The notes beneath the pieces are model-generated. The model ran no database searches. It had not been told where the DNA came from and saw only the letters and a program-made list of their open reading frames with translations. A program made the position numbers and the translations under genes. Shown piece after piece: positions 1 to 49,365 of a stretch of 49,365 nucleotides of DNA. Location of the stretch: the NCBI GenBank assembly GCA_036270895.1, contig DATBBS010000609.1, positions 1 through 49,365 of the forward strand, written 5' to 3'. The stretch's first letter is position 1, and every line of letters begins with the position of its first letter. This stretch comes from Xanthobacteraceae bacterium. GTDB lineage: Bacteria > Pseudomonadota > Alphaproteobacteria > Rhizobiales > Xanthobacteraceae.

Positions 1-288
1 CTCGAAGCCCAGCGCCGCCATCACCTCGACCTGGTCTTGCGCCATGGCGCGGAACGAATAGCCCGCGTGGTCGTCGCCGCCGGGCGGCTTCTCCGAATCG
101 CCGTAGCCGCGCAGGTCGGTCGCCACGACGGTGAAGTCCTGGGCGAGCCGCGGCGCGAATTTCTGCCACGACAAATGCGTGAACGGATTGCCGTGCATGA
201 GCAGCACCGGCGGACCGCTGCCGCCGCGCAGGGTGACGATGCGCGCACCCGAGGTTTTTATCTCGGTGCGGGTGAAGCCTTCCATCAT
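1..288 (-). CDS. alpha/beta-fold hydrolase (haloacetate dehalogenase / epoxide hydrolase-like), N-terminal part; gene runs off the left edge
   Basis: My own minus-strand translation from ATG at 288 gives MMEGFTRTEIKTSGARIVTLRGGSGPPVLLMHGNPFTHLSWQKFAPRLAQDFTVVATDLRGYGDSEKP... The HGNP oxyanion-hole block and the DLRGYGDS block are typical of this family. It is absent from the ORF track because the window edge truncates it. Confidence 0.7.
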   Translation of the reverse strand, partial: MMEGFTRTEIKTSGARIVTLRGGSGPPVLLMHGNPFTHLSWQKFAPRLAQDFTVVATDLRGYGDSEKPPGGDDHAGYSFRAMAQDQVEVMAALGFE

Positions 289-303
289 GGAAATCCCCTC
301 TTC

Positions 304-387
304 GTCATTGCGAGGCGTGCGAAGCACGCCGAAGCAATCCCATTCGGCATATGAGGCGCGAGATTGCTTCGCTACGCTCGCAATGAC
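304..387. repeat. REP-like inverted repeat, family A (GTCATTGCGAG..GAAGCAATC)
   Basis: The left arm gtcattgcgag..gaagcaatc (304-339) and the right arm gattgcttcgctacgctcgcaatgac (362-387) are reverse complements. The same arm recurs at 11905-11930. The repeat lies between the Bug-family gene stop (404) and the hydrolase start (288), all on the minus strand. Confidence 0.8.
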
Positions 388-403
388 AATCGGTCCGCAG
401 TGA

Positions 404-1381
404 TCAATCCGCGGTCGCGCCGCTCGCCTTGATGGGCGCCGCCCACTTCTCGATCTCGCTCTTGACGAAATTGCCGAGATATTCCGGCGTGGCGCGATCG
501 TCAGCCACGATCACGGCGCCCAGGCCTTCCAGACGCTCCTTGACGGCCGGCGTATGCATGGCGCCGAGGGCCGCGTCGTGCAGCTTCTTGACGACCGCGT
601 CGGGCGCGCCCTTGGGCAGGAAGATCGCGTTCCAGGTATAGGCCTCGACATTCGCCAGGCCCTGCTCGACCGCGGTCGGGACGTTCGGGAGCGCGGGCGA
701 GCGCTGCTTGGTCAGGATCGAGATCGCCTTGACGGTGCCGCCGTCGATCTGCGGCTTGGCGGTGCTCACCACCTCGCAGAGGAAATCGATGCGGCCGCCT
801 TGCAGGTCCTGCATCGCGGGACCGGTGCCGCGATAGGGCACGTGCGTGATGTTGGTGCCCATCGCGGTGTTGAGCACCACGCAGCCGAGATGCGTCGCCG
901 AGCCGGTGCCGGCCGAACCGAAGGTGATCTTGTCCTGGTTCTTCTTGGTGTAGTCGACGAATTCCTGGAGGTTGCCGGCCGGAAAGTCCTTGCGCGCGAT
1001 CAGCACGATCGGCACCTCGGCGATCAGCGCCACGGGCGTGAAATCAGTGGCCGCGTTGTAGAGCGGTTTCTTGTAGAGCGACTGGCCCTGGGCATGGGTG
1101 CCCACGGTGCCGAGCGCGATGGTGTAGCCGTCGGGCGCCGATTGGGCGACACGGGCCGAGCCGGTCATGCCGCCGGCCCCGCCGACATTCTCGATCACCA
1201 CCTGCTGACCGAGCAGTTCGCCCATGCGCGCCCCGACGATGCGGCCGAGCACGTCGGTCGGGCCGCCGGCCGCGAAAGGGATGATCATGGTGACGGGCCG
1301 GTTCGGATAATCCTGGGCCGCGGCCGGCCCCGCGACACCCGCGAGCGCGGCCAATGCCATGCCGAACAGCAATTTTTGCAT
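404..1381 (-). CDS. Bug/TctC-family periplasmic substrate-binding protein (tripartite tricarboxylate transporter receptor)
   Basis: Based on ORF 404..1546. I moved the start to ATG 1381, which gives a signal peptide MQKLLFGMALAALAGVAGPAAAQDYP with GGAGAA just upstream. The PFAAGGPTD and GSAGTGSATH blocks are typical of Bug proteins. Confidence 0.85.
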   Translation of the reverse strand: MQKLLFGMALAALAGVAGPAAAQDYPNRPVTMIIPFAAGGPTDVLGRIVGARMGELLGQQVVIENVGGAGGMTGSARVAQSAPDGYTIALGTVGTHAQGQSLYKKPLYNAATDFTPVALIAEVPIVLIARKDFPAGNLQEFVDYTKKNQDKITFGSAGTGSATHLGCVVLNTAMGTNITHVPYRGTGPAMQDLQGGRIDFLCEVVSTAKPQIDGGTVKAISILTKQRSPALPNVPTAVEQGLANVEAYTWNAIFLPKGAPDAVVKKLHDAALGAMHTPAVKERLEGLGAVIVADDRATPEYLGNFVKSEIEKWAAPIKASGATAD

Positions 1382-1505
1382 GAATTTCTCCTGATTTACG
1401 CTTGTGCGCGAACCATTGGGCCATGCCGGGAGGGAGGTCAAGGCGCGGCTTGCCGCGCCCCGGCAAGCCGCGTATGAGCGGTTTGTGCCCACGGAGACCC
1501 CCCGC

Positions 1506-2312
1506 ATGTCCACGACCCGCGTCGCCATCGCCGGCCTCGGCGCCATCGGTCGCGCGCTGGCGCGTGGGCTCGCCCAAGGCGTGCCGGGCGCGACCCTCGC
1601 CTGTGCGGCCGCGCGCGACCGGGCGAAGGCGCAGGCCTGGCTCGATGAGCAGCGGATTGTCTGCCCGCTGGTCGAGCTCGACGAATTCCCGCGCTATGCC
1701 GATATGGCGGTCGAATGCGCGCCGGCCGACGCGCTCGAGGACATCTGCCGGCCGATGCTGCAGGCCGGCAAGCGCGTCATGGTGCTGAGCGCGGGTGCGC
1801 TCCTGCCGCGGCCGCATCTGATCGAGCTCGCCAAGGCCAATGGCGGACAGATCGTGGTGCCGACCGGCGCCCTGCTCGGGCTCGACGCGGTGTCGGCGGC
1901 CGCGGAGGGGACCATTCATTCGGTGCGCATGATCACGCGCAAGCCGCCCGGCGGTCTCGTCGGCGCGCCCTACCTGGTGAAGCACAACATCTCGCTCGAG
2001 GGTCTCAATACGGCCAAATGCGTCTTCAGCGGCTCGGCCCGCGAGGCGGCGGCCGGTTTTCCCGCCAACGTGAACGTGGTCGCGGCGCTCTCACTCGCCG
2101 GCATCGGGCCGGATCGCACCACCATCGAGATCTGGGCGGATCCGGCGGTCACCCGCAATTGCCACAGCATCGAGGTCGATGCGGATTCCGCCCGCTTCTC
2201 GCTCGCGATCGAGAATATCCCGTCGGAAAATCCGAAGACCGGCAAGATCACGGCGCTCTCCGCGCTCGCGGCGTTGCGCAAGCTCAACGCGCCGCTGCGG
2301 GTCGGCACCTGA
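1506..2312 (+). CDS. nadX: L-aspartate dehydrogenase (NadX family, DUF108)
   Basis: Based on ORF 1404..2312. I set the start at ATG 1506 (MSTTRVAIAGLGAIGRALA, a Rossmann GxGxxG motif). The blocks VPTGALLGLDAV and NVNVVAALSLAGIGPDRTTIEIWADP..NCHSIEV match the aspartate dehydrogenase family. Confidence 0.75.
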   Translation: MSTTRVAIAGLGAIGRALARGLAQGVPGATLACAAARDRAKAQAWLDEQRIVCPLVELDEFPRYADMAVECAPADALEDICRPMLQAGKRVMVLSAGALLPRPHLIELAKANGGQIVVPTGALLGLDAVSAAAEGTIHSVRMITRKPPGGLVGAPYLVKHNISLEGLNTAKCVFSGSAREAAAGFPANVNVVAALSLAGIGPDRTTIEIWADPAVTRNCHSIEVDADSARFSLAIENIPSENPKTGKITALSALAALRKLNAPLRVGT

Positions 2313-2324
2313 GCGGTCGCGTCG

Positions 2325-3152
2325 TCAAGGTGCGGGCTGGTTGACCGCGAGCGTGGGCAGAACATTCATGTCCATGGTGAGCTTCACGCCCACGCTCACG
2401 AGCACGGCCGCCAGAATATAGCGCAACGCGACATCGGGAACGCGCGCCGACACGACGCTGCCGGCGAAAATGCCGGGGAGCGAGCCGGCCAGCAGGGATA
2501 CCAGCGTGTGGACGTCGATTGCGCCCACGAGGCCGTGGCCGAGCCCCGCGATCAGCGTCAGCGGGACCGCATGCGCGATGTCGGAGCCGACGATGCGCAC
2601 GGTCGCAACCTGCGGATAAAGCAGGACCAGCGCCACCACGCCGATCGCGCCCGCGCCGACCGAGGAGAAGGTCACGAAAATTCCGAGCAACGCACCGGTC
2701 GCAATCGTCAGCGTCGCGATCTTCCGATCGTCGAGACCGGAGAGGCGGTGAGCATAGAGCGCCGAAATACGGTTGCGCGCGATCAGCGCCGCGGCCGTCA
2801 CGAACAGCGCCACGGCGAGAAATCCCGTGATGATGTGACCCGCCCCGCCGGGGGTTTTCAGCAGCCATGACAGCACCGCAAGTGCGAGCAGCGTCGCCGG
2901 GATGCTGCCGGCCGCTAGCCGCCGCACGATCCGCCAGTCGATCGTCCGGTTGACGCCGTGCACCAGGCTGCCGACCGTCTTGGTGGCGGCCGCAAACAGG
3001 AGGTCCGTCCCTACCGCCGTGGCGGGCGATACGCCGAACAGCACGATCAGGATCGGGGTCATGAGCGATCCCCCGCCCACCCCGGTCACGCCGACGAGCG
3101 CGCCGACCAGGAATCCGGCGACCGCATATTGCGGGTCGATCAGCCACGACAT
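2325..3152 (-). CDS. TauE/SafE-family sulfite/anion exporter (multi-pass membrane protein)
   Basis: Based on ORF 2325..3215, with the start at ATG 3152 (MSWLIDPQYAVAGFLVGALVGVTGVGGGSLMTPIL). The protein is very hydrophobic with a duplicated GxGGG-type repeat. Confidence 0.75.
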   Translation of the reverse strand: MSWLIDPQYAVAGFLVGALVGVTGVGGGSLMTPILIVLFGVSPATAVGTDLLFAAATKTVGSLVHGVNRTIDWRIVRRLAAGSIPATLLALAVLSWLLKTPGGAGHIITGFLAVALFVTAAALIARNRISALYAHRLSGLDDRKIATLTIATGALLGIFVTFSSVGAGAIGVVALVLLYPQVATVRIVGSDIAHAVPLTLIAGLGHGLVGAIDVHTLVSLLAGSLPGIFAGSVVSARVPDVALRYILAAVLVSVGVKLTMDMNVLPTLAVNQPAP

Positions 3153-3511
3153 CGGCCTTTGGTCCTCTGCTTGCTCAGGATATCTTCGGCAGGGTAGGTG
3201 GGCCACACAAGCCAAGCCGGCTCATGGCCTCCATGAATTGATTTTTCGGGAACCGATGGACGTGTCGCGCGTTGCCAACCCCTCCCGGCGCGCGCGCATC
3301 CCACGTTTGGGCTGCGACGCCGGGATAATTGGCGATTTTGTTCTCGCGAGGGCGGCGGCCTCGACCTTACCATCCTCCGGCGGACGCGCAGCCGCCGACG
3401 CGGGCGGAATGCCGCACAGCGTCGCGCGATGAGGCGAGGAGGGTCCTGCGGGCGGTGATTCGAAACGTCGCGACGCCCGCTACCGCGGGTGCGCGCCCGG
3501 TGGGCGCGGCC

Positions 3512-4078
3512 TCAATCCTTCGCCCGCTCCACGTAGGAGCCGTCCGCCGTCATCACGACGATCCGCGTTCCGGTCACGATATGGGGCGGCACGTTGGTGC
3601 GCACGCCGTTCGACAGCAGCGCCGGCTTGTAGGACGAGGCGGCGGTCTGGCCCTTCGTGGCCGGCTGGGTCTCCACCACTTCCAGGGTCGTCTTTTGCGG
3701 AAGGTTGATCGAGACCGGCAGGCCTTCATGGATCGCCAGCATGACCTTCATCTCGGGCTCGAGATAGACCGCCTGATCGCCGACGAGGTCCGCCGGCAAC
3801 GTCACCTGGTCGTAGTTCTCCATGTTCATGAAATGCAGGCCGTCGCCGTCCTGGTAGAGGAACTGGAACTCGTGGTCTTCCACATGGGCGCGCTCGACCT
3901 GCTCGGTGGTCTTGTAGCGCTGGGCGGTCTTTACGCCGTCGCTGATCCGGCGCATGTCGACCTGGGTGGTCGGCGTGCCCTTGCCGGGATGAAAGCTTTC
4001 CGCATTCAGAACGACATAGAGTTTGCCGTCGATGTCGACGATATTGCCCTTGCGGAGCGAGCTGGCGATGACTTTCAC
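3512..4078 (-). CDS. efp: translation elongation factor P
   Basis: This is the C-terminal 188 codons of ORF 3512..4813. The start is GTG at 4078 with AAGGAA 7 nt upstream. The sequence is [40 protein letters not shown]...SYVERAKD, with a conserved PGKG loop carrying a Lys at the tip. Confidence 0.95.
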
Positions 4079-4228
4079 GGGATGTTCCTTGATTGAAAAG
4101 CGGCCAGGCGCCCTTCGCCACGGCTGCGCGAGGGACCTGCGGGCCTCATTCGTGGCGGGAACATACTGATTATGCGCCGTTTTGCCAGTATTTTTCGCAA
4201 CCCCCCCGGCCGGCCACGAAAGCCCTGA

Positions 4229-5302
4229 ATGCCGGCCGACACGCCCTGGTGGGCGCCCCATGTCCATGCCGACCGCCGCCCCTTCCTCATGGGGCGCGCC
4301 CGCATCATGGCGGCGCTGCGGGCCTTTTTCGCGGCGCGCGACTTCATCGAGGTCGAGGCCGCCATCCTGCAGGTCTCGCCCGGAAACGAGGCCCATCTCC
4401 ATGCCTTCGCGACCGAGCTGGTGACGCCGGCCGCGCAGCATGCGCGCCTCTATCTCCATACGTCGCCCGAATTCGCCGCCAAGAAGCTGCTCGCGGCCGG
4501 CGAGCGCCGGATCTTCGAGTTCGCCCGCGTGTTTCGCAACCGCGAGCGCGGCGCGTTGCACCATCCCGAATTCACCCTGCTGGAATGGTACCGCGCAGAC
4601 GAGCCCTACGAGGCGGTGATGGATGACTGTGCGGCGCTGCTCGCCATTGCGGCGCGCGCGGCCGGGACCGAGCGGATCGCGTTTCGCGGGCGAACCGCCG
4701 ACCCGTTCGCAGCCCCGGAGCGCCTCACGGTGGCGGACGCCTTTTTGCGCTTCGCCGGCATCGATCTTCTCGCCACGCTCCGCGCCGCGGAAGACGCCCG
4801 CGAAGCCCCCCATGAGGGCGATCGCGACGCGCTCGCCGCGCAGGCGGCGGCGGCGGGCGTGCGCTGCACCGAGGACGACGGCTGGAGCGATATTTTCAGC
4901 CGCGTGTTGGTCGAGCGGATCGAGCCCAATCTGGGAATCGGCCGCGCCACCATCCTCGACGAATATCCCGCTGTCGAGGCCGCGCTGGCGCGCCCGAAAG
5001 CAGGCGATCCGCGCGTCGCCGAGCGCTTCGAGCTCTATGTCTGCGGAGTCGAGATCGCCAATGCGTTCGGCGAATTGACCGATGCGGCCGAGCAGCGCCG
5101 GCGCTTTGACGCCGAGATGGCCGAAAAGCAGCGCCGCTACGGCGAGCGCTATCCGGTCGACGAGGATTTCCTGGCCGCGCTCGGCCGCATGCCGCCCGCT
5201 TGCGGCAGCGCGCTCGGCTTCGACCGTCTGGTCATGCTGGTCACCGGCGCGAGCCGGATCGAGCAGGTGATCTGGACTCCGGTGGCGCTTCCGCCCGAAT
5301 AG
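4229..5302 (+). CDS. epmA: EF-P (R)-beta-lysine ligase, class II LysRS paralogue (EpmA/GenX/PoxA)
   Basis: 357 aa. It shows class II aaRS core motifs ([62 protein letters not shown]) and lacks an anticodon-binding domain. It is divergent from efp. Confidence 0.85.
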
Positions 5303-5305
5303 CAG

Positions 5306-5935
5306 TCACCGCCGCAGCACCACGCTCTCGGCCGGCCGGCGTCGCTCCCATCCGGCGCGTTCGAGCTCGGGCTGGACATGCGTCTCTTCGGGAAAGCCGA
5401 GACAGAAATAGCCGATGAACCGCCAGGCCTCCGGCACCTCCAGGATCGCCTTGACGCGCGCGGGATCGAGAATGGAAACCCAGCCCATCCCGATGCCCTC
5501 GGCACGCGCCGCCAGCCACATCGCGGTCACGGCGCTGACCACCGAATACTCGGCCATTTCCGGCATGGTATGCCGCCCGAGCCCATGGCCGGTCTCGGTG
5601 TCGCGGTCGGCGAAGACGGCGAGCTGTCCGGGCGCCTCGCCAAGCCCGGCGAGCTTCAGGCGCGCGTAGCGCGCCGCCTGCTCGCCGCCCTGGGCGGCGA
5701 GCGCCGCCGCATTGCAGGCCGTGAAGTCGTCGCGCACGGCCCGGCGGCGATCCGGGCTCTCCACGATCACGAACCGCCAAGGCTGGCTCAGCCCCACGGA
5801 GGGCGCCAGGCAGGCGAGCGCGATCAGCCGGTCCAGCGTGCCCGGCGGCAGCGGCTCGGCCCGGAAGCGCCGGACGTCCCGGCGCCAGGTCATGAGGTCG
5901 TGCAGCCGGGCGCGAAAGTCGTCGTCGAAATCCAT
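5306..5935 (-). CDS. bluB: 5,6-dimethylbenzimidazole synthase (BluB, nitroreductase fold)
   Basis: Based on ORF 5306..6004, with the start at ATG 5935. The blocks RRDVRRF, APSVGLSQPWRFV, ARYARLKLAGLGEAP, MAEYSVVSAVTAMWLAARAEGIGMGWVSI and CLGFPEE..PELERAGWERR align closely with my recollection of Sinorhizobium BluB. Confidence 0.75.
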   Translation of the reverse strand: MDFDDDFRARLHDLMTWRRDVRRFRAEPLPPGTLDRLIALACLAPSVGLSQPWRFVIVESPDRRRAVRDDFTACNAAALAAQGGEQAARYARLKLAGLGEAPGQLAVFADRDTETGHGLGRHTMPEMAEYSVVSAVTAMWLAARAEGIGMGWVSILDPARVKAILEVPEAWRFIGYFCLGFPEETHVQPELERAGWERRRPAESVVLRR

Positions 5936-6042
5936 GCGCCCTTCATAACGCCGGGCGGGGCCGGGGACCACGCTTGTCAGGCGGCGGGTTGCGTCACCCG
6001 GCAAATTGCGGTTTGGTCCCCGCTTCCCGAACCCGAGAAAAG

Positions 6043-7113
6043 ATGGCCATGCGATCCGCCGCCAGGACTTTGCGTCATCCCACCGAGCTGGCCGCCGCCG
6101 GGCTGGCGCCGCCCGAGCGTTTGGGCGAGCTCGCCGCCGTCGCGTCCAAATACGCGATCGCCATCAGCCCCGCGATCGCGGAGCTGATCGATCCATCCGA
6201 TCCGCATGATCCGATCGCCCGCCAATTCGTGCCCGACGCGGCCGAGCTGCGCGTCACCGCCGAGGAGCGTGCCGATCCGATCGGCGACGATGCGATGAGC
6301 CCGGTCGCCGGCATCGTGCATCGCTATCCCGACCGGGTTCTGTTGAAGCTGGTGCATGTGTGCCCGGTCTACTGCCGGTTCTGCTTCCGGCGGGAAGTGG
6401 TCGGTCCGCGCGGGCGGCCCGCGCTGTCGGCCGCCGAGCTTGCGGGAGCGCTGGCCTATATCGCGGCGCGTCCGGAGATCTGGGAGGTCATCCTGACCGG
6501 CGGCGATCCGCTGGTCTTGTCGGCGCGCCGGTTGCGCGGCGTCGTGCGGGATCTTGCGTCGATCGACCACGTCAAGATCATCCGCGTGCACACGCGCGTT
6601 CCGGTCGCGACGCCCGAGCGGGTGACGCGCGAGGTCGTGCGCGCCCTCAAAGCGCGCCACAAGGCGAGCTACGTGGTGCTGCACGTCAATCACCCGCGCG
6701 AGCTCACGCCGGCCGCGCGCGCCGCCTGCGCGCGTTTTGTCGATGCCGGCATTCCGATGCTGAGCCAATCGGTTCTGCTCAAAGGCGTCAACGACGATGC
6801 GGCAACGCTGGGAGCGCTCATGCGCGCGCTGGTCGAGAGCCGGATCAAGCCCTATTACCTGCACCAGGGCGACCTCGCGCCCGGCACCGCGCATCTGCGC
6901 ACGAGCATCGCCGAGGGACAGGGCGTCATGCGGGCGCTGCGCGGGCGCTATTCGGGCCTGTGCCAGCCGACCTACGTGCTCGACATCCCGGGCGGCGCCG
7001 GCAAGGTGCCGGTCGGACCGACCTACATATCGGCGTGCGGTGGAGGCGATCCGTCCTACGAGGTGCTGGATCCGGCGGGCCGGCGGCACGCCTATCCCGC
7101 CACCCCCCGATGA
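6043..7113 (+). CDS. epmB: lysine 2,3-aminomutase-like radical-SAM enzyme (EF-P beta-lysylation, EpmB/KamA family)
   Basis: Based on ORF 5974..7113, with the start at ATG 6043. It carries the radical-SAM cluster CPVYCRFCFRR, followed by EVILTGGDPL and PYYLHQGD blocks typical of KamA/EpmB. Confidence 0.85.
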   Translation: MAMRSAARTLRHPTELAAAGLAPPERLGELAAVASKYAIAISPAIAELIDPSDPHDPIARQFVPDAAELRVTAEERADPIGDDAMSPVAGIVHRYPDRVLLKLVHVCPVYCRFCFRREVVGPRGRPALSAAELAGALAYIAARPEIWEVILTGGDPLVLSARRLRGVVRDLASIDHVKIIRVHTRVPVATPERVTREVVRALKARHKASYVVLHVNHPRELTPAARAACARFVDAGIPMLSQSVLLKGVNDDAATLGALMRALVESRIKPYYLHQGDLAPGTAHLRTSIAEGQGVMRALRGRYSGLCQPTYVLDIPGGAGKVPVGPTYISACGGGDPSYEVLDPAGRRHAYPATPR

Positions 7114-7126
7114 GGCCGGCGGGACC

Positions 7127-7852
7127 TCAATGCGCCTTGCTGTCGGCCGGCTCGTTCGGCGGAGCCAGGCGATACCCGACGCCGAGCTCGGTCAGCAGGA
7201 TGCGCGGGCGGTTCGGATCGGCCTCGATCTTCTGACGCAGCTTGCGCACGACGATGCGCAGGTAATGCGTGTCGTTGATGTGGGGCAGGCCCCAGATCTC
7301 CTTCAGCAATTCCTGGTGGGTGAGCACGTTGCCGGGGTGCTGGGCGAGGACTTGCAGCAGACGATATTCCTTCGGCGTCAGCGTCAGGCGCTCCTCGTCG
7401 ACGAAGACGTTGCGGGCCGCGAGATCGATCTTCAGACGATCGATCCTGATGACGCTGTCGCCCGTCATGGCGCGCGTCTTGCGCCTAAGCACGACCTTGG
7501 ACCGCGCCAGCAGCTCGGCCATGCCGAATGGCTTGGTGACGTAGTCGTCGGCGCCGAGCTCGAACAGGCGCACCTTCTCGGCCTCGCTCGACTTCACCGA
7601 CAGGATGATGATGGGAACGCTCGACCATGAGCGGATGCGCTCGAGCACCTGCGATCCGTCGAGATCCGGCAACGCGAGATCGAGGATGATGAGATCGGTC
7701 GGCCGCAGGGTGGCGGCGCGGATCGCCTCGCGGCCGTTTTCCGCCTCGCTGACCGAATAGCCGTCGAACTCGAACCCGCTGCGCAGGAAGCGGCGGATCT
7801 GCAGCTCGTCGTCCACGACGAGCACGTTGGGGGCAGTGGCGGTGTCAATCAC
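7127..7852 (-). CDS. OmpR-family response regulator, KdpE-like
   Basis: The start is GTG at 7852. It has a REC domain (VLVVDDE..ILDLALPDLDG..KPF) and a winged-helix output (LTPKEYRLLQVLAQH..THYLRIVVRKLRQKIE..GVGYRL). Its start overlaps the upstream kinase stop by 8 nt. Confidence 0.85.
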   Translation of the reverse strand: MIDTATAPNVLVVDDELQIRRFLRSGFEFDGYSVSEAENGREAIRAATLRPTDLIILDLALPDLDGSQVLERIRSWSSVPIIILSVKSSEAEKVRLFELGADDYVTKPFGMAELLARSKVVLRRKTRAMTGDSVIRIDRLKIDLAARNVFVDEERLTLTPKEYRLLQVLAQHPGNVLTHQELLKEIWGLPHINDTHYLRIVVRKLRQKIEADPNRPRILLTELGVGYRLAPPNEPADSKAH

Positions 7853-9419
7853 TCGAGATGCTCTCCAGTTGTTCGGCGTTGGCCGGTATCGGCAAACGGA
7901 TGGTCACCGTCGTCCCCTTGTCCTCACCCGAGCTGTCGGCCTCGATCGTCCCCCCGTTGGCGGCGACAAACGCATTGGCGATCCAGAATCCGAGTCCGGA
8001 GCCCGGCGTCGACGATACATGCCGGCGGCCGCGAAAAAATCGCTCGCCCAGATGCGCGGTGTCCTCCGGCGACAGGCCGGCGCCCTGGTCGCTCACCGAA
8101 AGCGCGAACACGCCGCCCTCCTGCCATCCGCGAATCTTGATCCGCGAGCCGGGCGGAGAATATTTGACGGCATTGGCCAGGATTTGGCCCAACGCCTTCT
8201 CGATCAGCACCGCGTCGACCTGGACGAGCGGCATCTTGGCCGGCAGATCGACGTCGATCGCGTGCGCCGCGCCGGGGCCGCGACGGCGCTCCAGCGCCGT
8301 GTTGACGACATCGGCCACCTCGGCCCATTCGAGCTTCGGATGCAAGGCTTCGCCGCTGATACGGGTGGCGTCGAGCAGGTTCTGAATTTCGTTGTTGAGC
8401 CGTTCCGATTCGTCGTGAACCACGTTCGCGAGCGCCACGAGGCGCGGGTCGCCGGCGACCGCCGGCGCGTTGCGCAGCACGGTGGCGGCGCCGAGAATGG
8501 AAGACAGGGGCGTGCGCAACTCATGCGACACCGAGCCGATCAGCGCGTCACGGAATCGTTCCGACTCCGCGCGCATCCGCACCTCCGTGATGGCGTGCGC
8601 GAGCCCGAGCTGCTCCAGGGTCGATGCCGCGTCGTGCAGCACCGCCTCGATGCGGGCGCGGATCTCCTCTTCCGACTCGGGGGTCTGCCGTCCGAGATCG
8701 ATGGCGATCACGCCGAGATCGGGAGCCTTGCGCGACACGGCGCGCACCAGCCAGAGATTGCCTTGATGGTCCGCGATCGGCATGCCGGCGGTGGCATGCC
8801 CGGCGAGGACCGCAGTCACCTCAGCGCGGACGTTTTGCGGAACGTCGCTTTCGCCGATCGGTTCCGGCTTGCCCTCGGCCGGACGGCGCGGCTCGAACAG
8901 CGCGACCCTGCGCCCGACGACGGTCGAGAGATGCCGCTGGATCGCGTCGAAGATTTCCGAGGTCGAGTGGCCTGCGGCCAGCCGGCGCGAAAAGGCGTAG
9001 AGGTCGTTGATCTCCTTTTCGCGCTTCAGGACCACTTCCGATTCGCGGCGCATGCGCACGGCGAGATGCGCCGCCACCACAGCGACGATCGCGAAGATCA
9101 TCAGGCTGAGCCGCCGGGCGGGATCTTCCACGAATATCGTATGCGTCGGCTTGTAGAAGAAGAACGCCGAGCAAAAGCCGCCCGCAATCGTGGTGACCAT
9201 CGCGGACAGATAGCCCCAGCGGATCGCCGCGATCAGGACCGGAATGAGGTAGGTGATCGCGATCGGCGGCAGCTCGATGAAGGTCTTGACCACCTCCAGG
9301 ATAAGCGTGACCGCGGCGACGAGACCCAGTCCCGCCAGGACGCCGCCGGCTCCGCCGGGGGTTGCGGCGGACCGCATCCGCTGGAGCGTTCGTTCCATGA
9401 TCAATTGCATTCGCTGCAT
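7845..9419 (-). CDS. sensor histidine kinase with DUF4118-type membrane domain (KdpD C-terminal-half architecture)
   Basis: Based on ORF 7845..9638. It has a four-helix membrane block (ITYLIPVLIAAIRWGYLSAMVTTIAGGFCSAFFFY), the H-box SHELRTPLSSILG and an HATPase block (GSGLGFWI). The start is uncertain, with ATGs at 9419, 9410 and 9398. The KdpD N-terminal and Usp domains are absent. Confidence 0.8.
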   Translation of the reverse strand: MQRMQLIMERTLQRMRSAATPGGAGGVLAGLGLVAAVTLILEVVKTFIELPPIAITYLIPVLIAAIRWGYLSAMVTTIAGGFCSAFFFYKPTHTIFVEDPARRLSLMIFAIVAVVAAHLAVRMRRESEVVLKREKEINDLYAFSRRLAAGHSTSEIFDAIQRHLSTVVGRRVALFEPRRPAEGKPEPIGESDVPQNVRAEVTAVLAGHATAGMPIADHQGNLWLVRAVSRKAPDLGVIAIDLGRQTPESEEEIRARIEAVLHDAASTLEQLGLAHAITEVRMRAESERFRDALIGSVSHELRTPLSSILGAATVLRNAPAVAGDPRLVALANVVHDESERLNNEIQNLLDATRISGEALHPKLEWAEVADVVNTALERRRGPGAAHAIDVDLPAKMPLVQVDAVLIEKALGQILANAVKYSPPGSRIKIRGWQEGGVFALSVSDQGAGLSPEDTAHLGERFFRGRRHVSSTPGSGLGFWIANAFVAANGGTIEADSSGEDKGTTVTIRLPIPANAEQLESISSD

Positions 9420-9733
9420 CGGCGCGATCGAGCCCGGTCGGAAGCTGGTGACGGCTCTTAGGTACAACTTCCACGCCGAGCGGAGCAATCGGCTATTTGC
9501 AGGGCAGCTCATCGGACGGCTGAGGGATACCGGCCGCCTGGAGTCCCGTGACGCCTGCGGGGAAGGTTTTTTGGTGACGCCGCCCCGGCATGGGGTGGCG
9601 AATCCTTCAAGTCCGGCCGTGATCCGGGAAAATCGCACGCTGGCGGCGCGTCAGGGGAAATCGGCAGGGGCCCGGAACAGTGTTTGGCGGTGAGGCGCGA
9701 GAGGACGCCATGACGGCGCCGCCGGTCCTGAGC

Positions 9734-10246
9734 TCACCGGGGGCTCGCGCCGCCTGCCACCGGATGCCCGATGCCGAGCGGCGCGGCGTCGATCAACACG
9801 AAGGCGAGCCGCGCGCGTTCGGGCCCGCGATTGACCCAGGCGTGATGGGTGCCGCGCTGGACCATGACGTCGCCGGCCTTGAGGCGAACCGTGGACTTGT
9901 CCATGTCCATGTCGATCTCGCCCGAGATCACGATCACGTAGTCGACCGTCTCGGTGCGGTGCATGCGGCCGCTGTTGCCGGGCGGAAAGTCGATCACCGC
10001 AAAGCGCGTGCCGTTCGCGGGCGGCGCGGTGCCGAGCATGCGGGCGCCGAGATCCTCGATCGTCTCGCCGATCGAAATGTCGGCCGGCGTCGAATCGGTC
10101 GACCAGATCAGGGTCGACACCGTGCCGGGCGAGCCGGATTTCCAGTTGGCGGCCGGGCCGTCGGTGATCACCTTGGCGACCTGATGCGCGTCGTGCCCGG
10201 TGACGATGCGGCGGATCGGCGGATAGTCGGGCTTGTCGGAACACAT
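9734..10246 (-). CDS. cupin-domain protein
   Basis: Based on ORF 9734..10297, with a probable start at ATG 10246. The beta-barrel block FPPGNSGRMHRTETVDYVIVISGEIDMDMD..VRLKAGDVMVQRGTHHAW is typical of cupins. The specific function is unknown. Confidence 0.65.
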   Translation of the reverse strand: MCSDKPDYPPIRRIVTGHDAHQVAKVITDGPAANWKSGSPGTVSTLIWSTDSTPADISIGETIEDLGARMLGTAPPANGTRFAVIDFPPGNSGRMHRTETVDYVIVISGEIDMDMDKSTVRLKAGDVMVQRGTHHAWVNRGPERARLAFVLIDAAPLGIGHPVAGGASPR

Positions 10247-10449
10247 TGGGGGCACCCATTGTCGGTCGTGCGGCACGCGCCGAAACCTTGATAACACGAA
10301 CAGCCGCCATCAGACGCGAGTCATCCGCGGCTGCGTAGCGCCCGGATCTTCGCCGGCCGCGTGGGTCATCGCAGACGAGGCTCTTCCCGTCCGTGGCGGG
10401 TTGACGCTATACCGGGCCGGAACGCATCGCTCATCGAAAGGCCCTTGTT

Positions 10450-11892
10450 ATGAGCTCACAAGACCCGGGACTGCCGCTCAAGTCCGCGCACACGTCCGAC
10501 GTCACAATCCCGGGGGTGGGATCACTCGGCTTCCTCCTGTGCGTGCTGGTGCCGCTCGCCCTGTGGTTCGCACCGCTCGGCCTGGCGCCGCAGACCCAGC
10601 ACGGCCTGGCGATCGTGTGCTTCATGGTGGTGGCGTGGATGACGCAGGCCATGGAGTTCGCGCTCGCCGGCTTCGTCGGCTGCTTCCTGTTCTGGGCGCT
10701 CGGGGTCGTGCGTTTCCCCGTGGCATTCAGCGGCTTTGCGAACGACACGCCCTGGTTCCTGTTTGCCGCCTTGCTGCTCGGGCGCGTCGCCAGCAAGTCG
10801 GGCCTCGCCCGCCGGCTCGCCTATTCGGTGATGCTGCGGGTGGGCTCGACCTATTCCAGGATCCTGCTCGGCCTCATCATGACCGACTTCATCCTGACCT
10901 TCATCGTGCCGTCCGGGCTCGCGCGGGTCGCGATCCTCGCCACCATCTCGCTCGCCTTGATCGAGGCGTTTCAGGCGCAGAAGGGCAGCAACATCGCCCG
11001 CGGCATGTTCCTGATCATGACCTACACCGGCAACCTGTTCGACAAGATGATCCTGGCCGGCGCCGGCTCGATCACGGCGGCTGGCGCGATGGCGAAATTC
11101 GGCAATGTCGAGGTGTTGTGGGGCCAGTGGCTGCTCGCTTTCCTGCCCGCCAGCATCATCACGGTGCTGATCGCGTGGCGCCTGACCCTGTGGCTCTATC
11201 CGCCCGAGCAGGCGGCGCTGACCGGCGGCACGGATTTTTTCCGCGACGAGCTCGTCAAGATGGGTCCGTGGTCGTGGCTGGAGAAGAAGGCCGCGCTGCT
11301 CGTCGGCGTCGCCATCCTGCTGTGGGTCACCGACTTCCTGCATCATCTGCCGCCCGCGATGATCGCGCTCGGCGTCGGCCTGTTCGCGCTGCTGCCGCCC
11401 GTCGGCATTCTCGACGAAGACGACATGCGCAACGTGAACTACATGCCGGTCTTCTTCGTCGCCGCCGCCATCAGCATGGGGAACGTGCTCGAAGCCACCA
11501 AGGGCCTCGACGTGCTCACCACGGTGTTCCTTACCAGGGCCGAGCCCTTCCTCGGCAATATCTTCAGCACGACCTTCGTCATGTATTGGACGGGGTTCAT
11601 CTATCACTTCTTTCTCGCCAGCGAGATCTCGATGCTGGGCACGTCGATGCCCCTGGTGATGCAGTTCGCCAAGTCGCACGACATGAACGCGCTGATGCTC
11701 GGCCTGTTGTGGACCTTCTCGGCCGGCGGCAAGCTGTTCGCCTACCAGTCGGGCGTGCTGGTGCTGGGCTATTCCTACGGCTACTTCGAGGCCCGCGACC
11801 TCGTGCGCATCGGCGCGCTGCTCACCCTGGCGGAGTTCTTCATCCTGCTGCTGCTGGTGCCGTTCTACTGGCCGTTGATCGGGATTTATTGA
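10450..11892 (+). CDS. DASS/SLC13-type (ArsB/NhaD superfamily) anion permease
   Basis: 480 aa, with 12 or more hydrophobic segments. The internal repeat architecture and motifs resemble citrate/sulfate-type symporters. Its last 60 codons recur as a ghost copy at 14579-14755. Confidence 0.7.
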   Translation: MSSQDPGLPLKSAHTSDVTIPGVGSLGFLLCVLVPLALWFAPLGLAPQTQHGLAIVCFMVVAWMTQAMEFALAGFVGCFLFWALGVVRFPVAFSGFANDTPWFLFAALLLGRVASKSGLARRLAYSVMLRVGSTYSRILLGLIMTDFILTFIVPSGLARVAILATISLALIEAFQAQKGSNIARGMFLIMTYTGNLFDKMILAGAGSITAAGAMAKFGNVEVLWGQWLLAFLPASIITVLIAWRLTLWLYPPEQAALTGGTDFFRDELVKMGPWSWLEKKAALLVGVAILLWVTDFLHHLPPAMIALGVGLFALLPPVGILDEDDMRNVNYMPVFFVAAAISMGNVLEATKGLDVLTTVFLTRAEPFLGNIFSTTFVMYWTGFIYHFFLASEISMLGTSMPLVMQFAKSHDMNALMLGLLWTFSAGGKLFAYQSGVLVLGYSYGYFEARDLVRIGALLTLAEFFILLLLVPFYWPLIGIY

Positions 11893-11904
11893 GACGGGCC
11901 GGCT

Positions 11905-11979
11905 GTCATTGCGAGCGCAGCGAAGCAATCTCGCTGCCTCGGCAAGCGTAGCCCGGATGAAGCGAAGCGAAATCCGGGG
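11905..11979. repeat. REP-like elements, family A arm (11905-11930) plus family B unit (11943-11979)
   Basis: gtcattgcgagcgcagcgaagcaatc matches the arms at 304-387. caagcgtagcccggatgaagcgaagcgaaatccgggg matches 13477-13512. Confidence 0.8.
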
Positions 11980-12083
11980 CTGTTGGGTCGCGCAGGAACT
12001 CATCACCAACCCGGGACGATGGCATCCCCGCAATTTACAACCTGTATGGGTTTGCTGCTAAGCTATGGGGCGGGGGGAACGCC

Positions 12084-12830
12084 ATGGCAATAACACGCGA
12101 CGGCGCGTCGGCCGCTCCCGAGCCGCCGGCCGCAATGGTCGATCGGCCCGAATCGGTTGGTCGCTTGATACTTATTGCTATCGGTTGGTGGTTGCTGACT
12201 GAACTCGCCAGCGGGTTCCCAGTCGGCTTCGCGGTAGGCGTATTGAAACGCTTTCAGAACATTTCTCTGTTCGACCCGATCCCCGCTACCGTCATGGTGT
12301 TCTTGGCAGGTTGCACCCTGCTGATCGCGGTGCGCAAACGAAGCGTGGTGGTTGGACACGGCGATCGTCGCGCTGGTGTAGATGACAGGCCGATAACACG
12401 ATGGTGGCTTCTGGTCGTGCTTGCGGTTCTGGCGGCAGCGTGGGCTTTCGTTGCATCGGCCTTCTGGAATGGCGTGTTCCCTCAGTGGGTCTCAAACTGG
12501 CGCGGCGCAAGCCCGTGGACGCTGATAGCGTTCACGGTAGGGACAGTCATCTTAGCCCCATTTGCGGAAGAGCTCTTTTACAGAGGGTGGCTCTGGACAG
12601 GGGTCCGACAACATTGGCGCGCATTTCCGACCGCACTGTTGTCATGTGGCCTTTGGCTCCTCTCGCACATAGACCGCGGGCTCCTGGTGCCGATAATGCT
12701 TATTCCGACCGCAGTTATCCTGGGTTTCGCACGGCATTTTTGCGGAATCAGGGCGGCAATTATTTTGCATGGTATCTACAATCTTGTCGTCGTCCTCGTA
12801 TTGGGACTCCTGCTCACGCGAACGTCTTAG
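12084..12830 (+). CDS. CPBP-family intramembrane glutamic endopeptidase (CAAX protease/Abi family)
   Basis: 248 aa membrane protein carrying the diagnostic EELFYRG motif (APFAEELFYRGWLW), then LLSH and ILHGIYN histidine motifs. Its codons are visibly more AT-rich at third positions than those of neighbouring genes. Confidence 0.8.
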   Translation: MAITRDGASAAPEPPAAMVDRPESVGRLILIAIGWWLLTELASGFPVGFAVGVLKRFQNISLFDPIPATVMVFLAGCTLLIAVRKRSVVVGHGDRRAGVDDRPITRWWLLVVLAVLAAAWAFVASAFWNGVFPQWVSNWRGASPWTLIAFTVGTVILAPFAEELFYRGWLWTGVRQHWRAFPTALLSCGLWLLSHIDRGLLVPIMLIPTAVILGFARHFCGIRAAIILHGIYNLVVVLVLGLLLTRTS

Positions 12831-12981
12831 CAAACGTAGCCTGGATGGAGAGAACGCGACTTCGCCGGAGCCTTCCGCTTCCAATCGTTGGTCGCGGCCC
12901 TGCAATTCGGTTCAAGACGCGGCGGGGCCGCTCGCTGCCATTATGCTGGGCGACGATGCCGTCCCGAAGGACGATTGCTCC

Positions 12982-13485
12982 ATGACCAACATCCGCTCCT
13001 GCCGTGACAACGATCGCGAGGCCATCCTCGCGATCGTCAATGCCGCCGCCGAGGCCTACCGGGGTGTGATCCCGGCCGATCGGTGGCATGAGCCCTACAT
13101 GTCGCCGCACGAGCTCGACCGCGAGATCGCCGCGGGTGTCGTGTTCTCGGGCTATGAGGCGGGCGGCAGGCTCGCGGGCGTGATGGGCTTCCAGCCGGTG
13201 CGCGACGTCGATCTCATTCGTCACGCCTACATCCTGCCGAGCCACCAGAGGTGCGGCATTGGCGGCGCTCTGCTGGCGCATCTGCGGCAATCGAGCACGC
13301 GGCTTATCCTGGTCGGCACATGGGAAGCCGCGGATTGGGCGATCAGCTTCTACCGGCGGCACGGCTTCGAGCTGGTTGCGCCTGCGCGCAAGACCGTGCT
13401 CCTCAAGACTTACTGGAACATTCCTGATCGTCAGATCGAGGTTTCGGTGGTGCTGGAAAGCCCTCCCGCCGATGAGCAAGCGTAG
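12982..13485 (+). CDS. GNAT-family N-acetyltransferase
   Basis: Based on ORF 12769..13485, with the start at ATG 12982 (AAGGA upstream) and an alternative ATG at 12943. The acetyl-CoA motif region HQRCGIGGALLAHL and the FYRRHGF block are present. The final codons and the stop lie inside a REP unit. Confidence 0.75.
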   Translation: MTNIRSCRDNDREAILAIVNAAAEAYRGVIPADRWHEPYMSPHELDREIAAGVVFSGYEAGGRLAGVMGFQPVRDVDLIRHAYILPSHQRCGIGGALLAHLRQSSTRLILVGTWEAADWAISFYRRHGFELVAPARKTVLLKTYWNIPDRQIEVSVVLESPPADEQA

Positions 13486-13650
13486 CCCCGATGGAGCGCA
13501 GCGCAATCCGGGTTTCTCGCACGCAATAGACTACAGCCCCGGATTTCGCTTCCGCCTTCGCGCTCCGCGCTTCGGCGGACTCGCTCGCGCGGAACCCGCC
13601 GTAGCTCGCGAAGCGAGCGAAGGCGCGGTCGCTCCATCCGGGCTACGGTT
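13477..13650. repeat. composite REP cluster (family B units in both orientations plus an internal palindrome)
   Basis: caagcgtagccccgatggagcgcagcgcaatccggg (13477-13512) pairs with gtcgctccatccgggctac (13628-13646). An inverted unit gccccggatttcgcttc lies at about 13536-13552. An internal palindrome cgccttcgc..gcgaaggcg is also present. The cluster fills the gap between the convergent GNAT and hydrolase genes. Confidence 0.75.
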
Positions 13651-13653
13651 CTG

Positions 13654-14490
13654 CTACGGCGCCAGCCGTCGGGCGAAAAACGCCAGGATCTCGTCGCGGG
13701 CCGCGATGGTCGGCTGGCCGGCTTCGTCGATCAGGTGGGCGGTCACGACGCTGTGCGGGCACCTCACGTGCCGGGCGAAGAACGGCGCCACATCGGTGTT
13801 CGCCGCGCTGTCGGCAAGCACGCGCCCCACGAACCGGTCGCCCAGCGCCGCCGCGTAGGCGGAGAAGCGCTGCGCCCGGCAGAATTTGTCGCCCGCGAAG
13901 CGATAGGCCATCACCGTGAGGTCGTCGCGCTCGAGCCGGTCGCGGACCGCCTTGATGTCCTCGGGAGCGATCTCGATGCCGGCGGGGTCGTTGAGCGGCA
14001 GTGCGGGCTGGGAGAGGACCGGCGCCAGCATCGCGGGCTCCAGCATCATCGTGAGCGCGAAGTTTCCGGTGAAGCACATGCCGATGGCGCCCACGCCGGG
14101 GCCGCCGCACTCCTGGTGCGCGAGCCGTGCCAGCGCCCGCAGCCATTGCGTCACGGGGCTCGTCTGGTTGGCGGCGAGCGCGCGGAACTCGGCGCTGACG
14201 CACGCGCGCTGAAAAACAGCCATGCCTTCCTCGGCGCCCGGCACGGCGCCGTCGCGGCCGAACAGCGAGGGCATGTAGACCGAGAAGCCGGCGTCGCGGA
14301 CCCAGCGGGCAAAGCGCGCAACCTCCGGGCTGATGCCCGGCATCTCGGCCATGACGATCACCGCGGGTCCCGCGCCGCCGACGTAAACCCGCTTGGCCAC
14401 GCCATCGAGCGTGATGTCGCGCGCTGCGAAATCGTCGAGCGGATCGTCTTCCTTCACGCTGCGTTCCGGCATGGCGGTTGTCCGTTTCAT
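13654..14490 (-). CDS. dienelactone hydrolase-family protein
   Basis: Based on ORF 13654..14601, with the start at ATG 14490 (GGGAGA upstream). The nucleophile region GAIGMCFTGNFAL and the overall alpha/beta layout match DLH-family proteins. Confidence 0.7.
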   Translation of the reverse strand: MKRTTAMPERSVKEDDPLDDFAARDITLDGVAKRVYVGGAGPAVIVMAEMPGISPEVARFARWVRDAGFSVYMPSLFGRDGAVPGAEEGMAVFQRACVSAEFRALAANQTSPVTQWLRALARLAHQECGGPGVGAIGMCFTGNFALTMMLEPAMLAPVLSQPALPLNDPAGIEIAPEDIKAVRDRLERDDLTVMAYRFAGDKFCRAQRFSAYAAALGDRFVGRVLADSAANTDVAPFFARHVRCPHSVVTAHLIDEAGQPTIAARDEILAFFARRLAP

Positions 14491-14578
14491 CGTGGTCTCC
14501 CGCACCACACACACTCTCTCTTCCATTGGCGAACGCGGTCGGCATCGGGAGAAGCAGGTCCGCGAGGGTTTTCCTCCG

Positions 14579-14755
14579 TGGGCCTTTTCGGCCGGCGGCA
14601 AGCCGGTCGCCTGCCAATCGGACGCGCCGGTGCTGGGCTATTCCTACGGTTTCGAAGCCCGCGACCTCGTCCGCATCGGGGCATTGGTCCCGCCGGCGGA
14701 TTTTTTCATCCGGCTGCTGCTCGTTCCGTTCTACTGGCCCTTGATCGGGATCTAC
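14579..14755 (+). pseudogene. ghost copy of the 3' end (last 60 codons) of the DASS permease gene at 10450..11892
   Basis: The ghost reads WAFSAGGKPVACQSDAPVLGYSYGFEARDLVRIGALVPPADFFIRLLLVPFYWPLIGIY. The live copy reads WTFSAGGKLFAYQSGVLVLGYSYGYFEARDLVRIGALLTLAEFFILLLLVPFYWPLIGIY. By manual alignment 47 of 60 positions are identical, with one single-codon gap and no frameshift. The stop is lost (TAT TGA has become TAC CGA). Nothing transporter-like precedes the ghost. Confidence 0.85.
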
Positions 14756-14834
14756 CGAGGGAGGACGGCCGCCATGAGCCTATGCGGCTGTCCTTGAAGC
14801 GGAGGCCGCCAAGCCGGCCTCGCCCTGCCGACTG

Positions 14835-16439
14835 TCACTCCTTGCCGACCAGGGTCATGTCCAGGAACCACGACTGCGCGGACACGAAGCCGCGCACGCT
14901 CTTGCTCATCGCGCGCGGATTGAGATCGTGCACGATGAAAAGCCAGGGCGGGTTGTCGACCAGCCGTTCATGCGCGGCGCGATACGCGGTCTCGATCTTG
15001 GCTGCGTCGGTCGCCTCCGCCAGCGTGGCGAGCGCCTGGTCGAAGACGTCGTCCTTCCATTGCTCGAAATTGAATCCGTTGGGCGAAAAATTGGCCGACG
15101 AGAAGTAGCGCGCCATGATGCCGACGTCGGATGACGGGGAGGAAACGTTGAGCGCCATCGCGCCATGGAGCGCCGGATTGTCCGGCGGCTGCCGCACCGC
15201 AGTCAGCAGCACCTGCCATTCGACCACGTCGAACTCGATGTTCACGCCGCAGGCCTGCTTGAGGTTCTGCTGCAGATACTCGTTCATCGGCAGCGGCAGC
15301 ATTTGGCCCGAGCCGGAGGTGGAGATCATCACCTTCAGCGACAGGGGTTTTTGCGGCGTGAATCCAGCCTCCGCCAGAAGCGCCTTGCCCTTGGCGGGGT
15401 CGAAGCCGTAGCGCTGCGCCGGATTGCCGAAGCCGGCGTCGGTCGGCTTGAGCCAACCCACGGATGGCTCGGCCGTGCCGTTGAGCAAGGTCACGATCCC
15501 GGAGCGGTCGATGCAGTAGTTGAGCCCCTGGCGGACGCGCACGTCCTTCACCGGGCTGTTGGTGGCGCCGATGTTGAACATCCACGGCCAGGTGTGGGGA
15601 TAGGAATTGGTCACGAGGGTGAAGCCGGCGGCCTTCAGCGACGGAATGCCGTCGGCTGGCGGCACCTCGATCCAGTCGACCTGGCCCGAGCGCAGCGCCG
15701 CGAGCCGCGCATTCGCTTCCGGAATCGGGAGAAGCCGGATCACATCGACCTTCGCCTTGTGCGCCGCGTCCCAATAACCGTCGAAACGCGCCAGCTCGGC
15801 GGCTTCGCGCGGCACGACCTTGGAGATGCGGAACGGCCCGGTCCCGGCCGCCGGCAGCATCGCGACCTTGCCCCAGTCGCGGCCCGCCTTCTCGAACGAG
15901 GCCGGAGACGTGAACAGAATGTAGACCGCCATGTAGGGAAAATACGAAGCGGGCTGCTTGGTCTCGATCGCGACCGTGTAATCGTCGACCTTGCGATAAC
16001 CGGCCATGACCGGGACGCGCGCGCGCGTCATGCCGGACGCCGGCGGCTCGAATTGCGGGCTGTCACTCTTGAAGTAACGGTCGAGATTCCAGATCACCGC
16101 ATCGGCGTTGAAGTCCGTTCCGTCGTGAAACTTGACGCCGTGGCGCAGGTGGAAGATCCAGGTCTTCTTGTCGTCTGCCGACTGCTCGTAGCGCTCGGCA
16201 AGGCCCGGCCGCAAACCGGCGAGACGGTCGGCCCGCGACAAGTCCCACAGCACCAGACCCTCGAAGGCCGGATAGCCGAGGAAGCGCAAGCCCTCGAACC
16301 CATTGTTGGGCATGCCGGTGGTGGTCGGAATATCCGAGGCCGTCATGGCGATGCGGAGCGTCGTCTCGCCTCGAGCCGCAGACAGCGATGCGAGCGCACC
16401 AAGCACGGCGAAGGCGTAAGCGGCAGCACGGATCCTCAT
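14835..16439 (-). CDS. ABC transporter substrate-binding protein, family 5 (peptide/nickel, DppA/OppA-like)
   Basis: 534 aa with signal peptide MRIRAAAYAFAVLGALASLSAARG. It is a paralogue of 16781..18370, sharing blocks such as KFHDG..FNADAVIWNL and GTGPF. Confidence 0.85.
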   Translation of the reverse strand: MRIRAAAYAFAVLGALASLSAARGETTLRIAMTASDIPTTTGMPNNGFEGLRFLGYPAFEGLVLWDLSRADRLAGLRPGLAERYEQSADDKKTWIFHLRHGVKFHDGTDFNADAVIWNLDRYFKSDSPQFEPPASGMTRARVPVMAGYRKVDDYTVAIETKQPASYFPYMAVYILFTSPASFEKAGRDWGKVAMLPAAGTGPFRISKVVPREAAELARFDGYWDAAHKAKVDVIRLLPIPEANARLAALRSGQVDWIEVPPADGIPSLKAAGFTLVTNSYPHTWPWMFNIGATNSPVKDVRVRQGLNYCIDRSGIVTLLNGTAEPSVGWLKPTDAGFGNPAQRYGFDPAKGKALLAEAGFTPQKPLSLKVMISTSGSGQMLPLPMNEYLQQNLKQACGVNIEFDVVEWQVLLTAVRQPPDNPALHGAMALNVSSPSSDVGIMARYFSSANFSPNGFNFEQWKDDVFDQALATLAEATDAAKIETAYRAAHERLVDNPPWLFIVHDLNPRAMSKSVRGFVSAQSWFLDMTLVGKE

Positions 16440-16720
16440 GGCTTCCTCCAGCAGCGGCGTCGGGCGGTCATGATCTCGGCAAGAAGCGGGCCAACGAAGG
16501 CACCAGGCGGGGTCCGGCCGTCGAGCGCGCTGGCGGTACCTCTCGCCGACCGCCGACAGGGCGATCGGTACGCAAAGTCATCATCGCCCGACATATTCGC
16601 GGAAAAACGCCGGCTTTGTCCATCGAGCCGTGGGTGGCGATTTTTTAGGCGCTCTGCGCGAAATTGCGCAAACCGCAAGCAAAAGGGGGTTGTCGCCGAG
16701 ACATTGCGCCCACGATCACG

Positions 16721-16736
16721 TGGCACCAAGTTTGCA
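16721..16736 (+). promoter_or_regulatory. sigma-54 (RpoN) -24/-12 promoter
   Basis: The sequence TGGCAC-caagt-TTGCA matches TGGCAC-N5-TTGCW with correct GG/GC spacing. It lies 45 nt upstream of the ATG at 16781, on the same strand. Confidence 0.7.
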
Positions 16737-16780
16737 CCGCTCCTCTGACGCGATCTGCGCGCGCCCCCCAGGAGCTTTCG

Positions 16781-18370
16781 ATGCGTATTTTAGCCTTCGC
16801 CTGTTCGATCGTTTTGGCCTTGTGTGTCGTCCCGGCGGGGGCCGAAACGGTCGTGCGCTACGGCATTTCGCTGGCCGATATCCCGCTCACCACCGGGCAG
16901 CCGGACCGCGGCGCCGGCGCCTATCAGTTCACCGGCTACACGCTCTACGATCCGCTGGTTGCGTGGGAGATGGATGTCGCCGACCGGCCCGGCAAGCTCA
17001 TTCCCGGCCTCGCGACCGAGTGGAAGGTCGACGACGCCGACAAGAAGAAGTGGCTTTTCACGTTGCGGCGCGACGTCAAATTCCATGATGGTAGCGCATT
17101 CAACGCCGACGCGGTGATCTGGAATCTCGACAAGGTTCTCGACGACAAGTCGCCGCAATATGACAAGCGCCAGAGCGCGCAGGTCAAGCCGCGGCTGCCG
17201 TCGGTCGCGAGCTACCGCAAGGTCGACGACTATACGGTCGAGATCACCACCAAGAACATCGACTCGTTCTTTCCCTATCAGATGCTCTGGTTCCTGGTGT
17301 CGAGCCCGGCGCAATACGAGAAACTCGGCAAGGACTGGGACAAGTTCGCGAGCGCGCCGTCGGGCACCGGGCCGTTCAAGCTCGACAAGCTCATCCCGCG
17401 CGAGCGCGTCGAGCTCGTCAAGAACGCCGACTATTGGGACAAGCACCGCATTCCGAAAACGGACCGGCTTGTCCTGATTCCGATGCCTGAAGCGCTGACC
17501 CGCACCAACGCGCTGCTCGCCGGCCAGGTCGATATCATCGAGACGCCGGCGCCCGACGCGCTGGCGCGGCTCAAGCAGGCCGGCATGAAGATCGTCACCA
17601 ATGTGACGCCGCACGTGTGGAACTATCACCTCAGCATGCTGCCGGGATCGCCCTGGACCGACGTGCGGCTGCGCAAGGCGTTGAACCTCGCGATCGATCG
17701 CGACGCCATCCTCCAGCTGCTCAACGGCCTCGCCAAGCCTGCGATCGGCCAGCTCGATCCATCGAGCCCGTGGTTCGGCCATCCCAGCTTCCAGATCAAA
17801 TACGATCCCGCCGAGGCAAAGCGTCTCGTCAAGGAAGCCGGCTATTCGCCCGAGAAGCCGCTCAAGACCACCTTCGTGATCGCCCAGGGCGGAACCGGGC
17901 AGATGCTGTCGTTGCCGATGAATGAGTTCCTGCAGCAGAGCTTCAAGGAGATCGGCATCGATATCGACTTCAAGGTGGTCGAGCTCGAGGCGCTCTATAC
18001 CTATTGGCGCAAAGGCGCCAAGGACGAGTCGATGGCCGGCATCACGTCGAACAACATCGCCTACGTCACCTCCGACCCGCTCTACGCCATCATCCGTTTC
18101 TTCCATTCCGGCCAGGTCGCGCCGGTCGGGGTCAATTGGGGTTGGTATGCGAATCCGAAAGTCGACGCTCTCATCGACGACGCCAAGCAGACCTTCGATA
18201 CGGAGAAGCAGGACGAGCTGCTGGCGAAGGCACACGAAGCGATCGTGGATGACGCGGTCCTGGTCTGGGTGGTGCACGATACCAACCCGCACGCCCTGTC
18301 GCCCAAGGTCAAAAGCTTCGTGCAGGCGCAGCACTGGTTCCAGGACTTGACCACGATCGGGGTCGAGTAG
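16781..18370 (+). CDS. ABC transporter substrate-binding protein, family 5 (peptide/nickel type)
   Basis: Based on ORF 16664..18370, with the start at ATG 16781 (GGAG 7 nt upstream) and signal peptide MRILAFACSIVLALCVVPAGA. It is the first gene of the permease/ATPase operon. Confidence 0.9.
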   Translation: MRILAFACSIVLALCVVPAGAETVVRYGISLADIPLTTGQPDRGAGAYQFTGYTLYDPLVAWEMDVADRPGKLIPGLATEWKVDDADKKKWLFTLRRDVKFHDGSAFNADAVIWNLDKVLDDKSPQYDKRQSAQVKPRLPSVASYRKVDDYTVEITTKNIDSFFPYQMLWFLVSSPAQYEKLGKDWDKFASAPSGTGPFKLDKLIPRERVELVKNADYWDKHRIPKTDRLVLIPMPEALTRTNALLAGQVDIIETPAPDALARLKQAGMKIVTNVTPHVWNYHLSMLPGSPWTDVRLRKALNLAIDRDAILQLLNGLAKPAIGQLDPSSPWFGHPSFQIKYDPAEAKRLVKEAGYSPEKPLKTTFVIAQGGTGQMLSLPMNEFLQQSFKEIGIDIDFKVVELEALYTYWRKGAKDESMAGITSNNIAYVTSDPLYAIIRFFHSGQVAPVGVNWGWYANPKVDALIDDAKQTFDTEKQDELLAKAHEAIVDDAVLVWVVHDTNPHALSPKVKSFVQAQHWFQDLTTIGVE

Positions 18371-18387
18371 GAGCATCGCGTCTTCGC

Positions 18388-18474
18388 CGTAGGTTGGGTC
18401 GAGCGAAGCGATACCCAACAGCGCATTGGTGCGCGCGATTGTTGGGTCTCGCAAGAGCTCGACCCAGCCTACAT
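18388..18474. repeat. REP-like inverted repeat, family C, intercistronic
   Basis: cgtaggttgggtcgagcgaagcgatacccaaca (18388-18420) pairs with tgttgggtctcgcaagagctcgacccagcctacat (18440-18474). It lies between the binding-protein stop and the first permease start. Confidence 0.8.
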
Positions 18475-18488
18475 GCCGGGGCCCGCGG

Positions 18489-19442
18489 ATGCTGCTCTAC
18501 ACCCTCAAGCGCCTTCTCTACGTGACGCCGGTCGCGATCGGCGTCAGCGTCGTGTGCTTCCTGCTCGTCCACATCACGCCGGGCGATCCGCTTTCCGCGA
18601 TCCTGCCGTCGGACGCGCCGCTCGAGCTGCAGATGCAGCTGCGGGCGGTGTACGGCTTCGATAAGCCGCTGCCGGTGCAATACGGCCTGTGGTTCTGGAA
18701 GGTGCTGCACGGCGATCTCGGCACCTCCATCGCGACCGGCCGGCCGGTCGCGGCGGAGGTCGCGCGCGCGGTCGGCAACACGCTGATCCTCGCCACGGTG
18801 GCGACGCTGATCGGCTTCACGCTCGGCACCTTCTTCGGGTTCGTCGCCGGCTATTTCCGCGATTCCTGGCTCGACAAGCTCGCCTCGGCGGTGTCCGTGC
18901 TCGGCGTCAGCGTGCCGCATTATTGGCTCGGCATGGTATTGGTCATCATCTTCTCGGCCCAGCTCGGCTGGCTTCCGCCGACGGGGGCGGGGCCGGGCGG
19001 ATCGAGCAACTGGCGGCCCGATCCCGAGCATCTGAGCTACATCATCCTGCCCGCTCTCACCATGTCGGTCATTCCCATGGGCGTGATCGCGCGCACCGTG
19101 CGGGCGCTGGTCGCCGACATCCTCAATCAGGAATTCGTGCAGGCGCTGCGCGCCAAGGGCCTCGGCGAATACGGGGTTTTCCGCCACGTCGTCACCAATG
19201 CGGCACCGACCGCGCTCGCCGTCATGGGGCTGCAGCTCGGCTATCTGCTCGGTGGCTCGATCCTGATCGAGACCGTGTTTTCCTGGCCGGGCACCGGCTT
19301 CCTGCTCAACGCCGCCATCTTCCAGCGCGACCTGCCGCTGCTGCAGGGCACCATCCTGGTGCTGGCGATGTTCTTCGTCGCGCTCAACCTTGCGGTCGAC
19401 GTCATCCAGACCGCGCTCGACCCGCGCATCGAGCGGGCCTGA
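18489..19442 (+). CDS. ABC transporter permease (DppB/OppB-like)
   Basis: Based on ORF 18426..19442, with the start at ATG 18489 (MLLYTLKRLLYVTPVAIGVSVVCFLLVHITPGDP). The EAA-loop region is present. Confidence 0.9.
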   Translation: MLLYTLKRLLYVTPVAIGVSVVCFLLVHITPGDPLSAILPSDAPLELQMQLRAVYGFDKPLPVQYGLWFWKVLHGDLGTSIATGRPVAAEVARAVGNTLILATVATLIGFTLGTFFGFVAGYFRDSWLDKLASAVSVLGVSVPHYWLGMVLVIIFSAQLGWLPPTGAGPGGSSNWRPDPEHLSYIILPALTMSVIPMGVIARTVRALVADILNQEFVQALRAKGLGEYGVFRHVVTNAAPTALAVMGLQLGYLLGGSILIETVFSWPGTGFLLNAAIFQRDLPLLQGTILVLAMFFVALNLAVDVIQTALDPRIERA

Positions 19443-19445
19443 GCC

Positions 19446-20342
19446 ATGGTGGTGCTCTCCGACATCCGCATAGACGCCCCCGCCACGGTGCCGCTGCGCG
19501 CCGGCCGCGGCTATTGGGCGAGCGTGCTGCAGCGGCTCCTGCGCGATCCGGTTGCGGTGGCCGGCGGCTGCATCATCCTCGCCATCGTGCTCGCCGCGAT
19601 CTTCGCGCCCTGGATCGCGCCGGGCGACCCCTACAAGGGCGCGATGTTGCGCCGGCTCAAGCCGATCGGCGATGCGCTCTATTGGCTCGGTTCCGACGAG
19701 CTCGGCCGCGACATGCTCACCCGCCTGATTTATGGCGGGCGGCTGTCGCTGTTCATGGGCGTGCTGCCGGTCGCCTGCGCCTTCGCGATCGGCTCGACGC
19801 TCGGCATCTTTGCCGGCTATGTGGGCGGCTGGGTCAACATGACGGTCATGCGCGTGATCGACGTGTTCTATGCCTTTCCATCTGTGCTGCTCGCGATCGC
19901 ACTGTCGGGCGCGCTCGGCGCCGGCATAACCAATGCGGTGGTGTCGCTCACCATCGTGTTCGTCCCGCCGATCACGCGCGTGGCCGAAAGCGTCACCACT
20001 CAGATCCGCACGCGCGATTACGTCGAGGCGGCGCGGGTGAGCGGCGCCGGCGCCTTCACGATCATCCGAATCCACGTGCTCGGCAACGTGCTGGGGCCGA
20101 TCTTCGTCTATGCCACCAGCCTGATCAGCGTCTCAATGATCCTCGCCTCCGGCCTCTCGTTTCTCGGCCTCGGCTCGAAGCCGCCGGAGCCCGAATGGGG
20201 CCTCATGCTCAACACGCTGCGCACCGCAATCTACGTCCAGCCCGCGGTCGCGGCGCTGCCCGGCGTGATGATCTTCATCACCTCGATCTCGTTCAACCTG
20301 CTGTCGGACGGGCTGCGTTCCGCCATGGAGGTGCGCTCGTGA
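19446..20342 (+). CDS. ABC transporter permease (DppC/OppC-like)
   Basis: 298 aa. The N-terminal region [33 protein letters not shown] is typical of DppC-type permeases. It starts 4 nt after the preceding stop. Confidence 0.9.
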
Positions 20343-21394
20343 GCGCCGTCCTCGAGGCCTCGGGCGCCGAGCGCGATCGCGGCGGACCGGCCCAGCCGCT
20401 GCTCTCGGTCAAGGGGCTGGTGAAGCATTTCGGCGGCCGGCGCGACTGGTCCGGAAAGCTGCACGGCATGGTGCGCGCCGTCGACGGCGTCGACCTCGAC
20501 GTCTTCAAGGGCGAGACGCTCGGCATCGTTGGGGAATCAGGCTGCGGCAAGTCGACGATCGCGCGGCTCGTGATGCAGATCATCCGGCCGGACGCCGGCG
20601 CGATCCTGTTCGACGGCGAAACGGTCGGTTCTGCCGCGCTCAAGCTGCAGGACTACCGGCGCGAGGCGCAGATGGTCTTTCAGGACAGTTACGCCTCGCT
20701 CAACCCGCGCCTCACGGTCGAGGACACCATCGCATTCGGTCCCCGCGTGCATGGCGCGGGCCGTCGGGCCGCGGTCGCGCGCGCCCATGACCTGCTGCAG
20801 CGCGTGGGCCTCGGACCCGAACGCTTCGCCGGGCGCTATCCGCACGAGCTCTCCGGCGGCCAGCGCCAGCGCGTCAACATCGCGCGCGCGCTCGCGTTGC
20901 AGCCGCGGCTTCTGATCCTCGACGAGGCCGTATCGGCGCTCGACAAGTCGGTCGAAGCCCAGGTGCTCAACCTGCTGCTCGACCTCAAGGCCGAATTCGG
21001 CCTCACCTACATGTTCATCTCGCACGATCTCAACGTGGTGCGATTCATGTCGGATCGCGTGATGGTGATGTATCTCGGCAAGGTCGCCGAGGTCGGGCCG
21101 TCGGACGTGATCCTGAAGGCGCCGCGCCATCCCTACACCGCGGCGCTGCTCGCCTCGATGCCGTCCATGGACCCGGACAACCGCACCCGGGAGGCGCCGC
21201 TGTTCGGCGACCCGCCCAACCCGATCGATCCGCCGCCCGGCTGCCGCTTCCACACCCGCTGCAAGTTCGCGGCGCCGATCTGCTCGGCGCGCGAGCCGGG
21301 CCTCGGCGCCGATTTCGGCGCCGACATGGCGCATCGCGTCGCCTGCCACATGACGGATCCGTCGTCCGGCCATCCCGCCGCGGTCGCGGCGTAA
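20339..21394 (+). CDS. ABC transporter ATP-binding protein (DppF/OppF-like)
   Basis: This is the last 351 codons of the artefactual 901-aa ORF 18689..21394. The GTG start at 20339 overlaps the permease stop (GTGA). It has Walker [10 protein letters not shown], signature LSGGQRQR, Walker B LLILDE and a C-terminal oligopeptide-type Cys motif. Confidence 0.9.
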
Positions 21395-21404
21395 CGGAGC
21401 GCGC

Positions 21405-22397
21405 ATGAGCGAAGCGATCGTCGACGTGCAGGGACTGACCGTGGAGTTTCCCGGCCGGCCGCCGGTGCGCGCGGTCGGCGGCGTCGATCTGACGCTCAAG
21501 CCGGGCGAGGTGCTGGCGCTGCTCGGCGAGTCGGGCTCCGGCAAGAGCGTGACGTTGCGCGCCCTGATGCGCCTGCTGCCGAAACGCGCCGCCATCGGCG
21601 GAACGGTGCGCGTTGACGGACGCGACGTGCGGGCGATGCGCGCGCCCGAGCTTTCGAGCTATCGCGGGTCGATCATCGCGATGATCTTCCAGGAGCCCGG
21701 CCTCGCCTTCGATCCGGTCTATTCGGTGGGCGACCAGATCGCGGAGGCGGTGGTGCGCCATGCGGGCGTGTCCCGGGCGGAGGGCAGGGCCCGTGCGCTC
21801 GAATTGTTCGAGCGGGTGCGCATTCCCTCCGCGGCGCGGCGGCTCGACAACTATCCGCACGAGATGTCGGGCGGAATGCGCCAGCGCGCCATGATTGCGC
21901 TCGCGCTATCGTGCCGCCCGAAAGTGCTGCTCGCCGACGAGCCCACGACCGCGCTCGATGCGACCGTGCAGATCCAGATCCTGCTGCTGCTGCGCGAGCT
22001 GCAGCGCGAGCTCGGCCTCGCCGTCATCTTCGTGACGCACGACATCGGGGTGGCGACCGAGATCGCCGACCGCATCGCCGTGATGTATGCGGGCCGCATC
22101 GTCGAGACCGGCTCCTGTGGCGCGGTGATACGCGCAAGCGCGCATCCCTATACGCAGGGTCTGCTGTCGTCGCGGGCCGGCCAGGCCTTCGAACGCGGCG
22201 GTCGCCTGACGGCGATCCCCGGTGCGCCACCGGACCTTTCGCGGCTCATGGCCGGCTGCGCGTTTGCGCCGCGCTGCGCCAAGGTCCACGATGCGTGCCG
22301 CAACGGATTGCCGGCGGAAATCCCGGTCGGCCCGGGGCATGTGGCGCGCTGCGTCCTGCTCGCAAAGGCGCCGCTCGCGACCATGCCGGGCGTGTGA
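21405..22397 (+). CDS. ABC transporter ATP-binding protein (DppD/OppD-like)
   Basis: 330 aa with Walker A GESGSGKS, signature MSGGMRQR and Walker B LLADEPTTALD. GGAG lies upstream. Confidence 0.9.
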   Translation: MSEAIVDVQGLTVEFPGRPPVRAVGGVDLTLKPGEVLALLGESGSGKSVTLRALMRLLPKRAAIGGTVRVDGRDVRAMRAPELSSYRGSIIAMIFQEPGLAFDPVYSVGDQIAEAVVRHAGVSRAEGRARALELFERVRIPSAARRLDNYPHEMSGGMRQRAMIALALSCRPKVLLADEPTTALDATVQIQILLLLRELQRELGLAVIFVTHDIGVATEIADRIAVMYAGRIVETGSCGAVIRASAHPYTQGLLSSRAGQAFERGGRLTAIPGAPPDLSRLMAGCAFAPRCAKVHDACRNGLPAEIPVGPGHVARCVLLAKAPLATMPGV

Positions 22398-22418
22398 GCC
22401 TGCCTGAACGGCCCCTAT

Positions 22419-23543
22419 ATGGAAGGGAGCCGGAACAAATCGGTCCGACGCATGAGTGACCCGCTGACCCGCGTGACGACCCGCATCGCCTATATGGCGA
22501 CCCAGTTGCCTCGCCTCGCCTGGTATGCGGGTCACGGTTACGTCATGCGCCAGCTCGCGGCGCAAGCGCGGCGCCAAAGCGGCGTGCCGCAGCGGGACGG
22601 CGCGACTACGCCGGCGCGATCGGCGAACGCGCCCGTGCCGAACCAACGGCGCATCTACGCCGATTTGGGAGACCTGCTGGCGCAAGACCTCGCCAATATC
22701 GAAGCCGGCCTCTATCCGCTTCCCGCTGATCATGACGGCGGCTTGATGACGCGCCTTCGCCGCTCGCGGCTGTTCTTCGAGGACCTGCCGGCGGTTCATC
22801 GCCGGCGCCAACGCAACGCCTATCGCGAGGTGTTGACCGAGGCGATGGCGGGCAAGCGGCCGAAATATTACCTGCAGAACTTCCATTACCAATCCGGCGG
22901 CTGGCTGACCGCGGATTCGGCCGACCGCTACGACACGCAGGTCGAGGTGCTGTTCAAGGGCAGCGCCAATGCGATGCGGCGCCAGGCGCTGCCGCCGCTC
23001 CATGAGATCTTCGCCGGGCGCGATCAGCGCAGATTGCGGTTGCTCGACATCGCCTGTGGGACGGGCCGGTTCCTCGATTTCGTCAAACAGACGTGGCCGC
23101 GGCTTTCTGTGGTCGGGCTCGATCTATCGGAGGCCTACTGCCGGCATGCGCGCCATCACCTGAACCGCTGGTCGCGCGTCGATCTCGTCGTCGGCAACGC
23201 GGAAGCGCTTCCCGCGCCGGACAACAGCTTTGACGCGGCGACATGCATCTTCACGTTCCACGAGCTGCCGCCGCAGGCGCGCCGCAACGCGATCCGGGAA
23301 TGCGCCCGCGTTCTCAAACCGGGCGGACGTCTGGTGCTGCTCGATTCGTTGCAACGCGGCGACGAGCCGGACTACGACGGGACGCTCGACCGGTTTCCGC
23401 AGAATTATCACGAGCCCTATTACCGCAGCTATATCGGCGAGGATTTTGCCGCGATCGCGCGGCGGTTCGGACTGTTGCACAAACGCGACGTCAAGGCGTT
23501 CGTCTCCAAGGTGATGGTGTTCGACAAGCCGCATAGGTCCTGA
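22419..23543 (+). CDS. class I SAM-dependent methyltransferase
   Basis: It has the SAM motif LLDIACGTGRF and the post-I/II blocks NSFDAATCIFTFHELP and VLKPGGRLVLLD. The start is uncertain (ATG 22419 or 22452). Its 3' end recurs in decayed form at 27629-27850. Confidence 0.8.
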   Translation: MEGSRNKSVRRMSDPLTRVTTRIAYMATQLPRLAWYAGHGYVMRQLAAQARRQSGVPQRDGATTPARSANAPVPNQRRIYADLGDLLAQDLANIEAGLYPLPADHDGGLMTRLRRSRLFFEDLPAVHRRRQRNAYREVLTEAMAGKRPKYYLQNFHYQSGGWLTADSADRYDTQVEVLFKGSANAMRRQALPPLHEIFAGRDQRRLRLLDIACGTGRFLDFVKQTWPRLSVVGLDLSEAYCRHARHHLNRWSRVDLVVGNAEALPAPDNSFDAATCIFTFHELPPQARRNAIRECARVLKPGGRLVLLDSLQRGDEPDYDGTLDRFPQNYHEPYYRSYIGEDFAAIARRFGLLHKRDVKAFVSKVMVFDKPHRS

Positions 23544-23689
23544 CGGGGCGATCAAGCCCGCGATTCAGCATCCGCTGCGACACCCGCTTTGCGGCAAGAT
23601 CCGTTAAATCGGGGCAAGTCCGGCGAAATCGTTTCCACCGGGACGGTCCAAATAAAATTCCGCTCTCAAAGTGCAGCGAGGTGCACCCA

Positions 23690-25489
23690 ATGGGACGCGG
23701 CTTGATCAAACGTGCTCCGCTCGCGCCGTGTGCGCGCGTGACCTTCTCCCTCATCGGGCTGCTGTCGGCCACGGCGCTGTCGCCGGCGCAAGCCCAGTCC
23801 GATCCGGCGGCGCAGCCCGGCGCCTGTCCCGGCCCCAATGCCGGCATCACGCTGCCGGCGGGATTTTGCGCGACGGTGTTCGCCGACAATATCGGCCATG
23901 CGCGTCATCTCGCTGTTGCGCCCAACGGCGTCGTCTATGTCAACACCTGGAGCGGAAGCTACTACCGAAACGATACGCCTCCGGCCGGGGGCTTTCTGGT
24001 GGCGCTGCAGGACACCCATGGCGACGGGCACGCTGACCGCGTCACCCGCTTCGGCCAGACCCGCGAGCAGGGCGGCACCGGCGGCACCGGTATCGCGCTC
24101 CACAACGGGGCGCTTTATGCCGAGGCGGGCGACCGGATCCTGCGCTACGCCTTGGGGCAGGGCGCAACCGTTCCCGACCAGACCCCCGACGTGATCGTTT
24201 CGGGATTGCCGCTTACGGGCGATCATCCCATGCATCCCTTTGCGATCGACGCGCAGGGCGCCCTCTATGTCGACGTCGGCTCCGCCACCAACTCGTGCCA
24301 GGTCGCGAACCGCATGCCCGCCTCGCCGGGGCATCAGCCCTGCACCGAGCTCGAGATGCGCGCCGGCATCTGGCGCTACGACGCCAACCGCACCGGCCAG
24401 CGCTTCTCCCCGGCGGAGCGCTTCGCAACCGGGTTGCGCAACGGCGAGGGCATCGGCTTCGATTCGGCCGGCAGGATCATTGCGACCCAGCACGGGCGCG
24501 ATCAGCTGCGCGAGAACTTTCCCCGGCTCTATACGCCGCAGCAGGGTGCCGATGAGCCGGCGGAGGAATTGGTGCAGCTCGAGCGCGGCGGCGATTATGG
24601 CTGGCCCACTTGCTATTTCGACCTGAGGCGCAACAAGCTCGTCCTCGCCCCCGAATACGGCGGCGATGGCGGCAACGCGGTCGGCCCCTGCGCGCAGAAA
24701 CGCGCGCCGATCGCGGTCTTCCCGGGTCATTGGGCGCCGAATGGCCTTGCGATCTACAACGGGGCGCAGTTTCCCGCCGCCTACCAGGGCGGCGCCTTCA
24801 TCGCCTTCCATGGCTCCTGGAATCGGGCGCCGTTTCCTCAGGGCGGCTACAACGTGGTGTTCCAGCCGCTCAGCGAGGGCAGGGCCAGCGGTCCTTACGT
24901 CGTTTTCGCCGACGGCTTTGCGGGCGCCGTCAAGGAACCCGGTCGCGCCGCGCATCGCCCGTCCGGTGTCGCCGCCGGCCCCGATGGAGCGCTTTATATC
25001 TCGGATGACCAGCGCGGGCGGATTTGGCGTGTGACCTATCACGGGCCTGCCACGGTCGCCGTCGCGGCGGCGCCGTCGCCGTCCTCGCGCGCCGACAATT
25101 CCTCGCCCGGCGACGCCGTTCCGCCCGAGGGCATCCATCCGGATGCCGGCGCGCAAGCCGCCGCCCTGACGGTGCCGCCCGGGGCGACGCGCGACGAGGT
25201 CGCGCTCGGCGGCCGCATCTTCCACGGTGACGTCGCGAGTGCGCCATGTGCGGGCTGTCATGGAACGGATGCCACCGGCAGCCCGCTCGGCCCGGACCTT
25301 ACCAGCGGTACGTGGCTGTGGGGCGACGGCAGCCTCGCCGCGATCGAGAAGACCATCGCCGACGGCGTGCCGCACCCGAAGAAATACGGCTCGCCGATGC
25401 CGCCGATGGGCGGCGCAGCGTTGTCTTCCTCGCAACTGACGGCGGTCGCCGCCTATGTGTGGGCCCTGGGCCACGGGAGCGGCAAGTAG
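23690..25489 (+). CDS. PQQ-dependent sugar (sorbosone/glucose) dehydrogenase-like beta-propeller fused to a C-terminal c-type cytochrome
   Basis: Based on ORF 23681..25489, with ATG 23690 preceded by GAGGTG. It has a signal peptide, propeller blocks (HPMHPFAID, GLRNGEGIGFD, ATQHGRD, GGDYGWP, PSGVAAGPDGALYISDD) and a haem motif CAGCH with a downstream MPPMG. Confidence 0.75.
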   Translation: MGRGLIKRAPLAPCARVTFSLIGLLSATALSPAQAQSDPAAQPGACPGPNAGITLPAGFCATVFADNIGHARHLAVAPNGVVYVNTWSGSYYRNDTPPAGGFLVALQDTHGDGHADRVTRFGQTREQGGTGGTGIALHNGALYAEAGDRILRYALGQGATVPDQTPDVIVSGLPLTGDHPMHPFAIDAQGALYVDVGSATNSCQVANRMPASPGHQPCTELEMRAGIWRYDANRTGQRFSPAERFATGLRNGEGIGFDSAGRIIATQHGRDQLRENFPRLYTPQQGADEPAEELVQLERGGDYGWPTCYFDLRRNKLVLAPEYGGDGGNAVGPCAQKRAPIAVFPGHWAPNGLAIYNGAQFPAAYQGGAFIAFHGSWNRAPFPQGGYNVVFQPLSEGRASGPYVVFADGFAGAVKEPGRAAHRPSGVAAGPDGALYISDDQRGRIWRVTYHGPATVAVAAAPSPSSRADNSSPGDAVPPEGIHPDAGAQAAALTVPPGATRDEVALGGRIFHGDVASAPCAGCHGTDATGSPLGPDLTSGTWLWGDGSLAAIEKTIADGVPHPKKYGSPMPPMGGAALSSSQLTAVAAYVWALGHGSGK

Positions 25490-25644
25490 GGCCGCGAGAT
25501 CGGCTGGCCGGCCGGCGGGTGGAGCAGGGTTGGCGGGGGAATTGACGCAAGATCGAGACAATCGCGGCAAGCGAGCCCAAACCCTCGCGAAACGCATGGC
25601 TACATCAAGCCTGTCGAATTCTACCAAACCGAAAGGAACAGGCC

Positions 25645-25881
25645 ATGCGTTACATTTCGAAAGCTACCTATGCGATCGCCGTCATCGCGGCGGTTGCGGT
25701 GACCGCTTCGGCGGCCGATGCGCGCTCCTACCGTGCGTATGACGGTGCCTATAATTCTGTTGGCGGCGGTTTCGAGCGCTCCAACCGCAGCAGCATTCCC
25801 TACGACGCGGGCGGCGTTGCCTACAGCCGCGGTCAGCGGGGCCAGGACGACTCGAGCGACTTCCAGCTGCAGGGCCGGTAA
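25645..25881 (+). CDS. small secreted protein of unknown function (78 aa)
   Basis: AAAGGAA lies 7 nt upstream. The signal peptide is MRYISKATYAIAVIAAVAVTASAADA. The mature part is rich in Gly, Ser, Arg and Tyr and ends in DFQLQGR. A strong terminator follows. Confidence 0.55.
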   Translation: MRYISKATYAIAVIAAVAVTASAADARSYRAYDGAYNSVGGGFERSNRSSIPYDAGGVAYSRGQRGQDDSSDFQLQGR

Positions 25882-25962
25882 TCGGCGGCGCCGTTGCGCC
25901 TCCTGACTCGTAAAGTCCCCCAGGGTGGGATCCAGCGCTTCGTCCCCGGCGCCCCGCCCGAA

Positions 25963-25990
25963 CCCCGGCCTGCTCGGCCGGGGTTTTTTT
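25963..25990 (+). terminator. Rho-independent terminator
   Basis: The stem ccccggcc and ggccgggg forms a perfect 8 bp with loop tgctc, followed by a T7 run. Confidence 0.75.
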
Positions 25991-26186
25991 GCGTCGCGCC
26001 TGGCGCATGTCCCGATCCCGCGCGCCAGTGTGCCGCAAGATCGGATCGATCGCCGCAATCCAGGAGAAGCGAATTCGCCGGCGCATCGACATGTTCGGGT
26101 GAGCACAGGAGTGTCGCATGTCGCCGACGGATGTTCTCGGGCGGCGAGTCGGATCGTCGGGCGGTGCGCCGTGAAAGGAGATCGTC

Positions 26187-26456
26187 ATGTTGCGTAGGAC
26201 CATGGTCGTTCTCGTGGTTGCGCTTGGTCTGGGAAGCTTTGGGCTTTCCGCCAGCGCGTTTGCCCGCGCCAGCGGCCTCGAAGAAAGTGGTTTCGGCGGC
26301 GATCACGCGGCCAGCGGCTTCGACGGGCGTCGCGATGGCGGCAGCTACCGCGCTGAAAGTGGCGGCGTCAGCGGCTTGCGTCGCGGAACCCACGGGCGCC
26401 CCGACGTGTGGGGCCACTGGGGCGCCTATGACGGGCCCATGATCCCTCCGATTTGA
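26187..26456 (+). CDS. small secreted Gly-rich protein of unknown function (89 aa)
   Basis: AAAGGAGA lies 6 nt upstream. The signal peptide is MLRRTMVVLVVALGLGSFGLSASAFA. The mature part is rich in Gly, Asp and Arg and ends in DVWGHWGAYDGPMIPPI. Confidence 0.55.
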   Translation: MLRRTMVVLVVALGLGSFGLSASAFARASGLEESGFGGDHAASGFDGRRDGGSYRAESGGVSGLRRGTHGRPDVWGHWGAYDGPMIPPI

Positions 26457-26508
26457 ACCGCCTTTGCCCGATCACGCGTGCATTGAACGCAGACCCACAG
26501 GAGCCGCC

Positions 26509-27627
26509 ATGAACCTCTCGAGACGCGGCATTCTGATCGCGGGCGGGAGCGCCTTGCTCGCGGCCGAAGCCGTCACGCGGGCGTCAGCCCAGCAGCGCCC
26601 TGACGGCATGGACGCCATGCCGGGGCCCGAGGAGATGCAGGTGGCGCAACGGGGCGGCCTCTACGCCAACCTGCACGACCCGAACATCACCGAGTTGCCG
26701 CCGGACGCGTTCGCGCAACGCTTCACCTTCTCTCCGGCTCCGAAAGCCGATCCGTCCGGCGCCTGGTCCGAAGCGGCGCCCTTGGCGGTGCCGCGCAGCG
26801 AGATGGCATGGGCGACGGCCGAGAACGATCGCATGCACGTCATCGGCGGCTATGCGGCGCAGCAGGTGGCGCGCCGCTACCACGACGTCTTCGATGCGCG
26901 CACGGGAGAGTGGCAACAGGCGGCGCCGATTCCGCGCGGCGCCAACCACATCGGCGTCGCGGCCGATGCCGGGGTCATCTATGCGTTCGGAGGCTTTGTC
27001 GAGCAGAACCGCATCGCGGTCCCGGATTGCTACGCCTATGTGGTCGCCGACGACCGCTGGCACGCCATCCGGCCGCTCTCGCGCGGTTCGCGCGGCGCGA
27101 TCTCGGTGGTCGCCTTCAACGGGCGGATCCACGCCATCGGCGGACGCGACGTGCGCTCGGTCGACTGGCACGAGGCGTATCACCCGGATGCCGATACCTG
27201 GGAAACCCTTGCGCCGGTTCCCGGGCCTCGCGATCACACGGCGGCGGTCGTGGTCGCGGGATCGATCTCGGTCGTCGGCGGCCGGATGGACACCTTCGAT
27301 TTCAACACCGGCATGCATGTCGTCTACGACGTCGGCGCGGACCGCTGGGAGGAGCGCGCCCCGATGCCGACGCCGCGCTCGGGCCATGGCGGCGTTCTTT
27401 ACCGCGGCAAATTGTTCTGCATGGGCGGCGAGGGCACGCGCCGCGTGTTCGGCCAGACCGAAGCCTATGACCCGCAGGCGGACAGCTGGCAGGCTTACGC
27501 CGCCATGAGGACGCCGCGCCACGGCATGGGCGCCGCCGTGGTGGGTGATGCCATTCACGTCGCCGGGGGCGGCCCCATGAACGGCGGCGCCTTCCAGACC
27601 TCCGTGCACGAGGTGTTCAGGGTCTGA
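26509..27627 (+). CDS. Kelch-repeat beta-propeller protein with twin-arginine (Tat) signal
   Basis: Based on ORF 26464..27627, with ATG 26509 preceded by AGGAG. The Tat-like N-terminus is MNLSRRGILIAGGSALLAA. Repeated units of the form h..GG...........yd...d.W are present (VIGGY, AFGGF, AIGGR, VVGGR, CMGGE, VAGGG). Confidence 0.75.
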   Translation: MNLSRRGILIAGGSALLAAEAVTRASAQQRPDGMDAMPGPEEMQVAQRGGLYANLHDPNITELPPDAFAQRFTFSPAPKADPSGAWSEAAPLAVPRSEMAWATAENDRMHVIGGYAAQQVARRYHDVFDARTGEWQQAAPIPRGANHIGVAADAGVIYAFGGFVEQNRIAVPDCYAYVVADDRWHAIRPLSRGSRGAISVVAFNGRIHAIGGRDVRSVDWHEAYHPDADTWETLAPVPGPRDHTAAVVVAGSISVVGGRMDTFDFNTGMHVVYDVGADRWEERAPMPTPRSGHGGVLYRGKLFCMGGEGTRRVFGQTEAYDPQADSWQAYAAMRTPRHGMGAAVVGDAIHVAGGGPMNGGAFQTSVHEVFRV

Positions 27628-27628
27628 C

Positions 27629-27850
27629 CTTCATCCGGTTCCGCTGCGCCGCACGCACGCCGCAACGCCGTCGGGAATGCGCCCGCATTCTCAAACCGGG
27701 CGAATGATAAACCGGGGGAATGATTACGAGTCCTATGACGGTAGCTATATCGGGGAGGGCTTTTGTGCGCGCCGCGACTCCGACCGATGCGCGAATGCGA
27801 GGTCAGGCGTTCGATGCACGGAATGCCTCGCTGCCGCGAGGTCACAAATC
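27629..27850 (+). pseudogene. decayed ghost copy of the 3' end of the methyltransferase gene at 22419..23543
   Basis: cgggaatgcgcccgcattctcaaaccgggcg (27672-27702) matches 23295-23325 at 30 of 31 nt. The downstream NDYESYDGSYIGEGF corresponds to NYHEPYYRSYIGEDF in the live gene. Relative to the live copy it has a 1-nt deletion, in-frame TGA TAA and an internal deletion of about 70 nt. The end coordinates are approximate. Confidence 0.75.
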
Positions 27851-27929
27851 AGCCAATGTTTGACGGCTCGATAGCAGGCGATGTGGCCGCGCGCTGTGTG
27901 GTGGCGGCAATCGGTTGCAGGGACATCCT

Positions 27930-28283
27930 ATGATGCCGACACACATGCGAAGCCTTGCCATCATGGCACTGGTCGGATTCTGCATTCAGGCGCATGCGCA
28001 GGACCGGTGCCCGGAATTGACCCGGCTGCGCGGCGAGGCCGCGGAGGCCTTGAAGGAGACGAGAACCGGTCCGGCGTCGGTGCGCTGTGAATCATATAGC
28101 CGTTTGTCGAAGGCGCAGAGCGCCATGGTGCAATACGCCAGTGACCACCGCGACTCCTGTGACATTTCCGTCTCTTCGCTGAGCGAGCTGGAGAGGAATC
28201 ACCAAGACGCCGAAAAGGCGCGCGACAATGTCTGCGCGGGCCGTCCTGCTCGCCCATTTCCTGCGGACATCATTCAACGCTGA
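27930..28283 (+). CDS. small secreted Cys-containing protein of unknown function
   Basis: Based on ORF 27915..28283. ATG 27930 lies downstream of AGGGA, with an alternative ATG at 27945. The signal peptide is MRSLAIMALVGFCIQAHA, and the mature part has four Cys. Composition is AT-richer than the surroundings. Confidence 0.45.
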   Translation: MMPTHMRSLAIMALVGFCIQAHAQDRCPELTRLRGEAAEALKETRTGPASVRCESYSRLSKAQSAMVQYASDHRDSCDISVSSLSELERNHQDAEKARDNVCAGRPARPFPADIIQR

Positions 28284-28393
28284 GACAATCGGACGGTTGT
28301 GGCCGTGTCTCAAAGGATGTCTGCGAATTCGTGACCACGGCTGAAAATTCGGTTGGGCTGCTGCCTGCCGGATCGACACGGAAATCACGGCTG

Positions 28394-28417
28394 CCCGGAG
28401 ATCGTCGGATCTCCGGG
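28394..28417. terminator. perfect 10-bp hairpin between convergent genes (possible bidirectional terminator)
   Basis: The sequence is cccggagatc-gtcg-gatctccggg. There is no clean T-run on either side, so its function is uncertain. Confidence 0.4.
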
Positions 28418-28425
28418 TCGCCCAG

Positions 28426-29532
28426 TCAGTGCTTGATCATCCAAGTCTGGAATTCCCGGAAGAGCTGCTCCATGTCTGCGGCGGATTGTTTCGGCGCTCT
28501 CTCGCTCATGAACCGCCTGAATTCCGCCTCTTGACCTTTGGTCTCGCCTGCGCGCCAATTTCTGAGCCATTCCTCTGCGGCGGCAAAACGAGTCCATCCC
28601 GGAACCGTTGCGGCAATGTTCGCCGCCTTCCAAAGTGGGCTGCGCGGCGGTTTTTGGAACTCACTGGTCCTCGAGAAGAATGCATCGACGAATTTTGCAG
28701 TCCGTTGGTACCGTACCGTGTCTTTTGGCCAGTTATACGAAATGAGGACGGTGCTCGCCGCGATCGTGCTGATGCTCTCGTCCTTCCCGATCAGCGCGGG
28801 ATAGTCGTCGTTTCCAATCGCACCGGGCAGATAGTTCGCTCGCAGCGGCCCCTCGTCCGGTACGGTCACGAACCGCAAGCCCCACTCCGGCTTGACGGTC
28901 GCGAATGCCGGCACCGGAGCCGGGCACGAACATATCGTCGCATCTATCTCGCCACGCCGGAGTTTGTCCAACGCGTCTCCCTGCGGCAGGTATAACTCCT
29001 GCACCTGGACCCCGAGGGTCTTGAATATTCCCGGAACGAATTGCGCGGTTGCGCTGCCCTTGTTGTTGAAGTTGACCTTTTTTCCGTTCAGATCCCTGAT
29101 GTCTTTCGCGCCCCCGCGCGCAAGGATCTGCAGCGGGTTGGGAAAGAGCGGTGCGATATAAGTCAGCTGCTGCGCCAGGTTTGGCCCGAGCTTGCCGCTG
29201 GTCTTCAGGTAGTTCATGGCCTCCGCGGTGGTCAGCGCGAGGTCGATGTTTCGCAAGTAAAGGACATCCTGCACATTCTCGACCGCGGCGCCGCCGTCGA
29301 CGGAGAGCACGCGCAGATCATCTCCTCCGACCACCAGCGCGATGTCGTTGGCAAGCTGGTTGAAGGTGGCGCCGGGCTGCCCGCCCATGAGAAACATGAC
29401 GTTCTCATTTACCTTTTGTCTTAGCTCGCGCGGGGGGGCCGTCTGGGATGCGACGCGGTCATAGGAGGGGAGAGATAAAACAAGCGCAAAGACAAAAACC
29501 GATGCCCACTTGAAAACCGATGCCCACGTCAT
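28426..29532 (-). CDS. periplasmic solute-binding protein, TAXI/NMT1-like fold (orphan)
   Basis: 368 aa with an N-terminal signal/anchor. The pattern FLMGGQPGATFNQLANDIALVV..LRVLSVDGGAAVENVQDV..NIDLAL resembles TAXI-family TRAP receptors. No transporter membrane genes are adjacent. Codons are AT-richer than the background. Confidence 0.5.
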   Translation of the reverse strand: MTWASVFKWASVFVFALVLSLPSYDRVASQTAPPRELRQKVNENVMFLMGGQPGATFNQLANDIALVVGGDDLRVLSVDGGAAVENVQDVLYLRNIDLALTTAEAMNYLKTSGKLGPNLAQQLTYIAPLFPNPLQILARGGAKDIRDLNGKKVNFNNKGSATAQFVPGIFKTLGVQVQELYLPQGDALDKLRRGEIDATICSCPAPVPAFATVKPEWGLRFVTVPDEGPLRANYLPGAIGNDDYPALIGKDESISTIAASTVLISYNWPKDTVRYQRTAKFVDAFFSRTSEFQKPPRSPLWKAANIAATVPGWTRFAAAEEWLRNWRAGETKGQEAEFRRFMSERAPKQSAADMEQLFREFQTWMIKH

Positions 29533-29772
29533 GGCCCCTCCTCGTCGAATTTCTCAGGCTTTGAAGCCCCCACCCGCATACTAGCGATTGGCGACTTTGG
29601 TGGGAAGGTATCCAAACGCCACCCGCAATACCCGCCCGCAATGGGGGACGCCAGGTTTTCAGCGCAAGTCTTCAGCGCAACGCCGTCTTCGGGTGGTCCG
29701 GTCGTGCCCGACTGCCGGTTCAATGTGCGGGAATCGGTGGCCTCATGCGGCCATTCCTCGTTCGCCGTCGCG

Positions 29773-30357
29773 CTATGGATCGCGCCGGCTCTTTTGCGTC
29801 ACTGCCGCGAACTCGTTGCCGAGAACGCCCATCATCACGTCGTCGTGCCATTTCCCATCCACATGGGCGGATTCCCTTTCGCGCCCCTCGACGACGAATC
29901 CGCACTTTTCGTAGGCGCGGATCGCCCGTGTGTTGAACTCCAACACACGGGCGGAGATGCGGTGCAAGTCGAGCACATCGAATGCGTATCGTAACACCAG
30001 CCTTATGGCTTCGGTGCCGAGCCCCTGGCCCAGTCGTGTCTTGTCTGCGATGCCGACGGCGAGGACCGCCCGTTTGTCCCAGAAATCGACGCGATCGAGC
30101 CTGATCTCCCCGATCAAGGCGCCCGCGTCGATGATCCACGCATGATCGTGGTCCAGCAGGCGCTGCACCCAACGCTCCGCCTCCTCCTCGGTCATCGGCC
30201 GCGCGTTCCTGCTGTCGCCGCCATACATGCGCACGATGTCGGGGTCGTTTCCGAGCTTGCGGCGTGCTTCGATATCTTCCGCGCGCGCCCGTCGCAGCGA
30301 CACCCGCTCGCCGTTGAGATCCGGCACCGGCATCTTCGTCATGTCGGTACCGCTCAC
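29773..30357 (-). CDS. GNAT-family N-acetyltransferase (RimJ/RimL-like)
   Basis: The GTG start at 30357 overlaps the upstream gene's stop (GTGA). The motif-A region GQGLGTEAIRLVLRYAF and the ..N.RAIRAYEKCGF block are present. Confidence 0.75.
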   Translation of the reverse strand: MSGTDMTKMPVPDLNGERVSLRRARAEDIEARRKLGNDPDIVRMYGGDSRNARPMTEEEAERWVQRLLDHDHAWIIDAGALIGEIRLDRVDFWDKRAVLAVGIADKTRLGQGLGTEAIRLVLRYAFDVLDLHRISARVLEFNTRAIRAYEKCGFVVEGRERESAHVDGKWHDDVMMGVLGNEFAAVTQKSRRDP

Positions 30358-31118
30358 TGCTTGGTCGCCACGATGGAGTCCTGGAAGACCTCATAGCTGC
30401 GAACGGATCGCCACGTGCCCTCGCGCACCGCGTCGACCCGCAGTCCGTAACGGTCGAGCAGGCGCAGCAGCCAATTCTTCCGACACGCGATCCCTTGTTC
30501 GGGATGCTCGGGACAGAACGTCAGGCAAGGTCCGATGGGATGCCGGAAATCGAAGATCGTCGCTCCGCGCGCAACGGCGGCCTCTCCTTCCTCGTCGAGG
30601 AGAAACGCCGTGACGTAACAGGCGCCACCCGGCTTGATGACGCGCGCGAGCTCCGAGACGTATCGCTCGATTTCATCCGGCATCATATGGGTGAAGACCG
30701 AAGAAACGATCGCGGCGTCGAAGCTGCCGGGCGCATAAGGGAAGGAAAGCGCCGCCGCCTTGATCGACCCCGCGGGATTCTGATCCGGCGAATAGACGTC
30801 CAGCCGTGTGAAGCGGAAATTATGCGCGCGCGTCTGCAGATGGCGCTGGCACCACGCAACCATGTCGGCCGACACATCGAAGCCGTCATAGCTTCCGCGC
30901 GGGTGAAGGTGTTTGATGAAAGCGCGCGCCAGCCGGCCGCAACCACATCCGACCTCCAGGACCGACGCGTCCGGCCGGATGTTGCACAAATCCATGATCT
31001 CGGCGGCCTGTTGATCGCCGCTTCGCTCGAAAAGACCGGCATCCGAGAAGGGACCAACCCTCACGCGCAGATGTTCGGGAGGGACAGGACGCTCCGTCGT
31101 TGGTGCTTGATCGGACAT
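30354..31118 (-). CDS. class I SAM-dependent methyltransferase
   Basis: Based on ORF 30354..31199, with the start at ATG 31118. The SAM motif VLEVGCGCGRLA and the block VIKPGGACYVTAF are present. Confidence 0.7.
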   Translation of the reverse strand: MSDQAPTTERPVPPEHLRVRVGPFSDAGLFERSGDQQAAEIMDLCNIRPDASVLEVGCGCGRLARAFIKHLHPRGSYDGFDVSADMVAWCQRHLQTRAHNFRFTRLDVYSPDQNPAGSIKAAALSFPYAPGSFDAAIVSSVFTHMMPDEIERYVSELARVIKPGGACYVTAFLLDEEGEAAVARGATIFDFRHPIGPCLTFCPEHPEQGIACRKNWLLRLLDRYGLRVDAVREGTWRSVRSYEVFQDSIVATKQ

Positions 31119-31256
31119 GCGCTTGAAAAAACGGCCGGCCCGCGCACTTGGTTCCTTGGTCCGGCACGGACCGGCAGAAATTCCTCGGCCCCGCCACACG
31201 GCGGAAAAGCGTGCGGCCGCGGAATATCATTTGGGATGCCTGAAGGAGCGCTTTGC

Positions 31257-32171
31257 CTAGGATCGGGTTTCGATGTGCGGGTTCGCCACAGGCGATGCCG
31301 AAGCGAGCGCCACGCAGTTCTTCATGGCTTTCTGCACCTTCTGAAAGGCGCGGATTTCGATCTGCCGCACGCGCTCGCGTGAAACGCCGCACTTCTCGGC
31401 GAGCGCCTCGAGGGTGAGCGGATCGTCGACCAGGCGTCGCCCGATGAAGATGCAGCGTTCCCGGTCCGACAACATCCGCAGGACGTCGCGCAGCGCCGTG
31501 TGGCGGATCTGCGTCTCCTCGGTCTCGACGAGCTGGGCTTCCTGGCTGGCGCCCTCGTCGACCAGCCAGTCCTGCCGCTCGCCGGACCCGCCGTCATCAC
31601 GGAGCGGCGTATTGAGCGAGACGTCGCCGTCGAGACGCTGGTCCATGTCCACGACCTCCTGCTCCGCCACGCCGAGGCGTTGCGCGATGAGGGCGACCTG
31701 ATCGGGTCGCAGCCGGGCTTCGAGCGCCGCAATCCGGCTCTTGGCGGCGCGCAGCTTGAAGAAGAGCTTGCGCTGGCTGGCCGTCGTGCCGAGCTTGACC
31801 AGCGACCAGGATCGCAAGATGTATTGTTGGATCGAGGCCCTGATCCACCACATCGCGTAAGTGGCGAAACGAAAGCCGCGGTCGGGCTCGAAGCGCTTGG
31901 CCGCCTGCATGAGGCCCATATTGGCCTCGGAGATCAGCTCCGCGATGGGCAATCCGTAGCCCCGGTAGCCCATCGCCATCTTGGCGGCGAGGCGGAGATG
32001 GCTGCTGACGAGTTGGTGGACCGCATCCTCGTCGCCGGTCTCGCGCCAGCGCTTGGCCAATCGGTATTCATGCTCCGGCTCGAGCAGCGGGACTTGCCGT
32101 ATCTGCTGGAGATAGCGGGTGAGGCCGGGGTCGAGCCGTGCGGCCGGCGGGGCGGATCTGCGCGATGCCAT
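31257..32171 (-). CDS. rpoH: RNA polymerase sigma-32 (heat-shock) factor
   Basis: 304 aa with sigma-70 regions 2-4. The RpoH box QRKLFFKLR, YAMWWIRASIQ and the region 4.2 block GVSRERVRQIE are present. Confidence 0.9.
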   Translation of the reverse strand: MASRRSAPPAARLDPGLTRYLQQIRQVPLLEPEHEYRLAKRWRETGDEDAVHQLVSSHLRLAAKMAMGYRGYGLPIAELISEANMGLMQAAKRFEPDRGFRFATYAMWWIRASIQQYILRSWSLVKLGTTASQRKLFFKLRAAKSRIAALEARLRPDQVALIAQRLGVAEQEVVDMDQRLDGDVSLNTPLRDDGGSGERQDWLVDEGASQEAQLVETEETQIRHTALRDVLRMLSDRERCIFIGRRLVDDPLTLEALAEKCGVSRERVRQIEIRAFQKVQKAMKNCVALASASPVANPHIETRS

Positions 32172-32377
32172 GCGGGTCTCCTGTGAATCACGGCCATGAT
32201 CGATGGCGTGCTCGCAGGTGGCGATATGGGGGTCCCCGCCAGGGCGATAATCGCGGAAATCCGAAAGGGTTGTTTGGCCCGCAGGATGACCTTGGGTCAG
32301 GGCAGGCGGACCGCCCTGTTGCCCGACCCGAGGGTTGTCCTATGCTTTCGCCGCGCCTTTTCATGCGGGACCGACCG

Positions 32378-33325
32378 ATGCGCGGAACGCTGTTTGCCGA
32401 TCTCTCTGCCTTCGTGGCGGTAGCGGAGCACGGCAGCTTCACCAAGGCTGCGGCTCAGCTCCGCGTGTCCACCGGGACGCTCAGCCAGACGATCCGCTCG
32501 CTCGAGGAAACCCTCGGCGTGCGCCTGCTCAATCGCACCACGCGAAGCGTGGCGCCGACCGAAGCGGGAGCAAAGATGCTGGCGCGCCTGCGGCCGCTGC
32601 TCGACGAGTTCGAGGCGGTGGTGGACGGCGCCAACGCGTTCCGCGACCGGCCGGCCGGCCAGCTCCGTCTCACCGTGCCGGCCCCCATCGCGTCCTTCTT
32701 GCTGGCGCCGCTGCTGGCGCAGTTCCACGCGCAGTATCCGGAGATCGTCGTCGAGATTTCGGTCGACGACGATCTGGTCGACATCGTGGCCGGTCGATTC
32801 GACGCGGGCATTCGCGTCGGGGGCTTGATCGCACGCGACATGATCGCGGTTCGCATCACCGAGCGCATGCGCTTCGTCGTGGCGGGATCGCCCGACTATC
32901 TGGCGCGCCATCCCGGGTTGGAAAAGCCGGACGACCTCAAGGAGCATAATTGCATCCGGGTCAGAACCGCCGGCCGCGGGACATTGCCGTGGCGGTTCGT
33001 CGTGGATGGCACGCCCGTCGAATGCGAGGTCACCGGCACGGTGATCACCAATCTGGACAGCGTGCTGATCCGCGCCGCGCTCGACGGGATCGGATTGGTG
33101 TATGAGCCGGAGTTTTTTCTGGAGGAGTTCATCGCCCAAGGGCGCCTCGTTCCTGTGCTGCAGGAATGGATGCCGCCCGAGTCGGAGGGGTTTTTCCTGT
33201 TCTATCCGAGCCGGCGGCAGAATCCCGCGCCTTTGCAGGCCATGATCGACTTCCTCCGCGCCAGGCTCAAGGACGGTATGCGTCCGCCGCCGGCCGCCCG
33301 CGCGGTCGATCGTCAGGAGGCGTAA
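32378..33325 (+). CDS. LysR-family transcriptional regulator
   Basis: Based on ORF 32138..33325. The N-terminal HTH is LSAFVAVAEHGSFTKAAAQLRVSTGTLSQTIRSLEETLGVRLLNRTTR. Candidate starts are 32378, 32363 and 32342. Confidence 0.85.
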   Translation: MRGTLFADLSAFVAVAEHGSFTKAAAQLRVSTGTLSQTIRSLEETLGVRLLNRTTRSVAPTEAGAKMLARLRPLLDEFEAVVDGANAFRDRPAGQLRLTVPAPIASFLLAPLLAQFHAQYPEIVVEISVDDDLVDIVAGRFDAGIRVGGLIARDMIAVRITERMRFVVAGSPDYLARHPGLEKPDDLKEHNCIRVRTAGRGTLPWRFVVDGTPVECEVTGTVITNLDSVLIRAALDGIGLVYEPEFFLEEFIAQGRLVPVLQEWMPPESEGFFLFYPSRRQNPAPLQAMIDFLRARLKDGMRPPPAARAVDRQEA

Positions 33326-33389
33326 CTTATTGAATATCAATGGCTTTGTTTGAAATCCGGCCGATGATGCGATCGGTTCTTCAGAGCCC

Positions 33390-33419
33390 TTGACTTTTTA
33401 AGACGACCGGTCATATTAT
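33390..33419 (+). promoter_or_regulatory. sigma-70-type promoter of the TetR gene, predicting a leaderless or near-leaderless mRNA
   Basis: TTGACT (33390-33395), an 18-nt spacer, then TATTAT (33414-33419). The ATG at 33427 starts only 8 nt after the -10 hexamer, and there is no Shine-Dalgarno sequence. Confidence 0.5.
33400..33417. promoter_or_regulatory. 18-bp operator-like palindrome O1 (AAGACGAC-CG-GTCATATT) inside the tetR promoter spacer
   Basis: It is an imperfect inverted repeat. It is related to the perfect palindrome at 34059-34076. Confidence 0.5.
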
Positions 33420-33426
33420 CACCGCC

Positions 33427-33999
33427 ATGCCAAAGCCGAACGTCAAGGAAAAGCTGATCGCCGCCGGGTTGAAGACCCTTCTGGCGGGGGGATTCAACGG
33501 GGTGGGCGTGCAGGAAATCACCGACGCCGCCGGCGTCCCCAAGGGCTCGTTCTACAACCATTTCGACAGCAAGGAGACGCTCGGCGCCGAGATCGTCGAG
33601 CGCTATGGGGTGAACACGCGGCGCGCCGTTCTGCGCGACAAAAATATCCCGCCGCTGCAGCGGCTGCGCACGCATTTCGACGCGCTCAACGACACCTTCA
33701 TCCATTCGAAGTTCGAGCGCGGGTGCCTTCTCGGCAACTTCAGCGCGGAACTGGCGAACCAGAGTGCCGTGATCCGAAAGAGTCTCGCCAAACTTTTCGA
33801 GCGGTGGACGGAAGACCTCGAAATCGCGATCGAAGACGCGCAGGCCGAAGGCACGGTTTCATCCGATTCCAAGGCCGCCGATATCGCGGCCTTTCTTCTC
33901 GACGCTTACGAAGGGGCTTTGCTCCGCGCGCGTGTGGTGCGCGACCGGGCGCCCTTCGACCGCTTCATGAAGCTCGCCTTCGAACGGATCCTGACCTGA
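33427..33999 (+). CDS. TetR/AcrR-family transcriptional regulator
   Basis: 190 aa with the N-terminal HTH GFNGVGVQEITDAAGVPKGSFYNHFDSKE. Confidence 0.9.
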   Translation: MPKPNVKEKLIAAGLKTLLAGGFNGVGVQEITDAAGVPKGSFYNHFDSKETLGAEIVERYGVNTRRAVLRDKNIPPLQRLRTHFDALNDTFIHSKFERGCLLGNFSAELANQSAVIRKSLAKLFERWTEDLEIAIEDAQAEGTVSSDSKAADIAAFLLDAYEGALLRARVVRDRAPFDRFMKLAFERILT

Positions 34000-34058
34000 G
34001 CCGCGCCCGATAAGGGGATGACCAAATGTCCGCCGCACACCTACGTTTGTCCGAACTC

Positions 34059-34076
34059 AAGATGACCAGTCATCTT
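34059..34076. promoter_or_regulatory. 18-bp perfect palindrome O2 (AAGATGAC-CA-GTCATCTT) upstream of the MFS gene
   Basis: The 8-bp arms are perfect reverse complements. It lies 15-32 nt upstream of the MFS ATG (34091) and next to AGGAGGGAAG. Confidence 0.55.
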
Positions 34077-34090
34077 AACAGGAGGGAAGC

Positions 34091-35332
34091 ATGAGCACGT
34101 CCGTCAACCCGAACTCCATGAGGGTCCTCTATTGGATGGCCCTGGGGACCTTCGCGATCGGGACCGAAGGGTTCATGATCGCGCCGCTGCTGCCAAATCT
34201 GGCCGGGGATCTGTCCGTCAGTCTCGTCGCGGCCGGACAGCTGGTGACGGTCTTCACGCTCTCCTACGCGTTCTCGTCGCCGGTCCTGACCGCCCTGACG
34301 GGCGGCATCGGCCGGCGCAATCTTTTGATCATCGCGCTGACGGGCTTCGCCATCGCGAACGTCGTTGCGGCGCTCGCGACCGGCTACTGGATGCTGATGG
34401 CGGCGCGCGTCCTGCTCGCGCTGGCGGCCGGCCTCTACGTCCCCAACGCCAACGCGCTGGCGGGAGCGGTCGTTGCTCCCGAGAAGCGCGGCACGGCGCT
34501 GTCGATCATCACGGGCGGCACCTCGATCGCGGTCGCGCTCGGCGTGCCGATCAGCGCCTTGATCGGCCAAGGCTTCGGATGGCGCCTGACCTTCGCGGTC
34601 GTCGCCACGGTTTCGGTGCTCGCAACCATCGGCCTGCTGTTCGGTCTCGCCCGCGACGTGGGCGCCGGATTGCCGGTCGCAAGCCTGCGCGAGCGGATCG
34701 CCGTCGTCGGACGCAAGCCGGTGCTGCTCGCGCTCCTGGTGACGCTGGCGTGGGCCACGGGTGCCTACACGGTCTACACCTATCTCGTCGTCTTCCTGTC
34801 GAGCGAAGCGGGCATCGATGGCGCACACGCCCATCTCGTGCTGCTCATGTGGGGCGTTTCCGCTGCGATCGGCGTCATGGCCGGCGGAAGGCTGAGCGAC
34901 AGGCTCGGATCCAGGACGGTCATCATTGCGGCCCTTGCGGTTCTTGCCGCCTCCTTCGTGACGATGTCGCTGAGCGCCTACCTGCTGCCGCCGGCAGCGG
35001 CCCGCATGCCGGTCGTGGTTGCGATCGTGCTCTGGGGAATTGCCGCCTGGTCCTACTTCCCGGCCCAGCAGGCGCGGCTCATCGGCGTCGCGGGCGTGAA
35101 GCTCGCTTCCGTGGTGCTCTCGCTCAACGCCTCATTCATGTTCGGCGGCTTCGCCCTGGGCGCGCTGCTGGGATCCGCGACGATCGCGCATGCGTCACCC
35201 GCGGCACTCGGCTTCGTCGGCGCGGCGAGCGTCGTGGGCGCGCTGATCCTGGCCGTGGCCATCATGCGAGAAGAAAGGCTGCAGCCGGCGCCGGGCTTCA
35301 GAACCGAGGCGGCGGGGATCCGGATCGCTTGA
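34091..35332 (+). CDS. MFS transporter (12-TM, drug/metabolite efflux type)
   Basis: 413 aa and hydrophobic throughout. The MFS motif-A-like sequence LTGGIGRRNLL lies between TM2 and TM3. Confidence 0.85.
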   Translation: MSTSVNPNSMRVLYWMALGTFAIGTEGFMIAPLLPNLAGDLSVSLVAAGQLVTVFTLSYAFSSPVLTALTGGIGRRNLLIIALTGFAIANVVAALATGYWMLMAARVLLALAAGLYVPNANALAGAVVAPEKRGTALSIITGGTSIAVALGVPISALIGQGFGWRLTFAVVATVSVLATIGLLFGLARDVGAGLPVASLRERIAVVGRKPVLLALLVTLAWATGAYTVYTYLVVFLSSEAGIDGAHAHLVLLMWGVSAAIGVMAGGRLSDRLGSRTVIIAALAVLAASFVTMSLSAYLLPPAAARMPVVVAIVLWGIAAWSYFPAQQARLIGVAGVKLASVVLSLNASFMFGGFALGALLGSATIAHASPAALGFVGAASVVGALILAVAIMREERLQPAPGFRTEAAGIRIA

Positions 35333-35361
35333 TCGGACGTGCCGGCGCAGGCGACGAAATT

Positions 35362-36093
35362 CTACACGGCGGTTCTGCCGCCATCGACCGGCAGGATCGC
35401 ACCCTGGATGAAGCTGGCGCGGTCGCTCGCCAGGAACACGATCGCCTCGGCAATCTCCTCGGGCGCCGCCGGACGCCCGGCCGGCGCTTGCGCGGCGAGC
35501 TGTTGCAGCGCGTCGCCCATGTCGGCCGTGCCTTCGGTGCGGGTCGGTCCGGGGCTGACCGCATTTACGCGGACGCCCTTGGGGCCGTATTCGGCCGCCC
35601 ACGCCTTGGTCAGCAGATTGATGGCGGCTTTGCTCGATCCATACAGGCTCAGGCCGGCCGCGCCGTAACCGGCGACCATCGTCGAGACGTTGACGATCGC
35701 TCCCTTGCGGCGCTCCGCCATGCCGGGGGCAAGCTCGGCGACGAGGAAATAGGGCGCCTTCACATTGAGCGCATAGACGTCGTCGAACGACTCCTCGCTC
35801 ATCTCGTGTGTCGGGCCGAACGGATAAATGCCGGCATTGTTGATCAGGATGTCGACATGGCCGCCTCCGAGCTCGACGGCCTTTTTGGCGACCGCGCGGG
35901 CGCTCGCGGCGTCGCGCAGATCGGACGAGATGAAATCGGCTTTCCCGCCGGCTGCCCGTATGTCGGCAATGGTCTTTTCACCGCGTTCCACGTTGCGGCC
36001 CACGAGCATGACATGGACGCCCGACCGCGCCAGCTTGTCGGCCGCGGCGCGGCCGATTCCGCTGGTCGCTCCGGTGATGAGGGCTGTTGTCAT
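35362..36093 (-). CDS. short-chain dehydrogenase/reductase (SDR)
   Basis: 243 aa with TGATSGIG cofactor motif, NNAG and the catalytic YGSSK. Confidence 0.9.
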   Translation of the reverse strand: MTTALITGATSGIGRAAADKLARSGVHVMLVGRNVERGEKTIADIRAAGGKADFISSDLRDAASARAVAKKAVELGGGHVDILINNAGIYPFGPTHEMSEESFDDVYALNVKAPYFLVAELAPGMAERRKGAIVNVSTMVAGYGAAGLSLYGSSKAAINLLTKAWAAEYGPKGVRVNAVSPGPTRTEGTADMGDALQQLAAQAPAGRPAAPEEIAEAIVFLASDRASFIQGAILPVDGGRTAV

Positions 36094-36485
36094 TGCGCAC
36101 TCCTTCTTTCGGTTCTTTTATCCGCCCGGGCCCGCCGATCGGCAAAGAAGATGACGTCGAAGGGGCGCCCGCGGTAGCCGAGCGCCGCGCATCTGACTTA
36201 TTCCGTCAAGGCATGAGGGACCCGCTCCGGGAGTTGGCCGCCTTCGTCGGCAAGGACCGCGTCCTGACGGAGGAGCCGGGATCACGGCTGCGATCGCGCG
36301 GCGGCCGGGCCGAAATTTGGGGCAACCGGGGGCAAATCGCAGCACGATGCTTCAATCCCTCAAATGGGCGCAGGACTGATATTTGCCGGCACGCAGACTG
36401 CCGTGGACGCATTCAAATCGCGGGACCCTCAAAGGCGGCCCGCATCACGCGGTCCTGGGCTGAATCCAAGAACAGGGAGCTTGAA

Positions 36486-37262
36486 ATGAAGATCCTCGTG
36501 ATTGTCTCTGCACTGGCCGGCCTCTTGATGACGGGGGCCGCCGCAACGGCACAGCCCGCCAAACCAGCCATCGTTCTTGTGCATGGCGCCTTCGCCGACT
36601 CGTCGAGCTGGTATGGCGTCATCGCGATCCTCGAGAGAGACGGTTATCGGGTCGTCGCCGCAGCCAACCCGCTGCGTAGCGTGAAGGGCGACGCCGACAG
36701 CGTGCGCGCGCTTCTCACCAGCATCAACACGCCGGTCGTGCTGGTTGGGCATTCCTATGGCGGTATGGTGATCAGCAACGCGGCGAACGGCCAGGCGAAT
36801 GTGAAGGCGCTGGTCTATGTGGCGGCCTTTGCGCCGGTCGCGGGAGAAAACGCCGGCGGCCTCAACAGCAAGTTTCCGGGCAGCCTGGTCGGCCCGGCGC
36901 TCGGCCCGCCGGTCGCGCTGCCCGGTGGCGGGCACGATCTCTATGTCCAGCAGGAAAAATTCCACGACGCATTCGCACCGGACGTATCGGCGGACGCCGC
37001 CAAATTGGCGGCGGCGGCGCAGCGGCCCGTGACCGACATCGCGTTCGATGAAGCCGCCACCGAGCCCGCCTGGAAGACCGTTCCGTCATGGTTCGTCTAC
37101 GGCGATCACGATACCGCGATTCCTCCGAAGCTGCATGCTTTCATGGCCGAGCGCGCTGGCGCGCGGGCGACCTCGGTCGTCGAGGGAGCTTCGCATGTCG
37201 TGATGATCTCGCACGCCGAGGCGGTGGCTACAGTCATCGAAGATGCGGCAAGCGCCCGCTGA
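36486..37262 (+). CDS. secreted alpha/beta hydrolase
   Basis: Based on ORF 36087..37262, with ATG 36486 preceded by GGGAG. The signal peptide is MKILVIVSALAGLLMTGAAATAQP. It has an oxyanion-region LVHGAF block, the nucleophile elbow GHSYGG and a C-terminal His (GASHVV). Confidence 0.8.
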   Translation: MKILVIVSALAGLLMTGAAATAQPAKPAIVLVHGAFADSSSWYGVIAILERDGYRVVAAANPLRSVKGDADSVRALLTSINTPVVLVGHSYGGMVISNAANGQANVKALVYVAAFAPVAGENAGGLNSKFPGSLVGPALGPPVALPGGGHDLYVQQEKFHDAFAPDVSADAAKLAAAAQRPVTDIAFDEAATEPAWKTVPSWFVYGDHDTAIPPKLHAFMAERAGARATSVVEGASHVVMISHAEAVATVIEDAASAR

Positions 37263-37359
37263 TCGCGACAACTTCCGGCAATTCAGGTCATGTGCCGGGA
37301 GCTCCGTCGCTGTCCTGAATGGCGATTGCGCGAGACCCGAGGACGACGGACACGTCGGG

Positions 37360-37995
37360 TCAGGCGCGTTGCGGCTTCTCCGGCTCCAGCTCGAGCTTGT
37401 CAGCCATCCGGGCGAGTTCTGGAAGCGAGCGCGCCTTCATCTTCTGCATCAGACGGCTGCGATGCACCTTCACTGTGGCTTCGGCGATGCCGATATCGCC
37501 GGCGATCTGTTTGCTGAGACGCCCGCGCGCGACCTGGGTCATGATTTCGCGCTCGCGCGGGGTCAGCGCCTCGAAACGTTCCTTGAGGCTTCTCAGGCCG
37601 CTGTCCTTCTCGCGGCGAGCACGATCACGGGAGAGACCGACCTGAATGGCGTCGAGGAGCTCCTGGTCGCGGAATGGTTTTGTCAGGAATTCGATGGCGC
37701 CACGCTTCATCGCCTGCACGGTCATCGGAATATCGCCGTGCCCCGTGATGAAGATGATGGGCAGGTCCCTGTGCGCGGCGGCCAGCTCGCGCTGTAGATC
37801 AAGACCGCTTTGCCCCGGCAATCTGATGTCGAGCACCAGGCAGGTCGGGCCTTCGGGTGGATCGGATCCGAGAAAGTCGGCAATGGACCCAAATAGCTGA
37901 ACATTCAGACCGAGCGATCGCAACAGCCGTCCCACCGATGCCCGGAGGTCCGCATCGTCGTCGATGACCAGGACGGTGGAGTCTGCGTCAGGCAT
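37360..37995 (-). CDS. FixJ/LuxR(NarL)-family response regulator
   Basis: Based on ORF 37360..38049, with the start at ATG 37995. It has a REC domain (VLVIDDD..VLDIRLPGQSG..KPF) and a LuxR HTH (LTPREREIMTQVARGRLSKQIAGDIGIAEATVKVHRSRLMQKM). Confidence 0.9.
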   Translation of the reverse strand: MPDADSTVLVIDDDADLRASVGRLLRSLGLNVQLFGSIADFLGSDPPEGPTCLVLDIRLPGQSGLDLQRELAAAHRDLPIIFITGHGDIPMTVQAMKRGAIEFLTKPFRDQELLDAIQVGLSRDRARREKDSGLRSLKERFEALTPREREIMTQVARGRLSKQIAGDIGIAEATVKVHRSRLMQKMKARSLPELARMADKLELEPEKPQRA

Positions 37996-38261
37996 CGCTG
38001 CCACCCGGATTAAAGGATCACCGAAGTGGGCCTTTGTCCCTGTTCGCAAGTCTGCGCGGCCACTCGGCAGGCTAATCCTAATCCGTGGACATGAACAGCC
38101 CCGTTCTCCGCCAGCGCTCCTTCTTGTGCGACGCTAAGCCAAAGTTTACGGGCCCTGGGGTTGCCTGGTGGCGATCTTTGCCGCAGGTTGTGGGATTCCC
38201 ACGCCGCGCGGTCACATGTGTGCGGCGCAGGATGGCGGGCGACGGAACGGTCGGAGACCGA

Positions 38262-38654
38262 ATGTCGAAATCGTTCCTGGTTTCGGTCGTTGAGGATGAT
38301 CGGTTCTTTCGCGAGTCGATGCGAAGGTTCATGAAGTCGTTGGGCTATACGGTCGACGTGTTCTCGTCGGCGGCCGACTTCCTGGCGTCCCCTCGTCTCG
38401 GCGAAACGGCCTGCTTGATCGCCGACGTCCACATGCCCGCGATGACCGGCACCGAACTTTACCGCCGCCTCATCGAGGGTGGGCACGCGATTCCCACAAT
38501 CCTCGTGACGGCCTATCCCAACGACGTTGACCGTGCCCGCGCCCTGAACGATGGGGTGGTCTGTTATCTTCGCAAGCCGGTCGATGAACAGCAGCTGTTG
38601 CGGTGTCTTCGCGTGGCTCTCACGCCCGGTGAAACGCCTGAAGACAATTCATGA
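38262..38654 (+). CDS. single-domain (REC-only) response regulator
   Basis: Based on ORF 38085..38654, with ATG 38262 preceded by GGAGA. The sequence VSVVEDDRFFRESM..LIADVHMPAMTG..LRKP shows a REC domain with no output domain. Confidence 0.8.
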   Translation: MSKSFLVSVVEDDRFFRESMRRFMKSLGYTVDVFSSAADFLASPRLGETACLIADVHMPAMTGTELYRRLIEGGHAIPTILVTAYPNDVDRARALNDGVVCYLRKPVDEQQLLRCLRVALTPGETPEDNS

Positions 38655-38736
38655 GCTCGCTTCCGCGCCGGCAGGGTAGACTGAAATAGGGCGCCGCGAG
38701 GGTGGTCCACCGTCGCGCCGGCGATGTCCCTATCCG

Positions 38737-40434
38737 TCACCGGACCGGCAGTTCGAAATCGAACCGCGCTCCGCTCTTGCCGTCGGACGACGCGCTGATG
38801 TGACCGCCATGACGCTCGACGATACTCTGGCTGATAGCCAGGCCCAATCCCGTTCCATGTCGCTTCGTCGTGACGAAGGCGTTGAATATCCCGGCCAGAT
38901 CCTGTTGGCTGATTCCCGGTCCGGAGTCCTCCACCGTCACCCCGACCGCATCGGGTCCGCGCAATTCCGATCTCACGTGCAGCTCGCGGTTTCGACCGAC
39001 CGTGGAGTCCATCGCTTCCATCGCGTTGATGACCAGGTTGCTGACAAGCTCTTGCAATTGACCTCCATGACCGTGAAGAAGGGGCAGGTCGGACGCCAGC
39101 TCGACGCGGGTCACCACGTCCCGATTCTTGAATTGGGCTTCCATTGACCGCAGCACGCCGAGAATAATCTCGTTCATATCGATCCGTTGTTTTCCCCCAT
39201 CGTGCTTCTTGAACAAGGCCTGAACGCCATTCAGCACGTCGTCGGCACGACGGCCGCCTTCGGATATCCGTTCGAGGGCCACGCGCACGTCGTCATAGTC
39301 GGGCGGTGTCATTGCGAGAGAACCCAATGCGATGCGCGCTTCCAATGTGATGCCGCCCAGCGGTTGTCGTACTTCATGCGCGACCGCAGACAGAGCGGCC
39401 TGCACGTTCATGAGCTTGTTGTCCCGTTCGCGCTCCAGCAGTATGTTCGACTGGGTCAGTCGCCCTTCGCTCTCCTTCCGCTCGGCAAATAACGCAGCGA
39501 GGACACATGTACCCACCGCCACGAACATGATGATCGTCTGGGCTTGCACGATGCGGTCTTCGATTGAAAGTACGGTCTCTCCGAAATGGCCAATGCGGTA
39601 GGTCGTCGTCCAAATGATCGTCATGGACGCCAGGAACACGCCCGCGGCGGCAAAAACCGGGTAGCAACGGACCGCCAGCCACACCAATATCGGGAAGAGC
39701 AGCGCGGCCGGCACCACAGTCCCCCAGAGGCCGGCCGGCAATGCCACGACAGCACCGGTCATGACGGCGAGCGCGCCGATTGCAACGGCGGCTTCGAGAA
39801 ACTCGCCCATTGGCGGGGGGCGCCGCAGGGCTGCACCGATCCCGATGACCAGCGGCGCTACCGAAACCACGCCCGAGAGAGTGTTCAAGAACAGGTGCTG
39901 AAAAAATATCAGGATCTTCCCTTCCGGGATGTAGAACAGGATGATGAAAAGGGTCCAGCCCGCCGAGCAGATCGCACATGAAACAGCCGCGGCCGCGACA
40001 AGACCGAGTACGTGACGCAGGCGCTCGAGTCTGAAGCCTCTACCGAAGAAATGATCGATCAATCCGGCGATGATCAGAACCTGCACGATGTCGCCGATGG
40101 CGTAGGCTACATTTATCCCGATCGGCCGCGCCTCCGACAGGAGCACCAGGGCCGCATAGGCCGCAACGCCTACCCCTGCTGAGACGGGCCATCGTGCGCG
40201 CGGCCCAAGAGCGATCAGGAGACCCGCCGCAAATCCGCCGGGCGTAAACGAGAACACCGATTCCTTATAAGGCTCGATCCACAGACTGAGAGCGAGCCAG
40301 TCGATCAGGAAGTAGCCGGCGCCGACCGCTATCGCGAGCCCAAGTCCTCGCACCAATCGGCTGGTACGACCAGGTTCCGCGAAAGATGTGTTCGCTGCTG
40401 TCGTCTCCACCGCTTGCCTGCCGCTACCCTCCAT
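38737..40434 (-). CDS. sensor histidine kinase with large multi-pass membrane sensor (MASE1-like) and FixL-type H-box
   Basis: 565 aa. The N-terminal 300 or so aa are hydrophobic. The H-box is AHEVRQPLGG, followed by N, G1 and G2 boxes (NLVINAMEAM, DSGPGI, GTGLGLAIS). Confidence 0.8.
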   Translation of the reverse strand: MEGSGRQAVETTAANTSFAEPGRTSRLVRGLGLAIAVGAGYFLIDWLALSLWIEPYKESVFSFTPGGFAAGLLIALGPRARWPVSAGVGVAAYAALVLLSEARPIGINVAYAIGDIVQVLIIAGLIDHFFGRGFRLERLRHVLGLVAAAAVSCAICSAGWTLFIILFYIPEGKILIFFQHLFLNTLSGVVSVAPLVIGIGAALRRPPPMGEFLEAAVAIGALAVMTGAVVALPAGLWGTVVPAALLFPILVWLAVRCYPVFAAAGVFLASMTIIWTTTYRIGHFGETVLSIEDRIVQAQTIIMFVAVGTCVLAALFAERKESEGRLTQSNILLERERDNKLMNVQAALSAVAHEVRQPLGGITLEARIALGSLAMTPPDYDDVRVALERISEGGRRADDVLNGVQALFKKHDGGKQRIDMNEIILGVLRSMEAQFKNRDVVTRVELASDLPLLHGHGGQLQELVSNLVINAMEAMDSTVGRNRELHVRSELRGPDAVGVTVEDSGPGISQQDLAGIFNAFVTTKRHGTGLGLAISQSIVERHGGHISASSDGKSGARFDFELPVR

Positions 40435-40505
40435 CGGAGAGATCCTTTCGAATCAAGGCCGCGCTCGGGTGGCCGGCTTCTGCGCCGCCGGCTCAACGAT
40501 AGTAC

Positions 40506-40712
40506 ATGATGGCGGGTCCGAAGAGGGCTGCACGGCGGGGCACTGAGAGCGGCGGCGACCGCCGCGACCGCCTGCGCGCGCTCGCGCAGCGCGTCGAGAT
40601 CGACGCGAAAGAAGTTCGCATCATGGGATCGAAAAGCGTCCGGCTGCGCACGGTCGTCGCCGCCTCAAGCGCAAAAACGGCGGGTTTTGGCGTTCCTGGT
40701 ATTGTAACGAAA
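40506..40712 (+). pseudogene. probable C-terminal remnant of a recombinase (large-serine-recombinase-like tail) abutting the tRNA 3' end
   Basis: ORF 40506..40742 reads ..RDRLRALAQRVEIDAKEVRIMGSKSVRLRTVVAASSAKTAGFGVPGIVTKWRARRDSNS. Its last codons are the antisense of the tRNA acceptor/T arm. A TAG stop lies immediately upstream, and no catalytic domain is present. The family call is from memory of similar recombinase tails and has not been searched. Confidence 0.4.
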
Positions 40713-40789
40713 TGGCGCGCCCGAAGAGATTCGAACTCCTGACCCCCAGATTCGTAGTCTGGTGCTCTATCCAGCTGAGCTACGGGCGC
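40713..40789 (-). tRNA. tRNA-Arg (anticodon ACG), CCA encoded
   Basis: The reverse complement is GCGCCCGTAGCTCAGCTGGATAGAGCACCAGACTACGAATCTGGGGGTCAGGAGTTCGAATCTCTTCGGGCGCGCCA. It folds as a cloverleaf with a 7-bp acceptor stem, a D arm GCTC/GAGC, an anticodon stem CCAGA/TCTGG with loop CTACGAA, and a T loop TTCGAAT. Confidence 0.95.
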
Positions 40790-40830
40790 CTGCCCGCGCC
40801 GACGCTAACGCGGCCGGCGGGACGGCCGCA

Positions 40831-40859
40831 TAGGTAGAGGCTCCGGGCGTCCTTGGCAA
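40831..40859 (-). promoter_or_regulatory. candidate promoter for tRNA-Arg
   Basis: On the minus strand: TTGCCA (40859-40854), a 17-nt spacer, then TACCTA (40836-40831). It lies about 40 nt upstream of the mature tRNA 5' end. Confidence 0.3.
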
Positions 40860-40983
40860 GGGAGACGCCAGGGGCGGCAAGGCCCTGGGGCGGCTGTGGT
40901 TTCGCTCGGTGCCGTTTCGGGCGGGCTGCGACTTTAGACCGGCGAGGGCGCGCCGGCGGCGCTTGTGAACGCCTGGAGAAAAT

Positions 40984-42534
40984 TCATGATCCCAGCTGCA
41001 CGGCGGGCAAGGTGAACTGAAAACTGGCGCCGCGTGGTTCATTCGCCTCTGCCCACAGCCGGCCCCCATGGGCCTCGATGATAGACCGGCAAATCGACAG
41101 TCCCATCCCCATGCCGCTGGACTTCGTGGTGTAAAATGCATCGAACACGCGTTCGAGACGCGACGGGTCGATGCCCGGCCCGGAATCGCGCACCGCCACA
41201 AGGACGCCTGCGTGGTCCTGCCCGGTGCTGATCAACAGCTCTCTTGCGCCTGCCTCTGTCGAGCCCATCACTTCGACTGCGTTCAGGAGCAGGTTCATGA
41301 CCACCTGCTGCAATTGAACGCGATCGCCGTGAACGGGAACCAATCCCTCGGAAAGCCGGGTCTGGACCGAGACGCCATTTTTGCTGATTGCGTTTCGCCC
41401 CAATACAATGACCTCGTTGATCGCCGCATTGAGATCAAATTGCGCCTTTCGCGGCGGCGCCTTCTTGATGTGATCACGGATCCGGTCGATCATCTCTCCG
41501 GCCCGATCGGTATCGCCCACAACGCAGCTGAGGGCCTCCCGGACCTCGCTCAGGTCCGGTGGCTGCTTGTCGAGAAAAATCTGCGCCGCACGGGCGTTGT
41601 TGCGGGCGCTGGCGATCGGTTGCGTGATTTCGTGAGACAGCGAGGCAACCAATTCTCCCATCATGCTCACGCGGTTCATGTGGGCGAAATCCGATTGCAT
41701 CTGATCCAATCGCGCCAGCGCTCGTGTGCGATCCTCGATGTCCGTCAGCAGATTGTACCAGCGCGTGATGCGCCCGGAGTCATCGCGTATTGGGACGCCG
41801 CGGGTGTCAAACCACCGATATTCGCCGTCGAAGCGCCGCAGACGTAGTTCGAAGTTGAAGGGAATTCCGGAGGCGATCGCTCTCTTAAAAAGTTCGGCAA
41901 CACGGGCAAAGTCTTCAGGATGCACCGCATCGTTTGTTTCCCAGTTCCTTACCCATTCCAGCGATCGGCCAAAATACTCGAGGAATTGGCGATTGGCGGC
42001 TTCGACTTCACCGTTCGGGGCCAAGATCGAAACGAGACCGGCTATCCCGTCAAATGCTGAACGTGCACGCCGTTCGCTTTCGCGCAGCGCCTCCTGCGCG
42101 CGCATGCGCTCTTCAATATCCAGAGTCACCCCAATCCACAGCAGCAGGGTCCCATCGTTTGCCCGAAGGGGCTCGGCGCGCGTGAGGAACCAGCGGTAGT
42201 CTCCTTCAGCGTTGCGGACCCGGTAATTATGCTCAGCGCCCTTGCCCGTGCGCAGACAGCTTGACCAGTATTTGCGTCCTTCTTCTTGCTCGTCCGGATG
42301 CAAAAACGGGATCCAGTCGTCCCACTGTGCGCCAACGTCGATGCCGAAACGCAGGGGATGATCTTCCGGAACACCAAGGAAATCCGCTTGTCGATTATTC
42401 ACGAAGAGGAGGCCGCCGGACGGTTTCCCGTACCAGGTATACGCCGGAAGCACATTTAGAATGGCTTGCAGCTGTGTCAAGAATTTGGACTGTTCTTCGG
42501 CCTTCTTGCCTTCATCACTGTCGACAGTCATCAT
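40984..42534 (-). CDS. cytoplasmic PAS/PAC sensor histidine kinase (two PAS domains, FixL-type H-box)
   Basis: 516 aa with two PAS/PAC blocks (..YRVRNAEGDYRWFLTRAEPL.. and ..RLRRFDGEYRWFDTRGVPI..). The H-box is SHEITQPIASA and an HATPase block (DSGPGI, GMGMGLSICRSI) is present. Confidence 0.85.
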   Translation of the reverse strand: MMTVDSDEGKKAEEQSKFLTQLQAILNVLPAYTWYGKPSGGLLFVNNRQADFLGVPEDHPLRFGIDVGAQWDDWIPFLHPDEQEEGRKYWSSCLRTGKGAEHNYRVRNAEGDYRWFLTRAEPLRANDGTLLLWIGVTLDIEERMRAQEALRESERRARSAFDGIAGLVSILAPNGEVEAANRQFLEYFGRSLEWVRNWETNDAVHPEDFARVAELFKRAIASGIPFNFELRLRRFDGEYRWFDTRGVPIRDDSGRITRWYNLLTDIEDRTRALARLDQMQSDFAHMNRVSMMGELVASLSHEITQPIASARNNARAAQIFLDKQPPDLSEVREALSCVVGDTDRAGEMIDRIRDHIKKAPPRKAQFDLNAAINEVIVLGRNAISKNGVSVQTRLSEGLVPVHGDRVQLQQVVMNLLLNAVEVMGSTEAGARELLISTGQDHAGVLVAVRDSGPGIDPSRLERVFDAFYTTKSSGMGMGLSICRSIIEAHGGRLWAEANEPRGASFQFTLPAVQLGS

Positions 42535-42907
42535 CCGCCTGCGCGCCGTTCATCGAATGCGGCACCATCTGTCAGCTCCGGCGTCGAGCTTCCGAGTTGA
42601 ATTCGGCTGACAGAGCCTGACGTGCGCCACGCACCGCAGCCGCTGGCCGCCCTGCAGAAATCCTACCGCATCGCCTCGGAATTGCCAGCCGTCGGACGGC
42701 AAGAGAGCCGTCGCGCCAGAACGACATGCTGTCGCGCAAGTAGGCCGCGATTGCCGGCCTTGGCGTCGTGCCGCATGACATGTTCAGGTCGAGCCATGGC
42801 CCTGATGCCGTTCCGAACACGACGGCGCCAACAAGAGTCTTGACACGCTCGCATTTGGCGAACGTGCGAAAATGTGATAGGAGAAAATCCACAGTCGGAA
42901 TTGCGCG

Positions 42908-42939
42908 CCGATCTCGGGCCTGCCCGAGATGGGTTTTTT
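42908..42939 (+). terminator. orphan Rho-independent terminator T1 (no plus-strand CDS upstream)
   Basis: The arms ccgatctcggg and cccgagatggg form an 11-bp stem with one mismatch, loop cctg, followed directly by a T6 run. Confidence 0.55.
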
Positions 42940-43038
42940 AACGCGCAGGGTGGGTTACCCGATCTGCGTGGCCCACGGTTCCGGGCGTTTGCATGAGGCG
43001 GCATGCCTCGCGCCATCGCGGCGCATGAAAGCAATCAC

Positions 43039-43066
43039 GGGCCGCCGCGCGCGGCCCTTATTTTTT
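43039..43066 (+). terminator. orphan Rho-independent terminator T2
   Basis: The stem gggccgc and gcggccc forms 7 bp with loop cgcgc, followed by TTATTTTTT. Confidence 0.6.
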
Positions 43067-43278
43067 GGAGGATGGTCGGGCTGCGTGGTCACACGGAGGC
43101 AGTCCAAGGGGGACTTCCCTGCAGATTCCCTGCTGTTTGCAGGAAACCCGCCCCCGGGAACGCACCTCTGAAATGAAACACCACAAGAAGGAAAAGTTCT
43201 CGCGGCCGGCCAGCGGTCGCCCGGTCTGGCGACGCCGCCCGTCCCTGCAGATCCCCTGTATTCCGCCTGTAGGATCAG

Positions 43279-43303
43279 GAAAAAACAGGGCCCGGGCCCT
43301 GTA
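43279..43303 (-). terminator. Rho-independent terminator ending the minus-strand array (after the ICMT-like gene)
   Basis: The minus strand reads acagggcccgggccctgt, a GC-rich palindrome, followed by TTTTTT. It lies about 90 nt downstream of the stop at 43391. Confidence 0.65.
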
Positions 43304-43390
43304 AATGCACCGGCGCGGCCCTGTTCTTTTGCCGCCGGTCTCCTGTTCGTGTGTCGTTCTACAGGGATGCGGGCGCCGCTATACGCCCCG

Positions 43391-43903
43391 CTACGCGCCG
43401 CTCGGGCGCGCGGGAGACGCGGCGGCGAGCGCGCGATTCTCGACCTGGATCCGCGTGAGCAAGAGCGGAACGTGCAGGATCGTGAACGCCGCCGCGTAGA
43501 CCGGAAGGCCGAGCGCCAGGGGGACGACCGCGATCTCGCAGGCGACAACCACATAGTTGGGGTGACGGACGAAGCGGTAGGGGCCGCTGGCGACGAGCGG
43601 CGCGCCCGCAACGACGATCACCCGCGTCGTCCAGCGGTCGCGCAATGTCGCCAGGATCCAGAGGCGGACGAGCTGAAGCGCCACGAAGGTGGCCAACAGG
43701 AAAGGATCGACCATGCGGCCGCGTCCGACGATCCAAAGCCCCGCCAGCCACGTCGCATGGAACGCAACCACAAGCGGATAATGCGCGCGTCCATGCTCGG
43801 TGGCGCCGGTGGCCAACAGCCGCCGGGTGTTGCGGCGCGCCAGGATCAGCTCGGCTGCCCGCTGGATGGTGATGAAGCCGAGCAACAGGGTGGCCTCATC
43901 CAT
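43391..43903 (-). CDS. isoprenylcysteine carboxyl methyltransferase (ICMT/PEMT)-family membrane methyltransferase
   Basis: 170 aa with four or five TM segments. The C-terminal block GPYRFVRHPNYVVVACEI is typical of ICMT-family enzymes. Its start overlaps the type III PKS stop by 8 nt. Confidence 0.75.
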   Translation of the reverse strand: MDEATLLLGFITIQRAAELILARRNTRRLLATGATEHGRAHYPLVVAFHATWLAGLWIVGRGRMVDPFLLATFVALQLVRLWILATLRDRWTTRVIVVAGAPLVASGPYRFVRHPNYVVVACEIAVVPLALGLPVYAAAFTILHVPLLLTRIQVENRALAAASPARPSGA

Positions 43904-44948
43904 GGCCGATCCCGAGGCTGAGAAAGCTCGCGGTGAAGCCCGGTCCGAGCGCCGACAGCATCGCGGCGCCGGTGAGACCGCGCGCCAGCGCGTGCTCCAG
44001 CACGAACAGCACGGTGGGCGCCGACATGTTGCCGAAGTCGCGCAGGACGCTTCGCTCGTCGATCAACGTGCCGCTGTCGAGCCCCAGCGCCGCCTCGATG
44101 CCCGCCAGCACCTTGGCGCCGCCCGGATGGCAGACGAAGCGGGAAGCGCCGTTGCCGAATTCCGGCGCGCCGGCGAAGCGGCGGGCCGGGCCTGCGAATT
44201 TTTCTTCGACGAAACGGGGCAATGCGCGCGACAGGACCACGCCGAAGCCGATCGGATCGACCGTCCATCCCATGATGTCGATGGTGCCGGGCCAGAGATG
44301 CTCGGCGGCGGCGCCGATCGTCGCGAGACCCGGCGAGCCGGCCCTCAACACCGCCGCCGCCGCGCCATCGCCGAAGAGCGCGCAGGCGATCACGTCCGCC
44401 TTGCTGCCGCGATCGCTGCGGAACGCCAGCGTGCAGAGCTCGACCACGACGAGCAGGACGGTCTTGCCGGGCTCCGCCCGCGCCAGCCGGCTCGCCAGCG
44501 CCAACCCGGAGACGCCGCCCGCGCATCCCAGGCCGAAGACCGGCACGCGCACCACATCGGCGCGCAAGCCGAGACGGCGCGCGACCCGTGCCTCGAGGCT
44601 CGGCGTTGCGATGCCGGTGGACGATACCGTCACCACCATGTCGATATCGCGCGCCGTGCAGGACGCGCGGGCGAGCGCGCTTTCGGCGGCGGTGACGAAA
44701 AGTTCGGCCGCGCCCGCCATATAGGCCTTGTTGCGCCCGCTCCAGTCGACCTCGCGCTCGAACCAGCTCATGGGATGGACCGAATAACGCCGGTCGATCC
44801 CGGAATTGGCGAAAACGTCGGCGAGCTTGGGGAAGCGTGCGAAGGTGGGCGCGAAGATCGCGTGGGCGCGTTGCGCGACCTCCTTCTGGTCGAGCACATG
44901 AGGCGGGACGGCGGACGCGAGTCCGAGCACCGAGACAGGGGCTGTCAT
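43896..44948 (-). CDS. type III polyketide synthase (chalcone/stilbene synthase superfamily)
   Basis: Based on ORF 43896..45263, with the start at ATG 44948. The catalytic triad contexts are GLGCAGG (Cys), FVCHPGG (His) and FGNMSAPT (Asn). Confidence 0.85.
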   Translation of the reverse strand: MTAPVSVLGLASAVPPHVLDQKEVAQRAHAIFAPTFARFPKLADVFANSGIDRRYSVHPMSWFEREVDWSGRNKAYMAGAAELFVTAAESALARASCTARDIDMVVTVSSTGIATPSLEARVARRLGLRADVVRVPVFGLGCAGGVSGLALASRLARAEPGKTVLLVVVELCTLAFRSDRGSKADVIACALFGDGAAAAVLRAGSPGLATIGAAAEHLWPGTIDIMGWTVDPIGFGVVLSRALPRFVEEKFAGPARRFAGAPEFGNGASRFVCHPGGAKVLAGIEAALGLDSGTLIDERSVLRDFGNMSAPTVLFVLEHALARGLTGAAMLSALGPGFTASFLSLGIGHG

Positions 44949-45021
44949 GATTTTCCGGGAGCGCAACGCGACCGCGCGGTCCGCCATTCGGGCCGACCCC
45001 CCAAATGCCGGGCGCGTTTCC

Positions 45022-46509
45022 CTACGCCCTGGCGCGTTCGTTTCGCCGCGCCTCGAGCTCGACGGCGCGGTCCGGGATGATGATGTGGAACGCCGCCCCG
45101 ATGGTGCCCTCGGCGAGGCGGATCTCGCCCCCATGGGCGCGCACGAGCTCGGACGCGATGGCGAGACCCAGCCCGGTGCCGCCGGTGCGGGTCGAGCCCT
45201 GGAAGGCCTCGAACAGATGCTCGCGCGCCTTCTCCGGGAAGCCGGGCCCGGTGTCGGCGACATCGATCACCACCACCGCGCCCTCGCGCCGGCCGGTGAT
45301 GCGGATCTGGTCGCGCGCCGGGTCGTTGGGCTCGCGCGTCTCCAGCGCCTGGACGGCGTTGCGGGTGAGGTTGATCAGGACGCGCAAGAGCTGATCGTGA
45401 TCGGCGTCGACCATCAGGCCGCGCTCGACCGCGCTGATCCAGCCGATCCGCGCATCGGGCTCCAGATCGAGGGTCTCGCGCACCTCCTCGACCAGCGCCG
45501 CGAGCCCGATCATCTTGCGGTCGGGAGCAGGTTCCTGCGCGCGCCCGTAGGACAGCGTCGACTGGCAGAAATCGATCGCGCGCTCGAGCGCGCGCATCAG
45601 CTTGGGCGCGAAGCGCTGCACCCGCGGGTCGGGCAGATGCGACAGCCGGTCGGAGATGAGCTGGGCCGACGCGAGCAGGTTGCGCAGATCATGATTGATC
45701 TTCGACACCGCCAGGCCGAGCGCCGCGAGGCGGTTCTTCTGTTGCAGCATCGAGGCGATGTCGTGCTGCATGGTGCCGAGCTCGCGCTCGGCGATGCCGA
45801 TCTCGTCCTGCCGGCCCGACGGCGTGATGACGCGCGCGGGATTTTCGGGATCGGCGCGGAACGCGATCATATTGGTGGTGATGCGGTGCATCGGCCGCAC
45901 GAACATGTAATGCAGCGCGAGATAGAGGAACACCGCCGCGATCGCCGAAATAACCAGCGATATCACCAGCACGTTGCGCGAATAGCGCCACATCGCACGG
46001 CGCAGGGGTCCCTCGTCGATCACGATCTCGAGGAAATCGCCGCCCATCGGGGCCGACCCGACGACCCGCATGATGTCGCTGTCGCTGCAGAAAAACAGCG
46101 TGTCGAAGGCTTCGATGATCGAGGTGACCATCGAAAGGTCGCGCATGTCGACGTCCTGGCGGATCTGCTGCCGCACGTCGCTGGTGGCGAGCACCCGGCG
46201 CTGCTGGTCGATCCGCATCGCCACCATGCGGGCGCCGATGCTCTCGAGGAGGCGCTGCGACAGGCTCTCGAGCACCATGTTCTTGGGCGCTTCCTTGAGC
46301 ACGATCGCCGCCGTATGGGCGGCGGCCAGGCGATCGTTGAGCCATCCGATGCGGAAACTGGCGATCGACGGAACGTAGAAGATTACCTCCGCCAGCATGA
46401 TGGCGACGATGGTGAGGCCGAACAGCTTGCCCGACAGGCCGAGCCGCGCGGTCCAGCGCGGGCCGGGTCCAGGGCCTTGCGGCGTCGGTATGGTGGTCCT
46501 GCGAAACAT
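45022..46509 (-). CDS. membrane sensor histidine kinase (two TM, HAMP-like linker), no adjacent response regulator
   Basis: ORF 45022..46536 begins at a TTG, so I prefer ATG 46509. The H-box is INHDLRNLLASA, with N box LINLTRNAVQA and G boxes DTGPGF and GTGLGLAIA. Confidence 0.8.
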   Translation of the reverse strand: MFRRTTIPTPQGPGPGPRWTARLGLSGKLFGLTIVAIMLAEVIFYVPSIASFRIGWLNDRLAAAHTAAIVLKEAPKNMVLESLSQRLLESIGARMVAMRIDQQRRVLATSDVRQQIRQDVDMRDLSMVTSIIEAFDTLFFCSDSDIMRVVGSAPMGGDFLEIVIDEGPLRRAMWRYSRNVLVISLVISAIAAVFLYLALHYMFVRPMHRITTNMIAFRADPENPARVITPSGRQDEIGIAERELGTMQHDIASMLQQKNRLAALGLAVSKINHDLRNLLASAQLISDRLSHLPDPRVQRFAPKLMRALERAIDFCQSTLSYGRAQEPAPDRKMIGLAALVEEVRETLDLEPDARIGWISAVERGLMVDADHDQLLRVLINLTRNAVQALETREPNDPARDQIRITGRREGAVVVIDVADTGPGFPEKAREHLFEAFQGSTRTGGTGLGLAIASELVRAHGGEIRLAEGTIGAAFHIIIPDRAVELEARRNERARA

Positions 46510-46532
46510 GAATCTATTCAACCACTTATCTC

Positions 46533-47957
46533 TCAACCCAGGCGGCGCAACCAGACGATGATGCGCCTGACCAGGGGACTCGTCAAACTGCCCTTGAAAT
46601 AGGTGATCGCCGCGCGTTTTCCGACCTCGCCCAAGGTCGGATAGGCCACCACGGAACCCGCGAGCGCGCGGATATTGAGGCGCTGGCTGATGGCCAGCGT
46701 CCAGGTCGCGATCAGCTCGCCCGCATTCATGCCGACGATGGTGGCGCCCAGGATGCGTCCATAGCGGCTCGTGATGACCTTGATGTGACCATGGGTCGCC
46801 CGTTCGGCCTGGGCGCGGTCGTTCTCGTGATAGGGCCAGCGCAGCACCCGGATCTTGTACTTGCGCTTCCTCGCCTCGGCTTCGCTCAGACCCACATGGG
46901 CGAGCTCCGGCTCGGTGAAGGTCACCCAGGGGATCGAGTCATGGTCGACCCGCACGGGCAGGCGGAACAGCGCGTGCCTGACGACCAGGCCCGCATGGTA
47001 GTTGGCGACGTGGGTCAGCGGCAGGTCGCCGGTGACGTCGCCGACCGCATAGACACGCTTGTTCGTCGTGCGCAGCCGGTTGTCCACCACGATGCCGCGG
47101 CGCTCATACTTTATTCCGGCCGCCTCGAGGCCGAGGTCGCCGGTGTTCGGCGTGCGTCCTGCCGCGACCAGGAGATGCGTGCCGTCGATGGTCTCGTCGC
47201 CGTCGCCGCGTGCGATCGCGACGCGGATTTTTCCGTCCGTGCGTGCCACACGGGTGACCACGACGCCCGCACGGATCACGACGCCGTCGCGCTTGAGCTG
47301 ATCGAGCACGACCTCGGCGCATTCGGGGTCGTGTCGGGCGAGCGGCATTGCGGCCTCGATCACCGTCACGTCCGCGCCCAGGCGGCGGAAAGCCTGCGCG
47401 AGCTCGAGCCCGACCGGCCCCGCGCCGATCACCACGAGATGCTCCGGACGCTCGGCCAGGTCGAAAATCGTCTCGTTGGTGAGATGCGGCGTCTCGGTGA
47501 GGCCGGGAATCGCGGGGACCGCCGGCGAGGAGCCGGACGCGATGACGAAGCGCCGCGCCTTGATCTCGAGGTTATCGACCGCGACCGTGGCGGCGTCCTT
47601 GAAGCGCGCCGTGCCGGAAATCACGCGCACCCCGAGGCCGCCGAAGCGTTCCTTGGAATCGTTCGGCGCGATCGCCGCGATGACGCGCCGGACATGGTCG
47701 CGCACGCGCAGGAAGTCGACCTTCGGGTGTCCGGCCGAGACGCCGAATTCCGCCGAGGTCTCGAATTCGGCGGCGCGTCGGGCAGCCGCAATCAGCGCTT
47801 TCGACGGCACGCAGCCATAGTTGAGGCAATCGCCGCCCATTTTGCCCTTCTCGATGAGCACCACCGGCACCCCGAAGGCGGCGGCCGCCGCCGCGACCGA
47901 GAGCCCGCCGGAGCCGGCCCCGATCACGCAGATGTCGGGTTCGAGGATGTCGGGCAT
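46533..47957 (-). CDS. class I FAD-dependent pyridine nucleotide-disulfide oxidoreductase (dihydrolipoyl dehydrogenase / mercuric reductase-like)
   Basis: 474 aa with the FAD motif GAGSGG, the redox-active disulfide GGDCLNYGCVPSK, the NAD motif GAGPVGLE and a C-terminal dimerisation domain. Confidence 0.85.
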   Translation of the reverse strand: MPDILEPDICVIGAGSGGLSVAAAAAAFGVPVVLIEKGKMGGDCLNYGCVPSKALIAAARRAAEFETSAEFGVSAGHPKVDFLRVRDHVRRVIAAIAPNDSKERFGGLGVRVISGTARFKDAATVAVDNLEIKARRFVIASGSSPAVPAIPGLTETPHLTNETIFDLAERPEHLVVIGAGPVGLELAQAFRRLGADVTVIEAAMPLARHDPECAEVVLDQLKRDGVVIRAGVVVTRVARTDGKIRVAIARGDGDETIDGTHLLVAAGRTPNTGDLGLEAAGIKYERRGIVVDNRLRTTNKRVYAVGDVTGDLPLTHVANYHAGLVVRHALFRLPVRVDHDSIPWVTFTEPELAHVGLSEAEARKRKYKIRVLRWPYHENDRAQAERATHGHIKVITSRYGRILGATIVGMNAGELIATWTLAISQRLNIRALAGSVVAYPTLGEVGKRAAITYFKGSLTSPLVRRIIVWLRRLG

Positions 47958-47966
47958 GCGGTGACC

Positions 47967-48782
47967 TCAGCGGGGGCCTGACGATTCCGACAGGGCGCGC
48001 GCCTTGCGGCGTCTGACCACGACCGGGACGAGGGCGAGCAGGCCAAGCGCCACCAGGCCGGCGATCAGCTGCGGCGTCGCGGCCGTGGCGGGATCCAGAT
48101 CGAGCGCGCAGTGACTGCCGCCGGCCGACTCGCAGGCTCCATAGGCCGTCAGTTGCGCCGCGGCCGCGCGGTCTAAACCGGCGCCGAAGATGGAGAACGC
48201 GAAAGTGCCCGGGATGATGCCGAGCGCGGTCGCGGCCACGAAGGTCATCAGCCGCACCCCGCACAGCGCCGGCGCCAGGTTGACGAGCCAGAACGGGAAG
48301 ACCGGCACCAGGCGCAGGAACAGGAGGTAATAAAAGGCATCGTCGCAAAAGCCGGACGCCAGCTTCGCGGCCCGTTCGCCCGCCCGCCGGATCATCCATT
48401 CGCCCAGCGCGCTCTTGGCGATGAGGAAAATGACCGTCGCCCCCGCGGTCGCGCCGACCAGCGCCGCCAGACCGCCGACCCAGGCGCCGAAAATAGCTCC
48501 GCCAAGGATCGTCAGAAATACCGCCCCCGGCAGCGACAGCGCGACCGCGAGCGCATAGGTGGCCGCAAAACCGGCGAGCGCCGCGATCGGGTGCACCGCC
48601 ACCACCGCATCGATGGCGGCGCGGCTCCTCACCAGCCCGGCCAGCGACAGATGCTCATGCCACCCGAACGCGATGACGGCCACGCTCACGAGGACGATCA
48701 GCGCGAACGGCAGGAGCCGCACGAGTCGACGCCGCGCCGTGCGGGCAGGCGTCGCCGGATGGGGGTCGGCGGGAAAGGACAT
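47967..48782 (-). CDS. TVP38/TMEM64 (DedA-related, SNARE-associated) membrane protein
   Basis: Based on ORF 47967..48911, with the start at ATG 48782. It has multiple TM segments and the block LRLVPVFPFWLVNLAPAL typical of the family. It ends 9 nt before the oxidoreductase start. Confidence 0.7.
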   Translation of the reverse strand: MSFPADPHPATPARTARRRLVRLLPFALIVLVSVAVIAFGWHEHLSLAGLVRSRAAIDAVVAVHPIAALAGFAATYALAVALSLPGAVFLTILGGAIFGAWVGGLAALVGATAGATVIFLIAKSALGEWMIRRAGERAAKLASGFCDDAFYYLLFLRLVPVFPFWLVNLAPALCGVRLMTFVAATALGIIPGTFAFSIFGAGLDRAAAAQLTAYGACESAGGSHCALDLDPATAATPQLIAGLVALGLLALVPVVVRRRKARALSESSGPR

Positions 48783-48939
48783 GAACCCTGATTTTGGACC
48801 CTGACGTGTGATGCCCGGCCGCCAGCAGGCCGGGTCTTCCGCGGCCATGTATATCCGAGCCGGTCGGCGGGCGGACCCCCTTGTCACCCTCATGTGAGCG
48901 GACGTGAACACGATTTTCGGCTCGTAACCTACCTACGAC

Positions 48940-49053
48940 CTCATCCTGAGGAGCCCGCCGCAGGCGGGCGTCTCGAAGGATGGGCAACGGGCGAGGGTGC
49001 AAGCGGCCCATGGTTCGAGACGCGCGCTGCCGCGCGCTCCTCACCATGAGGGA
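48940..49053. repeat. REP-like elements, family D
   Basis: The units are ctcatcctgaggagcccgccgcaggcgggcgtctcgaaggatgg (internal hairpin gcccgcc/ggcgggc) and ccatggttcgagacgcgcgctgccgcgcgctcctcaccatgaggg (internal hairpin). They lie in the intergenic region upstream of rpmH. Confidence 0.7.
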
Positions 49054-49240
49054 TGTACTTTTGGCCCGTCGGAACCGCGTGCCGGGCTGCATTGACGGGA
49101 CCGGGGGGCCTCCCGTATAAGCCGCCTACCTTTAAGTCGCGCCGACCCCCAAAACCCGGTATTTTGCTGGAACCCGAGGTCATGGCGCATTGGCGGCCGG
49201 TCGACCGGCGCGCCGCCCGGGACAAGCGGAGAACAGACTC

Positions 49241-49365
49241 GTGAAGCGGACCTACCAACCGAGCAAATTGGTGCGCAAGCGCCGCCACGGTTTCCGGAGC
49301 CGCATGGCGACCAAGGGCGGCCGCAAGGTGCTCAACGCCCGCCGTACCCGCGGCCGGAAGCGCCT
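49241..49365 (+). CDS. rpmH: 50S ribosomal protein L34, 5' part (runs off the right edge)
   Basis: My own translation from GTG 49241 (GGAGA upstream) gives [41 protein letters not shown]., which is nearly invariant L34 sequence. Confidence 0.95.

Follow-up and report, generated by a model that had tools for sequence, protein, structure and literature searches.

The window analysed here, a 49,365-nt stretch of DNA from a Xanthobacteraceae bacterium, contains an intact gene for a DASS-family permease on its forward strand (positions 10450..11892, 480 aa). The product is a full-length match to the Pfam family Na_sulph_symp (PF00939, residues 28-479, 1.6e-52), and the gene shows a dN/dS of 0.14 against its orthologue in L027, one of the loci fetched from other contigs for comparison (designated by L numbers hereafter). 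It faces a convergent gene for a peptide-type ABC substrate-binding protein (SBP; SBP_bac_5 by Pfam) at 14835..16439 on the reverse strand. A sequence-only reading of the window had reported that the 3' end of the permease gene recurs between these two genes in the same orientation, and this survived formal alignment: a local nucleotide alignment matched positions 11709-11909 to 14578-14775 with 165 of 201 columns identical (82%) and one 3-nt gap. The same pair was found again in a separate repeat search of the window (families D1 and D2). The repeat had been located correctly but ended too early, since it runs ~17 nt past the stop codon (to 11909 and 14775). The first copy (11709..11909, forward strand), referred to as the live end or X, comprises the final 183 coding nucleotides, followed by the stop codon and by a 17-nt tail that closes with ...GTCAT. 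The second (14578..14775, forward strand), referred to as the ghost or X', is an orphan that lies downstream of the intact gene and also carries a 17-nt tail, ending in ...GCCAT. The similarity between the two is not due to chance, because the ghost alone matches the permease 3' ends of unrelated contigs (BLASTN E down to ~1e-56).

Every difference between the live end and the clade falls at a third codon position or a non-coding site. The ghost reads in frame, with one codon missing, no internal stop codon and the stop itself changed from TGA to CGA, just as the earlier reading had described. The 14 non-synonymous and 14 synonymous codon differences that separate the two ends over 61 codons agree with its manual count of 47 identical residues out of 60. 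The further argument that the preserved frame shows both ends to have diverged while functional is not supported, because the changes private to the ghost are typical of neutral decay, which would amount to ~7% change. These changes number 14, counting the 3-nt deletion and the TGA to CGA change; by codon position there are eight at position 2, six at position 1 and four at position 3, and these 18 include three from the deletion (two at position 1 and one at position 3). Four are Leu to Pro changes, and the dN/dS of the ghost against L095 is ~0.9. In GC-rich DNA, one 3-nt indel and a frame free of stop codons are nothing unusual, and the earlier divergence between the live end and the ghost is visible only at synonymous sites. 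The ghost is also usable as a small neutral-evolution probe; a strong AT to GC bias was observed among its private substitutions.

The ghost is followed by a spacer (14776..14834) that aligns with L029 and contains two predicted hairpins, with a fold z-score of only -1.8. In L029, L038 and L095, the permease end directly joins the spacer and the SBP gene that are found after the ghost in the window, and these loci thus represent the islet-free empty sites whose existence had been anticipated. Because their permease ends are collinear with the ghost and its downstream sequence, the ghost corresponds to the resident, native 3' end. The same loci bear on the idea of a former second, full-length permease gene downstream, reduced by deletion to its last 183 nt. 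Two permease homologues are indeed present in the fetched region of some distant loci (L015-L018 and L020), but the close relatives L027, L029, L038, L084, L095 and L001 contain no second copy, and their single permease end occupies exactly the position of the ghost relative to the spacer and the SBP gene. As no relative carries a tandem paralogue at this position, in line with the earlier reading, we consider this explanation extremely improbable.

The affinities of the two ends differ among the relatives. With private changes removed, the ghost differs at 137 coding sites by 4 from L095, 8 from L027, 11 from L029, 13 from the live end and 15 from L114; the live end is nearest to L029 (9 differences) and L114 (10). 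The live end and L095 disagree at 22 sites; at 17 of these the ghost agrees with L095 and at the other 5 with the live end (binomial p ~0.02). The dS is 0.11 between the ghost and L095 and 0.45 between the ghost and the live end, compared with whole-gene values of 0.20-0.24 for the window versus L027 or L095. Over the ~50 codons and 20 tail positions (~170 nt) that this comparison covers, the differences indicate that the live end and the ghost come from different allelic lineages, as had been proposed.

The allelic pattern is also what weighs on an origin of the ghost by duplication in situ. In that case, the cargo would have been inserted with a target duplication of ~200 bp, either when a circular intermediate with X of the same lineage integrated by a Campbell-type single crossover or through replication template switching. 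The two copies would have been identical at first; the ghost would then have decayed, and the live end would later have been overwritten by homologous recombination with a different allele. The identity along the permease gene is mosaic between lineages, indicating frequent allelic recombination, so that a live end exchanged afterwards by homologous recombination could mimic the allelic pattern. This course roughly fits the total numbers of changes, and at positions 11742 and 11745 the ghost agrees with the live end and L114, not with L095. However, the ghost without its private changes is three-fold nearer to L095 than to the live end, and the dS between the two ends exceeds the between-lineage values for the whole gene, to which the ghost's own neutral decay would add only ~0.1. 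Because these allelic distances and dS values are otherwise unexplained, duplication in situ needs an extra recombination event, and it is distinctly unlikely.

The DNA between the two ends is modular. REP elements are present at every module junction, and the islet contains every one of the four REP-B copies found in the 49-kb window. At the left cargo edge, a palindromic REP-A repeat (CATTGCGAGCGCAGCGAAGCAATC...; 11907..11936, forward strand), one of two copies in the window, begins with three bases (CAT) that double as the last three bases of X and are thus common to the tail and REP-A. It is followed by REP-B copy 1 (GCAAGCGTAGCCCGGATGAAGCG...; 11942..11983, forward strand) and a CPBP (Rce1-like) module (12002..12833, gene 12084-12830, forward strand). 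Immediately after the CPBP stop codon lies a degenerate REP-B copy 2 (12830..12866, forward strand) that is also present in L114 and L124. A motif designated R (GCAATTCGGTTCAAGACGCGGCGG; 12902..12925, forward strand) precedes a GNAT acetyltransferase module (12982..13485, forward strand; homology to orthologues over 12902-13465), the stop codon of which is supplied by REP-B copy 3. This copy (forward strand) and copy 4 (reverse strand) belong to a REP cluster at 13476..13661. A dienelactone hydrolase (DLH) module then occupies 13654..14496 on the reverse strand, with a start codon at 14496 or 14472, and the 81-nt stretch upstream of it (14497..14577) ends at a putative illegitimate junction with the ghost, placed at 14577/14578. 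No match to this 81-nt stretch was found in any fetched locus, and the donor sequence beyond it was likewise not found there.

Pfam confirmed the earlier assignment of the three intervening genes. The AT-richer codons that had been noted in CPBP were borne out, and this module is compositionally foreign (GC3 of 0.635, compared with 0.84-0.93 in the flanking genes); GNAT (0.815) and DLH (0.90) look native. Homology of the CPBP module to L111, L112/L113 and L115-L123 is limited to 12002..12833, and the contexts of these loci differ from that in the window. The usual neighbourhood of the GNAT gene is SnoaL-BenE-AraC-GNAT-cupin, and DLH orthologues are found in at least four other contexts, with homology limited to ~13638-14486. 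The cargo is not a single element, because CPBP, GNAT and DLH are each found alone elsewhere and the sets present in L114 and L124 differ. Motif R occurs twice in L125, upstream of BenE and upstream of GNAT, and in L114 it stands upstream of an AraC-type gene; this arrangement marks it as the place where an R x R deletion probably took out BenE-AraC.

One of the two footprints offered in the sequence-only reading was that of an element that integrates into the 3' end of the permease gene and brings a replacement end. The recombinase and most of the content of such an element would have since been deleted. In its favour, direct repeats of the gene's 3' end do bracket the insert, and the imported end leaves the gene intact; moreover, deletional erosion of the cargo is documented at this locus, and the repeat contains exact-match runs of 14-21 nt, in which the decay of the ghost obscures any strand-exchange core. 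However, recombinase, integrase, resolvase and transposase domains were all absent from the three islet ORFs (Pfam detected Rce1-like, GNAT and DLH only), and no recombinase or transposase gene was present among the Pfam hits of the genes called across positions ~450-26,400, which bears out the earlier statement that no recombinase is present. No phage or plasmid matches were found except for DLH homologues. The cargo consists of native-type Bradyrhizobium genes that are separate elsewhere, and unrelated cargo (ogt) is inserted at the same site in L027 and L084 without a ghost. The remnant of a site-specific integrative element is thus a very unlikely source of the islet.

Comparison across relatives revealed at least five different contents between the permease and SBP genes, enclosed by fixed core flanks, namely the 17 nt after the permease stop codon and the SBP stop codon. 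The latter bounds the variable region on the right in all haplotypes, and the boundary sequence at this stop codon, TCACTCCTTGC, is common to L027, L029, L038, L084, L095 and L124. In L114, which represents an independent lineage, the permease end, the 17-nt tail, REP-A, REP-B and CPBP are joined as in the window, with 86% identity over 1.2 kb, and the AraC-type gene follows CPBP; this contig is only 1.8 kb long and ends before any ghost position could show. The live-end tail GNCGGGCCGGCYGTCAT is common to both loci, with differences at 2 of 20 tail positions. The L114 arrangement lends support to the earlier proposal that one of the two ends arrived linked to the inserted DNA. Four independent junctions, i.e. 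REP-CPBP in the window and L114, ogt in L027 and in L084, and a deletion in L038, lie within 1-2 nt of '...CCAT' atop the permease terminator hairpin. Within this Bradyrhizobium-like clade, the permease-SBP gap is a recombination site and is hypervariable.

The sister contig L124 is 98.7% identical to the window over CPBP-GNAT and contains neither DLH nor the ghost; it joins the SBP stop codon after GNAT, and the identity falls to 90.5% exactly at the GNAT/SBP boundary, although six private changes in the SBP end of the window partly explain the latter figure. The native 3' flank of GNAT is kept in L124 and lost in the window, which means that more than one event is needed. These features could reflect transfer in the opposite direction, in which DLH, the 81-nt stretch and a permease remnant, anchored on the SBP side, entered an L124-like haplotype (permease-CPBP-GNAT-SBP), the permease having previously been truncated in another lineage with its remnant left beside the SBP gene. 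Decay of the permease by deletion is known in the clade: the 5' 243 nt and the segment corresponding to 11134-11736 are missing in L095, and 144 nt are missing in L084. Furthermore, the remnant in L095, which is the closest allele to the ghost, starts 28 nt from the start of the ghost. This direction requires at least two illegitimate joins, however, and no contig was found in which DLH stands beside a permease remnant while an intact permease is missing. We regard it as unlikely.

The reading that we prefer, to which we assign a probability of roughly 0.55, is that a homologous crossover combined with an illegitimate one displaced the permease 3' end at this hypervariable site between convergent genes and that the cargo eroded afterwards; both the one-sided mechanism and the direction of transfer are what we infer from the comparisons described above. 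It corresponds to the second footprint suggested in the sequence-only reading, that of recombination with its anchor in the permease gene. In the incoming haplotype, REPs and cargo (CPBP and more) would have followed that haplotype's own permease 3' end, beginning 17 nt beyond the stop codon. A homologous crossover would have taken place within or to the left of the permease gene, and a second, illegitimate crossover 183 nt before the stop codon of the resident end. These two crossovers would have left the permease gene with an intact imported end and moved the resident end 2.7 kb downstream, where it would have lost its stop codon and decayed neutrally. Deletions and REP-associated rearrangements, including the R x R loss of BenE-AraC, may then have reshaped the cargo, and the locus illustrates later cargo erosion through short-repeat deletions. 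Against this reading, natural transformation is not known to have been documented in this group. The site might instead serve as a recombinase-independent or REP/RAYT-dependent exchange point for single-gene cassettes, a highly improbable proposal. It would draw on the four junctions near '...CCAT', on the REP-B copies at the module junctions and on the movement of each cargo gene as a gene-sized module. If hairpin- or REP-directed cleavage assembled arrays of gene-sized modules, this would amount to a gene-shuffling system that resembles integrons and works without an integrase.

Chromosomal integration hotspots and REP/BIME-rich intergenic regions lie between conserved genes. The present locus resembles them in its fixed core flanks, its at least five contents and the REPs at its module junctions, and differs in its displaced gene end, which typical descriptions of such regions do not include. 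The REPs may cause rearrangements here or merely accumulate.

Hill et al. in 1989 and Campbell et al. in 1992 are said to have described a phage-borne duplicated replacement 3' end at the icd gene. As with phage 21 and e14, the inserted DNA here would supply the live 3' end and leave the gene uninterrupted, with an in-frame pseudo-3'-end of similar length (~165-200 nt) downstream. The icd gene of E. coli is the attachment site for phage 21 and e14 (PMC12803456). These are coherent prophages with integrase-mediated integration, whereas the islet is a mosaic of independently distributed genes with no recombinase, and in other lineages this spot is occupied by different cargo.

In rhs, CDI and T6SS effector loci, 3'-end displacement has been attributed to homology-facilitated illegitimate recombination (Jackson et al. 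2009; de Vries & Wackernagel 2002; both as cited by Kirchberger et al. 2017, PMC5361080). Compared with these loci as that account presents them, the host gene here is an ordinary DASS transporter without immunity-gene logic, there is one orphan end, both ends are alleles of one sequence, unlike the toxin domains, and the cargo consists of unrelated housekeeping-type genes with REPs between them. As in those loci, the working 3' end would have been swapped for that of an incoming module anchored by 5' homology, the old 3' end is a downstream orphan in the same orientation, alternative haplotypes exist and no integrase is involved. The locus exemplifies known processes clearly but in an ordinary way, and it leaves the current understanding unchanged. 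It provides a clean natural case in which metagenome relatives supply the empty site, a haplotype of donor type and sister haplotypes, and it suggests that displacement of 3' ends extends beyond polymorphic-toxin loci and prophage att sites to an ordinary transporter gene, in this case in soil Bradyrhizobium-like bacteria.

A local alignment upheld the resemblance, first seen by eye, between the end of the intact DASS permease gene (the live end) and its displaced second copy (the ghost): positions 11709-11909 and 14578-14775 are identical at 165 of 201 columns (82%) with a single 3-nt gap, and a repeat search found the same pair again (families D1 and D2). The permease gene (10450 to 11892; 480 aa; PF00939 Na_sulph_symp, 1.6e-52) provides its final 183 nt and stop codon to the first repeat copy, which extends for a further 17 nt. 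The ghost keeps the permease frame with one codon absent and no internal stop, and its TGA has become CGA. Over 61 codons, the two copies show 14 synonymous and 14 non-synonymous codon differences. When the ghost alone was used as a query, E-values of down to ~1e-56 were obtained against permease 3' ends on unrelated contigs, which excludes chance as the source of the similarity. The JGI pipeline predicts a 108-aa gene without a Pfam match over the ghost (14471-14797, plus strand), which is almost certainly a spurious ORF derived from the decayed permease end by read-through past the lost stop.

The window belongs to a 150-kb JGI soil-metagenome contig. Scanning the GTDB genomes with the permease as query yielded no relative above 88% amino acid identity. 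The best match, locus L001, has the upstream genes in common with the window and not the downstream genes, the DNA past its permease being unrelated, and an extra ~5.3 kb separates its permease from the cupin gene (L001 4617-9925, with three minus-strand ORFs of 743, 384 and 481 aa); the left side of the permease is therefore variable too. A metagenome scan yielded closer relatives. Exact-protein matches of the permease and of the convergent SBP_bac_5 gene (SBP; 14835-16439, minus strand) were confined to the window's own contig and one sibling contig with an identical arrangement.

BLASTN of the window against the metagenome relatives, together with junction alignment, revealed islet-free empty sites at three loci. 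In L029 and L038, the permease 3' end is followed by a spacer of at most ~75 nt and then by the SBP_bac_5 stop codon, collinear with the ghost and the DNA downstream of it. L095 has the same type of layout, and its permease is a deletion-riddled pseudogene. It is thus the ghost, not the live copy, that is collinear with the permease end in all three loci. Because, in addition, no second permease copy is present in any close relative, the ghost stands where the permease 3' end natively lies. None of the three outcomes named beforehand as refuting the sequence-only reading was seen. A tandem paralogue followed by deletion is contradicted by these empty sites and is an extremely improbable origin of the repeat.

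The permease itself varies within the clade. In L095 (1-1143, corresponding to window 9767-11893), one deletion (window 10307-10692) has removed the promoter and 243 nt from the start of the gene, and a second corresponds to window 11134-11736; the 3' remnant of this allele, the closest to the ghost, starts 28 nt from the ghost's start. L084 shows a 144-nt in-frame gap (L084 2433-2435, window 11149-11292), which may reflect genuine loss or faulty assembly. Identity to single relatives jumps along the gene (window 10380-11900 versus L028, L038 and others), as in L028, which is 95-98% identical to the window at 10800-10980 and 79-83% at 11040-11220. Such jumps in the alignments indicate that alleles recombine frequently within the clade.

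Changes in the two ends were polarised using L095, L027, L084, L029 and L038 as references. The ghost-only deviations number 6, 8 and 4 at the first, second and third codon positions, respectively, with the 3-nt deletion accounting for 3 of the 18. The private changes of the ghost include four Leu to Pro, one Leu to Arg and one Gly to Asp replacement in predicted membrane helices, and the stop codon is lost. The deviations of the live copy from the clade all lie at third positions or non-coding sites, and the dN/dS of the whole gene against L027 is 0.14. These patterns indicate unconstrained decay of the ghost and purifying selection on the live end. The 14 private substitutions of the ghost (AT to GC, 10; GC to AT, 2; C-G exchanges, 2; CTG to CCG occurring four times) are strongly GC-ward, in non-functional DNA with a GC content of ~65%. 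The usual bacterial mutation bias runs in the opposite direction, and this small sample (n=14) hints at GC-biased fixation.

To compare alleles, the ghost's 13 private coding positions were excluded, leaving 137 coding columns (11740 to 11889). The ghost and the live end differ from each other at 13 of these; they differ from L095 at 4 and 15, from L027 and L084 at 8 and 12, from L029 at 11 and 9, from L038 at 11 and 12, and from L114 (a 1.8-kb contig of JGI 3300082206 carrying CPBP) at 15 and 10 columns, respectively. The 17-nt tail places the live end beside L114 (GNCGGGCCGGCYGTCAT), and that of the ghost is of the empty-site type (GRAMGGCCGCCAT). Of 22 sites that differ between the live end and L095, the ghost agrees with L095 at 17 and with the live end at 5 (binomial p ~0.02). 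By the Nei-Gojobori method, applied over ~50 codons for the ghost comparisons, ghost and L095 show a dS of 0.11 and a dN of 0.10 (neutral); dS between ghost and live end is 0.45, and the whole-gene dS of the window versus L027 or L095 is 0.20-0.24. A recent in-situ duplication predicts a ghost that is closest to the live end, which these figures contradict, and the two ends are different alleles. An in-situ duplication would require that another allele later overwrote the live end, which we regard as unlikely. At two polymorphic sites (11742, 11745), there was a hint, not significant, of the within-repeat chimeric pattern of a single Campbell-type crossover. The sequence-only reading had proposed that the ends diverged while both were functional, on the ground that the frame is preserved. 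That argument fails, because a 3-nt indel and the lack of a new stop are unremarkable in GC-rich DNA. The proposal itself is supported by the synonymous-site patterns, in a small sample of ~50 codons, and one allele then decayed by ~7-10% per site.

Three genes lie between the repeat copies: an Rce1-like/CPBP gene (12084-12830), a GNAT gene (12982-13485) and a dienelactone hydrolase (DLH) gene (13654-14496, minus strand). CPBP alone is compositionally odd, its AT-richness being borne out by a GC3 of 0.635 versus 0.84-0.93 in the flanks (GNAT, 0.815; DLH, 0.90). It is also rare (42 database matches), and its homology to other contigs is limited to 12002-12833, in unrelated contexts (L111, L112/L113, L115-L123); nine contigs with identical CPBP, considered as several contexts, proved to be all one locus. 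The exception is L114, a contig collinear with the window from 11719 to 12925 (86% identity). It contains, in order, the permease end, a 17-nt tail shared with the window, the palindromic repeats REP-A and REP-B, CPBP and a degenerate REP, and where the window has GNAT it has a gene for an AraC-type regulator. GNAT is a common Bradyrhizobium-type gene usually found in a SnoaL-BenE-AraC-GNAT-cupin neighbourhood (L125-L128). A 24-nt motif, GCAATTCNGTTCAAGACGCGGCGG (window 12902-12925), precedes both BenE and GNAT in L125 (~2610-2665 and 4921-4960) and the AraC-type gene in L114 (1179-1233). A probable operator of the AraC-type regulator, the motif appears to have supplied short direct repeats at which deletions occurred; from its placement in L125 and L114, the window looks like the product of a deletion between two motif copies in which BenE and AraC were lost.

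DLH is common (thousands of matches, the closest at 84-91% identity), and its homology stops at the gene borders (~13638-14486) in at least four other contexts (L107-L110, L129, L130). The 81-nt stretch that separates DLH from the ghost matched no fetched locus. In L107 (4632-6203 and 11413-11489), a partial 3' copy of tRNA-Arg(ACG), ~700 nt away from a DLH orthologue, adjoins a tyrosine integrase, an HTH_17 protein and a resolvase, with the full tRNA-Arg 5 kb beyond; this arrangement resembles that of an integrase island at tRNA-Arg. No such island was found at the window's tRNA-Arg (40713-40789) in the part compared (40643-40789). This is the window's sole tRNA gene, with none close to the islet. 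Gene calls covering ~450-26,400 contained no integrase, resolvase or transposase domain, in agreement with the sequence-only reading. No Rfam match was found in 11500-15000 at E<=1, a promoter/terminator consensus scan gave no signal above shuffled expectation, and the whole islet retrieved from a plasmid collection only distant DLH homologues on chromids. Judged by the contexts of its modules, the cargo is a mosaic and no single element. An integrase-borne element since stripped of its recombinase is therefore a very unlikely source of the islet.

The site has also received other inserts. In L027 and L084, ~530 nt with a minus-strand gene for an Ogt-like methylated-DNA-protein-cysteine methyltransferase (PCHRV motif; L027 5480-6010, L084 3060-3582) lie between permease and SBP, directly after '...GCCGCCAT' at the permease 3' end, where the window's cargo also starts; L027 has an additional ~90-nt insert carrying a second GCCGCCAT. 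Comparison of haplotypes thus gives at least five different contents at this single site, with the right edge fixed at the SBP stop codon and the left recurring 17 nt past the permease stop. Four independent junctions fall within 1-2 nt of one loop position. The REP 'GTAGCCCGGATGRAGCG' occurs four times in the 49-kb window (11948, 12836, 13482 and 13630), always inside the 2.7-kb islet and once per module junction, one copy providing the GNAT stop codon. The same-loop junctions and this concentration of REPs prompted the idea of a hairpin- or REP-directed cassette-exchange site, which we consider highly improbable.

The best-supported reading, to which we assign a probability of roughly 0.55, is displacement of the 3' end at a recombination hotspot. 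A haplotype with a permease end joined to REP, CPBP and more would have recombined with an empty-site haplotype, with one homologous crossover within or left of the permease gene and one illegitimate join landing 183 nt before the stop codon of the resident gene. With an imported end the gene would have stayed intact, the resident end becoming the ghost, and the cargo would later have been trimmed by deletions and REP-linked rearrangements. The data establish the repeat, the empty sites, the decay, the allelic affinities of the ends, the mosaic cargo and the alternative haplotypes; the types of crossover and the direction of transfer are inferred. The same mechanism may have run in the reverse direction, a DLH-remnant-SBP block being imported into a haplotype like L124. 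This 975-nt contig of JGI 3300036794, a sample number near the window's, is 98.7% identical to window 12648-13475 (the 3' part of CPBP, and GNAT); past GNAT, 31 nt of the gene's native 3' flank lead directly into the SBP stop codon, where identity falls to 90.5%. The layout of L124 marks it as a sister haplotype without REP cluster, DLH, ghost and spacer, and the fall in identity marks a recombination breakpoint at that boundary. This discontinuity, the native GNAT flank and the permease decay known within the clade all support the reverse direction, which we consider unlikely.

The displacement that we favour can be compared with two families of known systems, between which the sequence-only reading had left the choice. 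At icd, phage 21 and e14 leave a duplicated replacement end, and the footprint in the window is similar. The icd gene serves as the attachment site of both (PMC12803456). The window departs from this integrase-type family in two defining respects, as it has no recombinase among the genes called and its insert does not form one coherent unit. At rhs, CDI and T6SS loci, C-terminal displacement leaves orphaned 3' regions and has been ascribed to homology-facilitated illegitimate recombination (Kirchberger et al., PMC5361080), and the window, with its live end and orphaned 3' region, matches that footprint. Every feature of this latter family that could be tested holds here.

Follow-up and report, generated by a model that had tools for sequence, protein, structure and literature searches.

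The transporter gene and the copy of its end

The window, by which we mean the whole analysed stretch of 49,365 nucleotides, is DNA of a soil bacterium of the Xanthobacteraceae, in which two leftover gene-end copies lie downstream of inserted genes. The first pair starts from an intact gene of the DASS family (Na+/sulfate-dicarboxylate symporter), which occupies positions 10450-11892 of the plus strand and encodes 480 aa (Pfam Na_sulph_symp, 1.6e-52); the cupin-DASS arrangement on the left of this gene is kept in L001, L115, L116 and L183 (L numbers designate the loci of relatives). The live copy of repeat 1 (11709-11909, plus strand) comprises the last 184 nt of this gene, including the stop codon, and about 17 nt beyond, and it recurs as ghost 1 (14578-14775, plus strand), a displaced resident DASS 3' end that is contiguous with the native right flank. 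The two copies align at 81.6% identity over 201 columns with one 3-nt gap (E 1e-51). Both edges of the repeat are sharp, and at its start the copies agree over 9 nt and, after a single mismatch, over 29 more. Ghost 1 is damaged: its stop codon TGA has become CGA and one codon is gone, and the JGI annotation places it inside a 108-aa 'hypothetical protein' (14471-14797).

Ghost 1 lies 2.87 kb downstream of the live end, and the DNA between them, here called islet 1, has three genes and no recombinase. The cargo begins directly past the DASS stop codon with two REP-type palindromic elements (11895-11983), at whose start the similarity to the sequence downstream of ghost 1 ends; in L184, too, REP elements of this type come after the DASS stop. 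Next comes a CAAX/Rce1-like membrane protease gene (12084-12830, plus strand; Pfam Rce1-like) in a region of lower G+C (0.59-0.61), the only member of its protein cluster, in whose place L105 holds an AraC regulator gene. The second cargo gene, a GNAT acetyltransferase (12943-13485, plus strand; Pfam), is accompanied by its own conserved upstream region (from ~12899); this region aligns with its counterparts in L105, L272 and L353, loci in which GNAT stands behind AraC in an ordinary chromosomal setting. Considering that GNAT retains the upstream region seen beside AraC in relatives, the cargo looks like the relatives' chromosomal DNA; indeed, the AraC-GNAT pair stands in ordinary neighbourhoods in L272 and L353-L356, and the order in L105 is AraC-GNAT-DLH-ghost. 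Further REP-type elements (13476-13552) separate GNAT from the third gene, a dienelactone hydrolase (DLH; 13654-14472, minus strand; Pfam DLH), whose protein cluster has 108 members and whose stretch, 13638-14486, recurs at 86.5% identity in four unrelated contexts (L263, L264, L265 and L267). Non-coding DNA amounts to only ~570 nt of the islet, much of it REP sequence. On the right stands the native flanking gene for an SBP_bac_5 solute-binding protein (14835-16439, minus strand; Pfam), which converges on the DASS gene in relatives with an empty site.

Such an empty site is present in L115 and L116. In L115 a single copy (5618-5818) matches both copies of the window, and the DASS end lies 76 nt from the binding-protein gene; single-copy ends are also found in L116, L185 and L251, the last within a DASS pseudogene with two internal deletions. 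Both native flanks of islet 1 are collinear with those of the empty-site relatives. Judged from these sequence comparisons, islet 1 is a genuine insertion, as the first-pass annotation of this DNA had supposed, and the ghost does mark the breakpoint to the codon, at 11708/11709 against 14577/14578.

The origin of the two copies can be read from L105, which carries ghost 1 too, in a less decayed state. Taking the consensus of the two ghosts as the ancestral ghost, 17 of 184 sites differ from the live end (90.8% identity), distributed as 1, 1 and 15 over codon positions 1, 2 and 3. The changes that followed the split of the two ghosts fall mainly at positions 1 and 2 (5, 6, 0 and 1, 2, 1), and decay in place would be expected to put about half of all differences there (P ~5e-4, hand calculation). 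The split thus argues that two functional alleles were joined, rather than that a local duplication decayed. This excludes a mundane tandem duplication for islet 1 and fits both mechanisms proposed in the first-pass annotation, an integrative element and homologous capture. The live end differs least from the single-copy ends of L116, L185 and L115 (7, 9 and 10 sites of 184), and the nearest relatives of ghost 1 are L183 and L240. These two are also nearest for the binding-protein flank (93.5%), so that ghost 1 groups with the flank it touches, and the live end and the ghost share synonymous states with different relatives. The DASS gene itself is an allele mosaic in which nothing sets position 11709 apart as a break, so that homologous recombination is evidently frequent here. 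Against the two-allele reading, the same signature would arise if ordinary homologous recombination had replaced the allele of the live end at a later time.

The methyltransferase fragment and its variable slot

The second pair starts from an intact gene for a class I SAM-dependent methyltransferase (MT; 22419-23543, plus strand; Pfam), conserved across the Xanthobacteraceae at 61-93% aa identity (80 loci), of which the part 23264-23502 is repeated. Its counterpart, ghost 2 (27643-27813, plus strand), is a fragment of a same-clade MT gene with frameshifts, stop codons and an internal deletion of ~61 nt between two blocks, of which the first (live 23264-23325, ghost 27643-27702) is 88.7% identical and the second (live 23402-23502, ghost 27718-27813) 73.3%. 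The ghost ends 41 nt short of the position of the MT stop codon, making it an internal fragment and not a 3' end; the similarity of the sequence past it to the MT tail is not significant (z = 0.6), and there is no homology beyond 27819. Its substitutions spread over the codon positions as 16, 11 and 14, and all are ghost-only when set against the MT genes of the window, L047, L105 and L107. By all appearances of its sequence, ghost 2 is a neutrally decayed internal MT fragment.

Downstream of the gene lie two segments. The dehydrogenase module (23578-26013, plus strand; Pfam) consists of a GSDH-type gene (glucose/sorbosone dehydrogenase family) with a cytochrome c domain (23681-25489) and a terminator-like hairpin (~25963-25990); it is collinear in L106, L107 and L268 at 88-95% identity, with no MT ghost after it. 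The second segment, 26014-27819 on the plus strand, is a strain-specific slot filling of 1.8 kb, made up of 450 nt of unique sequence, a kelch-repeat gene (26509-27627) and ghost 2. Since the same three relatives keep the dehydrogenase but lack this segment, the supposed cargo of pair 2 is not one unit. The slot instead holds 148 nt of REP-like sequence in L106 and L107, and YkuD and DUF900 genes in L268 and L269. The three fillings have nearly the same junctions, which differ by no more than 25 nt at the left edge (25988 or 26013) and 4 nt at the right edge (27820 or 27824), and the MT fragment is absent from relatives of the kelch gene.

The first-pass annotation had given both islets one layout, namely an intact gene, cargo directly after its stop codon, and a displaced copy of its 3' end. 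For pair 1 this description holds exactly as written; for pair 2 it fails on the internal position of the copy and on the composite cargo. Nor do the two share one history, considering that the neutrally decayed ghost 2 sits in a 1.8-kb segment that L106, L107 and L268 do not have.

The surroundings of the MT gene are variable on a larger scale. A tRNA-Arg(ACG) gene lies at 40713-40789 on the minus strand (ARAGORN, Rfam), and in the closest genome (L047) this gene follows the MT gene after ~80 nt, so that the 17 kb at 23544-40712, on the tRNA gene's 3' side, form a variable region. The window contains no repeated tRNA fragment; in L263, a P4-type integrase adjoins a tRNA-Arg fragment. In the closest MAG (L001/L047) the DASS and MT genes are 66 kb apart and have different neighbours.

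A self-BLAST of the whole window ranks pairs 1 and 2 as the top non-paralogous direct repeats, which excludes a chance origin; only pair 1 emerges as a gene-end fragment from a protein-level scan of 42 genes. The two pairs are real scars, but of different event types: pair 1 is a clean scar at which foreign DNA was joined via the DASS gene's own tail, and pair 2 is an old stray fragment.

Similar scars and the route of insertion

Pfam searches found no integrase, transposase or resolvase in any ORF from 12084 to 43900, and five recombinase queries gave nothing in the window (tblastn), in keeping with the earlier statement that no mobility function is encoded. Run over 4.28 Mb, the same queries left every DASS or MT locus without a hit. 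Relatives have comparable recombinase-free scars, which vary in gene and breakpoint: at MT in L052, at an ABC_sub_bind gene in L090 and at atp2 in L268. The cargo is one gene of 1297 aa (GGDEF/EAL) in L052 and one methyltransferase gene in L090 (both Pfam). A recombinase is absent from all five scar instances, and neither integrase nor excisionase, nor a remnant of either, was found in the window, L105, L052, L090 or L268; the L105 version of islet 1 ends at a contig edge on the left, and its negatives cover the sequence right of that edge. Where the ghosts begin varies: codon 282 for the MT ghost of the window, about codon 333 (window numbering) for that of L052, and aa 167 for the atp2 ghost; this argues that the breakpoints are not site-specific. 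In L268 the MT gene is lost, leaving only the atp2 fragment at the junction.

The repeats, the empty site, the synonymous divergence of the alleles, the lack of recombinases, the alternative slot fillings and the further scars in relatives are observed; by which enzymes the join was made (RecA or integrase), which way the DNA moved and in what sequence things happened, we infer as follows. The reading that we favour, with about as much belief as doubt, is homology-anchored capture without a dedicated recombinase, with a decayed element of the e14 type as its main rival. Foreign DNA, probably ordinary chromosomal DNA of a related bacterium, would have been joined through homology with the DASS 3' end, most likely by a RecA-dependent route. 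The present 3' end of the DASS gene would be the allele of another lineage, and its former, resident end would have moved 2.87 kb downstream, where it is presumably decaying. Perhaps the join was a single Campbell-type crossover of a circular intermediate with ~200 nt of gene end, or perhaps it had one homologous and one illegitimate end, as in homology-facilitated illegitimate recombination. The cargo may later have been remodelled around REP elements, yielding CAAX in this strain and AraC in L105, and the islet may then have spread through homologous recombination in its flanks. Ghost 2 would be an older fragment bordering one filling of an intergenic slot that has at least three alternative contents, exchanged by recombination in conserved flanks inside the plastic region between MT and tRNA-Arg.

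Several points count against RecA capture. In experiments, the usual outcome of homology-facilitated illegitimate recombination is a loss of recipient DNA, not its duplication. The sharp limits on both sides of the 201-nt repeat suit an integrating circle, and one possible source of circles is a site-specific element. A donor arrangement, with DASS followed by this cargo and no ghost, was not found among ~100 DASS loci, and the left contig end of L105 leaves room for a recombinase further left.

It is possible, though less probable than capture, that integrative elements of the e14/phage-21 type left islet 1, and perhaps the other scars, as their remnants. Here a tyrosine integrase and an attP carrying a replacement 3' end would have kept the gene intact and turned the resident end into a downstream pseudogene, the integrase module being deleted later and the cargo remodelled. 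Anatomy and divergence match the icd/e14/icdC control of E. coli K-12, where the repeat has 165 nt, 92.7% identity and a codon-position split of 1, 0, 11, against 184 coding nt (201 in all), 90.8% and 1, 1, 15 for islet 1. With the same anatomy and the same synonymous-only divergence in this control, the repeat alone cannot separate integrase from RecA. A single-copy empty site and the sharp bounds of repeat 1 also suit such an element, the 9 and 29 identical nt around one mismatch at its start leave room for a core, and the integrase in L263 indicates that integrase islands are active in the group. On the other hand, no trace of the integrase module was found in the loci searched, and islet 1 has little non-coding DNA; the two MT ghosts differ in breakpoint, the cargo preserves the chromosomal GNAT context of relatives, and no other DASS locus among ~100 shows an element at this site.

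Less probable again, and in our view improbable, is that the ghosts are by-products of larger rearrangements or deletions, with an ancestral DASS truncated at the AraC-GNAT-DLH junction (as in L105) and an intact gene regained later from a relative by homologous recombination. The L105 ghost does adjoin AraC-GNAT, two genes that elsewhere form an ordinary chromosomal pair; DASS can be dispensed with, being a pseudogene in L251; and both the lone atp2 fragment of L268 and the distant, differently bordered DASS and MT genes of the closest MAG speak of rearrangement. However, with both native flanks collinear and only 2.87 kb between them, insertion is simpler, and regaining the gene would itself require a one-sided join.

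Local tandem duplication, with or without a subsequent insertion, followed by decay of the downstream copy in place, is very unlikely: although the even, ghost-only substitutions of pair 2 allow an origin from the clade's own MT gene, and the L090 ghost adjoins a gene of a family often found in tandem copies, the synonymous split of pair 1 is unexpected if one copy was never under selection, its live end and ghost share synonymous states with different relatives, the DNA between the copies is unrelated and not copied from the neighbourhood, and ghost 2 is absent from the orthologous place in close relatives.

Comparison with known systems

Among the closest parallels is the insertion of the cryptic prophage e14, and of phage 21, at icd. 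In E. coli K-12 the last 165 nt of icd lie inside e14, at whose far end stands the pseudogene icdC (PMC6379469, PMC13626634). As at islet 1, the gene is intact and functional, the insert starts within its 3' end, a displaced copy of the end remains, and strains with an empty site exist. The first-pass annotation had set the repeats apart as far longer and more diverged than att duplications; this is true against typical tRNA islands, but not against the e14/icd class, and the claim that length and divergence distinguish them from integrase scars falls with the E. coli control, whose signature means that long, diverged repeats do not exclude an integrase. The difference lies in the content: e14 carries intE, xisE and 15 kb of phage genes, whereas islet 1 has 2.7 kb with three unrelated housekeeping-type genes separated by REP elements, and a recombinase in neither lineage examined.

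Islands linked to tRNA genes offer a second comparison, as the 17 kb between MT and tRNA-Arg(ACG) are missing from the closest genome and L263 has its P4-type integrase at a tRNA-Arg fragment; the window differs in lacking both an integrase and a repeat of the tRNA 3' end. The slot at 26014-27819 recalls the minimal mobile elements of Neisseria, with conserved flanks, three unrelated fillings in close relatives and no mobility genes (PMC3082526, PMC1538595). Here, however, a pseudogene fragment derived from a neighbouring gene forms part of one filling.

For islet 1, the displacement arrays to which homology-facilitated illegitimate recombination has been applied, namely the T6SS effector-immunity modules of V. 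cholerae and the C-terminal displacement of Rhs proteins, share a homology anchor upstream, an old 3' end shifted downstream as an orphan, and no integrase; in such arrays, events can stack (PMC5361080). There the displaced ends are alternative toxin domains with immunity genes, whilst here live and ghost ends are allelic versions of one sequence, belonging to a transporter and a methyltransferase gene. To speak of an uncharacterised insertion route, as was first suggested, is therefore too strong: replacement-end integration (PMC6379469), homology-facilitated illegitimate recombination with displaced 3' ends (PMC5361080 and references it cites), the same route as proposed for small variable segments (PMC2884548), and flank-mediated cassette swapping (PMC3082526, PMC1538595) have all been described, and both events in the window, like both main mechanisms considered for them, belong to these known kinds.

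An occupied site behind the transporter gene

The window sequence is part of a JGI soil-metagenome contig (Ga0376656_0000036; 150,840 bp), has a G+C content of ~66%, and finds its nearest named relatives in Pseudolabrys and other Xanthobacteraceae MAGs. Candidate genes were chosen by third-position G+C and named with Pfam. Self-BLAST of the whole window returned two pairs of sequences, here pair 1 and pair 2, as the top direct repeats other than paralogous genes, each consisting of part of a live gene and a displaced downstream copy, or ghost; ghost 1 was the sole gene-end fragment in a protein-level scan of 42 window genes.

The live copy of pair 1 (11709-11909) covers the 184 terminal nt of an intact DASS transporter gene (10450-11892) and runs ~17 nt past its stop codon. 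Ghost 1 (14578-14775) is 81.6% identical to it over 201 columns, with one 3-nt gap, and has lost the stop codon. The gene's 3' end is repeated on both sides of an insert, the upstream copy completing the intact DASS ORF. This insert, islet 1, measures 2,869 bp and holds one repeat copy, REPs, a CAAX protease gene, a GNAT gene, further REPs, a dienelactone hydrolase (DLH) gene on the opposite strand and a 105-nt spacer. In the relative L115, a metagenome contig whose DASS gene is ~91% identical to that of the window (DNA) and ends 76 nt from a convergent binding-protein gene, the site is unoccupied: a single stretch (L115 5618-5818) matches both window copies. Three further loci (L116, L185 and L251) are likewise single-copy at the DASS end, and two (L183 and L240) carry a different extra 0.5-0.6 kb at the same spot. 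On these comparisons islet 1 is a true insertion.

A second lineage bears the same scar. Locus L105 (~95% identical) carries this ghost at the corresponding position, adjoining the same hydrolase and GNAT genes, and less decayed than that of the window: the stop codon is kept and the deletion is absent. An AraC regulator gene stands where the window has CAAX, and the contig stops 400 nt further on; as far as it reaches, its gene calls include no integrase.

The GNAT gene of islet 1 keeps the upstream region that is found beside AraC in ordinary neighbourhoods (L272, L353-L356), the contigs of one GNAT-cluster relative hold ordinary AraC-GNAT neighbourhoods only, and the hydrolase stretch (13638-14486) is present in four other contexts; the cargo of islet 1 looks like chromosomal DNA of relatives. 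Only distant matches to the hydrolase came from the plasmid collection. None of ~100 DASS loci had the donor arrangement (DASS then CAAX, GNAT or DLH, without a ghost), and no donor sequence was found past the junction at 14577/14578. Equating the window CAAX gene with an Rce1-like gene near AraC-GNAT in L353 was rejected, as the two genes are unrelated.

Several smaller features belong to this site. In the JGI annotation ghost 1 is called as a 108-aa hypothetical protein (14471-14797, plus strand; P0059, on 5 contigs) and the L105 ghost is a 101-aa gene call; both look like annotation artefacts. Within the window one REP type (GTAGCCCGGATGAAGCG...) is confined to islet 1, where its three copies (11942-11978, 12830-12866 and 13476-13512) stand behind one plus-strand gene each; this type also follows the DASS stop codon in L184. 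A second REP type (GTCATTGCGAGCG...) is found at the islet's left edge (11905-11930) and occurs once more at 362-387. In L251 (1-1143) DASS has decayed to a pseudogene, two internal deletions having removed what corresponds to window 10307-10692 and 11134-11736; the transporter is therefore dispensable in the group.

Allelic divergence of the repeat and routes of entry

We define the ancestral ghost as the state common to the window and L105 ghosts, i.e. the ghost as it stood when those lineages split. Between it and the live end, 17 of the 184 coding sites differ, distributed 1, 1 and 15 over the codon positions. Changes after the split number 11 in the window ghost (5, 6, 0) and four in the L105 ghost (1, 2, 1), which is the pattern of sequence no longer read as protein. 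An identical start followed by free drift predicts about half of the differences at positions 1 and 2; 2 of 17 were seen, with a probability of ~5e-4 (binomial, hand calculation). Tandem duplication with decay in situ, which the first-pass annotation rightly did not favour for pair 1, predicts an even spread over codon positions and is dismissed by the 1, 1, 15 observed.

At synonymous sites the ghost shares some states with L183, L240, L251 and L001, and different ones are common to the live end and L116, L185 and L115. L183 and L240 are nearest both to ghost 1 and to the adjoining binding-protein gene (93.5%); since ghost and flank have the same nearest relatives, the ghost would be the resident end on its native right flank, and the live end would have come from another lineage. 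The two copies were probably already alleles of different lineages when they were joined, a state that a later allelic replacement of the live end would mimic. A sliding comparison with 10 relatives found the DASS gene mosaic throughout, with no particular break at 11709; an outgroup-based comparison between the live end, the ghost and L001 offered too little sequence for a resolved tree, and the 184-nt repeat is itself too short for a robust one.

It is possible, if rather doubtful, that islet 1 is a decayed element of the e14 type, in which a tyrosine integrase acts on an attP carrying a replacement gene end (PMC6379469; PMC13626634). This would fit both the unoccupied single-copy site in relatives and the 3'-end direct repeats that bracket the insert. 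We took E. coli as a positive control: in the K-12 annotation e14 starts 165 nt inside icd, the icdC pseudogene lies at its far end, and identity between the two 165-nt copies is 92.7%, their differences falling 1, 0 and 11 by codon position. This signature is integrase-made, and long, diverged repeats are therefore no evidence against an integrase. However, no tyrosine integrase or excisionase was found among the ORFs of both islets (Pfam), in the L105 gene calls or by tblastn with five recombinase queries (intE, a P4-type integrase, two serine recombinases and a transposase), a search that would miss distant families; nor did any ORF between 12 kb and 44 kb of the window match integrase, transposase or resolvase families in Pfam. 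In this respect the first-pass annotation, which saw no mobility genes in either islet, was right. The crossover, moreover, is not shared: the methyltransferase (MT) ghost of the window begins at codon 282 and that of L052, a locus from a Pseudorhodoplanes MAG, at codon ~333 (window numbering), although the ghost edges may have eroded. The pair 1 repeat starts with 9 identical nt, one mismatch and 29 identical nt, which would leave room for an identical core at the crossover, but such runs are expected by chance at 91% identity.

We favour, at about an even chance, a capture of islet 1 anchored on homology and made without a dedicated recombinase, because no recombinase appears in any instance, breakpoints differ within the same gene, and the cargo is like relatives' chromosomal DNA; the repeat alone cannot separate this from e14-type integration, and the L105 contig stops short of the left side of its island. 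Such a capture could have started from a circular molecule with ~200 nt of the gene end on it, integrated by a single RecA crossover; this would account for the sharp repeat limits on both sides. Alternatively, one homologous and one illegitimate join could have sufficed, as has been proposed for displaced 3' ends at V. cholerae T6SS clusters and Rhs loci (PMC5361080) and for small variable segments generally (PMC2884548).

The layout recurs, as the first-pass annotation had claimed. We scanned 270 sources for ghosts (269 fetched loci and the window; 3.17 Mb, 1,686 ORFs of at least 200 aa). In L052 an MT gene (10001-11077) precedes a lone 1297-aa GGDEF/EAL gene, behind which lies an MT 3'-end copy (15177-15292; 79% over 116 nt) that reaches the stop region. 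L090 (18430-20871) holds an ABC_sub_bind gene, one small methyltransferase gene on the opposite strand and then a 326-nt 3'-end copy (92.3%). These two 3'-end ghosts are independent. In L268 (6014-7197, reverse strand; DNA comparison) the intact end of atp2 is separated by 960 nt of unrelated sequence from an atp2 fragment (aa 167-216), which in turn touches the dehydrogenase module; this is another scar of live gene, cargo and ghost, and the MT gene is absent from this locus. No recombinase was found in either window islet, in L105 as far as the contig reaches, or in L052, L090 and L268.

As a control, 80 unrelated loci (1.05 Mb, 552 ORFs) were scanned and yielded one 21-aa fragment. The whole 4.2 Mb scanned holds four same-strand downstream 3'-end ghosts, one of only 21 aa, and no upstream 5'-end ghosts. 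The cargos seen measure 0.96, 1.1, 2.7, 4.0 and 4.1 kb, all ~4 kb or less; we could speculate that such sizes would fit delivery as small DNA pieces, for instance in gene-transfer-agent particles. Perhaps soil Xanthobacteraceae possess a recurrent recombinase-free route that adds one to three genes after a gene via its last 100-300 nt and leaves diverged 3'-end ghosts, 3' favoured over 5', at ~one per megabase – a rough rate, as the comparison loci were gathered around the DASS, MT, kelch and dehydrogenase genes and are partly redundant – but we consider this quite improbable.

Interchangeable fillings behind the methyltransferase gene

The live part of pair 2 lies inside an intact SAM-dependent MT gene (22419-23543) and matches its downstream copy in two blocks, 23264-23325 versus 27643-27702 (88.7%) and 23402-23502 versus 27718-27813 (73.3%), ghost 2 lacking the ~61 nt between them. 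Ghost 2 ends 41 nt before the MT stop codon and is therefore an internal fragment, and not a repeated gene 3' end; a local alignment of the MT tail with the sequence after 27819 was no better than shuffled (z = 0.6).

Two close relatives, L106 (95%) and L107 (92%), are collinear with the window from the ABC transporter through the MT and dehydrogenase genes to 26013 and resume at 27820, carrying 148 nt of REP-like sequence (L106 11715-11862) in place of the window's 1,806 nt. As both run through the dehydrogenase gene without the filling, that gene is ruled out as cargo bracketed by ghost 2. The window filling (26014-27819) is made up of a unique 450-nt stretch, a kelch-repeat gene and ghost 2, and L268 and L269 show a third, with YkuD and DUF900 genes (1.95 kb, L268 1671-3623; junctions 25988 and 27824). 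Across fillings the left junctions agree within 25 nt and the right ones within 4 nt; ghost 2 ends at most 6 nt from the right junction. The slot is bounded by the dehydrogenase-gene terminator and a small conserved ORF (27915-28283).

Ghost 2 carries states typical of this clade's MT genes. Its 41 substitutions over 168 aligned sites fall evenly on the codon positions (16, 11, 14) and are accompanied by frameshifts and stop codons; despite this even spread, the ghost is absent at the orthologous place in close relatives. No MT fragment follows the kelch genes found elsewhere at 84-93% DNA identity (L121, L122, L123, L141 and L143). Ghost 2 is an old pseudogene fragment travelling with one of several interchangeable intergenic fillings. 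The scheme of live end, cargo and ghost end that the first-pass annotation gave to both islets thus holds for pair 1 and was partly a misdescription of pair 2, which involves an internal fragment and a dehydrogenase gene that is not bracketed cargo; nor do the islets share one history, ghost 2 being internal, evenly decayed and part of a swapped slot filling. The dehydrogenase (GSDH) gene has no close relative among species-representative genomes (at most 73% aa) and does not help with the history of islet 2.

The kelch-repeat protein (26509-27627, plus strand) shares 71-76% identity in full-length matches (up to 81% in partial ones) with proteins of the Betaproteobacteria Paraburkholderia, Caballeronia and Burkholderia, and 85-94% with Pseudolabrys MAG proteins, which suggests that the gene may have moved between classes. 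A 33-nt motif (TG.CGCAAGATC...ATCG..GCAA) occurs three times: 3' of MT (23590-23622), 3' of the dehydrogenase gene (25543-25575) and at the start of the strain-specific segment (26031-26063).

Variation extends to tRNA-Arg(ACG) (40713-40789, minus strand), which lies ~80 nt after the MT gene in L047, from the closest species-level genome (one MAG with L001). On its 3' side, 17 kb (23544-40712) with 16 genes (regulators, an MFS transporter, SDR, hydrolases and two-component genes) are variable and have been added or lost there; of the marks of a tRNA-targeting island, neither an integrase nor a direct repeat of the tRNA-Arg 3' end was found in the window. Across the tRNA from this region, a low-G+C stretch (0.58-0.60) contains a PAS histidine-kinase gene (40984-42534, minus strand); L047 has only ~170 nt there, and this is therefore a second insertion beside the tRNA. 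In L263 a P4-type integrase with AlpA-like and resolvase genes accompanies a 51-nt tRNA-Arg 3'-end fragment (4632-6203 and 11413-11489), whose 70-nt flank matches window 40643-40712; the full tRNA-Arg gene is 5 kb away, and between the two lies a hydrolase gene 86.5% identical to that of islet 1. L001 and L047 form one contig (MAG MFD02134.bin.2.163), in which DASS and MT are 66 kb apart versus 10.5 kb in the window, and the peptide ABC-transporter operon (window 14835-22397) adjoins neither gene.

Gene gain and comparison with known systems

Most accessory genes of soil bacteria carry no visible mobility machinery, and their entry into the chromosome is poorly documented beyond a few model species. 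Islet 1 offers a clean case from nature, with an empty site, a second lineage bearing the same scar and a codon-position test. This test distinguishes the joining of two alleles from the decay of a copy in situ, can be applied to any genome and, combined with a check for nearby recombinases, would measure gene gain by homology-anchored capture versus site-specific elements. There is also a practical side, as such ghosts get called as hypothetical proteins, ghost 1 among them.

Whilst an uncharacterised insertion route had been suggested for these islets, no new kind of mechanism is revealed; they belong to known kinds, namely replacement-end integration or homology-anchored capture with 3'-end displacement, plus flank-mediated cassette swapping, met here in transport and methyltransferase genes of an ordinary sort in uncultured soil Xanthobacteraceae. 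The length and divergence of the repeats, once held to set them apart from known mechanisms, do not do so, since the icd/icdC control has the same signature; indeed, e14 with icd and icdC shares both its anatomy and its divergence signature with islet 1. The slot that holds ghost 2, in turn, is like the minimal mobile elements of Neisseria: its flanks are conserved, its contents in close relatives are of three unrelated kinds, and it carries no mobility genes.

Follow-up and report, generated by a model that had tools for sequence, protein, structure and literature searches.

The analysed window, a stretch of 49,365 nucleotides from a Xanthobacteraceae bacterium, contains an intact methyltransferase gene (MT) and, 4.1 kb to its 3' side, a decayed copy of the 3' end of the same gene, referred to here as the ghost. 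We put the probability at roughly one half that this ghost is the scar of a recombinase-free, homology-anchored addition of DNA, and not part of a working element. Scars of this kind are known, and as a single locus this is an ordinary recombination scar. The arrangement had been described in a first-pass annotation as an islet, a term that suggests a discrete mobile element. Its outline of an intact MT, co-oriented cargo and a dead, 5'-truncated copy stands, but the cargo is not one unit (see contigs L166 and L164 below), and a recombination scar agrees better with the evidence.

The intact gene (22452..23543, + strand) encodes a class I SAM-dependent methyltransferase of 363 residues (Pfam Methyltransf_25/11/12, Ubie_methyltran), with orthologues of 62–93% identity at 160 loci. 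Its start at 22452 is the one called on the source contig Ga0376656_0000036; an alternative ATG is located at 22419. The segment that recurs as the ghost, 23249..23503 (+ strand, approximately codons 266–351), pairs with 27629..27813 (+ strand), the two copies being 4.38 kb apart. Local alignment of 23200–23600 against 27600–27900 gave a score of 97, compared to a mean of 20.1 for 300 shuffled controls (sd 2.5, maximum 30). In addition, the ghost matches a DNA profile of MT 3' ends, built from 159 loci, in two pieces (27647–27703, E 8e-4; 27718–27813, E 3e-5). The earlier claim that the MT 3' end recurs downstream is thereby borne out. The ghost had been taken to extend from 27629 to 27850 and to follow directly on the Kelch gene; the start and the position are correct (Kelch stop codon at 27625–27627, ghost from 27629, i.e. 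2 nt after it), but detectable homology ends at 27813. No significant similarity was found past this position, the MT stop included (p > 0.2). An apparent TGACGG..GCGAT match past the MT stop was rejected as an extension of the ghost since it was not significant, and the ghost tail has no significant similarity to the native MT tails of relatives. Past 27813 it is too decayed to be shown as a native tail.

The ghost is 185 bases long, lacks codons 1 to ~265 of the MT, and consists of two parts, 27629–27705 and 27718–27813. A stretch of ~70 nt (23329–23398 in the intact gene) is deleted internally, with ~12 nt standing in its place. Frameshifts, several small indels and an in-frame TGA TAA at 27705–27710 confirm that the copy is dead, as was noted before. 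The sequences NDYESYDGSYIGEGF and NYHEPYYRSYIGEDF, read from the window, parallel each other. The 31-nt block (23295–23325 and 27672–27702) indeed has a single mismatch and no further occurrence in the window, and among 175 fetched loci it is found only within MT orthologues or their ghosts, which rules out a dispersed repeat. It lies 43 nt inside the ghost, off its edge, and in orthologues no other stretch of the gene is as conserved. By hand calculation, 14% divergence would give ~4.4 mismatches over the block, with a probability of ~0.07 for one or fewer; the block does not stand out statistically within the ghost. A second SAM methyltransferase gene in the window (30354–31115, − strand) was rejected as the source of the ghost, as the protein identity is only ~35%.

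Over 168 ungapped positions, the ghost is 85.7% identical to the window's own MT, 85.1% to that of L023, 83% to those of L084–L087, and 72–79% to those of L088–L098, and its differences are distributed 12/5/7 over the three codon positions. An origin through chance similarity, a dispersed repeat or metagenome mis-assembly is already refuted. Only the short length of the exact block speaks for it, and against it stand the alignment score and profile E-values given above, the confinement of the block to MT orthologues, and the presence of an identical ghost and junction in two further contigs (L173, L174) that were assembled independently, from other samples, by which an assembly artefact can be dismissed.

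At the 3' end of the intact gene, conservation with all orthologues ends after GTGTTCGACAAG, and the blastn matches of relatives all end at 23524–23533. The region 23528..23546 (+ strand) holds a lineage-specific tail (PHRS*) and the left cargo junction. The five closest relatives (L023, L084 and L085–L087) have a common, different tail (GCGCT..CGC.ATAAGCCCATG). No mosaic breakpoint is visible within the intact MT, as sliding identity to nine relatives is flat.

Two cargo units can be distinguished between the copies, based on Pfam domains and on matches to related contigs. Cargo unit 1 (23582..25996, + strand) contains a GSDH/TrAA12 beta-propeller dehydrogenase fused to cytochrome c (23690–25489, +; Pfam GSDH, Cytochrom_C, Cytochrome_CBB3), a small protein of 78 residues (25645–25881, +) and a terminator-like hairpin (~25958–25996). 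Contig L166 has only this unit, the GSDH gene and the first small gene, in common with the window (23582–25491 at 87.6%, 25521–25996 at 78.5%) and is divergent on both sides, with REP elements and not an MT upstream; its homology starts at 23582 by blastn and at ~23547 by eye. Cargo unit 2 (26023..27627, + strand) contains a small protein of 84 residues (26202–26456, +) and a Kelch beta-propeller with a twin-arginine motif, SRRGIL (26509–27627, +; Pfam Kelch_1/6/3). The called start of the Kelch gene is 26509, and an alternative TTG start is present at 26464. Contig L164 has only this second unit in common (26023–26138 and 26152–27627 at 86–91%), with homology stopping exactly at the Kelch stop, and in L164 the unit sits across the tRNA-Arg/PAS-kinase block, on its other side. 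As one contig shares unit 1 only and the other unit 2 only, the 4.1 kb comprises not one cargo unit but two with separate histories, each of which related contigs carry in other surroundings.

In the closest relatives, L023 and L084 (~92% nucleotide identity), the MT stop is followed by ~80–100 nt, then by tRNA-Arg and by the sequence present in the window from 42810 onward. The same tRNA-Arg(ACG) stands 17 kb off in the window (40713..40789, − strand; ARAGORN, Rfam), and both relatives lack this 17-kb tract; therefore the ghost lies inside a variable tract of 17 kb. The GC profile drops from ~0.70 to ~0.60 exactly at the ghost. Right after it comes a lower-GC unit (~0.60; 27945..29532; GC profile, Pfam) with a 112-residue ORF (+) and a TAXI/NMT1_3 solute-binding protein (−). 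A protein search with NMT1_3 identified two 93%-identical contigs, L169 and L170, which share 28147–28324 and 28425–29665 with the window at 85–90%, are divergent on the GNAT side, and end at window-equivalent positions 28147 and 28268, short of the ghost. Strains in which the MT directly precedes the sequence now at ~27.85 kb onward, which the earlier reading would lead one to expect, were not encountered among ~160 MT loci (80 from genome contigs, 80 from metagenome contigs), L023 and L084 having tRNA-Arg there, and in none of these loci from other strains does the GSDH...Kelch cargo adjoin the MT. In line with the first-pass annotation, no recombinase was found by Pfam in any called gene between 23.5 and 43 kb; neither was a partial tRNA-Arg copy found in the window. 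The tRNA-Arg flank differs in every relative, with a defence-like island at this position in L164. The whole MT-to-tRNA-Arg interval is a recombination hotspot.

An MT-cargo-ghost order is present in three of the 75 loci with at least 5 kb of downstream sequence, and ghosts of MT 5' ends were not seen in any of these 75. Apart from the window, two other lineages (L098, L028) have their own such arrangement, with other cargo and other ghost start points. The repeats measure ~255 nt in the window, ~335 nt in L098 and ~117 nt in L028, with 80–86% identity, and the ghost 5' limits in the three lineages lie at profile positions ~100, 53 and 262, which argues against a single att site. The cargo of L028 is a single gene, encoding a dCache-PAS-GGDEF-EAL protein; among the larger cargo ORFs of L098 that were scanned, one encodes an FAD/BBE oxidase, and Pfam finds nothing in the rest. 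Domains of integrases, transposases or resolvases were not detected in the window cargo, the called genes of the 17-kb tract, the L028 cargo gene or the scanned L098 ORFs. The L098 ghost is an intact frame of 105 codons, ~85% identical to every MT of the clade, and its differences from the MT genes (8/9/30 against that of the window) are concentrated at third codon positions; it was therefore a functional allele of another genome while it diverged, and joined its present locus later. The difference between L098 and L096 does not correspond to a simple loop-out between the repeats.

The parallel case reported for 11710–14755 is also present in the window. The 3' end of an intact DASS/Na_sulph_symp permease gene (11709..11917, + strand; gene 10450–11892) recurs 2.9 kb downstream, after Rce1-like, GNAT and DLH genes, at 14578..14780 (+ strand; alignment score 221, repeat families D1/D2, gene calls). 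This permease ghost comprises the last 61 codons plus ~25 nt; 3 nt are deleted in it, and non-synonymous changes are numerous. When 1.66 Mb of related loci were compared with themselves by blast in search of short diverged direct repeats, most matches were REP-like or paralogues, and no clear further gene-end ghosts came up beyond L028, L098 and the permease case of the window.

From these observations we infer a crossover mechanism and an order of events. Cargo DNA would have been added right downstream of the MT by general (RecA-type) homologous recombination, for which the conserved 3' part of the gene served as homology anchor. The likeliest route would be that a circularised fragment, with cargo and ~250–300 bp of an MT 3' end, entered by a single (Campbell-type) crossover; a homologous join combined with an illegitimate one would have an equivalent outcome, and by either route the anchor segment would end up in two copies. 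The upstream copy would then complete the intact, selected MT and be the only one still under selection, and the downstream copy, without the 5' two-thirds, would undergo neutral decay through frameshifts, stops and the 70-nt deletion. A dedicated recombinase would be unnecessary. The present 4.1 kb would have been put together from two or more small gene units moving among different contexts in related genomes.

Support for such an addition comes from the direct copies on the same strand, complete upstream and 5'-truncated downstream, from the absence of integrase, transposase and resolvase domains in the genes scanned, and from the recurrence at the MT with different cargo and ghost 5' limits, including an L098 ghost that diverged as a functional allele elsewhere. 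The PHRS* tail differs from that of the five closest relatives, as expected if it came with the insert; the cargo units end sharply at gene ends and have 87–91% identity elsewhere; the GC drop falls exactly at the ghost; and the window holds a second example (11709 / 14578). Counting against it are the lack of an empty site and of a donor arrangement (MT-GSDH...Kelch outside this strain), the similarity of the window ghost to its own MT subclade with changes spread over codon positions, the flat identity of the intact MT, the ghost tail too decayed to read as native, and the L096/L098 pair, which is not related by simple loop-out.

Some of these points would be accounted for if the MT or its 3' part had been duplicated locally, by tandem duplication or replication template switching, with cargo entering or being reshuffled between the copies afterwards; the spare copy would then have lost its 5' part and decayed, and no foreign DNA would be required. 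The ghost is indeed nearest to the window's own subclade, its differences lack the third-position bias, as neutral local decay predicts, and the cargo divergence (87–91%) is similar to that of the MT from its relatives (89–92%), so that the cargo could be rearranged clade-native genes. We nevertheless regard an origin in situ as unlikely, since it requires several independent steps, thrice, each placing the ghost right after the last cargo gene, and since purifying selection clearly acted on the L098 ghost while it diverged, as an allele of its own. Moreover, at ~14% divergence, versus 4–8% among relatives in the same columns, the ghost would predate the subclade, and no ghost is found in L023 (10 kb downstream) or L084–L087 (0.4–2.5 kb available). 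Improbable, in our view, is a breakpoint relic, in which a long segment with the opp operon, MT and cargo was joined to a chromosome arm already carrying an MT next to the tRNA-Arg region, the join cutting the resident MT and leaving only its 3' end. Upstream synteny is as in L085–L087 (opp-MT, 84–93% over 14832–23532) and downstream synteny as in L023 and L084 (tRNA-Arg, then 42810–49365, 86%), but an ancestor of the order opp-MT-tRNA-Arg-D with one-sided lineage changes explains this without a hybrid. L050, with 3.3–7.2 kb of the window inverted and adjoining the MT, and the GC step at the ghost also favour a breakpoint; a left junction is, however, not visible in the 22 kb upstream, and the small size of the units and their gene-end limits argue for local events.

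Islands in tRNA genes and in the 3' ends of protein genes typically consist of an intact gene, cargo and a partial 3' repeat, and tRNA-Arg is a classical hotspot. The locus could accordingly be the remnant of a tyrosine or serine recombinase island in the MT 3' end or tRNA-Arg, which would have supplied a substitute gene end, the native one staying behind as attR, and whose integrase was later lost or acted in trans (a CIME-like satellite). We doubt this strongly. The MT-cargo-ghost order, the adjoining tRNA-Arg(ACG), the flank that differs in every relative and the defence-like island of L164 would all agree with it, but no recombinase gene is found over 23.5–43 kb, the window has no partial tRNA-Arg copy, and the ghost 5' limits differ across the three lineages. 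The homology consists of 117–335 nt of diverged sequence and not of a short exact core, and the 31-nt block is set 43 nt into the ghost, in what is the most conserved gene stretch anyway.

Gene gain in uncultured soil bacteria is mostly attributed to mobile elements. Here, small gene units seem to have been gained and rearranged beside a conserved gene; no mobility enzyme is seen, and the ghost is left as a datable fossil. If whole genomes were searched for ghosts, these could serve as markers of homology-anchored additive recombination, telling where, in which direction and roughly how long ago genes were gained. That the pattern recurs in three lineages at a single methyltransferase gene suggests that conserved genes at the borders of variable tracts are reusable landing pads. 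It is a long shot that these arrangements are homology-addressed, recombinase-free cassettes, looped out as a circle by RecA and re-entering, by a single crossover, any relative that has the same gene. If true, MT-cargo-ghost would be a self-renewing transport of small gene units among soil Xanthobacteraceae, which would explain the different cargo behind the same gene in three lineages, the second gene with the same pattern in the window, and the units of one or two genes with sharp gene-end limits and varied contexts but no mobility gene.

A literature search on islets of the MT-cargo-ghost type gave nothing specific. A transposon or IS-bounded composite element was rejected, as Pfam shows no transposase domain and the repeat search only the gene-end direct repeat. 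Integrase islands in tRNA or protein-gene 3' ends are alike in having an intact gene, cargo and a partial 3' direct repeat by a tRNA; here, in contrast, there is no integrase, no short exact core at the edges and no partial tRNA repeat, and the crossover position varies. An integrase-mediated island is thus strongly doubted: neither a recombinase in the called genes of 23.5–43 kb nor an att core in the repeats nor an empty site among ~160 MT loci was found, and L169 and L170 end before the ghost.

Arrays formed by C-terminal or 3'-end displacement are reportedly present in rhs, CDI and T6SS effector loci (Jackson et al. 2009; Poole et al. 2011; Kirchberger et al. 2017). In these arrays, as would be the case here, an incoming module anchored on conserved upstream sequence pushes the old 3' end downstream as an orphan, and different strains show such displacement repeatedly at one locus. 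However, those arrays consist of polymorphic toxin ends with immunity genes under selection, whereas here the same MT C-terminus occurs twice, the insert consists of unrelated metabolic and periplasmic genes (GSDH-cytochrome c, Kelch, small periplasmic proteins) and the orphan is dead; such an array was therefore rejected, only the geometry being common. A mechanism like homology-facilitated illegitimate recombination (HFIR) has been proposed for the rhs/CDI/T6SS displacement by its authors (Kirchberger et al. 2017, PMC5361080). HFIR itself (de Vries & Wackernagel 2002; Prudhomme et al. 2002; Meier & Wackernagel 2003; summarised in PMC3240628, PMC2884548) is similar in that a one-sided homology anchor allows non-homologous DNA to be added beside a conserved gene without a mobile-element enzyme. 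Its canonical products delete recipient DNA of about the size of the insert, and true HFIR in E. coli experiments gave insertion plus deletion (PMC3240628), whereas here the anchor is duplicated. The junction at 27627/27629 is too decayed to read the microhomology of 3–10 bp typical of HFIR, and a duplication is seen, not a deletion.

The closest likeness is to Campbell-type integration, as in E. coli conjugation experiments where a single crossover between a circular molecule and the chromosome duplicated 109–950 bp of the homologous locus (PMC3240628). There too, a direct repeat of part of the target gene flanks the insert, no site-specific recombinase is involved, and one copy is complete and one truncated when the fragment covers the gene end. 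The repeats of 117–335 nt found here are comparable in size, and the two copies in the window have the features of a Campbell-type scar: they are same-strand direct repeats of ~100 bp to 1 kb, one completing the gene and the other truncated, with neither terminal inverted repeats nor a short target-site duplication. In contrast to the experiment, the event here would be natural and old, in an uncultured soil Xanthobacteraceae, with a presumed circular intermediate; the downstream copy has decayed, and the cargo consists of chromosomal genes and not of a plasmid backbone.

The 3' end of the gene for a class I SAM-dependent methyltransferase (MT; 22452-23543, Pfam Methyltransf_25/11) is duplicated downstream of a Kelch gene, and this second copy, here called the ghost (27629-27813, plus strand), is a real feature of the DNA. 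The window belongs to JGI metagenome contig Ga0376656_0000036. In a local alignment of the MT 3' region with the DNA past the Kelch gene, 23249-23503 pairs with 27629-27813 at a score of 97, compared to 20.1 +/- 2.5 (maximum 30) in shuffles, which bears out the first-pass annotation in reading it as a copy of the MT 3' end. A DNA profile of 159 MT 3' ends also matched the ghost, in two pieces (E 8e-4 and 3e-5). A 31-nt block (23295-23325 and 27672-27702) differs at one position between the copies; it has only these two sites in the window, and in all fetched loci it is restricted to MT orthologues or their ghosts, which answers the objection that it could be a dispersed repeat. The ghost starts 2 nt past the Kelch stop codon, and past 27813 its homology to MT is not demonstrable. 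It is indeed dead, as had been proposed: TGA TAA stands in frame (27705-27710), about 70 nt are missing from its interior, and there are several small indels. Contigs from other samples, assembled independently, contain an identical ghost with the same junction.

Second copies of the MT 3' end, on the same strand and downstream of the gene, were found in two other lineages. In locus L098 (MT at 5163-6251) the copy of 335 nt (11492-11826) lies 5.3 kb downstream, past cargo that includes a FAD/BBE oxidase, and in locus L028 a copy of 117 nt lies 4.1 kb downstream of MT, about 40 nt past the stop codon of a lone gene for a 1297-aa dCache-PAS-GGDEF-EAL protein. Such 3'-end ghosts thus occur in three of the 75 loci whose downstream sequence extends to 5 kb or more, and no 5'-end ghosts were seen. 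The 5' limits of the ghosts are unequal in the three lineages (profile positions of about 100, 53 and 262). The L098 ghost is an open frame of 105 codons whose differences from the window MT show a third-position excess (8/9/30 by codon position), and its identity is about 85% to each MT in the clade, its own neighbour included; it is therefore a fragment of a different, once-functional MT allele. For the window ghost, identity over 168 ungapped positions amounts to 85.7% with its own MT, 85.1% with that of L023, 83% with those of L084-87 and 72-79% with alleles further away; its changes are distributed over all three codon positions (12/5/7), and it is dead and older than the L098 ghost. The related locus L096 is 98-99% identical to L098 across MT plus the initial 2 kb of the cargo, lacks L098 8231-11871 (the remaining cargo and the ghost) and is only 88% identical in the DNA downstream, which suggests a recombination boundary in preference to a simple loop-out. 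The parallel case noted earlier in the same window was recovered as well, as the end of a DASS permease gene (11709-11917) recurs at 14578-14780.

Between MT and ghost, the cargo genes encode a fusion of a GSDH/TrAA12 propeller with cytochrome c (23690-25489), a Kelch propeller (26509-27627) and two small proteins that matched no Pfam family. Pfam identified no recombinase domain in the cargo, in agreement with the original description, nor anywhere else in 23.5-43 kb. The rest of this tract holds regulators (a sigma-70 factor, LysR, TetR, response regulators and histidine kinases) and genes for a TAXI-type binding protein, a GNAT protein, a second methyltransferase, an MFS transporter, an SDR and a hydrolase. 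The order of MT, cargo and dead ghost stands as first described; the notion of a discrete 4.1-kb islet does not, as the GSDH and Kelch parts are found separately in relatives. The closest GSDH relative (L166, 87.6% nucleotide identity) has only 23582-25996 in common with the window, with REP elements instead of MT upstream of the GSDH unit. The closest Kelch relative (L164, 91%) has only 26023-27627 in common, the homology stopping exactly at the Kelch stop codon, and its Kelch unit lies to the right of a tRNA-Arg/PAS-kinase block that occupies 40.7-42.8 kb in the window. The 4.1 kb between the MT copies are therefore not one unit.

Among named homologues, those nearest to the Kelch protein come from Paraburkholderia and Caballeronia (73-78% amino acid identity), and also from Xanthobacteraceae, which indicates that the gene has been transferred between classes. 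Elements of a REP-like family, GCAAGCGTAGCCCGGATG.AGCG.AGCG.AATCCGGG, follow the stop codons of three successive genes between the DASS permease repeats (11942-11978, 12830-12866 and 13476-13512), and two further members of this family, arranged as an inverted pair, precede the GSDH unit in L166 (34-126). Such elements may be a source of short homology for the shuffling of gene units.

Comparison of about 160 fetched MT loci showed that conservation of MT ends about 15 nt ahead of the stop codon, and that the sequence beyond the conserved part differs in nearly every lineage. The closest relatives form two groups, L023/L084 (about 92% nucleotide identity) and L085-87 (about 90%). In L023 and L084, a convergent tRNA-Arg(ACG) gene comes no more than about 100 nt after MT, and past it the DNA is syntenic with window 42810-49365; L085-87 have the upstream opp operon in common with the window and differ downstream. 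In the window, 17 kb separate MT from tRNA-Arg(ACG) (40713-40789, minus strand); the ghost is 4 kb from the MT end of this tract. The predicted empty site, with MT directly followed by the post-ghost sequence, was not encountered among the roughly 160 loci, and the window holds no partial tRNA-Arg repeat.

The unit directly after the ghost, a 112-aa ORF and an NMT1_3 gene, has a GC content of about 0.60 versus about 0.70 on its left; L169 and L170 are 90% identical across the NMT1_3 unit, with genes on the GNAT side that differ from those of the window. The lower-GC block as a whole (27.9-30.3 kb; 0.58-0.62 versus about 0.70 to the left) starts at the ghost and comprises the 112-aa ORF, the TAXI/NMT1_3 binding protein and the GNAT gene. 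The second class I SAM methyltransferase (30354-31115, minus strand, 253 aa), 6.8 kb downstream of MT, is unrelated to the ghost, with about 35% identity to MT over the SAM-binding core.

In the window and in L164, unlike L023/L084, a low-GC PAS histidine kinase gene of about 2 kb (window 40984-42534) separates the tRNA-Arg gene from 42810, and in L164 the 3' flank of the tRNA is the site of a defence-like island (Pkinase-DUF4011-AAA_11/12 helicase, Fer4_12, AAA_2/AAA_5). In the distant relatives L010, L115 and L116 (68-69% amino acid identity to the window in MT, 57-60% in sigma), a convergent sigma-70 family gene directly follows MT; its counterpart in the window (31254-32168, minus strand) is 7.7 kb from MT, and the adjacency may be the older ancestral state. 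At the MT 3' end of L010, a Bradyrhizobium MAG, five tandem GACAAGCC copies (about 10323-10362) span the normal stop position, resulting in a longer reading frame. Homologues of window 3.3-7.2 kb are inverted directly upstream of MT in L050 (6045-10007; MT 66%), suggesting that one lineage or the other underwent an inversion whose breakpoint adjoins MT on its upstream side. The opp locus has three SBP_bac_5 paralogues in L086 (1-5200) versus two in the window (14832-18400), a further indel between close relatives.

The geometry consists of a same-strand gene-end repeat of 100-350 nt, with one copy complete and the other 5'-truncated, enclosing cargo without a recombinase and with variable boundaries. 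From this we infer the signature of general homologous recombination, by single crossover of a circular molecule. Such a molecule would enter next to MT, and the ghost would be the anchor segment duplicated by the crossover, persisting by chance only and decaying neutrally. We propose this reading because of the geometry, the duplications known from E. coli, and the tail of the intact window MT (PHRS*), which is unlike the tail common to its five closest relatives and fits with having come in with the insert. Neither a circular form nor a donor arrangement nor an empty site was seen. In-situ duplication is a possible source of the window ghost as well, since the ghost belongs to the MT subclade of the window itself. 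The intact MT, moreover, has no mosaic breakpoint inside it. The best reading of the ghost is as a recombination scar within a hypervariable MT-to-tRNA-Arg tract of small shuffled gene units.

As regards known systems, an integrase-mediated island does not fit, as recombinase, att core and constant crossover point are all missing, and none of the features of a transposon are present. The nearest experimental analogue is found in E. coli, where single crossover of a circular molecule duplicates 109-950 bp of the homologous locus, whereas canonical homology-facilitated illegitimate recombination gives insertion plus deletion (PMC3240628). Among natural systems, the closest is the 3'-end displacement of rhs/CDI/T6SS loci, in which arriving modules use the conserved upstream part as their anchor and the old 3' ends are shifted downstream to become orphans (PMC5361080); those loci encode polymorphic toxins and immunity genes, and the MT locus neither. 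The arrangement is a fresh example of an already known kind of event, of modest interest for the fact that the same gene has been hit in three lineages with mobility genes wholly absent.
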